Shown here piece by piece: positions 1 to 64,000 of a stretch of DNA of 64,000 bases; position 1 is the stretch's first letter, and each line of letters opens with the position of its first letter. The translations under genes were made by a program, and so were the position numbers. Source of the stretch: Ophelia neglecta (lineage: Eukaryota). The notes beneath the pieces were generated by a model. That model was given only the letters and a program-made list of their open reading frames with translations, was not told the origin of the DNA and ran no database searches. The DNA lies in assembly GCA_965285935.1 (NCBI GenBank), contig OZ260663.1, positions 112,344,001 to 112,408,000 of the forward strand, written 5' to 3'.

Positions 1-75
1 CTGTTCCGGTATTTTACGATTCATAAAAGGGCCAACAGGCGCCATGACCATGGCATGTTGGTACTGTGGCCTAAG

Positions 76-251
76 TGATTTGGTTTGTATTGCAAATGAT
101 TTGGATTGTATTGCTAATTATTAGGTTTATTTTGCCAATCATTGGGTTTGTATTGCTAATGGTTGGCTTTATATTGCCAATCTGTGGGTTTGTATTGCGA
201 ATGATTGGGTTTGTGTTGCCAATTATTGGATTTATATTGCCACTTATTGGA
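76..251. repeat. Degenerate 21-bp tandem repeat (consensus near GATTGGGTTTGTATTGCCAAT), about 8 copies
   Basis: The period is visible in the sequence and explains the periodic 7-aa ORFs 71..280 and 75..401. Confidence 0.85.
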
Positions 252-1928
252 ACTCGTAGACAAATACATATAGACTTCATACTCCGTATGTTACCCTATC
301 AAGGACTCGCACTGTATGTCTACATACAGCACACACCTGGTCATGGCCGTGTTAAAAACGACTTCAAAAATTATTCTATAAACCAATATGGCCTCGGGTA
401 ATATCAGAATATACAGTCAGCAATAACTTCCACAGGTTTGTAATGGTGGCATTTTATATGGCTGTGTTCTTGAGTTTGGATTTCTTAGGTTGGTTTGTAA
501 AAGCCTGGGCCGTCTTAATTCTGGATGGTGTAAAATGCATGTAATCTTGATGTTATATATTTAAATTAATCAGTTATGACACACATCAAATATATAAATT
601 ATACACCCTTACATAGGGCGATCATTGCATACTTACAAAGACGCTCTTGTACACCTGGCAATTAATTTAATTAACATGAACAATAATACATTGTAATAAA
701 ACACTCATCCAGGAGTTCCATACAAAAGTAGTGAGTCGTGCAGGATATGTTTGAACTTTATTTCTGGTGTTTTTAATTAATAGTACAGTCAGTCTTGAAA
801 ATCTATATGTTTATATACATTGATTGATAAATTTAACTGAATAAAGAAGATTCTTAAGATTGTCCACAGACTGCAGACACCACGTCGATGGTGTTTACCC
901 TGATACAACCGTGAGTTACAATACTTACAAACAGACGCTAGTGGTGGTAGGAATGCGGTCCCTGGGGCTGATACGCATTCACGGCTTGTCTCTTTGCCCC
1001 CTTTGACAAGTAATGCTATTCAAACATTGATATAGTCAAACATTGAAAACCCAAGGGTTGGGGGTGGAGGGTGGGGGGGGGGGGGGAGTGGCCACAGAAG
1101 TTACATACATACATCTAGTTGCCTATGTTTTGGGCGCCTGTTGGGGGTTGGGTGAAAACGAAGCAAATAAGTTCTTTCTATAACAGTTTAATTTATTACC
1201 GTATGATGAAAAATGCCACATTTGATCATCATCACTGTGCCCCCCCCCCCCCCCACACACACACACACATCAATACGCCATGCATCAACATATCCCACAT
1301 GAGTGTCCAATGTCCCCGTACCTGTGTCCCTCCCAGCCTAGATGGCTTGGTAGGAGCCTCGCCCCCCCCCCCTGCCCCCCCCCCTGGATCTGCCCCTGAT
1401 AAAAACAGTGTCCTGGTCGTTTGCGGTAAGTAAACCCACTCCCTATTGATGATTAAGCGAGACGACATCCCACCGTGAACAGTTCAAAAACCTATACCCC
1501 CCCCCCACACACCACGCTTGCCATTCCTAGTGACTAATGCCCCCCCCCCCGCCCCCCCCCCCCCCCTCGTGATCTCATTTTAGCGTCTGATTCACCACCC
1601 AACCCCTATCACAATATGGAGCCAAGAATTAAGCAGCAGATTTAGACATAAAGCTGTACAGTGAGAACCACGACGTCAATCAACCGAGTCGTTAGTTCGC
1701 ACCAGAGATTTGTATTCAATGTTTTCTTTTTTTGTACAGACTAACAAATAGAATGCAGTGATGCGTGAATAGTGCCTTATAAGATATCTATAAGTGACAG
1801 TAGAGGAACACCGACAACAAGATCAGGCGCAATGCGCGGTCTTATAAGGAGCAAGTTATATAAATCAAGGAAGTTTAATAGCTGGGAATATTACACCAGA
1901 CATTCAGTACCGCCCGAGATCCGTAAAG

Positions 1929-4900
1929 ATGGCTACGCTATTCACGGTAGCTGTGTATAGTATTCTGGTGATATCCTGCGTTCTCAGAGCTGTGATGGGT
2001 AATGTGTTGAATAGTTTCTCCTTACATTTTAATTTGACATATCATAAACATGTGCTGTCTCGGGCGCCCTCCGTGTAGTCTATTCAGTCCTGTGTAATCT
2101 GTTTCACTGAAGGGTGTTTAATCATAATGGACATATCACACCCTCACTATGTAGACGCTAACCCATGTATGTCAGCATCCATAAGATATGATGTATTGTA
2201 CCTGCAATCTGGTGCCTGCTAGGGACCGTCGGGTATCTGTTAGGTGCCATACGGTATTAGACAGGGGTTATATGGTATCTGTCAGCGGCCATCTCGTGTA
2301 TGACAGCCGCCATATTATGTCTAATAATGTCGTTATTTAACCTCTACAACAGTAATCTCGTTTCATTACAACAGCCCGCTGAAGAAAGAGAGTTAGTAGT
2401 AATAAGTCTAACTCGACAAGAGAGCCCTGTTCGAAGCCCTAGATCAAATTGTATTGCAAATAAAACAGTTTCTTCTCAATATCCACACCGGGGTGGAATT
2501 CTGAGAGCACATTTCTATCCTGCTGAATTACTTGTGATAATATATGAGCACTAAATATATTGCACCCCAGGTATCTAGCAGTTTTCCATGAGATTGTCTA
2601 AGCCATGTCTTGAGCGGAAACTACAAAACTCCATGCTGGGCCGCTATGTTTGTATATAATACGGGAGTTTTATATCTTCTTTCTTGTATTTGCAAACATG
2701 TTTGCCAAAAGCAATTGAATTCAACTTTCGTGAGACAGCCTTTGAATTCGCAGGGGATATCTATATAAATGGTGGTTAGTCTTTTAACCTTTAGTCAACA
2801 AAATAAACAATAACTCGGTGTGTGGCCCGGGCTGACAGTCGGCTGTCAATACACTGGTTTATTGAGAAGGCTTGTCCTTTAAAGCGGCTACAAAAAAAAG
2901 CAAATAGCAGGAATAGTTACTCACTAAAAATAGGGCAGATAGATTGTGTACTCTTCTTTGCCACTAAGATTTTCAACACAAATAATTCTCATTCGATACA
3001 TGACCCCAAAGGAAAGGGAGGAGGTAAAATCAAACCATAACAACTTGGATATATAATTTGTAATGTGTTCTGTGAGATCAGAAGACATTCGCCTATCTCT
3101 CTGGCTGATATCTCGAACAGACAATAAGGCTGTCTGCAAAAGGTATAGTTAGTTAGTTGAACTCCAGGTACATAGACTATCAACAACCTATAACTATTTT
3201 GTTCTCACATGTTTCCATACTTTGAGAGCAAGTCCACGGCCTGACCCGAATGTAAACCAGCGCCTTTAACCTACCTAGTTGCAAGAAGACCATCAAATAT
3301 AAGATCTTGTAATAGTTTAGTTGAAATCAGGCTTTCCATAGGCTGAGCGGCACTTTGAGAACACCACCGTCGATGTATGATGAAATACGTGTCACGTGTG
3401 TACTACGTCACTGATATGTGGTTTAGTCGCTGATGGCTGGCAGCGGGATGTAAACAATGATGTTTTGACTCTCAAAAGAGTGTAAAAAATGGCAATATGC
3501 ACTTTCGGGAGAATTCGTAAGTCGAGGCAAATGTCTGAGGAATCGATCGATGGCGGATATGTATTTCTATTCTTTTTGCTTGTGTCCTCGAACATTGCAG
3601 AAAGCGGGTAGGGGGCCGCATTCAAGGTGGATGCGCAAAATGTGCGTGTTTTGATACAGGAGTATTTCTGACTCTAAACGCGACCATGCCATATAAAGAG
3701 TATCTTATGGTCGTGGTGTAAGAGGCAGAGGAATCTCGGACTAGCTTTCCATGGATAAACTTACTGGTCCGTCAAATTTACACAATTGTCGAGGTACCTC
3801 GTAATTTAAGAACAATAACACTTAATAAGAAAAGAGAGAAAAAAACATGGAATGTAGATGAGGAGACAAATACTTATAGGCTTCGTACTCTGTATGAATA
3901 GCTATATTACATCGTACAATGACAGCTGTAACATTCCTAACTGTTATGTGTGCGCAAGACAATGATTTTGTTTTATATGCACATATGTCCATAACTATGC
4001 TCTCTATATGATTTGAGGCCGAAACTTTGTATTTAAATTTTACGATAGTCCTATTTTCACAAATGAATTAACCATTAATCTGTAAATTCATTACTTATGC
4101 ATGTGGTAACACATTCACTTCTTCTTTTGTATTTTTTAGTGTATTTATATTATAAACTTCATTACATACGGCTCTTTTCTTTTACTTTGGCTTAACCATG
4201 TTTATAATGATTTGTTAGTCTGGGAGGCCCTTACGCTCGCGACTTTCCACAAGTCTTTGTGAGGGTCTCCCTGGTGAAGTTTTATATTATAACTGCAGAC
4301 AACCTTTATTAATTACTGTGAATATGTTAGACCAAATAAATGATATCTGAATCTGAATCTGAATTTGTATGGGACCAATGACTCGAATGTAAACCGTTTA
4401 ACTATCACACTTCCAGTAGCAAGAAGATGAAAATATATAACATCTTAAAATAGTTTAGTTTAAATCAGGTTTTATGTTGAAAATCTTACTGGGTTGTCAA
4501 AGTTTAAACAATTGCGTTGTACCTGTACGCTTTATGTGTACCTATCAAGGAAAGTTGCGCTTGGCCATATCAATATGCCTGACACATTGGTTTATTTCTA
4601 CTCCCCGTGATATATGGAATATAGAGACTTGAACATTAAAACTACACGTGTAATCTTTTATTTATTCATCCTATGTGCTCGACCATATTATGTACCTTAA
4701 TGACCCTGAATTAGTTTTATATATTGTCAACTTAAATTCATGATACGGATCGATAATCATTATTTGTACAAGTAGTTAAGCTGTACAGCATGGGCCGCCT
4801 GCTTACAAGGGCTCAAGGTACTTATAGCAGATTGCTTTTGCTTATGATCTGAGGAGACGAGTCAGAAGTACTTGTTCAATTATTGGGTGTGTTAAACAAA

Positions 4901-7900
4901 CGTACTTATTTCCTTCCGAAATGATCAGGAAGTGTCCGCTGCACGCCCCTGACATCAATGCGTAGTTCCCAACATGTAATCAAGCTAGTAAAGAAATGTT
5001 ATTAAAATTAACGTAGGACCGAGATAGAATATGCTCTAAGACACTCTAAGATGGAAAGAGCTGGTTAGTAATTGTGAGATTATAAAACGGTTTTATCTCA
5101 CACAACACAAAGTGAGAAGGATGTACAGGTCTCTGACAAGCTGTTCTATAGTACCGTGATATTATTTTCTTGTCCTAGCTGTAGATCGTTATGGTAACAT
5201 CACCCAGGGCGCGGCGTTCCCCTGTAGATGTTCCGATGGCTGTGACTCTGATAACGGGACTTGTCTTAATAACGGTTCTTGTTTAGATGGCGAACCACGC
5301 GACAAAGGACACAGTTGGCACGGACATGGATGTCGGATTGGTAAGAGATTGTGATGTTAGTCTATTGATCGTGAAGCTCTGAATTTATACAGTGTTGATT
5401 GGGTGGTTTACGGGATTTGTCTAATTTCTGATCAGCTCGTGATCAATGGTCGAACTGGGGTTGATATCAAATTATATATACAAGCCGTTCTCTCAATACC
5501 TTTGTTGATTGGCTGCTATGCATCAAGCGATGATGTTTTCAACTATTGAACCAAGAGATCTGTGTTTGCAAAACACTCTGAATGAATTGAATACTAGCGG
5601 GAATGTATCGTTGTATACAAATAGCCGATAAATCGATACATTGATAAAACGCCCTCACTAATCAGGTATGTGATTAACATTAAAGGTTCTCTTCACATCT
5701 CACTTGTGGCATCACTATTCCAGGTAATGTCGCCTACGGCCAACATGCTTACCAGAAAGGGACTTGGCTGATTAAAGGCGATAAACCAGCATTAGCTGGT
5801 TTGGCTGTCGACGGTGACATAAATCCCAACGAAACGCAATTACATTGTGCTCATCCGGGTAACAGATCCTCAAATGATCCCAGCGCCGCCTGGTGGTATG
5901 TCGACCTGGGAACTGACCACGTGATCTACAGTGTAACCTTGTTTAATAGGGATCAAGATAAGTATTGTGTGTATATGTATTTCAACATTTCAATATTTTT
6001 AAATGGTTAATCATGTTGGCCATGAATCGGGATCTTAATGCAATATTATTACATTTGTAGATTGGATGTCTGAATTCCGGATTACTGTCGGTAACACTAC
6101 CGATATCAAAAATGGTAGTGAATGTGTACGGCACAAGGACCCAGTGACCAGAGGAGGGAATCTCACTCTCAACTGTACAACTACTATGACTGGTAGATAT
6201 GTCGCCTATGTTAGTGAGAGAACGTCTCCGCCAGATAAAATCCGCCTCGTGGGTATCTGTGAGTTCGTAGTTACTGGGAGATCATATGTCGGTGAGTAAT
6301 AGAACTGGAACCTTGGCTTCATTACTGGTTTATTTTAGTACAAGGTCGGGAGTTTACAACAGTGTTATAGACCTTTGAGACCAGACTTTAAATCTAAGAC
6401 TTCATTAATGCCTAAAAAATCCTTGACACGATAATAAATAATAATAAGTCCAGATGTATAAAGGATCATTTTTATTATTTTCTAGATTCAATTGAAATAG
6501 CCAGAAATACAACAAAAGTAAACTTTTAACACACAAAATCAACCAAGACCCCACCCCCTCCCGTTTCCCGGTGTGTGTGCATGCATGTATGTGTGCATGC
6601 GTGCGTGCGTGCGTGCGTGCATTGCCCTCAAGTCCCAATGGATATCCCCAGATATTGTCTTTGAGATAGGAGAAAGAAATAATTTCTGTGAAATGCTGAG
6701 AGGCCTTTGGCACGTTTAAAACCCTTAGCATCAGCCTTTCTGATTAAGACTGAATTTTGCGTGCCCCTTGAATTTATTTGGTCCTTCATAGAGATTAAGA
6801 TTTATTGTGCATTTAACGATTTCATGTGAAGTGGGAATTACTACATTAATTAATTGGGATTTAGTTAAGGAATTAAGATCATTGCGAAGTGAGTGACAAA
6901 CCACATTTTAAACAAATGTGTTTTGGCTCCTATCTTTACCTTAAAAGTGACCGGTGATCCCTTATCACTCCCATCCTTCCGCCGCCAAAAAATGTATGTT
7001 TATTAGATTGCAGCCATTGTCCTCCGCCGGCCACCTGCGATGACTACGATGGCTGTAGTAGTTGTCCTAATGGAACCAGACTACCGAACTGTACAAGATG
7101 TGGGTCTCTCTTATATCAAATCTCCAATAGTTAATAGCACAGAAATTTGGCATGACACCCATATTAAAAATATATTCAATAACATCAACTTAGTCAATAT
7201 GTTATAGCTTGTATATCTGGTTGGTATGGGAAGAGTTGTGAGGCCAGATGCAGTCCCCACTGTAAACCGGCCAGTGACTCGCCTTGTAATAGAGTGTCTG
7301 GAGTCTGTACCAACGGATGTAAAGAAATCTCTGATGTCGGGAACGACGTATGGTGGCTGGGAGACAGGTGTGACATCCAAATTAGTAAGTTAGGAGGAAC
7401 AACTTCATATAACTTGACCTAACCGTGTAATGACAATGTCAGTAGTTGATCGTTTTCTTTTGGTAATACTGGACCCAGGCTGTAGTTACTTGGTTATTTT
7501 GCCAATCGCTAATTTCTCACTATCATTATCCTGGATGGAACGCGTCATAGAGCCCCAGCAATCCACGAGTAATTGCACAGGGCTTTCTTAGGCACATAAT
7601 CACAGAAATCACGGCGACGCCTTGGTTTATACACATTTACAGGGGCTACAACGCCAAAAGTCTTATAAAACGTGCTCACTTTATCTTTTAGACCAAGTGT
7701 TAAACATGGCAATTACTAGACTGACTGGAACAGCAGCCAGCTCGACGACGGTTATACTAGATTGGCATTACTCAGACTCCATCTCAGATAATGCGGCCCC
7801 TTATATTGGCTACCAAGTCTACAGAAAGGTTAATGACAGTCAGTGGAGCCGAGAACAGAACGTTACACACCAGACATCAGACCAGCAGCAGGTGTTAGTT

Positions 7901-8914
7901 GTAGGACTGGAGCCTGAGACCAGGTACCAGTTTGGCTTGTCTGTGTACAGGGTGTACACAGACGGCACGGTGTACGAGGGGAGTGGAAAATACCCCGAGG
8001 TCAACGTGACAACAGGTTAAAAGAAGCGTGTTATCTTTTTTCTTAATCCCCATCGTCCATTGGCTTCTCGCTACTCTCTCTCTCCTTCAGAGTCAACCCA
8101 AGTAACCTCTCCCAACTAGTTCTGTCCTATACTATAATTATGTCTCCTACTTCACCCAGTTAAACGCCGTTAGGCGGCTTTTCAGTGATTTCCATATAAG
8201 GACGTTTACTTGGAAAAGACTTCGTGTATCCTGAATTGGTTATGTATTTTCGTCTAGCTCGTAAGCCATCTCCTAAAACCTCGTCTTCTTCAACGTCAGT
8301 GACGACTACGCCATTCAAGGTACCTGAGCAATCTGGTGTTTGCCAAGGCAGTGCCTTAAACACCGGGTTGATAGCGGGACTGGCTGGAGCAAACGCTATC
8401 ACACTGGCCATTGTCCTGGTTTTATCAGTGATATTGATAAGGTAAAGAGATATTCCACAAACTAACGGATCCATTGTACACGTCAATATCGTTTTATGGT
8501 AAGTATAGTTTTTAATATCAAAATTATTCAATTTAAGGAACAAGAGAAATTATTTGAAGCCGACAACTGGAATGGAGGCGACAAACCAACGAACCGTTCA
8601 GCCATCGTATGAGACATTAGATCTAGGTCTCTCCTCAGTAAACCATGGACCCACTACTGGCGCTGAATATAGTATTTTATTTTAACATTGTTCTATCTGG
8701 TTATTGCAATGTAATTAAAATCCACTCGCGTATAATCTAAATTAGTGTTTGTACCTGTAAAGCAAACAATTGTGGGTGTATAAGTCCCAACCTGCCATTA
8801 TTCAAGATTTGTGTTTCAGGTGAACTGAATCTTCCAATAGAGCTCTGTCCGCCACGACCCACGCCGTATCTGCAGTCCACCGGACCAGACGATTATGAAA
8901 ACATTGGGGGGTAA
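1929..8914 (+). CDS. Receptor copy A: type I membrane protein (signal peptide, EGF-like, F-type lectin/fucolectin, EGF-like x2, FN3, S/T stalk, TM, Tyr-motif tail), about 570 aa, 10 exons
   Basis: Phase-compatible GT-AG exons: 1929-1998 (MATLFTVAVYSILVISCVLRAVM), 5179-5340 (CRCSDGCDSDNGTC..WHGHGC), 5724-5966 and 6061-6291 (NVAYG..LAVDG..CAHP..WWYVDLG..GRYV..ICEF), 7007-7099, 7208-7384 (CISGWYGKSCEARC..C), 7692-8015 (FN3: ILDW..GYQV..GLEPETRYQF), 8258-8441 (TM GLIAGLAGANAITLAIVLVLSVILIR), 8538-8671, 8820-8914 (stop). Total 1713 nt, no internal stop. The same exon structure recurs in copy C. Confidence 0.85.
4220..4364 (+). mobile_element. Probable LINE 3' end relic in intron 1 of copy A
   Basis: A stem GGGAGGCCCT..GAGGGTCTCCC is followed by AATAAA and an (ATCTGA)n tail, an arrangement typical of non-LTR 3' termini. 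Confidence 0.35.
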
Positions 8915-10231
8915 CATCGGATAAAGACCCATTTCAAAAACAAATTTTCACACATATTTGGCATTTGTTTCGTTATAGCCTGCCACGTGATTACAGTAAA
9001 TGTTATTATTGCCCTTACTCTTATAAATTTCGTATCTTGAAGCGTTGTTTTAAAACCCTTTTCTGTGGGCTAAATTTTTCATTGACTTAGAAGATTAATA
9101 CTAGTCGCATCAATTAATATGTATGTGCTCATTTTCGAACATATCTATAATATTATAAACTGGGCCTATATTCATGCACTTTGTTATTCACTCGTGCATT
9201 ATTTTAAATTACTAGCTGATTCATTATTGGGCTAAAAATCATCTATTTTACCCCTATTTACCCCATAGGTCTTTGATGTTATGAAATAATATATATATAA
9301 CAATAATTATATAAATATAGGGGTACTCTTACTTATAGGTAATGTTTTATGCGTTAATATTATTCGGCTTTCATTATATACATAGATTGTTCTTGTTACG
9401 AGTTAATTTTTTCTACTCGTGCAGCGAAACACTCTTCACATATATAAAGGCTTTCTCACAATTTTTACTTATTGCTTGTTTGTTCTATAGCTTCATGTAT
9501 ACATTGTTCATAGCCAATGATAATTAACATTTAATTGTTAGAATCATGCACCAGTTTATAGTCTAACGATTATTTTCCCATTTATTTTATTTAGTAATAC
9601 AGTATTTAATGGACGCCATAAAACTTTGTTAAAGTTTCTAGCATAAATGATTTTACTACAAACATATATATTCTTTATTTCCTCCTTTTCATGGAGTTGC
9701 TAATTTCAATAACAAAGTGTACAGTTCAAAAATAAAACATTATTAAAGCAATTATCTTCAAAGCAATGAGTTGAACTTATAAATAGTGGAGAAATAAAGG
9801 TACTCAGATCGAAGTTGAAAAGCGGACGGCATCGAAAGTGATAGGTTAGATAATTCTCAGTTTATCTGGATCCGTGTTATATATATATATATATGCTTTA
9901 TTTGTCCACCACTTTCTGGAGATTACAAGCGGTTATTACAAAATAGAAGAATAGGAAAGTAGAAGGAATATACCAAAAATATTATGTCAGCTCCTAGAGC
10001 AGATAACAACGTATGTACATTAATGTTAGATAAGCGTAGTGCCATTTTTGGGTAACACCTGACTCCAATTATAATTTGGTACAAGCACGAAGTTAACAAG
10101 TAAGCGACCAAGTACACTGCATGTATAGTGATCATGATAATTAATTCATTTCTTCCCCAACCCGAGGCTGCTGAAAACATCACATAGCAGTAACCTTAAA
10201 CTATACAAATCAACATGAAAGTGGCCACCAG

Positions 10232-13200
10232 CTAAGTGTCAGGAATCATAGGAAGGCTATTCAGGTATTGATGATACATGTCGGAGAGGCATTCTAAAAC
10301 GGAGGGGCGTGACGCTACCATATACGAGGAACAATCCAGGAGTGTGACGCACGGATCATTTGGGGGTCCCATTTCTAGGTGGTTCGTGTCAAGGCAGGTG
10401 TACAGCCGGTTGCGCATCTGCAGTAGTGACTGGCAATGGAGTAAGAAATGTTTGAGGTCATCTCCGGGGCTGCAGCACATGGGGCACCAGTTCCTGTTTT
10501 GGTCGATAAATTTACCAGCGTGACTGTAAAGAGCGGAGGTCCTAGTAGCTAATTTCAGGATTATCTGAACACCCTTGCTCGCTCCCATGCTGGTTGCGTA
10601 CTTCCACCATTCCATGGGGGCGTAATTTGGCATCAGTTGCCGATATATATAAGACTAGGGCTCGTCAGAAAAGCGACTCGCCAGGAGTCTTCAAGGTAGG
10701 ACATAGTAACCTTCTGTGCGTGGGACTTCCAGTGGTGTTTCGATGGGGTCATGCCAGTTCTAAGCCACGACTGGAGGGAGTCTAGGAGGGCGAATTTCTT
10801 GTAGGTGTGAACAAATACACCAAGGGGGCTGTCGTGAGGGAGAGCGCCATCGAGAAAGTGAGAAGTGAGGGCTCTTATACATAATACTCTGTATCTATTA
10901 TACGGGTCAAGGCCCATTATGTTCCTGAGAGACGTGAGCCTCTGTAAATCCAAGTAAGAGTCAACAGTTCGCCAGCTTATGGATGCAAGCACTGCGGGGT
11001 TACATGTTCTAGGGGATAAATGTTGAATCAGCCTTGCCATTTTGCGATGCTCTTTCTCCAATAACTCTAGAGACAGGGCGGATAGATTCAGGAGCTCGAT
11101 GCGGTAGAGGAAACCTGGAATGACGATTGCCCAGTAGAGCTTGGAGAGAGAGCGCGTGTTGAACTTCCCATGGGATGAGCCGGTACCTAGGAGGGAGTGG
11201 AGAGTTCTGCTGGCTTTTTCCGCCCTGGATTGGAGGAGCTGATACATGGCTCTCTCGGAGGTTGCCAGGGGGGTTCCCAGGTGTAGGGTTCTGTCAGTAC
11301 TAGGAATTAAGCCTACATCAAGACGGAGGGTAGGTAGTTGTGCATTATTGCTTCTAAAACACAGGGTCTCGCATTTCCCGACGTTGTAGTCCATACGCCA
11401 TTTCTTCCCATAAATATTGGCAATGTTTAGCATGTTCTGCTTGTTCCTCGGGTCAGTGGTAACTAGTGTTACATCATCAGCATAGCTGGGGAAGGAGGAG
11501 TCGAGGCCGTAGATAACTGCTCCTTTTCGACACGCGGTTAGTTCGACCAGTAGATCGTTGAAATAAAGGATGAACAGGAGCATTGATAATAAACCACCTT
11601 GGTGAACTCCTTGTAGTGACTCGAACCATGCTGATAGCTCAGAGCCGATCCGGACAGCGCACTTGAAGTTGGAAAACCAGCTCCTCAACAGCCTTAGGGA
11701 CTTGCCACGTATTCCCATAGCATGGAGCTTATACATGAGGCCATTGACCCATACACGGTCAAAGGCCTTGCGACAGTCCAGGAGAGTTACGTAGGCAGTC
11801 TGACCTTGTTGTAGCAGTTCATACACAGTCTGTCTTAGGATTAAGGCCGGATGCTTACTGGGGCAGTGCGCCAATGCTGCTCCCTGTTGGTCGTTTAAAA
11901 GACCGCTATTTCTCGACCACTCATCAAGTCTGATTTTCTTTATACTTTCAAACACTTTGCTTAGTACGGGTAGGAGACTTATCTTGCGGCAGTTGTCTTT
12001 CTTTCTAGGGTTTTTGGAGCCGCCTTTGAAGACTGGGATCTCGATGGCTCTTCTGAAGCTTTGGGGAATATATTCCAATTCAATAATAGCATTGAAGATA
12101 TTGGTCAGTACAGCAGCGAGGCGGGCGCCCCCAAATTTGACATGTTCTGCCGTGAGACCGTCCACACCTCCCGCTTTTTTCCAAGTTTCAACCGAGCAAT
12201 TATGGATGCAGTTTCCTTGACAGTGATGGGAGTTTTGAAGATAGTGTCCTCGTCCGATCCCGTTCCCACCATAGCCATGGGAACTTCTCTATCGACCAAG
12301 ACTTTAAAATCATTTTGGTAGGACATGTCCGTCTATAGGGCTAGTTAGAGTCATGAAGTAGCGACGCCATTCTTCACGAATCTCGCCTATGTCTGTTAAG
12401 AGGTGGCCTCTGTCGTTTTCTATTGCAGGTGTCTTTATATAACAGCCGGGTTTGAGTTTTCTTTTAACAAGCTGCCAATAATAGTCCTTACTAAGCTCGC
12501 CGGAAGTGATGATTTCTTCTTGTTGTTTATCATCCTCGTCGTGTGTGGCTTTTCTTCTCTCCTTCCTAAAGTCACGTTTACTCGATTTGTACTGTATATA
12601 TATCGCGTCTTTTCGGTTGCGTGGCTTCCCAGCCTCAATCCATGCCTGTCGGGCGGTGAGCTGGCTTTTTTTTACTGTATTCATTTTATTGTTCCAGTAA
12701 GGTTTCAACCACCGTTTAAAGTCAACCCGGGGTATGGTTTTTTCAGCCGATGTGTCGAGGATGTTTGTGACAGCTTCCGCTGCTCGGTCGATGCTGCTGA
12801 TCCCAGGGAGTTCACTAAAGAGTGTGTCACTGAATAGATCACGAGAGACGGCACGAGTATATCTTTTAGAAATCACATCTCCTTTGAGTCTTTTCCAGCC
12901 CAGCTTAACTATCGAAGGCGCTTCAGTGTGCGACATTACGGGAAATGATCTTAATACCAGCGTCAGAAGCATGGGTAGGTGATCAGAAGTAACGCAAAGG
13001 TCGTCTTCGGTGACGGCACAGCTGGCAATATTTTGAGAAAATGCTGATGAGACTAAGCAGTGGTCGATATAGGATCTAGCGTTCCCATTACCAATGTATG
13101 TATATTCTGGACCAGTGGTCACTTCTCTGGCATCTATTGGTACCATGTCATTAGATTTGAGAAATTCGTCCAGCATACTACCATTGCGTGAAAGAGTGGG

Positions 13201-13821
13201 GGAGCCTCGCGGGCCAAACCTGACACTCACCTGAGAATTGAGATCCCCAATTATGATGACCGACCCGGATTCATGGAGGGTTTCAACACAATCTGACAAT
13301 ACACCAAGAACACCCTCGTATGATGCTGATTTGCATTGGTGCTGCGGTAGGTATACACTGAGGATACTGATACTACTCATATCATTATTTAACACCTGTA
13401 TTCCAACAATTCTATCAGATTTTATGTTATTAATAACTTGTACATTTTTAATATCGTTTTTCCAAAATAGTGCAACACCGCCTTGACCTATTATTTTTCC
13501 TTAGTTCTGTGGAAGCAATTTATCAGAAGATTTAGCAATACAAGAGAACAATGGGTTAAGATCGTATAATCTGTTGAGTTCATGTTTGTATAGGAGGTGC
13601 TCGTTGATACCGACAATATCATTCGACTCCAACAAATATTTCAAATATTCGGTCGAACTCGAGAAGCCATTACAATTCCAGTGACAAAAGCGTAGCTGAG
13701 CTGGGGCTAAACGGTTAGTGATATGCATACAAAGAACAAATTCAAGACAAAGGCATAACAACATGAAAATTATACGATCAATACAAGTCATAACCATTAT
13801 TGTTACTATTTCGGTAGTCAC
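10232..13821 (-). pseudogene. LINE ORF2 (endonuclease / reverse transcriptase / zinc knuckle), disrupted
   Basis: In-frame stop at 13501-13503 and frameshifts near 12320, 12160 and 10633 split it into 5 ORFs that carry collinear APE, RT and CCHC motifs. Confidence 0.88.
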
Positions 13822-15186
13822 TAAACTGAAGGTCTGTTATTGTTTGAGTTTGGTCTGGCGGCTCTTGTATCATATTTATTAAAGTCCCACTTGCGACATT
13901 TGATGTCTTCTCCCCAGAGGTTTTCTTTCATGGCATCGTATGCCTGCGATATTGGCACGAAAATTTTACAGCCGACTAGCCAATCATTCCACCTGTTTCT
14001 GATGACTCTGGCTGACATGACACGAATATCTTTGCCTCGGGCGTGATTACGGATGGACCCAATAATCGATTCGTCTGATTCGTCGGGATCCGTCTCTATG
14101 TGCTCAAGGTATAACATCAGGCCCTTTTCCGGTGTTTTGCCTTTTAGCGGTTTGTGGTACCTTGTGCAATCATTAGAGATATGAGATCGCGAGTCACTCC
14201 TAATTTGGCTATCATTGGGTCGGTGTTGTTGGGAGGGGCTGAGGTGTTCCTGACGCCTATTCTGCCTTCGGGTTCGCCTACTCACAACAGCTTCCCATGA
14301 GTTCTCATCATCCCTGTCTACGGGAGATTTGTTAGCACGGTTGTTGGTGAGTTCTGGGAAGGCTCTCTCCTGAGGTACTTGTCGTTGATAGTTTGTGGTG
14401 GGTGCCGGGCCCGCTAGTACAAAGTCAGCAAGCCGGGGGTCCTGTTGGTTTCTGCCGCTTTGCGAGGACGCCGTCTCAGAGTTTTTCACAGCTGGAACAG
14501 TGACAGGAGTGTTGGGCTGCGAGGTGTTAACGCACAACACCTGGCTCTGTGTATTTTCCCCTGTTCCTTGTAGGTCAAATATTATCGTTCTCAACGAAAT
14601 GTTCTCTTCCTCCAAATCTTTAATTTTCCTCCGAAGAACATTCAATTCTTCCACATTCTGGGCTCTATCAGCAGCTACATTATCAGAGAGTTTTGTCAGC
14701 TTAGTTGATACCTGCGCAATAAACTCATTCAACTGGGATGCCACGTCCGATATTTTGTACTGTTTTCCCAATAGATCTTTTTTTTTCATTGCCCTGGTTT
14801 GGTTTGGGGTAAATTCCGCCAACATTTTTATAAGCCGACCTTGTGAAGTCTTTTGTTAAATCTGCAGTATACATGAAAAGATTTAGTAGGTCTTCTACCT
14901 GTAGATCTGATGAGCGTCTGTCCTTCAGCACGAAGCCTTTGTTATCGAAGTTGTTCATGTCCAATTTGTGGCACGTCCGTTCCAGGTTTTCTATGGCGTA
15001 GTTTGAGAGTAGATCTCTTGATTGCAGGATAAGATCTTCATCTATATTCACCACGATCTCCTCTATCACTGCACGTTTACTCGTAGACGTTATTTTGCAC
15101 AATAAATATTTCACCGTATTGTTCAGTCCTGGAATGTTTGTCAAAAGCAAGGCAGCGGGGGGATCTGCGTCTGCACACTCCGCCAT
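13821..15186 (-). pseudogene. LINE ORF1 (coiled-coil, low-complexity linker, C-terminal RRM-like region), one frameshift near 14825
   Basis: Two overlapping ORFs. Heptad region LNEFIAQV..LRRKIKDLEEENISL; C-terminal LYLEHI..KIFVP..LWGEDIKCRKW. Likely start is AAGATGGCG at 15186. Confidence 0.7.
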
Positions 15187-15749
15187 CTTGTAAACTGCTC
15201 CTTTTCGACACTTTGTGTTGACCGACTGAAAACAGCGTTGTATAATGATAAAATTGATTTTACTTAATAACCGCCTGGCAATACATAGGCTATCCAAGAA
15301 TCGAGAAGTCGGAGGCATAGCGGTCGTCAACGACAAGCTATTCACTAGATAAACATGATCAGCGCGTCATCCATTGTGTGGTTGAGATCTCTCCATGCAG
15401 TTAATATTTTCTGTTCCAGTAAATAATCCTTTTAGGCCCATTTTACATTTTACCGACTAAAATGGGTAATTGCCACCAAGCAGTGTGCTTGTCATTGAGA
15501 AGTTGCAATTTTCAAAAGTGCTCAAACAACATCTGTATTTAACTGCTATGGTCCCTCCAAATATGGTTTGCTACGCGCCACTAAGGTGGGTCTCCGTGAA
15601 GTGTGACTTTATAATGGTATTGGCAGAACTGTTTAGGGAGGTCACCTCCAGCATGTCTACGATCAGATGCTGAAGACTAATCATTTTTAAGTGGAACTTA
15701 ATTATTCTGGGAAGCTTTTTATTACAATATTCCAAATCACCTCCTTTTC

Positions 15750-16204
15750 TTATTGAAACTTGGAACATTGGAAAATTAAGTGTTCGAGTGGATCCAGAGC
15801 TGGCGTTTCACGGGGGCAACACAGTTTGACGGTATCCGTTAGCATAACACTTGCCAGCTTAGCCATTGACTCCTTGACATTGAGCCATTGACACACATAT
15901 CGCTTCACCTTGCACTGTCGAGCAATCACCCACAGGAGACTGGTTGATCCCGCCTTCACTCGTCGAATGGTTGTTGTGGGGCTACATTATTTTTTTGATT
16001 CCATTTTTACTTCTGGACGCTCTCTTTCCCAGCAACATATAGCATCCCAACCAATTTTTCGACATTCACCTTTTCTGGAATTAACCGGTTTCTTTGTACC
16101 CGTTCATAGTCCTTGCTGAGTGAGACGATATTGGGCAAGTACCTGTAATATGCCATTTGCACAGCCTCTGTCCTTTTCTGCCAGTGACAACAACTTCTAA
16201 ACAC
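15750..16204 (-). mobile_element. Old LINE ORF2 C-terminal relic
   Basis: The translation contains LCCP..DPLEHLIFQCSKF, resembling the CCHC end of LINE ORF2. It sits where the 5' exons of copy B should be. Confidence 0.35.
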
Positions 16205-19200
16205 CGAATTTAGTCAACAAAATACGATGTACGTTTGATTCCGGCCCAAGACGGCATATGCAACCAAAAAGCTCAGTTTTTCTCGGTGGATGTAAGAATT
16301 TGTGATGTCAGTTTATTGATCGTGAAGCTGTGTATTTATAGATAATATATGCTGGCTGATATTCTTAGATAATTCACAAAGAAAAGGCTGATTTTCTTAG
16401 ATAATTCACAAAGAAAATTGTTAAAATAAGATATGATATCATTATTTATTGGCTGATATGCATAAAGCGATGATGCTTTCAGCTATTGAACCAAGTGATA
16501 TGTGTTTGCAAAAAAAAAGATGCTCTGAATTAATGAAAAACTAGCGGGGATTTTATTATAATATAGCTTTTCGCATCCATATAAATATCTGGAAACCACC
16601 CGATTCGATTAGTCGATACATTGATGAAACGAAAAGCCCTAACTAATCAGGTATTATGGTGTGTGATTAATATAAAAAGCTTCTTTTCTCATCTCACTTG
16701 TGGAAACTATTCCAGGTAACGTCGCCTTCCGTCAGCATGCTTACCAGAAATGGGCTTGGCTGTTACGTGGGAGTAAAACCAGCAACAGCTGGTTTGGCTG
16801 TCGACGGTGACATAAATCCAGACCAACAACATCTTCATTGTGCTAATCCCGGTAACCTATCCTCCAGTGACCCCAGCGCCGCCTGGTGGTATGTCGACCT
16901 GGGAACTGAACACGTGATCTACAGTGTAACCTTGTATAATGTGAAAAACTATGTGTCTGGTATGTTTATATATTTCAACATTTCATTGTTTAAATGGTTT
17001 ATCATGTTGACCATGAATCGGAATCCAAATTCAATATCATTACAGTTGAAAAAAGGATGTCTGAATTCCGGATAACTGCAGGTAACACAACCGATATCAG
17101 AAATGGTAGGGTTTGTGCACGGCACAAGGACCCAGTGACCGGCGGTGGGAATCTCACTCTCAACTGTACAACTACTATGACTGGTAGATATGTCGCCTAT
17201 GTTAGTGAGAGAACGTCTCCGCCAGAAGACATCCGTTATGTGACAATCTGTGAGTTTGTAGTTACTGGAAGATCATATGTCGGTGAGTAATAGAACTGGA
17301 ACCTTGGCTTCATTACTGGTTTATTTTAGTTCGAGGTTGGGAGTTTACCACAGTGTTATAGACTTTTAAGACCAACATTTAAATCTTAAGAATTCATTAA
17401 TGCGTAAATATTCTGTGACCCGGTAATCAATGATAAAAAGTCCAGGCGTATAAAGGATCATTTTTATTTCCTTTTCTAGTTCAACTATTCTCAAAAAGAG
17501 TAAGTCATTTCATAGCAAATATGGGCGCTTCATACCTCGAAAAAATGCCAAGTAGGCGAGCTTCATCACTGTCAATATCGGAGCGACACCTGTACTAGTT
17601 TTTGATGCATCACGGTAATGGTTGCAGTTGTGAAAATGTCGTCACTGTAGTATTAATGGTTGTAGGTTTGTAAAATAGTATCCCAAAAACCTTGCCAGTT
17701 CCAAGCATTACATTGACGACTTAAATGTTTGTGTATCCAAGTGTTTGGCTAGTTGCATCCAAACCAAAAGTGCGTAGTAGGCTGAGTGGTTGGCTTGCCT
17801 TATTACACTCTAGGGCTAATGGATATCCGCCCAAGTTGTCTTCGAGAAAAGGGGAGGTTATACTTTCTCTAGAAGGTGGAGGGGTGGAGCCGTTGGAATC
17901 AGGCACTTTTTCAACCCTAAGAAACAGACTAAGACTTTTCCGTGACCCTAGAATTGACTTGTTCCTGCATTAAGATTACGACTTTATTTATTGTGACTTT
18001 TACGATTTCGTGTGTTGTAGGAATTATTACTTTATTGGGATTTGGGAATTTGGTCATTCCGTATTGGTTGACAAAACATTTATCAAATAACAGTGGTTTG
18101 TTTCCTTCCTTTTCCATGATCGAGTTCTTTAGGCCATACCTAACCCCCAACATTTCGCCGCCAAATAAATGTTTTTTCATGTATGTATATCAGATTGCAG
18201 CCATTGTCCTCCCCGGCCACCTGCGACGACTACGATGGCTGTAGTAGTTGTCCTTATGGAACCAGACTACCAAACTGTACAAGATGTAGGTCTCTCTTAT
18301 ATCAAATCTCCAATAGTTAATGGCGCAGAAATTTGGCATGGCACCTTACATGTTTTAAAATAATTTATATTAATAATATATTCAATAGCATCAAATTAGT
18401 CAATATGTTATAGCTTGTATATCTGGTTGATATGGGAAGAGTTGTGAGGCCGGATGCAGTGACCACTGTAAACCGGACAGTGACTCGCCTTGTAATAGAG
18501 TGTCTGGAGTCTGTACCGACGGATGTAAAGAAATCTCTGATGTTGGGAACGACGTATGGTGGCTGGGAGACAGGTGTGTCATCTAAATTAGTAAGTTAGG
18601 AGGAACAACTTCATATAACTTGACCTAACCGTGTAACGACAATGTCAGTAGTTGATCGTCTTCTTTTGGTAATACTTGACCCAGGCTGTAGTTACTTGGT
18701 TATTTTGCCAATCGCTAATTTCTCACTATCATTATCCTGGATGGAACGCGTCATAGAGCCCCAGCAATCCACGAGTAATTGCACAGGGCTTTCTTAGGCA
18801 CATAAAAATCACAGAAATCACGGCGACGCATTATTGGCTACCAAGTCTACAGAAAGGTCAATGACAGCCAGTGGAGCCGAGAACAGAACGTTACACACCA
18901 GACAACAGACCAGCTGCAGGTCTTAGTGGTAGGACTGGAGCCTAATACCAGATACCTGTTTGGCTTGTCTGTGTACAGGTTGCATACAAACGGCACGGTG
19001 TATGAGGGGATAAGAAAATACCCTGAGGTCAACGGGACAACATTACCGGGTAAAAAGAATCGGATTTCTTGTTATGCCAAAAACCCCGAAAACGTTTTAA
19101 TTATGATGTTTCAATGTTTTTTTTTATGTTTTGATGTTTTTTTAATGTTTTGATGTTTTTTAACTGCCCCCTTATTGTTGTCTTTTACTTTCAAATATTA

Positions 19201-20054
19201 AACACTTGATTCTTACAACAACTATGACGTCAGTATTGACATCAGCAATGACGTCAGCACGGTCGTCAGGAAGTACATCAGAAGTGACTTCCTCTTCCAC
19301 TGTCAAAGCGCCCTCGTCTCCAGGTATAAACGTCGGAGTCATCGCTGGACCGTCTGTGGCCTTTACTGTCCTCCTTGGTGTCGGGATAACTGCAGCCGTC
19401 CTAATAACTCTTAGGTAATACAATCATCAACAATACGTTTGATTTGCAATTCGTGCTTTTGAAGCAATAAAGTGGCACTTACCCTGCACTTTCCCCATTG
19501 GAAAAACATAACATGCCATTTTATTAATCAATTAACTTTGTATTACCTTAAAACAGAATGTTTTCCAACAGACGCAGTTCTAGGCAAAAAGAAAAGAAAA
19601 ACCAATCTAGCTCGGGAGAAGAACGGGTAGGACCGGCAGACGGTAAGGTGGTAGTAATTACTCACGTCTTTTGTGAGAATACGTTAAGTATAAACGAGGA
19701 ATATGTTTTTTCTATATGTTGGGAATATTGTCATATCAAATCGAGCGTTGTTGATAATGTAGACAATTCGGACGCCGCAGGAGACTCCGAGGAAGACGAC
19801 CTGGGAGACATTGGCCTTGAGGTAGCAGATCAAGGTGGTAATGAGCAACGTGATCAGATGTATGAGAACTTTGGGGTCGTTGGATTTAAGTCAACTGCCA
19901 TCAAGATTAAAGACCTTAGATCTTTTGTAGTGGAAAAGTCTAAGACGGACTTTTTCCAATTGGAATTTGAGGTAATATCACACATATTATTGACATCCAG
20001 CTTGTTATTAGATAAGATAGCAGTACGTGTTTACTAACTGTCGTTATGTTTCAG

Positions 20055-22022
20055 TCCGTCCTGGTAGAATATCCCTTCACGTGTTTAGCAGCAGAGAAAC
20101 CTGAAAATAAAGACAAGGATAGATTCAAGAATATCAAATCTTGTAAGCAATATTGATTTTAATGTCAAAAGTTCTCAGTACCGAAGGCTTGTTACGAAAT
20201 AGGACGATGTTCTAAATAATTAATATTTCACTTCCAGACGACACGACCAGAGTTGTATTGGATGTTGAAGATGAATCCACGGACTCCGCCACGGACTACA
20301 TCAACGCTAACTTCCTAACAGTAATTATAAAGTATTGTTTTATGACCTAACAAAACTTCCCGATTGTTACTTCTTTAATTGTTCAGTTATATTTCAATAT
20401 AATTTAAGCCACTTTACACTCGGAAACTCCTAATTGCAGGGTGCTGGGAACACAGATAAAATATATGTAGCCACTCCAGATAGGTTTAGAATCATTGGTT
20501 TTGTAGTTCCCTTCCACAACTTGACAATATGTGTAACTAAAACAATGAATTCATTGCAACCTTTACACGGAGTTTGCGATGTTTGCCAAGTATTTAAGTA
20601 GGATATCTGTATACTAATTAAGTTCATATTTATTCATCATTCTCGCCTTCAAATCTTATACTACAGCACCAACACCTCACACTCTGACTGACTTCTGGAG
20701 AATGATGTGGCAGTTAAAGGCGAACAGAATTGTCATGCTCACTGAAGTTATAGAAAATGGTGTGGTAAGCACATCTTTGTCAAGATATATTTCTTCAATT
20801 GTATGTTTTAAACAATCAGGCCTCTCCTAATAATAACCTCCCATTAACACAAAATAGTCATATAAATGATTATTAGATCAGAATCAGCAAAAACACAGGA
20901 CAATGTCGAAATACGGATGGAGTGAAGGTAAAATAGACGGTTAATGTCCATGAAGACATTTTTTCATCAATCGCATTACAGTGGAAAAATCCCGAACAAA
21001 AAAAAGTTCTGTTTGTCACAATATACTTTAAGAGAAAATGTGGCAATTACTGGTCAGACGGACATAGTGCAGAAAAAAAGTTTGGACATTTCACTGTTCG
21101 AGTCGTCAGTTGTGACGTTTTTACCGAATATGATTTGAGGATAATGCAGGCCATCAAAGGAGTAGGTTTTTTCACCAATAATTGTTCAATTTCTGTTGTG
21201 GATTTTTTCTCATATATTTGTACTAAATCCGCTTGCCTGTATTATTGTTTACGTTTTTAGGAAGAAACCAGAACCGTGCATCACCTGCAGTTTTTAAAGT
21301 GGCCAGACAAGTTGGCTCCAGACGAGACCTACCCTCTGCTCGCCTTCAGGAGGAAGGTCAGATCCTTCGACATGGTCAGCAGCGGTCCGCTTGTCATCCA
21401 CTGCAGGTACAATATATAACACTAAATAAGACAACATACCACTGAACTGTGTTTAACGGCAATCTGTTGCCGCATGGTCAATGAAGAAGTTCATCACATT
21501 CTTAATATTTTGTTCCTTCCACAGCGCTGGTGTAGGAAGAACCGGGACTTTCATAGCGATAGACCAGTTGGTCCAGCAGGCGGCGACAGACGGAGAGATA
21601 GACGTGCTGTCATTGTTAAGAAAAATAAGGTCGCAAAGGAGCCATGTCATCCAAACTCCAGTGGGTCGTTTGATTAATTTCAATACGCTTTAGCATTGTG
21701 TGTAAAAAGATAATTCAATTCCAACCAGTACCGTAGTTCAAGACAGCCTTAAATATATATTTACCTTTACCTTACGGTACGCTTGAATACTATGAGCAAA
21801 TTCGCCAATGTCTTTCTTCTGAATTGTGAGCATAATAATTATAAACTTCCATTTATTTGCGCTGGATTGAAGGAGCAGTACAAGTTTGTGTACGAAGCTA
21901 TTGTCGAGGCAACACGATTCCGTGAGGGCCCGTATATCCCTTGTTCCAACATGAGCGATGTCTACAAAAAACTGATATCCAAACAAATAAAGGGCAAAAC
22001 TGCTATGGAGAAACAGTCCCAG
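20055..22022 (+). CDS. PTP domain D1 exons of copy B
   Basis: Motifs DYINAN, DFWRMMW, IVMLT, KCGNYW, WPD, IHCSAGVGRTG and QTPEQY. The donor after 20479 reads AT instead of GT. Confidence 0.85.
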
Positions 22023-22277
22023 GTCAGTGGCCCCTTCTATATACAATAATGTTTTTTACATATTATTAGGACATTTCTGTTAACTTTCAGAAGGGACATT
22101 TGTTCGTCCTCCCCATGATCTTTGTATATTTTCAGTGGCGCCTTTTTCATGATTTTATGAAATAGATCTTCTTTTCACACTCAGTACCGTCTATAGTTAA
22201 ATTAACCTTCTTTGCTTTGAAAGCAAATTCAACATATTTAAATAGATCATGCTGTAACACATTATTATCGCCATCAG

Positions 22278-24354
22278 TTCTTAAGACAAATGTGTCCGAA
22301 ATGTATCCCTGACGAGTCTGCAGTGAACGACGAAAACCTCTCGAAGAATAGACAGAGCGATATACTGCCTTGTATGTTAAACATTAATCTAACGCTATGT
22401 TTTGAAGCTCAAATACGTTCGACCTAATAAAATGCAGTTTTGTCAGTCATTTCAATGTAACACCCTATATTATGTACACAACGTTTTACCTACATAGTAT
22501 ATAGAGGGGCTGTCTCTTTCTGCTAACTACATAATGTCCATTGTTTAGGCGGCTCTCGGCCATTTCTCTCTACCAGAACTGACGATGGTAATGACTACAA
22601 CAACGCTGTGTTCTTTGACGTAAGTTCTAAAACAACTTTACAATCAGCCAGTGCGGCTAACCTCCATGATCACATGTCTTATTATTAACCTGAACACAGT
22701 AACAACACATGTATATCTGTGTGTATTTTTATAGACTTACAGGATGGAAAAGGGTCTTATAGCGACCCAGATGCCGCTCCCAAACACCATCGTAGACTTT
22801 TGGAGGCTGATATATGACCATGAATGTGGATGTATCGTACTGCTACAAAATGAGGATATTCTGGACGAGGTCGGTTTAGTCCTATAACTATATAATATGA
22901 CATTGCATGTAATGCCCAAATATATCTCACAGTTTTGTACCATTTCATTGAATAGACCTGCCCAGTGTATTGGCCACAGAGTGTCAACTCGAACATGACG
23001 TTTGGTCCGTTTGAGGTAACGCTTGTCAAGGAGAACAACACGACGGATGTCTCCACGCGAGAGTTCTCACTAATCAACACCAGAAAGGTTAGTTCACAGT
23101 AATGTAATCCTACTTCAACACAATTGCAAATATTTTCTCCTCATCTGGTTTGATCTCAATTACTATAATGTCGTTTTTTTTACTATACTTTCACAGAACT
23201 GTCAAATATGAAGGGGTCTTAACTTACAATTCATTTCATACTTCGATTAATTTCAATTGTTCTCTGCCATCTTTCAAACACAGTGTAATTTTTTTTCTTC
23301 TGAACCCTGGTAGTCAGATTGCTTGATTTCTGTATATGTACTAAAAGGGCTATTGTTATTTATGTTTTATTTTCCCACTATAAATTTGTACTTTCTAAGT
23401 ATATAATTGTTTATAAGCCTTTTTTGCACGTTCTGCACTAAGTTATTATATGTCATTACATGGGGCCAATAAGCTCTGCTTCTGCTCCACCTGTCAGGGG
23501 TTCAATATTGTATCATATGGACTTGTTTTATTATATTCATATTAATTTGTTACTTTATCTAGTTGTTTATTCCTTTGTATTTGATCCTTTGTGAACCTTT
23601 GGCAATAAATATTATATTATTATATTATATTATATATTATAGACCCGAGAAAAGGCTCGTACAGTCGCACAGTTTGAGATGTCTGACTGGCCTCAGTCAA
23701 GAGACCTCCCGACCGAAGCGGCCTTTGTCAATCTGTACGACCGGGTGGAGACCTGGAGGCCGGAGGTATCCAATAAGACTACAGTAGTTCAGTGTCTGTA
23801 AGTAGACAAACTATAAATCTCTCATGTCCAATTATGAAATGTCTGTCCTGTCTGTGAAGCTTATTTATCGGTCTGCAGCTGGCGGATCCTGAAAATATCC
23901 GATATACATTCCCGTTTTTATTAAAAATCTATTTAAGCTATATTGTGATAGCCTCTTCAATTACACATTTTTTGTTTAGCGATGGCGCCACTAGATGCGG
24001 TCTGTTCTGTGCTGCCACCTATCTGATACAAAAGATGGCCGCTGACCAAGAACTGGATGTATTCAATACAGTGCGATGCATTGCCAGTAATAGGTCTCAA
24101 TTCATTGACTCAGTGGTAAGGTTTACGTTAATAATAAATAAAGTCATAATTTAAAGCTCGTAAAATGATTTAAATGAAGTATCGTGTCTTTCTTGCAACC
24201 TTTTAATGAGAAACAATACTCTACTCTCTAGACTTATACTTAGTGATCATATATGCTGAGTGAATTTCTATCCTTCCCACAGGCCCAATATGGCTATCTA
24301 CACGAGTTGGCCATACATTACCACGATAGCCACTCAGAATATCAGAACATTTAG
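22278..24354 (+). CDS. PTP domain D2 (pseudophosphatase-type) exons and C-terminus of copy B
   Basis: Motifs KNRQSDILP, ATQMPLPNTIVDFWRLIYD, VYWP, WPQ, VQCLDGATRCG and DVFNTV. Ends SEYQNI-stop. Confidence 0.85.
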
Positions 24355-25716
24355 TGGACGAGTGATTATGTTTTGAAACGTATAAGAATATATCGCTAAT
24401 TAGTGACTTTACATTGTTATGTGTTAAATTTACTCTTGATTGAGCTGATATTGGTAATGAGTGCGATAATATTACAAATTATCGAGGTTTATATATCCAT
24501 AAGCTTTTAACAATAGTTATTTTTCCACATTATGTTAGTTCTCCATACTCGTAGACAGTTCCTTAGGGCATATATTTTGTTTAACCAATTATTTTTATAA
24601 CATTTTAATTTGTCATGGACTAGATATAGGCCTAGGCATCTATCACAGCAACCAGTAAACCTAACGCATTCAAAGTAGTTAGGATTATTTCTATATATGC
24701 CAAGCCAAATTCCTTAAGTCTTGGCCAGGCTTAACTTAAGTCTTTGAAAACATTTATTCAATTCTTAATAGATTGTATATCAGATGATGGTCTTATTAAA
24801 TTATCCAACCTTATTGTTTGAGTGCACATGTGTAGTCATCTGGAAAGATGCCAGTTGAAAGTGACCGATTAATTATTCTAGTAAGTGGCTTCGTAATCTC
24901 CAAGGAAATATGTTTGAAAACATTGGATGACAAAAAATGTCAAGGCCACAGTGATTTCGGCTTTAATTTGTCTGGTAAAGATAGCCAACATTAATGTTAA
25001 ATCCTTTTTAAGTGTTCTACTTGCTTGCTCTTTTAATTGTATCATTGAATTAAAACCATGTATTTCTCTTATCATTTCTGAAATTAGGAAACTGAGAGGT
25101 ATTGCTATTTCTTTTTTCTAAGAATATTTTTCATTGAGGAAAAGTACTAAGATTATCTTTGAGTTTCGTACATGTGGGGAATTCTGTGGAGTCCAATTTA
25201 CAATTTTGTATAGACTCTCAATATTAGAAAACGACAAGCATCAGTTGAAAGGACAATAACAGCTGCTCATGCAGAGTGCTGTCTCGAGAACACGTGCGCC
25301 GGACCTAGATATACGGGGCCAACCGGTTGGCAATCTCTTATCTAATACAATGAGTGTCGGGAAAGAGCTGGAAATGGGGTTTAGTGAAGAACATGCTGTT
25401 GATGTATGAAACTTGTTTAGGCATGTTGGATAGGGACTGATGGGGTAAGAGTGCGTCTAGGGTGGACAACGATGAAAAATGCAGACTGATGCATTGTGAA
25501 GAGTCAGAAATGTTTGATTAACACATGTGTATATAACGTTGGTACAAAATTCAAATTTCAGAAATTATAAGTGATACAAAAAAACAAAGATACTATCGAG
25601 AGAATGAGAGGCTCCCACTAAATTTTTTGTAAGGATGGTACTCGGCATAATGGTACTATGATAAGCACCTTCCATTGCCGTACATTTGTATGGCATCTTC
25701 TTCCATTGATTGATTA

Positions 25717-26749
25717 AAACGGGAACGTTTAGACGTGTAGTGGTTGGTACCGCTAACTGTGATGTACCATTTACAATTTACACAAGCCTAGTCTCAGCAC
25801 ACGCCTACGTTATACACTGCGGCTTGGACGTTAGGGTGAGCATAGGGCTTCCTGTACCCAAGGATCCGTAAAGAGCTGCGTCCATCCCATGTTACGGAAT
25901 CTGTTGGGGCGCACTCATGGGACTAGCACGGTCCTTTATCCATAAAGCACCTTCTAGTAGTTTCCGCTGATCATGAAAGTGGGAAAAACGGAGGAGAAAG
26001 TGTATGTCCGATCTTCCACTTCATTACAAAGAGGACGAACTTTGTCTTGACATTGATTAGTTGTGAGCATCCACGAGAATATGCACAAATGATACTCCCC
26101 CGTGGTAGGTCTCATCATCGGTGTACAGTATGACTTTGGTGCCGACGGAGGACCTCTTCAGCATCTTTAGTCTGCGATACAAGAGTGCTGAGCCAATTCT
26201 CAACTTATCCATTGTCAGATATCTTTGGCTTTCACGGGTCATTTGGAAGGGACAGCACCACTGAATAACACATACGCTATGGATTCATTTAGTCCATACA
26301 AGGGGCAGATTTGGCATGTCGGAGCCTGTAGGTTATCTTTTTAACGTCTATGTGATACTTCAGCATCCACTAATGCCCATCTTTGTTGGTCATCCCGGGT
26401 CGAGACCGAGTAGTATAAAAACCGACTGTATGCTAGCTCGTCTCTGACACCTTTTATCCCCTGTGAATGGAGGACATATATCCAGGTACACGAAATGCAG
26501 AAGAGATACGTAAGAAAAAATGCTATAGAAATATACTGATACACGTTATTTCATTTTATTATATACATTTCATTTTACTTCGTGCAATTGAGCAGTGTTG
26601 CTCTTTTGGTATTAAGCTTGAACGGGAACGTTTAGATATGTTGTGGCCAGTACCGCTAGCAGTTATGTACCATTAACATTTAACACATGCCTCGTCTCAG
26701 CACTCGCATCGGGGCGTAATACACTGCAGCTTGAACGCTAGCGTGAGCA
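25717..26749. repeat. Diverged direct repeat of about 125 bp (25717-25842 and 26621-26749) bracketing LINE-like zinc-knuckle relics
   Basis: Both copies read AACGGGAACGTTTAGA..GTACCGCTA..ATGTACCAT..GTCTCAGCAC..ATACACTGC..GTGAGCA. The minus strand between them gives fragments such as CQICPL and PLCNEVED..HFLLR. Confidence 0.55.
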
Positions 26750-27977
26750 GTTCTGTTCTGCATTAACGTACTTGATCATTTAGGTAAAACGCTAGTGGAA
26801 GTTATACGGGTTTTAGCGGTATATGCCGGTTAAGTGTAAAAATGGTCTGACATGACTCCTTCACTGCTTTATCATCGCTCTCCTCACCTAAGCCTTTCCG
26901 CACATATAGTATAAATACTGGGGATTTTATGAAGGGCGAATTAAAATTCGCTATGTAGCCTTACCACGCTTTCAACCCTCTCAAACTGTCGTTTGTTGTC
27001 GGCCATAGGTCAGATCGACCAAGTTAAGCTGACGCAATGTGCATAAGCCAAGACTGCTGTACTGTCAATGTGAGTGCAGTGGAGCGTACATTTCCATTGC
27101 CTAGTGCTTTGTGCGCCAGAATCAAGCCACGCTATCATAGTTACTAGTCATGTAAACCTTGCATTAATTTCTCCTGTCTTGTTTCCCATACAATTGTAGA
27201 CGAAAAGAATAAAATCTACGTATTTTTAGAGAGACTGTCAAGGTAAATTTGGCTGCCATTCCACTCTCCAAAAATGTCGTAAGTGTTAAAAGATCAAAGG
27301 ATTAAAGATATGTAAATCCCGTTTACCTAGATCGCATATTTTTACGTGCTGAGTCAGTATGGGGGTTGGGTGGGGGCACCCGAGGGGGGTGGGTTGCAGA
27401 AGTGGGAACAGGTAATGTAAGGAAGGGTTTCGGCTAAGAGTAGAAGAGAGGGGCATACAAGAAGGGAGCGGGGCAGGATTGGCAGGGAAGAGGGGATTGG
27501 GGTTAGGATTAGGGTGGATGAGGGACAGGAACACCCCCCGCGGTGATAATTTAGCATCGGATCCCCTCCCCTATTAATTAAAGAAAATTGGAATAACCTT
27601 AAGAAATATGCGGCGGAAGTAGATACAAAGCTGTACACTGGGATCCAAGACTTCAGTCCACAGAGCCTTAAAGTCGAGCCAGTGATACAAATATTTGTAT
27701 TCAATGTTTCCTCTTTTTATAAAGACTAACGAATAAAATGCAGTGATGTATGACTGCTGCCCTACAATATACTGTAGCCAAAATAATAGTTGCGACCAAA
27801 TATGTCGTTGTAGGTACATGCCATAAAGGATATGTTACTGCACGCGAAACATCTTTGAGTTACAATACAGCAGTACCGACAACAAGTTAAGGCGTGCTGC
27901 TAGCTCTAGAGGCGCACTGACATGCTTTAAGGAAGTTAAATAGCCGGGGAATTTAGTAACGTCTGGGATCCTTAAAG

Positions 27978-30900
27978 ATGGCTACGCTTTTAACGATAGT
28001 CGTGTACAATATTCTGGTGATATCCTGCATTCTCAGAGCTGTGATGGGTAACGTTAAATAGTTTTTCTTTACATTATAATTTGCCATATCCTGAAAATTT
28101 TCTGTCTCGGGCGGCCTTCGTGGAGTTTATTCAGTCCAAGATAATCAAGACAAGAGTTTGACTGAAGGCTGATTAATCATAATCGACAAATCACACACTC
28201 ACCATGTATGTCATTATCCATATCATATGGTGTATTGTAGCTGACATCTGGTGCCGGACAGGGGCCGCCCATTAGGTGCCTGTTAGGTGAGATATGGTGT
28301 CAGGCAGCGGTTATATGGTATCTGTCAGCGGCCATCTCGTGTACGACAGCCGCCATCTGCTGTCTAACAATCGAATTTCTTGACCTCTACAACAGGCCGC
28401 CCATGAAAGACAGTTAATAATAATCTCGAGAGCCCTGTTCTCAGCCCTAGATCCAACTATGTTGTAGATTATCCTGGCTGTCTTAGCCCCGTGCTTTTCA
28501 CCAATGCCTGCTATCCTGGGCCGGTATGTTTGTATACAATACGGAAGTTTTAAATATTCTGTCTTGTATTTGCAACCATATTTGCCATCAAACCAAATGA
28601 TTTTAAGTTTCGCAAGACCGCCTTTGAATTCGTAAATGCACTTATATAAATTGGGGGTTGGCTTATAAACTTTGATCAACAAAGTATATAATAACTCGAT
28701 GTGTGGCCCGGGCTGACTGTCGGCTGTCAATGTACTGATTAAAAATGGCGCCGGTAGATTGTGTACTCTTCTTTACTTTACTGCTAAAACATTCATTTCA
28801 ACACAAACAAGTCTGCCTTGCTGGCCTCAAAGTTTTTGAACGCCGACAATTCTTATTCAATACATAAACCACATTCAGCTATGCAAGGCGGAGTGGCGAA
28901 GAGAGGGAGAGGGGTACGGGGACGGGGAGGGGGGGGGGGGTAGGGGGGAAAGGGGGGGGGGAGGAATCAAATCATAACAACTTGGACATCTAGCATCTTA
29001 TTATAGATATTGATCTTAGGAGCTCGCCAATATTTTGTTCCTCCATAATCCGGGAAAACTAGTTTATATGATAAACTTAAGTTCATGATTAACAATGTTT
29101 AGTAAAGTCAGTAGATAAACTGTGCACCACGGACTTGAGAAAACACTGTCTCAAGAATCTTATCATATATAACTGTTGTTTAAGATCTGTTGTTAAAGGG
29201 GAGGGAGATGTGATTGTTTTTTGGTGCGGTGTGCTGACGTAGTTATTGTTATTCCATATTTGGCTCGTTCAGAAAGCTATGGAAGTGTTATTTCCCGCTT
29301 TTTTTCGAAAGTAGGCCTATATATGCTTTGCAGATCAGTGCATGAAGCCATGTACCAGTGTTGTTTTGCAGAGTAGGAAACATCATTACGTGGCTGTTTC
29401 TTACGGCAACAGTGAGAGTCAGAATTTATTATTGTTACTACCGAATACTTTTTATTATTTTATCATATTGTATAAATTAATTCTGTATTACTGGCGCTTT
29501 TAATTCAGCAAGGGTTAGTAGTGCTGGCGGATTAAGACCCGACGTTCTGAGCGACTGTAAATGCTCTAGGATTGCCATAATATGGAATAAGCTCTTTAGT
29601 ATTTGTGAGATTATAAACGGTTTTATCTCATACAACACAAATTAAGAAGGACGAAAGGTCTCTGACGTGCTGTTCTATAGTTCCATGATATCATTTTCTT
29701 GTCCTAGCTGTAGATCGTTATGGTGACGTCACCCAGGGCGCGGCGTTCCCCTGTAGATGTTCCGATGGCTGTGACCCTGATAACGGGACCTGTCTTAATA
29801 ACGGTTCTTGTTTAGATGGCAAACCACGTGGTAAAGGACACAGATGGCACGGACATGGATGTCGGATTGGTAAGAATTGGTGATATTAGTCTATTGATCG
29901 TGAAGCTCTGTATGTATGCAGAGTTGATATGACATGTAATTACAAAGTATTTAATATTAGGGATGTTATGGTAATGGGATTTGCGCAAACTTGAATTGTG
30001 AGGTTTACGGGTTTTGACAAACTTCTGATCAGTTCGTGATCAATGGCCAATCTCGGGTAACAGCAATTTCCATCGAATTACATTTACTAGCCGTTCTCTC
30101 AACTGTGACTTTATATGTACTGACTGATATTTAGAGATATTTCATACAGAAAACTCCTCATAATAAGAGGTCGGATTGACGGACTCCGATGTTTTACAAA
30201 CAAACTTAAACCATTATTGAGAGGCTGATATGCATCAAGCTTTCAGACATCTTTGTTTGCCAAAAAAAAAAGATGATCTGAATTAATTACAGACTAGCGG
30301 GAATGTATCGTAATATGGCGTATCGTATTCATATAAATAGCTGGAATCCACGCGATTCGATTAATCGATACATTGGGGAAACGTGACGCCCTCACTAAGC
30401 ATGAATCTATGGAGTGTGATACACATTAAAGGTTCTCTTCACATCTCACCTGTGGAATCACTATTCCAGGTAACGTGGCCTACCGTCAGCATGCTTACCA
30501 GAAAGGGACTTGGATGTTTCGTGGGAAAATACCTGCAACAGCTGGTTTGGCTGTCGACGGTGACATAAATCCTGACCAAGGTCAATATCATTGTGCTCAT
30601 ACCGGTAACCTATCCTCCAGTGACCCGAGCGCCGCCTGGTGGTATGTCGACCTGGAAACTGACCACGTGATCTACAGTGTAACCTTGTTTAATGTGGATC
30701 ACGATGTGTATAGTATGTATATGTATTTCAATATTTTAATATTTTTGAATTGTTAATCATGTTGGCCATGAATCGGGATCTCAATGCAATATCATTACAT
30801 TTTAAGTTAGGATGTCTGAATTCCGGATAACTGTCGGTAACACAACCGATATCAAAAATGGTAGGGGATGTGTACGGCACCAGGGTCCAGTGACCAGAGG

Positions 30901-33887
30901 TGGGCATCTCACTCTCAACTGTACAACTACCATGACTGGTAGATATGTCGCCTATGTCAGCGAGAGAACGTCTCCGCCGGAATACATTCGTTACATGACA
31001 ATCTGTGAGTTCGTAGTTACTGGGAGATCATTTGTCGGTGAGTAAGAGTGAAGCAACCTACGTTTCATTGCTGAAATATGTGGGGTTTAGATCAGTGTTT
31101 CCGACTTTTGCGTCCGACTTCTTAATTGGAGACTTAATTAATGCCTTATTTTGCCGTTACACGATAATAATAATAAAAAGAAGAGGATAAAGGGTCAATT
31201 TTCTTTTCTTTTTTCCAATTCACTTGAAATGGCCAGAAAAACAACGAAAAATAAACTTTTAGCGCAATCAACCCAGTACTACCCCCCCCCCCCCCCCCCA
31301 CCGCCTTCCCTACCTTCTCGGTGATTTATTCATATCTGCCATGAAAATTTTTAGATTTCTCCGAATAGTTAATCAATTCATAGTCAATACAGTCGATATA
31401 GTCCATTCATTCTTTGCAAGAAAATTGCCGAGTTTGCGCGCTTCATCACTGTCTCTTTCGTCGCGGTCCCTGCACTACGTTTTTGCTGAATCGCACTTAC
31501 GTGTACAATAGTGAACATTTTTACTTTAGTACTAATGGTCGAAGTCTCGTAAAACAGTATTTCAAGCACATCGTTGCGGACTACATATATTGAGTTTAGT
31601 GTTTGCTAGTTGCAGACAAAACAAATGTGTTCGGCGTAGTAGGAGTAAATCTCTTGCTTTATTGCCTTCAAGGCCCAGTGGATATCACACCATATTGTCT
31701 TTGAGAAATAGGAACGGAATAATTTCTGTAGAATGCAGAGAGGCGGAGCCGTTGGATATTGGCACGATTAAAACCCTAAGGAACAGCTTTTTAATTAGGC
31801 TGATTTCGGCTTGACCCTCGAATTAACTACTTCCATTTTGTGGTCATTTAATAAGGGAATCTAGTTCATTCCGAAGTGATTGAAAAACCATATTTTAAAT
31901 AAAAGTGTTTTTGCCCCAACCTATACTTTAAGAGTGACCAGTGATCTGGTTTACCAAACCATAACCAAATCCCAACCTTCCGCCGCCAAATAAATATATT
32001 TTCATGTATGTTTATCAGATTGCAGCCATTGTCCTCCCCCGGCCACCTGCGACGACTACGATGGCTGCAGTAGTTGTCCTAATGGAACCAGACTACCGAA
32101 CTGTACAAGATGTGGGTCTCTATTATACCAAATCTCCAATAATTAATACAGCAGAAATTTGGCATGGGAACTTACAAGTTTTAAAAGCATTGAAATTTAA
32201 GTATGTTCAATAACCTCAAATTAGTAAATATGTTATAGCTTGTATATCTGGTTGGTATGGGGAGAGTTGTGAGGCCACATGCAGTGACCACTGTAAACCG
32301 GACAGTGACCCGCCTTGTAATAGAGTGTCTGGGGTGTGTACCGACGGATGCAAAGAAATCACTGATGTCAAGAAAGACGTTTGGTGGCTGGGAGACAGGT
32401 GCGACATCAAAATAAGTAAGTAAGGAAGAACACTGTTACATAACCTGACATCACAATGTAAGTAGCTGATAGTCTTTGTTGGTAAAATTTGGACCAGGCT
32501 GTAGTTACTTGGTTATATTGCCAATCTCTAATTTCTCAATATGATTATCTTGAATGGTACTCGTCATAGGGCCTCAGCCATCCGCTGGTTATAACACATA
32601 CTTCAAAAGGGCTTTCATAGCCACATTAAATCACAGAAATCCCGGTTTTGCATCTTTTCACCCAATTCCAGCGGCTACAACGCCGTGATTTAAGTATATC
32701 AAAACCTACAATCATGCTCACTTTATCTTTCAGACCACGTGTTAAACGCAGCCATTACTAGATTGTCTGGAACAGCAGCCAGCTCTACCACGGTTATACT
32801 GGAATGGAATTACTCAGAATTCATCTCAGATAACGCGGCTCCATATATTGGCTACCAAGTGTTCAGCAAGGGAAATGGCAGCCAGTGGAGCCGAGAAGTG
32901 AGCGTTAAACACCACACATTAGGCCAGCAGCAGGTGATAGTGGTAGGACTGGAGCCTGAGACCAGGTACCAGTTTGGCTTGTCTGTGTACAGGGTGTATA
33001 CAGACGGAATGGTGCACGAGGGGAGTGGAAAATACCCTGAGGTCAACGTTACAACATCAGCAGGTAAAACCGAGTCGTGTTATCTAGTCTCCATCCTCAT
33101 CCTCCCCCTAGGGTCCTCGCCACTCTCTCTCCCTCGGAGGGAGAGTGGCGACTAATCCTGTACCATACAACACCCAGTTAAACGCCGCTAGGCGGTGCAT
33201 GAGTGATTTCCATACAAGGACGTTTTCTATGGAAGAACTTGTGTATCCTTGTGTAATCATGTATTTTCCTCTAGTTCCAAAGCAATCTCCTGAAACCTCG
33301 TCTTCTTCAACTATGATATCGACATCGCCATTCGATGTATCTGGGCAAAATTGTGTTGTACCTTAAACACCGGGTTGATAGCGGGACTGGCTGGAGCAAA
33401 CGCTATCACACTCGCCATTGTCCTGGTTTTATCAGTTATAGTGATAAGGTAGAAAGCTTTTCTACAAACTAACACAAAAAGGTGCACGTCAATATCGTTT
33501 TATGGTAAGTGTAGTCTTAAATATAGAAATTATTCAATTTAAGGAAGAAGAGAAATGAATTGAAGCCGAACCCTGGAATGGAGGCAACAAACCAACAAAC
33601 CGTTCAGACATCGTATGAGACATTAGATCTCGGCCGCTCCTCAGTAAACCATGGACCCACTACTGGCGCTGAATATAGTATTATATTTTTTGGTGTTTTT
33701 CTTTCTGATTATTACATGTAAAGCAAACAATTCTTGGTTTATCAGTCCCAACCTGCCAGAATAATTCAAGATTTGTGTTTCAGGTGAACTGGATCTACCG
33801 AAGGAGCTCTGTCCTCCACGACCCACGCCGTATCTGCAGTCAACCGGACCAGACGATTATGAAAACATTCGGGGTAACAACGGATAA
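27978..33887 (+). CDS. Receptor copy C: A-type lectin-EGF-FN3 receptor truncated before the TM (secreted ectodomain or young pseudogene)
   Basis: Exons 27978-28047, 29708-29869, 30470-30712, 30807-31037, 32019-32111, 32239-32415, 32734-33063, 33275-33448, 33544-33677, 33784-33887. The ectodomain frame is intact. A 10-nt deletion relative to A (TGCCAAGGCA) near 33357 gives TAA at 33364-33366. The downstream TM and tail exons are otherwise open. Confidence 0.82.
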
Positions 33888-35824
33888 AGATCCATTTCAA
33901 AAAACAACCTATCACATATATTTGGCATTTGTATCATAACAGCCTACCGCATAATTACAGTAACTGTTATTTTTGCCCATACTGTTATAAATTGCCAACT
34001 TTGAACAGTTGTTTTAGAACTTTACTAACCCTTTTCTGTGGGCTAAAGCTTTCATTGACGTAGAAGGTTAATGCTAGTCACATCAGTTAATATGTATGTG
34101 CTTATTTTCGGACATATCTAAAAAAACTATAAATTGTGTATATATTTATGCACCTTGCTTATAACGCGTGCATTGTAAAAGTCACTAGCTGATTTGTTAT
34201 TGGGCTAGAAAGCATCTATATTACCCCATATTTACCCCCTAGACCTTTGATGTTTTGAAGTAATATAATTGGGTCCACGAACTAATAAGTAATTTTCTAT
34301 GCATTAATTTTTATTGACAATCATTATATACATACATAGATTGCTCTTGTTACGATTTTTTTTTCTACTCGTGCATCAAACACTCTTCACATTTATTAGG
34401 GCTTTCTCACAAGTTTACCTATTGCTTGTTTGTTTTATAGTTTCATGTATACATTGTTCATAGCAAATGATACTTAACATTGAATTGTTAGAATCATGCG
34501 TCAGTATATAGTCTCGCGATTATTTTCCCATTTTATTTTATTTAGTATTATAGACTTCAATAGATGCTTTAAAAAATTGTTCGAAGTTTCTAACATAATT
34601 GATTTTACTACAAACATAGCCATTTCTTTAAATGCCCCGATGACATTTTACCGACTAAAAAGGATAACTGCCACCAAGCAGGGTACTTGTCGTTGAGAAG
34701 TTGCAATTTTCAAAAGTGCTCAAACAACATCTGTATTTAACTGATATATTCGATTCTAGTTTGGTTTCCTACGCGCCCCCAAGGCAAATCTCTATAAAGT
34801 GTGACTTTATAATGGTATGTGGTAGTGTAGAATTGCCGCCTTTTTTAGTTAGCACCGTTGTAACATCAAGCGCCCATAGGACTATTTTCTTATTGGCCGA
34901 CGCAGCCATGCATAACAGGCGGTAAATTCAGTCCTACCCGCTACCTTTACCGGCATTCTGCCGTTAGCCTTCCTTGTGCAAGGAGGCCTCACCAAACCTC
35001 GCCATTAATCTAGTTTCTTGGACATAGTCCAGTTCCTTACTGGGTAAGTCACTATGCAGTATTTCCTGTGTTAATTCTTAATTTATATCAAGCTATATGT
35101 AAAGCTCTAAATGGCTATCTTTAATTGTAAATATCATTTGAACCGCTTTAATAATTTGATCATAAAGAATATGAAATGTTCCTCGAATTACCGAACGTAT
35201 CTACACATTGTATTTTATTATGTTACAGATAATAAATTGCAATACCATACAGATCTACTAATCAAACGATACAATAAACTATATAACATAAACCCACCCT
35301 GAGGATTTGTGATTTTCCTATACCACACACACATATATAAATATATAAATATATACATATATATATATATAATATATATGATATATACTACCTCAATACT
35401 ATCTACAATTTATTGTGTATTTCAAAGAAAACAAACATACAAATGCCAATTTCCAAAATACTATAATTGAATTCTTTTCATATATCTTTCAATGGTGTAC
35501 TTGAAACATCAGCCAACAATGGCTTATAATACAGACTGCTTCCCTTAATAATGATCCAGGTTGTAGTGAATTCAGGAGGAAATCATTTCGTTATGACCGC
35601 CGCCATTAGCCTTGTGCACTGATCATGTTTGACTGCTTGGGGTGTGTTTGATGTTTTCCAAAACGAACCAAAACCTTTGGCTTTAAATTTACATTTCCAT
35701 GAGATGTTAAACAAGCCAAACTTTTGCTCAGGTAACCCACTGGAAGCCAGAAGTTTTTTTTTATTCAGGTTAGCTTTAAAAGTAAATTATAACTGTCCCA
35801 TATGCAGTCGAGGAGGACCCTGTA

Positions 35825-38800
35825 TTAGTTCGGTTTCACATAAACATTGAAGAAGTTGTCCCTGAGATTGTCAGAAGGCTCAACGTTGGTTGTGAAAAGG
35901 ATAACCCGGAATTTATTGAGAGTTTCTTCCGCAAAGTAAATTTCATTCTGCATCTCCGGTGGATCTGTGTCGCGCATAAACGGCTTGAAACTGAAAATAT
36001 ACAACATATATGTACCTTATCTCGATATGACTTATATAACATTTCAAAGAAGAGACAATGCGTTTATGTGATCGAGAGGAGTAAGGCTGTTTTGTAATTG
36101 CATGGATATATGCCAGATGACCAAACCCATAATTTTAACATAAAACGAGTATCTGCTTGAAACATTAAGTTAACAAAATTCATCTTAAAGTGATTCAACT
36201 CATGATAGTTCGGTAAAATACAAAATCACCGAATCATATTATAAGGAACAAATATTAAATATATATCAATACAAGTCCCGGAATTACTGGTAATTGTCAA
36301 ATACCTTGGTTTCCTTCTATATTATGCATGTGTATGTATAATATATCTCACTGTATATGCTTTTTTATTCAAGTACGTGCTGGCTATGTTATAATGTTAA
36401 AACTTTTTGCTTGATCTAGTTCTATATGTGTGTAAGCCCAAGAGGGATTTTTATCTGTTTCTAGGATTAGAAAAATGTTGGTTTTATGTTTTTATAATCC
36501 GCCAGAACTTATTTATTTATTTTTTATACACCAATATTATATAAACCTACAGTTATTCATCAACATTTAAGTTCTGCAACTTACTTTTCAGGGAGTAGTA
36601 TAGATCGGTCCATGATCTTCTCCCAGACGCCCGGCTGTAGAGCCTCCCATCGGGCTTTTAAGGCATTAGTGACGTCAGAATCACTAAGGTCAAAGACGAT
36701 CGCAGTACCAAATCTGTAACCAACAAGAACATGGGTTTACCAAAAACACAAGAAAAACCACAGCATTTAATTGAAATATTGACAAATGTCTTGTTTTCCG
36801 CAAAAAACATGTATTTTCTCTTTTTAGCATACAACAGCCTATCCTCAACTGTTTGCTCGGTCGGCACCAGTGACGTCAGCAATTGCAGCACCGAATCCAA
36901 CAAGAAATTGTTTAGATAAACTAAATTTGGCCACTTAGGACTTTGATTCATTCATATATTGAAAAAGTTTGATGTCTGCCAAAAAACGCTTATTGTGTTG
37001 GTTAAGCTTAATAAATAAATTAATAAACAGGTTGCTTATCAAAGTTTTAAAACTGAACCATTTAGTGGACACATCTTGTCTAATTTTATGAACAAAATAT
37101 GATGAATTAATCGAGAACTGTTTATCTAATGAACATTTTCATTGTTTTTTTTTTGCTCAACAGCGGACAGTGTTTGAAAACAAAGGAACGAGGAGTTATA
37201 AATATGCGAGAAGCAATCCCTACTATATTAAATCAGGGTTAGCTGCTATACTAGGCAAAGATTATGGGCCGATTTAGATAACTTTTCGAGAGAAGTTAGA
37301 CTGGGACTATGGCTCAACATTATTTACTTAGAAATCAAGGTCACAGCACGACCTTGAACATTTCAAAGGTCAATGTCTCAGCTTTTGTTGAAATTGTGTC
37401 ATGGTCCGTACATACTTGTATATGTAATCAAAAGGTGACCGAAAAGTCAACGGTTCAAATATCGCCACCGCAAAGACTGCTTTCCTTTATTCTATAACAT
37501 GCTTATCATTAAAATGTGATAATGAGGCTCCGAGGTCAAATCCTTCAACGGCAATTTTATTTATTTTTCCTTATTTTCAAAGGGCAAAGATATCGTATCC
37601 TGTAAGACACATTTTTTATTTATTTTGGTACACAAAAGCACTCTCAGATAATCAATGGGATCATGTTTTATCAGCCTAATCAGAGTAGTTTTCCTCTCCA
37701 TATTTATTCTGTCAGAACAAACCATGTTTGTAGTAGTTAAAATATGAGGCACCGTGCTTTTGATGATATAATTCATGAGCCCGTAGGGGCGAGTTGTTTA
37801 GATCAATAAAAACTCGGCGACTTGAAAACTGGGTGTGTATTCATGGATGTAATGCACGGCCACAGTAGATACAGCTTTGTTACCATACTTTTTTAAAACT
37901 ACTTAGAAAGTTTTTAAAACTACTAAGAAGAGTGGATTCAAGACATTTGTATTACTACTTATCACATAAATCAATCTTATTGTAGTAGCTATTATGTCTG
38001 AAACCAACTCCTCCTTAACTTCTTCATTATCACTCCGTTCTCCTAGGGCAATTGTTTCCCACTAATTCATACAGAGATATACGCATTTTTAGAGGGACTA
38101 AGGAGAATTAGCTGCTTTGCCCTTACAACATTTTCCATTCTCTAAAAATGCCATGTACATGCCAGCCATAAAGATCAAGGTCCCAATACAATGAAGGCGT
38201 CATGTATTGGCATAGTGCCAGTTTATATGCGTAACTTTGTAAAGTATAGTGTCCAAGTTTGTGAGTTGTGAGTGCACAACTTGAATGCAGTGGTGGCAGG
38301 AGTGACATTTTTAGGTGCCAACTCAGTATGTGTAATATATGCACAGTGTCCTTGTTTGTTCAACTGAGTATGTAAAGTGCAGTACGTGGTGGTGGAGTTA
38401 TTGTTTTTGAAGGGAGGGGCTCTGGGGCGGCAAGGACAGGAGTGGGATGAAATGGCAGGACTGGGAGGGCAGAGAGCGATAGTAAAAGAATGGGAGGGGC
38501 AGCAGTGGGAGGATGGGAGTGGGGCACGAGTTGGAGAGAGAGAGAGGGCTGGAGTGGAAGGTATGGAGAGACAGGAGTGGGAGAACGCGCAAGAGTGAGA
38601 GTGCGGGGAGGGAGGCATGACTGGTGGGGATGGGCGAACAGCACAGGTAGAGAACAGAAGTGGAAGTGCGGGGCGGGGGAAGGAGGGGATAGGGTTATTT
38701 GCCAACCATTTATTTTAACGGGTTTACAGCTAGTGAATAATGTGACACTACAAAGGGCCTATCTGGGCTGACATATGGTAAAATGTACAACAGAATGTAC

Positions 38801-40635
38801 GTCCACTCGGTCCTATATGTAATTGGGTTTAAACTATACATAAAGTCGACACATTTTATGCTATTGGCTATTCGCCATTATATATATATCACAGCGGTTA
38901 AGAATTAGGACTATATATTAGGGTACAGAGTTAGAATAAGAGTACATGTTTACCTTAAAGCGTGCATCAGCATGAGTCTGAGTTTCTCTTGCTCTAGGGC
39001 GCTGCCATCGAGGACTTCTGCAACCGCCGTGCTGTCTGTATACCTGAGAAAGGTGAGGCCCCGTGCGTCTGGGTCAATCAGCAATGGAAGTCTGTAAAGA
39101 AGGAAAGAAACAACGGTCTTAATGGTGTTCTATTAGACAATGCTTCTTAGGAGAGGGTATGACTCTTGGGTCTATCAAGCATGGAAGTCTGCTTACAGAG
39201 ATCGGGGATGGGGTTTGGGGGGGGTTTGGGAATTAAAGTAAAGGGGTGTCTCGAAAAATAGTTGCCGAAAAATGAGAGTATCTGGTCCGTTGCCTTCATG
39301 AACATCGAAAGAGATAGCACATTTTTTCCATATTGAATTATAACTTAGCTTTTACAGTCTAGAGATAAATTTAGGAAATGACAAAATACAGCAGTGTTGT
39401 TTCAAGAAGATATTGAATATTACGACTGACCACTTGAGGCCAACAAAACATCAAAATCGACTTCACTACCAGTTTCCAATGGTGCGAATTTCGGTAGGGG
39501 AGTATAACTGTGTTAAGTAAGGGTGATTGGGTGATTAACCTACTTTCCAGACCGGGTTATCTCGTTGTCTTCCTGTAGAACGAGCAGCGGCTTAATCTGC
39601 TTCAAGTCGATCTCCATGGACTCTGAAAAACCCATTGATCGAGTTGTACGTACGAAAAACCGCTCGTAGAATATAGGAAAAGTACAATAACAAATGAGCT
39701 AGAACCTTCAGCAAGTAGAAACTGTTCACTTGCAAATGACCGAAAATACCCCACGCCAATTCTTTTTTTTCACCCACGATTTTTTATCCTCCGAACATAT
39801 CACGTATTGGGGTCCCATAACTGGCTATATTCCATTATGCATTTAAACATAGGCATGTCAAATGGAATTTTACATTGTAGAATCGCCGGATGGACTGGTA
39901 GCATAAGAGAATTGTACGGATCAAGATCGAGAAACCTTGACCTTGGCTTTCTGCGTCTCCATGGTTGACTACGTCATTTTTCAGAGAGTGAAAACTGTCA
40001 GTGCAACTCCAGGAATTAAGGAATGCTTTCAAACAATACTAAATAATTTTTTTTCTGCGGCCCAAACAAGTACGTCCCTTACTTTACTGAGTAAACAATG
40101 ATATCTTATCAGGCGCACGGCATTGTATTTTTTCCAATTTTTTTTTTCTGGGGCAATTTATATACAGACAATAGCTATAGGGCAAAGACGGGTAATTTTA
40201 CACATATTAATATTCTGTGCAGTAAATGGCCTTATTTGCGCCCGTTGTGAGATTTAAAAAAAGGCTTATTCCGCGAACGTAGTAAGAGATAAGGGCTACT
40301 TACTGCGTGAATTTAAACATTACATAAAACTGCTTGCATTTACACCATGCGCGGATTAAGTCCAGTTGCGCAGAATTAGATGATACGCAATATTATCAGA
40401 CTTTACCCTACGTATTAATAAATGATCTAAGTTGTGTTATAAAATAGGTAAAATTCACCTCTTTTGACGACTTTGGCCGGTTCCTTTGCAGTTGCCGCCG
40501 TCGGTTTGTTGGCGGCACCCGAGGGACCTGCCTTGGCTGTCGCCCCCTTGTTGGCCGGGGCCTTCGCTCCTGCGGTCTTGGCCGCCGCTTGGCTTTAGCG
40601 GCCGGCTTGGCGGCGGAGGTCTTCTTCGGAGGCAT
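35825..40635 (-). CDS. IQANK1 C-terminal-domain-like protein with an Ala/Lys-rich N-terminus, about 229 aa, 5 exons; apparent 1-nt frameshift in exon 1
   Basis: Minus-strand GT-AG exons: 40635-40459, 39622-39544 (SMEIDLKQIKPLLVLQEDNEITRSG), 39091-38954 (LPLLIDPDARGLTFLRYTD..LRLMLMHALR), 36713-36585 (FGTAIVFDLSD..LQPGVWEKIMDRSIL), 35990-35825 (..KFRVILFTT..stop). Exons 2-5 are phase-matched. The motifs resemble, from memory, the WPLVIDP..TFLRY..ALRYGKPLVFDL region of IQANK1. AATAAA at 35760-35765 (minus). Confidence 0.75.
38705..38733 (+). mobile_element. Possible Helitron-like 3' terminus
   Basis: An imperfect hairpin ending ..AACGGGT is followed by TTACAGCTAGT, downstream of a GA-rich tract (38400-38700). 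Confidence 0.3.
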
Positions 40636-40691
40636 GCTGTGGGTAGTGTAGTCCTTTAATGTGAGAATGGCACCACAGTAAAATGAATGAG

Positions 40692-40698
40692 TTTTATA
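40692..40698 (-). promoter_or_regulatory. TATA box of the IQANK1-like gene
   Basis: TATAAAA on the minus strand, 57 nt upstream of the ATG, with an Inr-like CCATTC about 25-30 nt downstream of it. Confidence 0.55.
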
Positions 40699-41666
40699 GT
40701 CACACTGCTCCGTTGGGATTTTGGTTCAAATTTTACCATCGCCTACAGTGAACAATGACGAAACCAAGCTGCAAGTATAGGCCTATATCTGTAACGGGCA
40801 AACTATGGGCTTATTAATTTTAAGGGTTCTATACCTGGGGGGGGGGGGGAGGGGGGTACCCCATATTTGGCCAAGTAATGTGCAAGGCTGTGGTTTGCAT
40901 TGTACTACATCGCGCAAATGAATAGCTTTTCTGTCGTTTCTTCTATCAGTATTTGGCGGCTGTTTTAAAAGGACTTTCTACCACCTTTCCTACCTGTTGG
41001 GATCACCCAGCCTATATTATAGGAAGTACCCCCCCCCCCCCCCCCGCCTAGAGGTTCAACGTATTACCCATTTGCTCATCGGGAAATCCGACGGAATCCC
41101 CACACCTAATGAGCTGGTAGGATTTACACAGCTTGCTTGAATGAATACCTGCAAGCCAACCGTGAGCCATACGTGAGGTAAACATTATTGATTACAGAGT
41201 GTATACTTGCCACCACAGGTCTTACGTCCCAGGCCGAGTTAGTACTTGTGAGCAGCCCATAGCATGCACTGCACTGTTAATTAAATAGTTTTAATGTGTA
41301 ACTATAAATAATTATCAGTATTTTCGAATTTCTAGACATATTTACATTGCATTTTTAGAGAAGTATTTCCGTTCAAATGGCTATATACAAATAACTGAAT
41401 GTCGAAATAAGCTGCGGTTATTTGAAGCCTTACCTGTGTTGTTTATAGTTAAATCCGATAGGCGGCAGTGAATTGAGACCGCAGCGAAGGTTTAATACAC
41501 TCGACATTGCATACAGCCTGCCTTAGTTTGTGAACGCCGCGGAGGTCGTGGTCGATAGCTAGGATACACAACGGGTGTTTGTCTAAACTACGTGAACCTG
41601 ACGACAGAGCGGCTTATCTCGTAAACAGCATTATAACGGGCTCCTATAGAACCATACTCTGAGGTG

Positions 41667-41970
41667 AAGCCCACTTCACCGTTAGAACCATTCTCAGTGG
41701 TGCGCCGCCTTTACTGATAGAACCATTCTCGGTGGGGCTGCCACTTCACTGTTACAACCATTCTCAGTGGGGCTGCCCACTTCACTGTTAAAACCATTCT
41801 CAGTGGGGCTGCCCACTTCAGTGTTAGAACCATTCTCAGTGATGCTTCCCACTTCACTGTCCGAACCATTCTCGGTGGGGCTGCCCTTTCCCCTGTTAGA
41901 ACCATTCTCAGTGGGGCTGCCCACTTCACTGTTCTCGGTGGGGCTGGCCAATCCCCTGTAAGGACCATTC
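41667..41970. repeat. 36-bp minisatellite, array 1 (about 8 units)
   Basis: Unit TTAGAACCATTCTCAGTGGGGCTGCCCACTTCACTG. Confidence 0.9.
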
Positions 41971-42359
41971 TCGCTACATATAGCTTTCAATTTAATTGGT
42001 TGCTGTAAAACTTAATAAAATCTCCCCTACGATTCAAAAGAAATACGCTACATGTTAGGGAAACGCATTGTTATTATTCACAGCTCAAGAAAATGTCGAG
42101 AACTTCACAAAGTACAAAATTAATGGATATATTGTATTGGTTGGATGGCATATTTGGTTTATATGACCCCCAACCAGTAAGAGGGTTTCACAATTTTGCC
42201 CCCACCCCCATCTCCCATAGTGCATGAACGCTTTCTAAAGGCCATACCTGATCTGGTATGCCAATTGTACCAAGCCATAACGACGCTGTTTAAATTTACC
42301 CAATAATAATCAATATTGTAGGTCTGTACAATAAGGCCCCGATAATAATGTGCAAACTT

Positions 42360-42487
42360 CTGGCGAGGAATTTCCAGGGGGGAGGGGGCGTTCCATGTGG
42401 AGGAATTGAAAAGCGGCGGGGGGTGGGGGGCACAGAAGTTACATACATACGGTAGGGTGGGGGGCAGGCCCCCTGTATCCGCCCCTG
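42360..42487. mobile_element. Short GC-rich interspersed element (..TCCGCCCCTG end); other copy at 52690-52824, fragment near 1370-1399
   Basis: Termini GGCGCGGATCCAGG / CCTGTATCCGCCCCTG are loosely inverted, with poly-G/C cores. Confidence 0.45.
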
Positions 42488-45400
42488 AGCTTGGAGAACA
42501 CAACACGGTCTCGAAGTATCTGGCTGATGATATGTCTCCTTTGCATTCATTGGAGGGAAGGGAGAGCTTAGGGCGGGGTCAAAAGGGCTTTGCTACATTG
42601 TTTGCGCATATTGTCATTTGAGTGATTCAGTTTAAAGAAAGGCAGGACACACAGGGGGCGATCAGTTTGTACCGACGTCAGTTCCTCTTGTCTCCTCATT
42701 GTTCACTTCCTCATTTGTGATGACAAATCACTAGCCAGCCCCTATTCCACCTGCCCCACGCTCCACACCTAACCCTCCCTCGCGTCCTACCTGTAAGCTA
42801 TGCCTTGCCTCCTGCCTTTGCATTATAGCTCGTCCATTTTTTCCTGCTTCTGTCCCCTCTTCACAGCTCTACTTGTCCCCGTCTCCACTCCACTCCACTC
42901 CCCAATCCTCACCCCATTCCCACCCTCCTACACAATCTCCTCATATATCAAAGAAGCAAATAAATTCCTATTTTCTAGCCATATTGCCATTCACCCTTTA
43001 GAATTGCCCTTTCACATTACTAAGCACTCGTACTAATAGTACTATTACTAAAAACACTAGAATTTTTACCACAAAGTATCTGCTTTATTCCATTTTTATA
43101 TATTTTGCTTTCGTGTAAGTTGATCAACCAAGCAGTAACCTAGGTCCAGTCACGCCTGGATGTACATTTTCCCCGGAAAACGTCCTCGGACGTCCACCAC
43201 CCCCAAACCAGACTTATGGAAGCGGATCACATCATAATATACTGGTCGTATCATCTAGAGTGATAAATGCACAGGTTTTGTAAAGAGGGAAAACTAATTG
43301 TTAGGATATGCCGGCCTTTGCAGGAGATAATTTCTTAGTCATAGTTCCCTAATGGCGAAATTTATTGGATTGCACTATTTTGTAGGGCAACCGTTAGACA
43401 TCACTACATCTAGTTGTGAGTCTCGCGGAAATGAGAAAGTTTGTTATACAAGCATAGTGTTCTTGGCTCGATACCAAGGCGCGAGTGCCACATATCGCCG
43501 CTCACACTCGACAGTAAACTCTTCCTCACGATTTACATTTCTGTTCTAGGGATCAGAGGCATCTTTCTAATAAATTGGAATTATTGTGGATTTGTTCCCG
43601 TGTTGTTACGGTAGGGCGTAAATACAGGAATGTATCAGGGGTATTTGTATGTAAATGTCGGTTGATTACTATATGCTATTGTCTGCCGAGGGGATAGAAA
43701 GCCATTTCTGCTAATAGATCTGGTTGTGTTAGAAGTATTCAGCGATCAATACTACGATAATATTCATTGTTTAATAAATGGCACGCTCTGTGTTATTCAA
43801 AAAGCTGTCCTGATTGGGTGGCCTGATTTATACCTAATTTTTATTGGTATGTAATAATGTTTTCCCCTGATGGACTTTGTATAGTCTTACTATATAAATG
43901 CACTTATTAGGTGTTGGATGGATAAAGTCGCTTAAAGACGATATTAGAGCTTTGGTGTGGTAAGTGCGTTTGAAAGTCTGCTAAAAATAAAACGCGAGGG
44001 GTGAAGGATCAGTTGATAGTACATAAATATACCGTTTTAAAGGAATCAGTAAACAAATTGATTATATCTTACACTCAATAGCTATACAGTTGGTCGGGTC
44101 CTACTTATACGACTCGTCATCCGATATACTGAACTGATACTGTCATACTCGTTGACTTGTTTTAATGAGTCTTTCTCCCTTTTTAGCCTATTTTGCTAGT
44201 GTAGGTTGGTTCGTTCAGCATAAATTAAACCTTGGTGCCCTGTATATAGCCTATTTATTATTTATTATTTATTAGAATATATTTATCCTGTATAGCCCTA
44301 TCAGCGCGGCTGTTTTTCGTAGGGGTCCAGCTGTGTTTTACTTTATAAAATATTGCTTTTAAAAGATACATCATATTACATGAACGCCACAGCTTTGTGC
44401 CCTGTATATAGCTTATAATGTCGGGCGGTATATTTATATAACTTAGACTTAGTTGTTTTATTATCATTTCTTTATGTATAACAAGCGCATCCTGTGTTCC
44501 AATGATCTCAGGGAAGGAGTTTAAAATAAGAACCCGTAATTTATCTTGGGTTTAAATGTGGTCGATCCTAAAATAGCCGCCTTTCTTTTTTTGTGGTTGA
44601 ACATTAAGATGGACTGTATCTATCTGTTTTTCATGACGTTCACCAATACCTAAACACACCCCACTATTCAACCTACCCAATCAAGCCCCCTTGCCCCATT
44701 CGTTTCACCCAAAATCCAGCCACACCCCAACCCTTTCTGATCCAATCCTCTACCCCTAGTCACATGCCAACCCCACATGTCAAGCCTTGTTACCCCATGC
44801 CACATCAAGTCACAGTTTCCCCTTTATGTGTTCCCATAGTCCCCCCTTCCCCGTACACACTCACACACACACACACCCAGCCACAACCCAACCCGATCCA
44901 TCTACAAGTTTGTCCAGTTGTCTGTTTTTGAACCGTTTTCTACCCATTGGCCACATCTGAATAATCCCACCATTTAGCATAGGCCTTTAGCCACACGGCC
45001 AATCAATGCTTATTTCTCCCCGATTGTATGTACGGGTCTAAATAATTTTAAACCATCTTTCCTCAGTTTTTTGTACACGCCAGTGGTTTAGTTACGATAG
45101 TATTGCTCATTATGGTAGGCTACAAGTTCTAGACGGCCACTGCCGGACACGAGATGGCTCACACACTTGGCTGTCACATGGCCCTTATATTTACATATGT
45201 TTCACTAAAAAGTATACATATTCCCTGGAATATAAATAGTTCCCAAAAGACCATCGACGCTTTACATGATCAGGATGTTGCAAACTAAAATGAAAAGAAC
45301 TATTCAACACATTACACATCACAGCTCAAAGAAGGCAGCAAGACATCAAAATATCATAGGCCGCTATCATTAGCAGCACAAGCATATTGAGGATCCGGTT

Positions 45401-46601
45401 GGTACTGATTGCCTGGTGTAATATTCCCCAGCTATAAACTACTCATATCTGCTGGTTTGGCTGACAGAATGTTTTCTGTATTTTCAACCCCACTACATAT
45501 ACTGCATACACGTATATCAAATAATAAGTACATCTGTTGATACCCTTCAGGCAATTACATATCAGTAAAGGGGAATATTACAGTAAACTAGCAATTTTCG
45601 AGAGCTGCCAATGTATCCGAATTTCGAGAAGATCTCGAGAATCACCAGCTCCTGAAAGAAAAAAAATCAGTCTTATACTACTGAGCTGAGCAATGGAATT
45701 ATATGCCGAAAATATGTGGGGAAATATGATTCGCAAAATGTCCTGCTCGAGAAAATAGACTGATTTACAATGCTCGCCAAAAGGACGCAATAAGTCACCA
45801 GATTATTGTGTGTAGCTACAAGTTCTGAATGGCTAGGATTATTACACAGTTATTAAAGTAAAGTACATGCCAGCACGGTTCACCACCGTTTAGAGTAGGC
45901 TCCTATACTTGAACGTCATAGTAATATTACGTCGCAGGCTGTGATATGAATTATGCGGGCATGCCAGTTTATAGAGAATACTCTAGCCCAGCTTATAACC
46001 ACCCTACAACGACAGCCTTCCAGTATATTTGTCACCTAAAGATTACTGTCTCCCTGAAGCCAGAGGCAGCGCACACAACTCCAGGTATGACAGCCTGGTC
46101 TCATTAATACTTTACATCCGTTTACATCATACATTGAATCTACTGCCGTTGTTTTGGATATTATCAAATAAACAGCAAATGATTATTAAAGCTATATCTT
46201 TCATTTATAGATAAATGCTTCCGTGTAGTTTGAGACTGTGCCAATACCATCATATACATATCTGGCTATACCGTCCACATATTGTATATCATAGGCCGGA
46301 TATATTGTAGTTTTTCCAGGTTTGTATTTCACAGGACACTACTGAATATACTATCGCTGGCACCTAGTCATTAGAGGTAACTTATCGACGGAGTGCCTCG
46401 GGCATGATGCGGCAGACGCAGGTTTAAAACATACATCGTCTTAACAATATATAATTAACAAAAGGTATATAGACTGCAGACTTCGATTACGTTACGAACT
46501 CATACTTTAGGATCAGAGCTCTAATACCGACAAGTCTACGTAACCAGACTAACAGCGTAGCTTGTGACACACGTAATCTTGACTATAACACAGTGCTAAC
46601 C

Positions 46602-47749
46602 ATGGATAGAATGAGAGTCGTCTACGTTATTTTGTTATTGACAAGAACTACTAGGAGTACTACGACTGTACCCACCGAACGTTGGGAAAATGTTACTAGC
46701 GTTCTGCCAATGTCAAATGATTATGGCGGTGATCAATACCTGAATCCGGACACATCAGGAAGGGAAAGAATGGCGTTCATTGGTAAACAGTTGTTACTCT
46801 ACGTAGCGCCAACTATTTTTGTGATTGGTCTTCTCGGAAACCTGGCCTCGTTCTCGGTGATGATGCGAGCCATGTCCTCGTCCGTCTATTTATCCTGCCT
46901 AGCTCTAGCAGACACTCAGGCGTTATTGTACCTTTTCCTGACAAAGTGGTATGCGGATTCAGTTGCTGGGTATCCTTTTTACATGGCTAGCGACCTTCTC
47001 TGTAAGACTGAGATGATATGGAGGAAGTTTGGCATGGTCCTGCCACAGTGGGTGGTCGTATCGGTGTGTCAATTGAACGTTTCCTAGTCACGTGGTTCCC
47101 TTTTCAGGCACCCCGCTACTGCACCCCTAAGACAGCCCGTGTAGTAATATGTATTATTACGGTTCTGTCACTGGTGTACAGCGTGGCCACTGTAGTTCAG
47201 TTTGGGATCAATCTTGGACCATGTGACCTTTCGGCACACAATATTTTTTCATATGAAGGCCATGGCCGACGGTTACTTTCCTCTTTATACTCATTCATAC
47301 CATTGGGAATAGTCCCTCTTAACCTCGCTACGGCCGCGCGGCTCATTAAAAGCGCTGTCAAAGGCGCCGATATGTGCACTGCAAGGTCAACACACTACGG
47401 TAAGAAGGCTCGGAAAGCCACTAAAGTCGTTGTCATGGTAGCAGCGGTATTGGTCGTCCTGACCCTCCCTGGAACTGTATTCCTGCCAATAATGGGAGGT
47501 ACCCCGAAACCTCATCCAGAGTACTTCATTGTAATCACACATAGCGTGTTCCTGGCTTTCATGGTGAGTCACGCCTTCAATTTCTTCTTGTACGTGTTGG
47601 TTTCGGAGGGATTCAGACGGGAATTTTTCACGATGATTAGGGTGAGCGTTAAAGAAACCGAGCCTATCATGGTCAATGAAAGCCGTTCTAATCCTGTGGG
47701 AAATAAAGCCACTGGCCCGTCTATGCCGTCTGGTCAAACGCAATTTTAA
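46602..47749 (+). pseudogene. Frameshifted copy of the class A GPCR
   Basis: Relative to 57409-58569: a 12-nt in-frame deletion in ICL1, a +2 GT slippage at about 47064-47069 just before ERF (stop at 47085-47087), and a 3-nt deletion in TM5. Confidence 0.85.
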
Positions 47750-50203
47750 ATTAAACGTTTAAAGACCTATGAAAGTGGGTATAAGTATGCCCTGATCCCT
47801 CATTTAACCGGGACTGATCATGAAGCGTCTGAGATGTTATTTTAGAAATTCCTCGTAATATTTGACTTTCTCCTGTTTGCATGACAAGATATAACGTATA
47901 AATCTCACGTGTCATAAAGAGAGCATGATGCCTGCGCATACGACTCTAGGAGACTAGGAGACACTTGTATGTAGCAAAAAAACAACAACAACAAAAAACA
48001 AAAACAAATACGACGTTAAACCTATTCATAAGTCAGTGTTCAGTATGTTATTTATGTTAGCTGTGGTACTTAAATACAATCTTGATAAGGTATTGTTAAA
48101 TGCATTGCAAATGGATTAATTTGTCGATTCGAGACAGTTAATATCATATGCTACTTAATTTAAACAGACTGCACCTAAAGAATCAAATCTACCAGGCCAT
48201 TCGGCCTGGTTAATGTATGATGTTAATCATTGACATCAGCTATAAGGTAAACAATGCAACCTGTAAGTTTATCATACGTTTTCCGCCTTTTGGACACGTG
48301 TCCGGTCGGGCTAGTGTCTGGTGATATTAACTGGCCCAAATTAAATTTTACTTGTCTCCAGGCATCTGACCAGTGCTAATGTCGCAGAGTAGTCTATATT
48401 GTTTGACAATATGAACGAATTATTCTCTCATATATCCTTACAACAGTGCACACTATCCATTAGGTTCAACTCGACTGAATAAATGTTTAGCATATGAATA
48501 AAGGCAACTCTGTTATTTTTGACAACTTCACACATCAATCATTCTTATCGTGTAAAAATCCATGTTATCCATGTTATCAACACTAGTGTGTAGATTCGGG
48601 GTTTTCAAGTTGAATGACCATTGGACGATTTGGCCAATATGTGTCGAAACTGTGTAATTCCTAGTTGTGAATTAGGATTCTTCTCTGGTTACCCACTTCT
48701 CCGTAGTCCTTCTTATTGAAAGTAATATAAGATATTATTTGTCATCGGACAAGTCAAACTTATTACGATACGGGTAGAATTTACAATATAGTGATCCAAG
48801 GTGAAAAATGGCACAACCACATTGCCATACTTCAATAATACATAGCCGTAAGTAAACTTCACTCGGCCTTAAACAGCCCTACGCATACAACTCATTGCAG
48901 AAACTAAATGAAAAGTGACATTACTTACATAAGACACTATTGCAGATAGGTCTCAGGATAGAAAAACTACAGATGTTATCTTACTCATAAACTTCACAAT
49001 CTTGTCAGTTGATACACACACTACAAGTCACCATGTGCTTCTGCACACACCCTCCAGCAGACTGCTACATGGCTTTTCAACACAAAGTAAATCTAACAAA
49101 AGGACAATGACTGAATGTGTTCGGGCAGCTTGACCAGTAGTCCAGGCAAAGCATAATAATCATGTGCTTCACAGGCACAGGAAAACCAGTAGTCCAGGCA
49201 AAGCATAATAATCACTTGCTTCACAAGCACAGGAAAACATACACTATGGGTGTCACAATAATCAGCTACAGACATGTGACAGACTGTTATAAGGAAAGAT
49301 TGAAATAAACTAAAATCGAAAAACAACTGTCTTTGCTAGCAATACTGTATTTTGAAACAGACATAGTATAAGGCTTTTGTGTATACATCTCTTGGAGTAG
49401 CTCCCATGTCATGTGCTGTTGGTCTGTTATATAGACTATGTTCTAAAATGACGTTTGTGCATACTGTGAATAACAATAATTTTAATCACCTTCAAATTAA
49501 TTTAGATAAATTATTAGGAACTGTTAGACACATGCTTACACCCTTGCGCCTTATAGAACAATATCGTTGTTAAAATAGGTAGTTTAGGTAAACTTGGTCT
49601 CACAGTGAAGAGAAATGTGAGAAAATGCTAAATTATTATTTGTACAGGAACTGAGGATGCATGTATTTGGAACTGTATAAACTGAAGCATTTGGAGTGAA
49701 CCATACTGTAAGTTAACTGAGCATGACACCGCCAATATACTGCTGAATATATGCTGAACCCAGACACACAGAAAACATTTCGCGCGATTTGAAATAAAGG
49801 ACTGTGCGAGTTGCATGGGTAGCGTTGCAAAAACAAAAGGGACATAAATAAACTGTGGAAAGGATATATCCCCTGTGCCTATGTTTAAGTATGGGACAAA
49901 GTATTTCCTTATGCTTTATTCCGAATCGGGAAAATACCTCTTCCTCGTTCTCATTTAACTCACGAAATTATAGAATCCCAATAATTTACAAGTACAACGT
50001 CATCAATCCGTCGAGTAAAAACCTGGGATGTCAGAAGCTACTGCAAAGTTGTGATACTTGGTTCGTGCCTTCAGGACATGCTATAGATCCTGTTACTTGT
50101 TCAGACATGACTGTGTTAATGTCGATTATTATCGTGTTTCCAGTCTGCAGTTTTTCAGGGCCAATATTCTGCCATTTATTCCCATTGTTCAGGTTTTAAT
50201 TTC

Positions 50204-50257
50204 CACCCCTACTAGTACATACACTCTTTATAAAGAATGTACGGACTAGTGGGGGTG
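50204..50257. repeat. 54-bp near-perfect palindrome
   Basis: 27-nt arms CACCCCTACTAGTACATACACTCTTTA / TAAAGAATGTACGGACTAGTGGGGGTG with 4 mismatches and no loop. Confidence 0.8.
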
Positions 50258-50997
50258 CTAAGAAATAAAATGACTTTAACCGTGTATTTTTTTTTCATTT
50301 GTGCTAAAACTGTTGTGATGATTTTATTTAGTATACAATTCTCATTAATGTGGCTTTGAAGTCGCCGTCCATGATATTTAACACGTTCATGGGAAAGAGT
50401 CCGCAGTCAATCAGAAATATTGTTATACAAACATATTTTGAGGGTTACAAGTAATCTTGTACAGGTGAAAAATGGAAGCCCATGATATCAGATGCTCAAC
50501 TCTTGGGGACAGAATAAAGCCAGTACGGTTCTAGGGCAGGCTATATAATCATTATTTTCTTGTCCTCCTACGCGCATGAAACATGGTACTTTCAATTAAT
50601 TCAATGAATACAAAATGAACCGTAAATGAAACGCGGACGTCCAGTACGTAACGTTTTAATAAAGCTATTCTTTTATTTATTATCTTTGTGTACAACATGT
50701 AGGGGTAATATTTTACCCTGCAGCTTTGTAATAACTTCAATGCAAATAATCTTCTTGTAGTTCTAGTTTTTTATTTACACCTTACCATATGATTATTGGT
50801 TAAGGGTCTGTATTGTCGTGCCTCGAGAGATCGGCAATTCGAGGTATGAAAACTGACGAATCTCGTGTATATTGTTGCATGCCCCTTTATTTCAGGTATT
50901 CGCATTATGTTATTATTGTTACTTTGACTAATGTATATCAAGCTACGATAAGTGGATATATTGAAATTGTGGAAACAACCTAATTTCCAGGCGGGAG

Positions 50998-51555
50998 TGT
51001 AAATGTTGCTACTTTATTTGTACAAGTGGCCGTATAAGTGGCCGGTCGGAAAGTAGTTACTACTGTTTAGGTATACTGTAAATAGCCCTGTGTGACTGAC
51101 CGCTGACCACTACTGATGACCAGGGTACCTGACCAGCGATCTCGGATCTTTCCTTACCTTCCGGTACCGAGACTCGGCTCTGTTGCGTAAGGCACTAAGA
51201 TATCTGGTATATTGAGATTTGGTCAGTGGTCATCGACGCGTCTGCGGTAGCGGTTGTCGTTATGTGAGCGGCGACAGTGCATGTGTTCTCGGTGATGTCG
51301 ACAGCTATACGGTCGACAGTATAACTGTATGTAGGAGCCAGAACCGTAAGAGGCCAAAGAGGTTCGTTACATCGTTTACTTGTATATGTTATCATATGTA
51401 ATTGTGTTGTGATCTCTGTGCAATATGTAAAGAATATATCGTGAGTTTATTTATTACAGTTTCACGGTACCCAAGGTGTCCATGGCATTCATGTAAGAAA
51501 CAATAAAGCCGTATGAAACACAAACCTAGTCATCGTTTCTCCTACTGCAGCCACA
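50998..51555 (+). mobile_element. Candidate LTR (TGT..ACA) with an upstream purine tract
   Basis: AGGCGGGAG lies immediately before TGT at 50998, AATAAA is at 51502, and the segment ends CCACA. There is no second copy in the window. Confidence 0.35.
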
Positions 51556-52295
51556 GTGGTGCTGCCCCCACGTTTCTGTTAGAACCATTCTCAGTGATGC
51601 TGCCCACTAAACTGCTAGAACCATTCTCAGTGGGGCTGCCCACTTCACTGTTAGAATCATTCTCCTGGTCCTGCCGACTTCACTGTTAGAACAAGTTTCA
51701 GTGGTGCTGCCACTTCACTATTAGAACCATTCTCAGTGGTGCTGCCCACTTCACTGTTAGAACCATTCTCAGAGGTGCTGCCCACCTAACTGCTAGTACC
51801 ATTCTCAGTGGGGCTGCCCACTTCACTGTTAGAACCATTCTCCTGGTCCTGCCGACTTCACTGTTAGAACAAGTCTCAGTGGTGCTGCCACTTCACTGTT
51901 AGAACCATTCTCAGTGGGGCTGCCCACTTCACTGTTAGAACCATTCTCAGTGGTGCTACCCACTTCACTGTTAGAACCATTCTCTGTGGTGCTGCCCGCT
52001 TCACTGTTTGAACAAGTCTCAGTGGTGCTGCCACTTCACTGTTAGAACCATTCTCAGTGGGGCTGCCCACTTCACTGTTAGAACCATTCTCTGTGGTGCT
52101 GCCCACTTAACTGTTAGAATCGTTCTCAGTGGGGCTGCCGACTTCACTGTTAGAACCATTATCCGTGGTGCTGCCACTTCACTGTCAGAACCATTCTCAG
52201 TGGTGCTGCCCACTTCACTGTTAGAACCATTCTCAGTGGAGCTGCCCACTTCACGGTTCTTGGTGGGGCTGGCCAATCCCCTGTAAGGTCCATTC
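51555..52295. repeat. 36-bp minisatellite, array 2 (about 20 units, with a 178-bp higher-order block)
   Basis: Same unit as array 1. The variant TCTCCTGGTCCTGCCGAC recurs at 51661 and 51839. Confidence 0.9.
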
Positions 52296-54421
52296 TCGGT
52301 ACATATAGCTTTCAATTTAATTGGTTGCTGTAAAACTTAATAAAATCTCCCCTACGATTCAAAAGAAGTAGGCTACATGTTAGGGAAAGCATTATTATTA
52401 TTCACAGCTCAAAAAGTGTCGAGAACTTCCCAAAGTACAAAATTAATGGATATATTGTATCGGTTTGAAGGCATATTTGGTTTATATGACCCCCAACCCG
52501 TAGGAGGCTTTCACAATTGTGCCCCCCCCCCCCCCTATCTCCCATAGTGCATGAACGCTTTCTAAAGGCCATACCTGATCTGGTATTCCAATTGTACCAA
52601 GCCATAACGACGCTGTTTAAATTTACCCAATAATAATCGATATTGTAGGTCTGTACCATAAGGCCCCGATAATAATGTGCAAACTTCTGGCGCGGATCCA
52701 GGAATTTCCACGGGGGGGGGGGGGCGCTCCATGTGGAGTAATTGAAAAGCGGCGGGGGGGGGGGCACAGCAGCAACATACATACGGTAGGGGGGGGGGGG
52801 GCAGGCCCCCTGTATCCGCCCCTGAGCTTGTAGAACACAACACGGTCTCGAAGTATCTGGCTGATGATATGTCTCCTTTGCCTTCATTGGAGGGAAGGGA
52901 GAGCTTAGGGCGCAGTCAAAAGGGCTTTGCTACATTGTTTGCGCATATTGTTATTTGAGTGATTCAGTTTAAAGAAAGGCAGGACACACAGGGGGCGACC
53001 AGTTTGTACCGACGTCAGATCCTCTTGTCTCCTCATTGTTCACCTCCTCATTTCTGATGACAAATCACAAGCCAGCCCCTATTCCACCTGCCCCACGCTC
53101 CACACCTAACCCTCCCTCGCGTCCTACTTGTAAGCTCTGCCTTGCCTCCTGTCTTTGCATTATAGCTCGTCCATTTTTTCCTGCTTCTGTCCCCTCTTCA
53201 CAGCTCTACTTGTCCCCGTCTCCACTCCACTCAACTCCCCAATCCTCACCCCCATTCCCACCCTCCTACACATTCTCACCATATATTAAAGTAGCAAATA
53301 AATTCCTATTTTCTAGCCATATTGCCATTCACCCTTTAGAATTGCCCTTTCACATTACTAAGCATGCTATTAGTACTATTACTAAAAACATTAGAATTTT
53401 TGCCACAAAGTATCTGCTTTATTCCATTTTTATATATTTGCTTTCGTGTAAGTTGATCAACCAAGCAGTACCCTAGGTCCAGTCACGCCTGGATGTACAT
53501 TTTCCGCGGAAACCCCGGACGTCCTCGGAAAAAAAGTTCAGACAATTTCCCGCAGATGCCACCCCCCCCCCCCCCCCCCAAACCCAGTGGTTGTGGGTAG
53601 GTACCAGACTTATGAAAGTGGATCACATCATGATATACTGGTCGTATCATCGAGGAGTGATAAATGCACAGGTTTTGTAAAGAGAGAAAACTAATTGTTA
53701 GGGTATGCCTGCCTTTGCAGGAGATAATTTCTTAGTCATAGTTCCCTAATGGCGAAATTTATTGGATTGCACTATTTTGTAGGGCAACCGTTAGACATCA
53801 CTGCATCTAGTTGTGAGTCTCGCGGAAGTTTGTTATACAAGCATGGTGTTCTTGGCTCGATACTAAGGCGCGAGTGCCACATATCGCCGCTCACACTCGA
53901 CAGTTAACTCTTTCTCGCGATTTACATTTCTGTTCTAGGGATCAGAGGCATCTTTCTAATAAATTGGAATTATTGTGGATTTGTTCCCGTGTTGTTACGG
54001 TAGGGCGTAAATACAGGAATGTATCAGGGGTACCTGTATGTAAATGTCCGTTGATTACTCTATGCTACTGTCTGCCGCGGGGATAAAAATCCATTTCTGC
54101 TAATAGATCTGGTTGTGTTAGAAGTATTCAGCGATCAATACTACGATAATATTCATTGTTTAATAAATGGCACGCTCTGTGTTATTCAAAACGCTGTCAT
54201 GGTCGCTGGGTGGCCTGAGTTATACCTAATTTTTATTGGTATGTAATAATGTTTTGTCCTGATGGACTTTGTATGGTCTTACTATATAAATGCAATCATT
54301 AGGTGTTGGATGGATAAAGTCGCTTAAAGACGATATTAGAGCTTTGGTGGGGTAAGTGCGTTTGAAAGTCTGCTACAAATAAAACGAGAGGGGTGAAGCA
54401 TCAGTTGATAGTACATACATA

Positions 54422-54599
54422 CAGTGAAACCTGCCTTAAAGACCACCTCTATATACAGACCACCTGACAATTCAGACCACTAATATCAAGACCAAAGTAT
54501 ACCATTTCAACATAAAATAACCCGTGTCAACAGACCACCTCTCTAATCGGACCAGTATTTGTCAGTCCCTTGGGTGGTCTTAATTCACAGGTTTCACTG
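54422..54599. mobile_element. 178-bp Tc1/mariner (pogo-like) MITE
   Basis: TIR CAGTGAAACCTG / CAGGTTTCACTG, TA on both sides, internal GACCAC repeats. Absent at the paralogous site near 44025. Confidence 0.85.
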
Positions 54600-56487
54600 T
54601 AGATATACCGTTTTAAAGGAATCAGCAAACTTATTGATTATATCTTACACTCAATAGCTATACAGTGGTCGGGTCCTACTTATACGACTCGTCATCCGAT
54701 ATACTGAACTGATACTGTTATACTCGTTGACTTGTCTTAATGAGTCTTTCTCCCTTTTTAGCCTATTTTGCTAGTGTAGGTTGGTTCGTTCAGCGCACTA
54801 GTTGTGCGAGTCACGTACTTAAACCTTGGTGCCCTGTATATAGCCTATTTATTATTTATTAGAATAAATTTATCCTGTATCTGTTTATCCCATTTTCCCC
54901 TTTATGTGTTCCCATAGTCCCCCCTTCCCCGCACACACTCACTCACACACACACCTAGCCACACCCCAACCCAATCCATCTACAAGTTGGTCCAGGTGTC
55001 TGTTTATAAACCATTTTCTACCCATTGGCCACATCTGAATAATCCCACCCCTTCTCATAGGCCCTTAGCCACACGCCTATTCAATGCTTCCTTCGATTGT
55101 GTCTAAGCGCCTTAATAACTATAAACCAGACACGAGATGGCTCACACACATATCAGTTTCTATACATAAACTTGGATGTCACATGGCCCTTATGTATACA
55201 TATTACCCTGGAATATAAATGGTTCCCATAAGACCATCGACGCTTTACATGATCAGGATGTTGCAGACTATAATGAAAAGAACTATTCAACACATTACAC
55301 ATCACAGCTCAAAGAAAGCAGCAAGACATCAAAATATCATAGGCCGCTATTATTGGCAGCATGACCATTTTGAGGATTCGGTCGGTACTGAGTGGCTGGT
55401 GTAATATTCCCCAGCTATAAACTTCTAAAGTATATGCTTTGAAACATATCTAACATGAACCTGACGCTTACTGAACTCTCTGTGGACATCAACTGTAAAT
55501 CACGAATGTTTCACTTGTGTTCCAGGCACGAAATGAATTTAGCGACAAGTATCACCGCGTTATATTTGCTAGTCTGTAGGAAAAACATTTTCATTCAAAC
55601 ATGTTTATTTAAACTTGAGTCCATGCTTCGGTTGACTAAGGTCGTCGTTCGCAGAGCTCAGCTATCTCGTTTGCCAAAGTTGAATTTTAAGGAGTTCAAA
55701 CTCGGTTATAGGGATATTTTAGTAGGCTACGATGAGAGCAAGTGCCATATTTTACCACATTAATGTTTGCTCATCATGAGAAAGAACACACATAATTAAT
55801 TGTTTCACTGGGAATATACATTTAATTAGTCAGAAAGAGTATAACACGTTACTTATATAAACCCAAAGTAAACCGCTATGACATGAACAGTACCTGGTGC
55901 ACTAAGTGATGGGAAGCATAGATTCATACCTGCTTGTTTGGCTGACAGAATGTTTTCTGGATTTTCAGCCCCACTACATAAACTGCATACACGTATATCA
56001 AATAATAAGTACATCTGTTGATACCCTTCAGAAAATCACATATCATTAAGGAAAATATTACAGGAAACTAGCAATTTTCAAGAGCTGCCAATGTATCCGA
56101 GTGCGAGAAGATGTCGAGAATCAACAGCTCCTGTAAGAAAAAAAATCAGTCTTATATTACTGAGTTGAGCAATGTTCGCCATAAGGACGCAATGAGTCGC
56201 CAGATTATTGTGGGCAGCTACAGGTTCTGAATGGCTAGGATTATTACACAGTTATTTAAGTAAAGTACATGCCAGTACGGTTCACCAACGTTTAGAGTAT
56301 GCTCCTATACACGAACGTCATAATAGGATACGTTGCAGGCTGTGATATGTATTATGCGATCAAGCCAGTTTATAGAGAATACTCTATCCAAGCTTATAAC
56401 CACCCTACAACGACAGCCTTCCAGTATATTTGTCACCTAAAGATTACTGCCTAAGTTGCAACAATGCAGCAAAGGTCGCCGATTACA

Positions 56488-56809
56488 TAGGCACTTTGTC
56501 ACATAATAGACGGTACGTTGGGCATGCGCAGTTCATGTGTTGGTCATACGCTAGTCATACGCTAGCCATACGCTGGCCATACGCTGATATACGCTTGTCG
56601 TGCGTCGACATGCGCTGCTCTTACGCTGATATACGCTGTCAATGCGTTGGCCTTTCGCTACACATACGCAGCTCTTAGGTTCAATGCGGTAAGTATACGG
56701 CACAAATCTGTTTTTCCAAAGGCTTTTTGTGCGTATGAAAATTATATTATGAATTTTCATACGCAACTCTTACGTTTCTCTCATACGCACTAGTGTGACA
56801 GATCCTTAA
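56488..56809. mobile_element. Degenerate MITE with CATACGCT internal repeats
   Basis: Ends TAGGCACTTTGTCACA / AGTGTGACAGATCCTTAA are loosely inverted. Absent from unit 1 (near 46048). Confidence 0.5.
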
Positions 56810-57408
56810 ATTACAACGAAAGCTTTCCAGTATATTTGTCACCTTAAGATTACTGTCTCCCTGAAGCCAGAGGCAGCGCACACAACTCCAGGTATGACAG
56901 CCTGGTCTCATTTATGCTTTACATCCGTTTACATCATACATTGAATCTACTACCGTTGTTTTGGATATTATCAAATTAACAATAAATGACTATTAAAGCT
57001 ATGTCTTTCATCTATAGATATATGTTTCCGTGTAGTTTGAGACTGTGCCAATACCATCATATACATATCTCGCTATACCGTCCACATATTGTATATCATA
57101 GGCCGGATATATTGTAGTTTTTCCAGGTTTGTATTTCGCAGGACACTACTGAATATACTTTCGCTGACACCTAGTCATTGGAGGTAACTTATCGACGGAG
57201 TGACTAGGGCATGATGCGGCAGACGAATGTTTAAAACATACATCGCCTTAATAATATATAATTAACAAAAGGTATATAGACTGCAGACTTCGATTACGTT
57301 ACGAACTCATACTTTAGGATCAGAGCTCTAATACTGACAAGTCTACGTAACCAGACTAACAGCGTACCTTGTGAGACACGTAATCTTGACTATAACACAG
57401 AGCTAACC

Positions 57409-58569
57409 ATGGATAGAGTGAGAGTCGTCTACGTTATTTTGTTATTGACAAGAACTACTAGGAGTACTACGACTGTACCCACTGACCCTTGGGAAAACGT
57501 TACTAGCGTTCTGCCAATGTCAAATGATTATGGCGGTGAACAATACCTGAATCCGGACACATTAGGAAGGGAAAGAATGGCGTTCATTGGTAAACAGTTG
57601 TTACTCTACGTAGCGCCAACTATTTTTGTGATTGGTCTTCTCGGAAACCTGGCCTCGTTCTCGGTGATGATGTCATCAAGGATGCGAGGCATGTCCTCGT
57701 CCGTCTATTTATCCTGCCTAGCTCTAGCAGACACTCAGGCGTTGTTGTACCTTTTCCTGACAAAGTGGTATGCGGATTCAGTTGCTGGGTATCCTTTTTA
57801 CATGGCTAGCGACCTTCTCTGTAAGACTGAGATGATATGGAGGAAGTTTAGCATGGTCCTGCCACCGTGGGTGGTCGTATCGGTGTCAATTGAACGTTTC
57901 CTAGTCACGTGGTTCCCTTTTCAGGCACCCCGCTACTGCACCGCTAAGACAGCCCGTATAGGAATATGTATTATTACGGTTCTGTCACTGGTGTACAGCG
58001 TGACCACTGTAGTTCAGTTTGGGATCAATCTTGGACCATGTGACCTTTCGGCACACAATTTCTTTTCATATGAAGGCCATGGTCGACGGTTACTTTCCTC
58101 TTTATACTCATTCATACCATTGGGAATAATAATCCCTCTTAACCTCGCTACGGCCACGCGGCTCATTCAAAGTGCTGTCAAAGGCGCCGAAATGTGCACT
58201 GCAAGGTCAACACACTACGGTAAGAAGGCTCGGAAAGCCACTAAGGTCGTTGTCATGGTAGCAGCGGTATTGGTCGTCCTCACCCTCCCTGGAACTGTAT
58301 TCCTGCCAATAATGGGAGTTACCCCGAAACCACACCCAGAGTACTTCATTGTAATCACACATAGCGTGTTCCTGGCTTTCATGGTGAACCACGCCTTTAA
58401 TTTCTTCTTGTACGTGTTGGTTTCGGAGGGGTTCAGACGGGAATTTTTTACCATGATCAGGGTGAGTGTTAAAGAAACCGAGCCTATCATGGTCAATGAA
58501 AGCCATTCTAATCCTGTGGGAAATAAAGCCACTGGCCCGTCTATGCCGTCTGGTCAAACACAATTTTAA
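57409..58569 (+). CDS. Single-exon rhodopsin-like (class A) GPCR, peptide-receptor type (FMRFamide/TRH/GHS-receptor-like), 386 aa
   Basis: Seven hydrophobic segments; motifs GNL, LALAD, LCK, SIERF, TLP and NHAFNFFLY, helix 8 FRREF; good Kozak context ACCATGG. Confidence 0.9.
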   Translation: MDRVRVVYVILLLTRTTRSTTTVPTDPWENVTSVLPMSNDYGGEQYLNPDTLGRERMAFIGKQLLLYVAPTIFVIGLLGNLASFSVMMSSRMRGMSSSVYLSCLALADTQALLYLFLTKWYADSVAGYPFYMASDLLCKTEMIWRKFSMVLPPWVVVSVSIERFLVTWFPFQAPRYCTAKTARIGICIITVLSLVYSVTTVVQFGINLGPCDLSAHNFFSYEGHGRRLLSSLYSFIPLGIIIPLNLATATRLIQSAVKGAEMCTARSTHYGKKARKATKVVVMVAAVLVVLTLPGTVFLPIMGVTPKPHPEYFIVITHSVFLAFMVNHAFNFFLYVLVSEGFRREFFTMIRVSVKETEPIMVNESHSNPVGNKATGPSMPSGQTQF

Positions 58570-59569
58570 ATTCAACGTTTAAAGACCTATGAAAGTTGGT
58601 AAAAGTATGCCTTGATCCCTCATTGAACCGGGACTGATCATGAAGCGTCTGAGATGTTATTTTAGAAATTCCTCGTAATATTTGTCTTTCTCCTGTTTGC
58701 ATGACAAGATATAACGTATAAATCTCACGTGTCATAAAGAGAGCATGATGCCTGCGCATACGACTCTAGGAGACTAGGAGACACTTGTATGTAGCAAAAA
58801 AAAAACAACAACAAAAAACAAAAACAAATACGACGTTAAACCTATTCATAAGTCAGTGTTCAGTATGTTATTTATGTTAGCTGTGGTACTTAAAAACAAT
58901 CTTGATAAGGTATTGTTAAAAGCATTACAAATGGATTAATTTGTGGATTCGAGACAGTTAATATCATATGCTACTTAATTTAAACAGACTGCACCTAAAG
59001 AATCAAAGCTAACAGGCCATTCAGCCTGGTTAATGTATGATGTTAATCATTGACATCAGCTTAAGGTAAACAATGCAACCTGTAAGTTTATCATACGTTT
59101 TCCGCCTTTTGGACACGTGTCCGGTCGGGCTAGTGTCTGGTGATATTAACTGGCCCAAATTAAATTTTACTTGTCTACAGGCATCTGACCAGTGCTAATA
59201 TTGCAGAGTTGTCTATATTGTTTGACAATATGAAGGAATTATTCTTTCATACATCCTTACAACAGTGCACACTCTCCATTAGGTTCAACTCGACTGAATA
59301 AATGTTTAGCATATAAATAAAGGCGACTCTGTTATTTTTGACAACTTCACACATCAATCATTCTTATCGCGTAAAAATCCATGTTATCCATGTTATCAAC
59401 ACTAGTGTGTAGATTCGGGGTTTTCAAGTTGAATGACCATTGGACGATTTGGCCAATATGTGTCGAAACTGTGTAATTCCTAGTTGTGAATTAGGATTCT
59501 TCTCTGGTTACCCACTTCTCCGTAGTCCTTCTTATTGAAAGTAATATAAGATATCATTTGTCATCGGAC

Positions 59570-62500
59570 TTCATGTCGTCATAAGGTTTACAGAAAGGGA
59601 AGTGGGTTGGATGGTTGCCTTGTTGCAGCGTTCGCCACATTAAAAGCGTTGCCTATCCCTCTTTACTATGGAAGATTATTGCAAAACATTCTCTTGCCTT
59701 ACATTTATTGAGACAATTCCACTCTTATCTTTTAATTTTGAGAGGGCTCATGCCATTATAGACTCTCCAAAGGCATCATTAATCGCTGTGCTATGTTTAT
59801 TTTTCTTGGGTTGTGAGGGAACTAGAGATTAAAACCAAATCCTTGGTCAAGAATAATTTATTAAATCGGTCCGAATTCAAAGAAGGGGATGCTATGTCGT
59901 GGACTATAATAACTTCAATAGACACATTTTAAACACTAAGGGAGGCGTGCGCCTGAGAGATGTAGGCATGAGTCATGCTACCCCCGGCGATGATATTACA
60001 CTACTATCACCGACCTCATCTGGTCTTCAAATGTTGATGAAGGCTGCAAGAGACAATAGCCGCAGATTGAGTCGAACATTGTCACCTACGTAAACCAAGT
60101 TAAAGGTTCGTGGGGATACAAAGAAACAAAGCGCAAAAAATTATAATGGCACATCAAGGAATCATCTATCGAAGACTTCAGTGTAACACACGTCGGTAGA
60201 GACCGAGCCACAGACGTTTTCTTCTATAAAGCGAACTGAAGCCTTGTTGTACACATTGATATTAGAAACAGTCGGGATAAAATCTACCTGCTGCCTATTC
60301 TTCATGGAACAGAACTGTGGACTCGGCTTAATAATGAATACATTTTGCCGGAAATCGTACACCATTATTCATCTAAGCCGCCAATCCACGGTTTTATGCC
60401 TAGAGCCCAATCAGACATTGCGCTATCTAGTCTGGGGTAGGTATCAATGGAAATCGAAAAGGCCTTGAAACGCCAAATGTTTCTACCAAAGGTCATCTCA
60501 ATAGACATTTAGCGTACAGAACTTTCAAATTAGGCTACATAATTCAATAAAGACCATCAGCAAACTAAGAAAGGCTTCACAACAGATTTTTTGGGATCCT
60601 AGATATATGTAAGCTGTTTTCGTATACGAAGTTGTAATGGAAGGACGCCTGTTGCATTGCACAGAACAGTGTCTGGTACTGACTATCATTGCCAAGAGGA
60701 CGTTAGATTGTGACCGCCTTGAAGTAGCTATGAGACTCAGATCTGGATAATTGCCATTTCAGAATTAACACCTTGCAGAACAAGCCGAACCATCAGCTCT
60801 TTTTATTTTTTAGCCAAATTGAATATAGAGTGTTTAAAATCGGCATAACATATATTTTGCGACGAACGATGTCCTATATCAACTGAATTGAGATGCAATC
60901 TATGGGAGGAAACAACAATGTCAGGCATGTCTATAACAATTTTTCCTAAAAATAACACAGTTTATAAATTCAGGCAAAATTAGCTTTAAGAAAATACTAT
61001 GATCAGCTGTATCTCATGCTTTCTCATTAACATTGCCAATCGGACCCTTCGCACTGTTATTAGGTTTAGAACTTAATGCACTCATCTAAAGACATAAATT
61101 TCATTCTGAGTAATGATTATCACTGCTAAAATTTAATGTTTCCTTGTGAGTTTCAATGTTTTCTTGTGAGTGTGAATTGTTCCCTGTGGGTTTTAATGTT
61201 TTTCGACGATGTGAGTAATAAGACTGTAGACGCTAAGTAAACATTGCAAGGTGATCGTAGGTCAGTATCGTAATGTCACTTTACCATGTTATGTGAAGTA
61301 TTGAAAGTTGCAAGTGTAATATAACAACTCTGGGTGTTTGGTATAGCCAATAAACACACTTTTATGATTCGTGCGCATGCCAGACGCTGAAGTTAGTCGG
61401 AAAACCTGCACAACATTTGCAAACATATTGCTAGATGTGTCTTGATGCGGTGAGTCACTCTTCTGACAAGTATGAATAATCTTTTTGACTTTCATCATTG
61501 TCTTATCTCATTTCGTCTGTTGAAGGTTGTAGGATATAGGCGCCGGCTCCCGAGCTGGTATTAATATTACCTGAGAGGAAATAAACTGCAAGTTGATTCA
61601 AAAATATTAATTACTAGTATTATTTTTACAATTTCACTCGCGTTTGATATCGTAGACTAATGTAACAAATTAATACTCCAGTAGATTGATGTGTGAGACA
61701 CCGACTATCTAGGAGATCAATCAGATAGGCTGACTGAAAAAAGGGGAAATCCACGGAAGGACAATTACAGTAGTTCATTAAGAAAATATATCTTATATCA
61801 ATCCAAATTATTTAGTTTTGTCAACCACGAAAACAATGCAAATCAATATTGTCAGCTAAAACAATGTGTATAACCAGTATTGCACGATGTGTGTAACACC
61901 ATACAACCAGAGAGTCTGCTGTCATAAAAGGACACGGGTAGAACTGAGCTAAAAAAATATGATAATGCAAAAATGATCATGGAAAAAGCGATGAGAGTTA
62001 GAACCAGACACACTTATAAAGATAACAATTGGACTGCTTACGCCTGTATTATGATCAGTGGAACTAAATGATAATGGGAATTTGAACTAGTGACGCTTTC
62101 TCTGCGATCGAATGACGGCAACCGCAACATATACTTCGTGCTAATGCTCCCGCTTACATATGAGGGTGAGAGATATGCGTTTTCATCTTGGTGCATTTTT
62201 GTGGGCCGTTCAACCAGCTACCTGTTCCCCACGTTTAAATATTTCAACAAGTAAAGGACTGTGTCACAGAATCCCCTGTGAGCCGTTGAATCTAGGTGGC
62301 CGGACAATCAGGACACAGAAAAATCTATTACACTATATACACTTTGATTTATTTACGGTTATTTACAGTGATCCTTGGTGTCCTAAAACGACACACACAT
62401 ATGCTTAATATCGACCTTTAGCCATCAGCCAGTCATATACAACCGATAGAACTTGTACAAATAGCGACGAACTTGATTTCACCACCTAAAACTACACAGT

Positions 62501-63133
62501 ATTTAATATCCACACTTAATATTCACATAAACTCGCCTGATTAAGTACAAGCACTATAACAGGGGTATCCACACAGCCCACAATAATCGTCAACCAAAAG
62601 AAATGGTCAATTCACCAAACCACCAATTGACCCCTCCAATTCAGTATATTACATGTCATACAAAAATTATCACTTGGTCAAAAACTACACATTGACCCCA
62701 CCGATTCAACATGTTACAAAGTAATACACGCTAAAATTTCACACAGCGGATCACGTAGACCCCACAATTTCTACACTGTCAGTCACAAAGCTCGCGCAGT
62801 TTACTGATTCAATATGTTACAAAACCTTGTCTGAGCAAGTATCACCCATATAGCAGTTATCAACACAGTTCACATTATTTATTATGCAGCTATGGTCACT
62901 TTGTCAGACCACCAACTGACTCCACCAACTCAGTATATTACAAAGTATTATGAGCCAAAACTTTTCACACAGCAGGCCACACAGGCAACACCGTTTCCAC
63001 ACAGCAGGCCACACGGGCCACACAGTTTCCACACAGTGTCATGGTTGATCACAGGTCGGGATTATGGCTATCTTCTGTCTCACCTTATCAAAAGGGGCTT
63101 AAATAAGAATGAACAATGCTTAGGTTAAAGCCA
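59570..63133. mobile_element. About 3.56-kb segment present only in unit 2, containing a decayed LINE RT relic
   Basis: The flanks join directly in unit 1 (TCATCGGAC|AAGTCAAAC at 48750). 59899-60093 encodes GDDITLLSPTSSGLQML, resembling the RT ADD region. Confidence 0.6.
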
Positions 63134-64000
63134 AAGTCAAACAAATTACGATACGGGTAGAATTAACAATATAGTGATCCAAGGTGAAAAATGGCACAAC
63201 CACATTGCCATACTTCAATAATACATAGCCGTAAGTAAACTTCACTCGGCGTTAAACAGCCCTACATATACAACTCATTGCAGAAACTAAATGAAAAGTG
63301 ACATTACTTACATAAGACACTATTGCAGATAGGTCTCAGGATAGAAAAACTACAGATGTTATCTTACTCATAAACTTCACAATCTTGTCAATTGATACAC
63401 ACACTACAAGTCACCATGTGCTTCTGCACACACCCTCCAGCACACTGCTACATGGCTTTTCAACACAAAGTAAATCTAACAAAAGGAAAATGACTGAATG
63501 TGTTCGGGCAGCTTGACCAGTAGTCCAGGCAAAGCATAATAATCATGTGCTTCACAGGCACAGTAAAACCAGTAGTCCAGGCAAAGCATAATAATCACTT
63601 GCTTCACAAGCACAGGAAAACATACACTATGGGTGTCACAATAATCAGCTACAGACATGTGACAGATTGTTATAAGGAAAGATTGAAATAAACTAAAATC
63701 GAAAAACAACTGTCTTTGCTAGCAGTACTGTATTTTGAAACAGACATAGTATAAGGCCTTTGTGTATACATCTCTTGGAGTAGCTCCCATGTCATGTGCT
63801 GTTGGTCTGTTATATAGACTATGTTCTAAAATGACGTTTGTGCATACTGTGAATAACAATAATTTTAATCACCTTCAAATTAATTTAGATAAATTATTAG
63901 GAACTGTTAGACACATGCTTACACCCTTGCGCCTTATAGAACAATATCGTTGTTAAAATAGGTAGGTTTAGGTAAACTTGGTCTCACAGTGAAGAGAAAT

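Follow-up and report, generated by a model that had tools for sequence, protein, structure and literature searches.

Amino acid differences among three tandem F-type lectin receptor copies of Ophelia neglecta are concentrated in the predicted binding loops

Results and Discussion

The window analysed, a stretch of 64,000 nucleotides of the Ophelia neglecta genome, contains three tandem copies (A, B and C) of an F-type lectin-EGF-FN3 membrane receptor gene, all on the forward strand, and the amino acid differences between them are concentrated in the loops predicted to bind the ligand. The explanation that we moderately favour is that differences at the pocket have been kept by selection while gene conversion evened out the framework, together with the EGF exons and some stretches of intron.

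Organisation of the cluster

Copy A is the only intact receptor, with a protein of 570 aa consisting of a signal peptide, an EGF-like module, the F-type lectin domain, two EGF modules, an FN3 domain, a transmembrane (TM) segment and a tail with tyrosine motifs (Table 1). The ITAM consensus is YxxL/I-x(6-8)-YxxL/I; the tail of copy A does not contain one, its first two YxxL motifs being 16 residues apart and the third, YxxI, lying at the end.

Copy B is a broken lectin-phosphatase receptor, i.e., a pseudogene. Neither a signal-peptide exon nor the first EGF exon was found upstream of its lectin exons, and the likeness to A and C begins near 16290. Counting the 5′ exons that are missing, the lesions of copy B number eight, of five kinds; the others are two frameshifts and two nonsense codons, a deletion of about 180 nt that takes an acceptor with it, and an intron donor at 20480 reading AT in place of GT. 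The first phosphatase domain (D1) carries HCSAGVGRTG, the Pfam Y_phosphatase model matched all six exons tested, and the juxtamembrane exon is in frame with the donor at 19642. A role of copy B as a set of alternative exons, joined by splicing to the first exons of A, was also considered and rejected as unproductive, given its frameshifts and stops; splicing that skips to its TM and phosphatase exons may occur. In copy C, a 10-nt deletion in the stalk/TM exon, read from the assembly sequence only, creates a stop at 33364-33366 ahead of the TM segment and leaves 465 aa. The damage to B and C was missing from an earlier note on this DNA, and two of the three pockets compared below, one in a pseudogene and one in a truncated gene, may be outside current selection.

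Table 1. Position of the receptor exons and predicted loops in the window.
Feature	Position	Strand	Evidence
Copy A exon 1, putative signal peptide	1929..1998	+	ATG, GT donor, hydrophobic 23 aa
Copy A EGF-like exon 5′ of the lectin domain	5179..5340	+	open, AG/GT; Pfam EGF E = 0.026, under cut-off
Copy A F-type lectin exon 1	5724..5966	+	Pfam PF22633 E = 3.8e-6, at cut-off
Copy A lectin exon 1 loops	CDR1 5756-5794, CDR2 5819-5845, CDR3 5855-5887, CDR4 start 5948-5966	+
Copy A F-type lectin exon 2	6061..6291	+	open, AG/GT; CDR4 end 6061-6065, CDR5 6213-6257
Copy A two EGF-like exons	7007-7099, 7208-7384	+	open, AG/GT; second: Pfam DSL E = 0.028, under cut-off
Copy A fibronectin type III exon	7692..8015	+	Pfam fn3 E = 6.5e-8
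Copy A Ser/Thr stalk and putative TM exon	8258-8441	+	TM predicted from sequence
Copy A tail exons	8538-8671, 8820-8914	+	three Yxx[L/I] motifs, putative SH2 motifs
Copy B F-type lectin exons	16716-16959, 17046-17282	+	+1 frameshift near 16774-16778
Copy B EGF exon	18194-18285	+	-1 frameshift
Copy B EGF exon	18414-18590	+	two in-frame stops, 18428 and 18584
Copy B FN3 exon	to 19049	+	about 180 nt missing including acceptor; break at 18832
Copy B TM exon and tandem tyrosine phosphatase domains	19234..24354	+	18 exons, 713 aa open
Copy C signal-peptide exon; EGF-like exon	27978-28047; 29708-29869	+
Copy C F-type lectin exons	30470-30712, 30807-31037	+
Copy C loops	CDR1 30502-30540, CDR2 30565-30591, CDR3 30601-30633, CDR4 30694-30712 + 30807-30811, CDR5 30959-31003	+
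Copy C two EGF-like exons and FN3 exon	32019..33063	+	open
Copy C stalk/TM exon, then tail exons out of frame	33275..33890	+

An artefact of assembly or annotation, in which collapsed haplotypes or paralogues would have generated chimeric copies and the lesions of B and C would be sequencing errors, could draw on the short homopolymers at both copy B frameshifts, on the many similar copies that seem present and on the assembly-only deletion of copy C. Nevertheless, we consider it very improbable: the lesions of copy B are separate and diverse, three difference-free contigs cross its 5′ break, by only ~31 letters, and the promoters, introns and flanks of A and C are their own. The summed contig depth was ~680-1090 over the copy A exon bins (X1), whereas three contigs that match the unique DNA 5′ of copy B without differences had 6-17; this contrast hints at many more copies in the genome, the depth sum itself being no copy number. 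No further paralogue sequences came from protein searches with lectin exon 1, with a best identity of at most 58% among the 150 representatives listed of 206 found, or from a metagenome scan, and literature searches showed, among the papers listed, none on such a receptor family in annelids.

The lectin domain

Lectin exon 1 matched striped bass FBP32 (3cqo; E = 2.7e-7 for A and 7e-7 for C) and eel agglutinin AAA (1k12; E = 0.052 and 0.013, respectively), and the entire domain could be aligned with 220 non-redundant F-type domains. The marks of the fold family, namely the calcium motif h2DGx (AVDG), the Cys50-Cys146 and Cys108-Cys124 pairs and the Asp64-Arg131 bridge, are identical in the three copies, all of which have Ile/Val instead of the Arg41-Glu149 bridge. 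Exon 2 was mapped through the 220 domains plus a homologue aligned to 3cqo/1k12; since this exon alone gave no F-type match in the PDB and its pairwise match to a homologue was weak (E = 0.12), the placement of CDR5 depends on the multiple alignment. A homologue, P0148, folded without an alignment, reached a pLDDT of 46 and was set aside.

As stated in the earlier note, no copy retains the full His/Arg/Arg triad, which reads H/R/W in A, N/V/R in B and H/V/R in C; the His52 equivalent of copy A precedes CDR3. The canonical fucose motif His..Arg-x-Asp..Arg/Lys (His52, Arg79, Asp81, Arg86) is likewise replaced by H/R/Q/W, N/V/N/R and H/V/H/R, respectively, and the Cys82-Cys83 pair is absent from A, B and C. 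Both the His and the first Arg persist in 10 of the 30 closest homologues, and the loss of the triad is common to the subfamily rather than new to these copies.

Differences between the copies map to the predicted pocket

The loop limits were drawn from AAA numbering after the differences had been seen, and hence were not blind. Within these limits, A and C differ at 23/56 loop residues, compared to 8/101 in the framework (Fisher p = 1.4e-6), A and B at 23/55 and 11/101 (p = 1.5e-5), and B and C at 16/55 and 14/101 (p = 0.032). The clustering held when the limits were shifted by -2 to +2 residues (p from 1.2e-3 to 1.4e-6), and five windows of equal size placed at random contained at least 23 differences in 7 of 100,000 trials. 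In a check independent of our own limits, based on the published sugar-contact residues of eel agglutinin, A and C differ at 7 of the 11 contact positions compared to 24/146 elsewhere (p = 0.0012), and at 0/13 structural positions; among the three copies, 9 of the 11 contact positions vary. General tolerance of the alignment columns was discarded as the cause (entropy 2.76 bits for changed and 2.35 bits for unchanged columns, p = 0.12). Among conserved F-type columns, 7/15 changed in the loops and 0/47 outside them, and among tolerant columns 16/41 and 8/54, respectively (p = 0.009).

The concentration of divergence in the predicted binding loops, claimed in the earlier note, was therefore confirmed, as were the identity of the framework segments it quoted from A, B and C and the lack of change in the next EGF exon between A and C (0/30 amino acids). 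Of the 19 motifs it quoted, 15 were found in plain frames at the places given, and three, belonging to CDR4, after GT-AG splicing; the first motif of copy B occurs in no frame, because the exon is 244 nt long, compared to 243 in A and C, and the peptide reads across the +1 frameshift. CDR4 is interrupted by an intron in all three copies; for B and C we used the donors homologous to that of A, other in-frame choices numbering two in B, three in C and none in A.

Silent changes and dN/dS

The earlier note had proposed diversifying selection; under classical positive selection, the loop residues would have been driven to change at more than the neutral rate along a single gene history. Several results point in this direction: loop dN was 0.34-0.35, compared to a dS of 0.13-0.16 outside the loops (framework, other exons); with one gene-wide silent rate the loop omega was 1.74-1.77 (p = 0.005-0.02); and M2a was better than M1a (p = 0.009 for ABC, 0.028 for AC), with 15/25 and 12/19 flagged sites, respectively, in loops that account for 56 of 500 codons. 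However, 13/56 loop codons are multiply hit, a known source of false positives in selection tests according to the cited part of 10.1101/165969. Once double-nucleotide changes were allowed, the M2a comparison gave p = 0.125 and 0.27, and the loop omega under a gene-wide silent rate fell to 1.44-1.49 (p = 0.08-0.19).

Moreover, silent changes are themselves more frequent in the loops, where they affect 10 of 32 amino-acid-identical codons compared to 8/89 elsewhere (p = 0.007), or 7/29 compared to 8/89 if those adjacent to another change are left out (p = 0.051). A loop-specific silent rate, 2.3-3.1 times higher, was preferred over a common one in each of the four fits (p = 0.004-0.015), and against this local silent divergence the loop omega was 0.70-0.83 by counting (95% CI 0.32-1.83, both kappa values) and 0.51-0.87 by maximum likelihood. 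Thus, dN/dS above 1 is significant for the binding loops in the simplest models only, and is not robust to multi-nucleotide changes and silent-rate variation. As regards the outcomes that the earlier note had taken to speak against its own view, the changes are not scattered but sit at the predicted pocket, while loop dN/dS, taken against local silent divergence, is not higher than neutral. Considering also that mosaic copies break the assumption of a single tree, classical positive selection seems to us unlikely, although the least so of the alternatives.

Mosaic copies

The three copies are mosaics. The 477 sites private to one copy fall into 231 runs, compared to 314 expected, and none of 10,000 shuffles gave so low a number. 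Sites private to A make up 32/56 of those in the loops and 94/421 elsewhere (p = 2e-7), the remaining loop sites belonging to B (13) and C (11). A and B are nearly identical in EGF2 and intron 6, with only 13 differences in 416 bases, but not in the loops, where 23/55 residues differ. Loop DNA divergence (49/168, 29%) is slightly higher than that of noncoding DNA (564/2629, 21.5%; p = 0.026), but codon positions 1 and 2 taken alone are not above it (30/112, p = 0.20). The divergence peaks are 24-45 bp wide.

Relaxed constraint would explain the loops differently: sugar binding would have been lost long ago, the pocket would drift neutrally with the fold alone conserved, and the decay of B and C would be noise. 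It is consistent with a loop omega indistinguishable from 1, with loops as variable as introns over the three copies (0.37 and 0.34 of sites, p = 0.39), with the subfamily-wide loss of the triad and with damage to two of the three copies. On the other hand, equally tolerant positions outside the pocket change far less, the changes fall on contact positions and mainly on the intact copy A, and the loops of A and C are equal in length, without indels. We regard neutral drift of the pocket as improbable.

Proposed selection on pockets under gene conversion

Since the copies are mosaic, divergence peaks maintained by selection under gene conversion are the best reading. Gene conversion would reset the framework, along with the EGF exons and some of the intron sequence, between copies, while selection would hold the predicted binding pockets apart; the loops would then be older 'peaks of divergence' and not the product of a recent fast sweep. 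Each pocket would have its own non-self ligand, probably other than simple fucose, because both the triad and the Cys-Cys pair have disappeared from the subfamily. Short-tailed members may signal through recruited SH2 proteins and phosphatase-tailed members may dephosphorylate, and the result would be an innate-immune or recognition repertoire under birth-and-death evolution.

The comparison is based on three sequences from one haplotype, two of them damaged. Some observations weigh against selection with conversion: neutral loops in a constrained frame would fit a loop divergence barely over noncoding, peaks as narrow as those observed would need short conversion tracts, and a recent chimeric origin of copy B would give a mosaic too.

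A more speculative proposal, to which we assign little probability, is that the cluster belongs to a large system of variable receptors in annelids, whose dozens of copies would exchange short loop cassettes by micro-conversion, with broken copies such as B as donors. Combinatorial pockets would be read out via paired short-tailed, phosphatase-tailed and secreted (C) forms, in allorecognition or the recognition of parasites or symbionts, possibly somatically too.

Receptors of such build are located at two schistosome-resistance loci in snails. In the worm family, variation at 9 of the 11 predicted contact residues suggests that specificity resides in the lectin pocket, and indicates which residues are of interest. 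In such clusters, hypervariable loops can bear the mark of gene conversion instead of a clear-cut dN/dS above 1, and broken copies are easily taken for diversified receptors.

Comparison with known systems

Similar receptors are already known from snails, and pocket variation from oysters and eels. Divergence peaks under gene conversion are described for opsins, and pseudogene-fed conversion for MHC, R-gene and immunoglobulin clusters, in the cited sections of PMC3924837; narrow peaks at functional sites, homogenised duplicates and broken copies within the cluster are shared with our case, whereas the evidence comes from comparisons of orthologues or populations in those cases and from three copies in ours.

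In Biomphalaria glabrata, the LG5R 'scavenger class F-like' receptors include subgroups 1B, with a small cytosolic part, and 1C, with two PTP domains (PMC13712769), and SudRes1 of B. sudanica contains MEGF/GBD receptor-like PTPs (PMC12297450). As far as the cited parts of these papers describe them, they are, like ours, clustered single-pass receptors with a signal peptide, a galactose-binding/fucolectin domain and EGF repeats, and the clusters also include many paralogues, fragments and domain losses. Copy A matches the 1B plan (with EGF Pfam scores under cut-off) plus an extra FN3, and copy B the 1C plan by exon content, the gene being broken; unlike in Biomphalaria, the ectodomain contains three EGF-like modules and, ahead of the stalk, one FN3. 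The match is one of architecture, by description, and the cited parts contain no residue-level test of the pocket. Among the matches listed, the closest homologue from a named species that likewise begins with EGF-like and lectin modules is KAI0234096.1 of Lamellibrachia satsuma, in keeping with an annelid host.

In the sperm bindin of the oyster Crassostrea gigas, as reported in the cited sections of PMC5712786, diversification is clustered on the fucose pocket, some isoforms lack the His-Arg-Arg triad, as here, and recombination occurs at an intron mid-way in each lectin domain. By contrast, bindin is located in the acrosome and carries 1-5 lectin repeats in tandem, while the genes studied here are membrane receptors with a single lectin domain and signalling tails, and positive selection is reported for bindin, while omega above 1 is not robust in our data.

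Finally, eel AAA, eFL-1 to 7 and striped bass FBP32 share with the three copies the AVDG motif, both disulfide pairs and the Asp64/Arg131 equivalents and, as in our case, the CDR loops vary among the eel isoforms. The latter strictly keep the triad and CDR4, whereas A, B and C keep neither and have a longer CDR3 and CDR5; moreover, the eel and bass fucolectins are secreted, while copy A is a membrane receptor.

Organisation of the gene copies

Comparison of the window with itself revealed that the + strand carries three related genes, A, B and C, which are tandem copies of an F-type lectin receptor. Copy A has ten exons, all GT-AG, and its spliced product is open over 570 aa; splicing and Pfam gave the order signal peptide, EGF-like, F-type lectin (two exons), two EGF-like, FN3, Ser/Thr stalk, TM and tail. 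The nearest named protein that likewise begins with an EGF-like module and the lectin domain comes from a tubeworm, Lamellibrachia satsuma. The tail (75 aa) carries three Yxx[L/I] motifs, the first two separated by 16 residues, which does not fit the ITAM spacing, and any signalling by this tail is putative.

Copy C has the same exon set, with a stalk/TM exon 10 nt shorter, and in the assembly sequence a stop ahead of the TM leaves 465 aa, so that it would be either secreted or a gene in decay. The 10-nt deletion is probably recent, because the tail exons are conserved though out of frame (dN 0.04-0.09). In copy B the first two exons are missing, the reading frame is shifted by +1 in lectin exon 1 and by -1 in the first EGF exon, the second EGF exon contains two stops, and ~180 nt have been deleted together with the FN3 acceptor; the 3' part of this copy has a different TM exon followed by two phosphatase domains, open over 713 aa. 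Seven lesions fall in its ectodomain exons, against one AT donor in the phosphatase part, and the best interpretation of copy B is a receptor phosphatase that was broken recently. Two of the three copies are thus damaged.

Features of the window
Feature	Position	Strand	Observation
Copy A	1929-8914	+	Ten exons
Mid-lectin-domain intron, A	5967-6060	+	Splits CDR4
Mid-lectin-domain intron, B	16960-17045	+	Splits CDR4
Mid-lectin-domain intron, C	30713-30806	+	Splits CDR4
Tail exons, A	8538-8914	+	Three tyrosine motifs kept
Tail exons, C	33544-33890	+	Three tyrosine motifs kept
Stop, C	33364-33366	+	Ahead of TM
Phosphatase part, B	19234-24354	+	Almost intact; sole flaw AT instead of GT donor at 20480
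LINE	10633-14855	-	Near-complete, between A and B; ORF1-like frame, endonuclease, reverse transcriptase in separate frames
3' flank of A	from ~15445		Picks up again past LINE
Orphan signal-peptide exon copies	45287-45411 and 55281-55394	-	72-73% identical; in-frame stop each; no lectin exons nearby
Younger tandem duplication	41647-49616 and 51972-64000		~86-98% identical; 36-bp minisatellite at start
Single-exon class A GPCR	57283-58566		In younger duplication; open (Pfam 7tm_1)
Single-exon class A GPCR	46473-47749		In younger duplication; frameshifted

Divergence at the predicted sugar-binding pocket

Lectin exon 1 aligns to eel agglutinin (AAA, PDB 1k12) and FBP32 (PDB 3cqo), which fixes the positions of His52 and Arg79. 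For the second half, residues were placed with 220 non-redundant F-type domains (drawn from 299 distinct ones in 150 proteins among the matches listed) and with a homologue aligned to both structures. Loops CDR1-CDR5 were set at residues 11-23, 32-40, 44-54, 75-82 and 132-146 of 157, following the AAA numbering in PMC5712786, after the differences had been seen; for CDR3 and CDR5 the boundaries are inferred. Many nearest-homologue fragments stop at the intron in CDR4. The two extra CDR4 residues of copy B derive from an acceptor a few bases further upstream, and therefore splice-site sliding adds to loop variation.

Fifteen of the 19 motifs quoted in the earlier note were found directly and three more after splicing, the first motif of copy B being readable only across its frameshift. 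The claim that paralog divergence concentrates in the loops was borne out: A and C differ at 23/56 loop and 8/101 framework residues (p=1.4e-6), the excess persists with loop limits shifted two residues either way, and 7 of 100,000 random window placements reach this count. The variable residues fall on the predicted pocket: by the published residue lists on which these counts solely rest (PMC5712786), A and C differ at 7 of 11 sugar-contact positions (9 when all three copies are compared) and at none of the 13 calcium, disulfide and salt-bridge positions. General surface tolerance does not explain this: differences occupy 16/41 loop and 8/54 other positions in tolerant columns (p=0.009), and 7/15 and 0/47 in conserved ones. 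The pattern is real and well localised, and we consider an artefact very improbable.

As had been proposed, no copy has the full His52/Arg79/Arg86 triad, the residues being H/R/W in A, N/V/R in B and H/V/R in C, and all three lack the Cys-Cys pair. The first Arg is kept in 12 of the best 30 among 325 distinct exon-1-like domains, His together with Arg in 10, and Cys-Cys in at least one, many of these 30 being fragments ending inside CDR4; for the remaining 295 domains the corresponding numbers are 279, 198 and 202. Triad loss is an old subfamily trait. Neutral drift of a disused pocket seems to us improbable.

Possible selection and mosaic history

Between A and C, loop dN is 0.34-0.35 and loop dS 0.42-0.48, giving dN/dS (omega) of 0.70-0.83 with intervals spanning 1; dS is 0.13-0.15 in the framework and 0.16 in the other exons (343 codons), and noncoding divergence 0.25 (0.10-0.39; nine stretches, 2629 sites). 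Silent changes at amino-acid-identical codons number 10/32 in loops and 8/89 in framework (p=0.007), dropping to 7/29 in loops (p=0.051) without changes touching another change.

A codon model purpose-built for the analysis was fitted to 500 codons, excluding, from copy B, three codons near lesions, both stops and the two additional CDR4 codons. M2a was favoured over M1a (p=0.009 with copy B, 0.028 without), the flagged sites being mostly in loops, but no longer when adjacent double-nucleotide changes were allowed (p=0.125 and 0.27). Likewise, fixed partitions with one silent rate gave a loop omega of 1.74-1.77 (p=0.005 and 0.02), which fell to 1.44-1.49 once double changes were allowed (p=0.08 and 0.19). 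A loop-specific rate, 2.3-3.1x, fitted better in all four fits (p=0.004-0.015) and brought loop omega down to 0.51-0.87. Multi-hit codons, described in 10.1101/165969 as a known source of false positives, make up 13/56 in loops, 2/101 in framework and 10/343 elsewhere. Support for the diversifying selection put forward in the earlier note is therefore significant only in the simplest models, and the signal is weaker than, and different from, the proposal; omega above 1 in the loops is suggested but not established, because the signal fails with double changes and with the loop-specific rate. Classical positive selection, which those simplest models would favour, is accordingly a tentative reading that we hold to be rather unlikely.

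In the three-way alignment (~2.1 kb), private sites, at which a single copy stands apart, are clustered (231 runs against 314 expected; none of 10,000 shuffles as low). Copy A is the odd one at 32/56 private sites in loops and 94/421 elsewhere (p=2e-7). Across the 416 bases of the second EGF exon and the intron that follows, 13 separate A from B, and 57 separate each of them from C. In three DNA runs from one sample, contigs pile up over the exons (summed depth ~680-1090 in run X1, bins 4820-8803), and those identical to unique DNA before copy B have a summed depth of 6-17; depth is not copy number, and this hints that many more copies exist.

The explanation that we somewhat prefer is that selection keeps the pockets different while gene conversion homogenises the rest of the gene. 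Conversion between copies would even out most of the gene, and selection for different pockets would block it there, or bring in loops from more distant copies; we infer as the outcome narrow divergence peaks whose silent sites are likewise old. Such narrow peaks are described for opsins and MHC-like clusters in PMC3924837. Selection on the pocket is common to this explanation and to classical positive selection, and different ligands for each pocket are putative.

Comparison with known receptors

Among the papers listed by a literature search, none dealt with this lectin receptor family in annelids. The copies belong to an already known kind of receptor. PMC13712769 and PMC12297450 describe, at the Biomphalaria schistosome-resistance loci, clusters of single-pass fucolectin/GBD-EGF receptors that have either a small tail or two PTP domains, and PMC5712786 and PMC12221842 report CDR variation in eel fucolectins and, in oyster bindin, pocket diversification, triad loss and recombination at a mid-domain intron.
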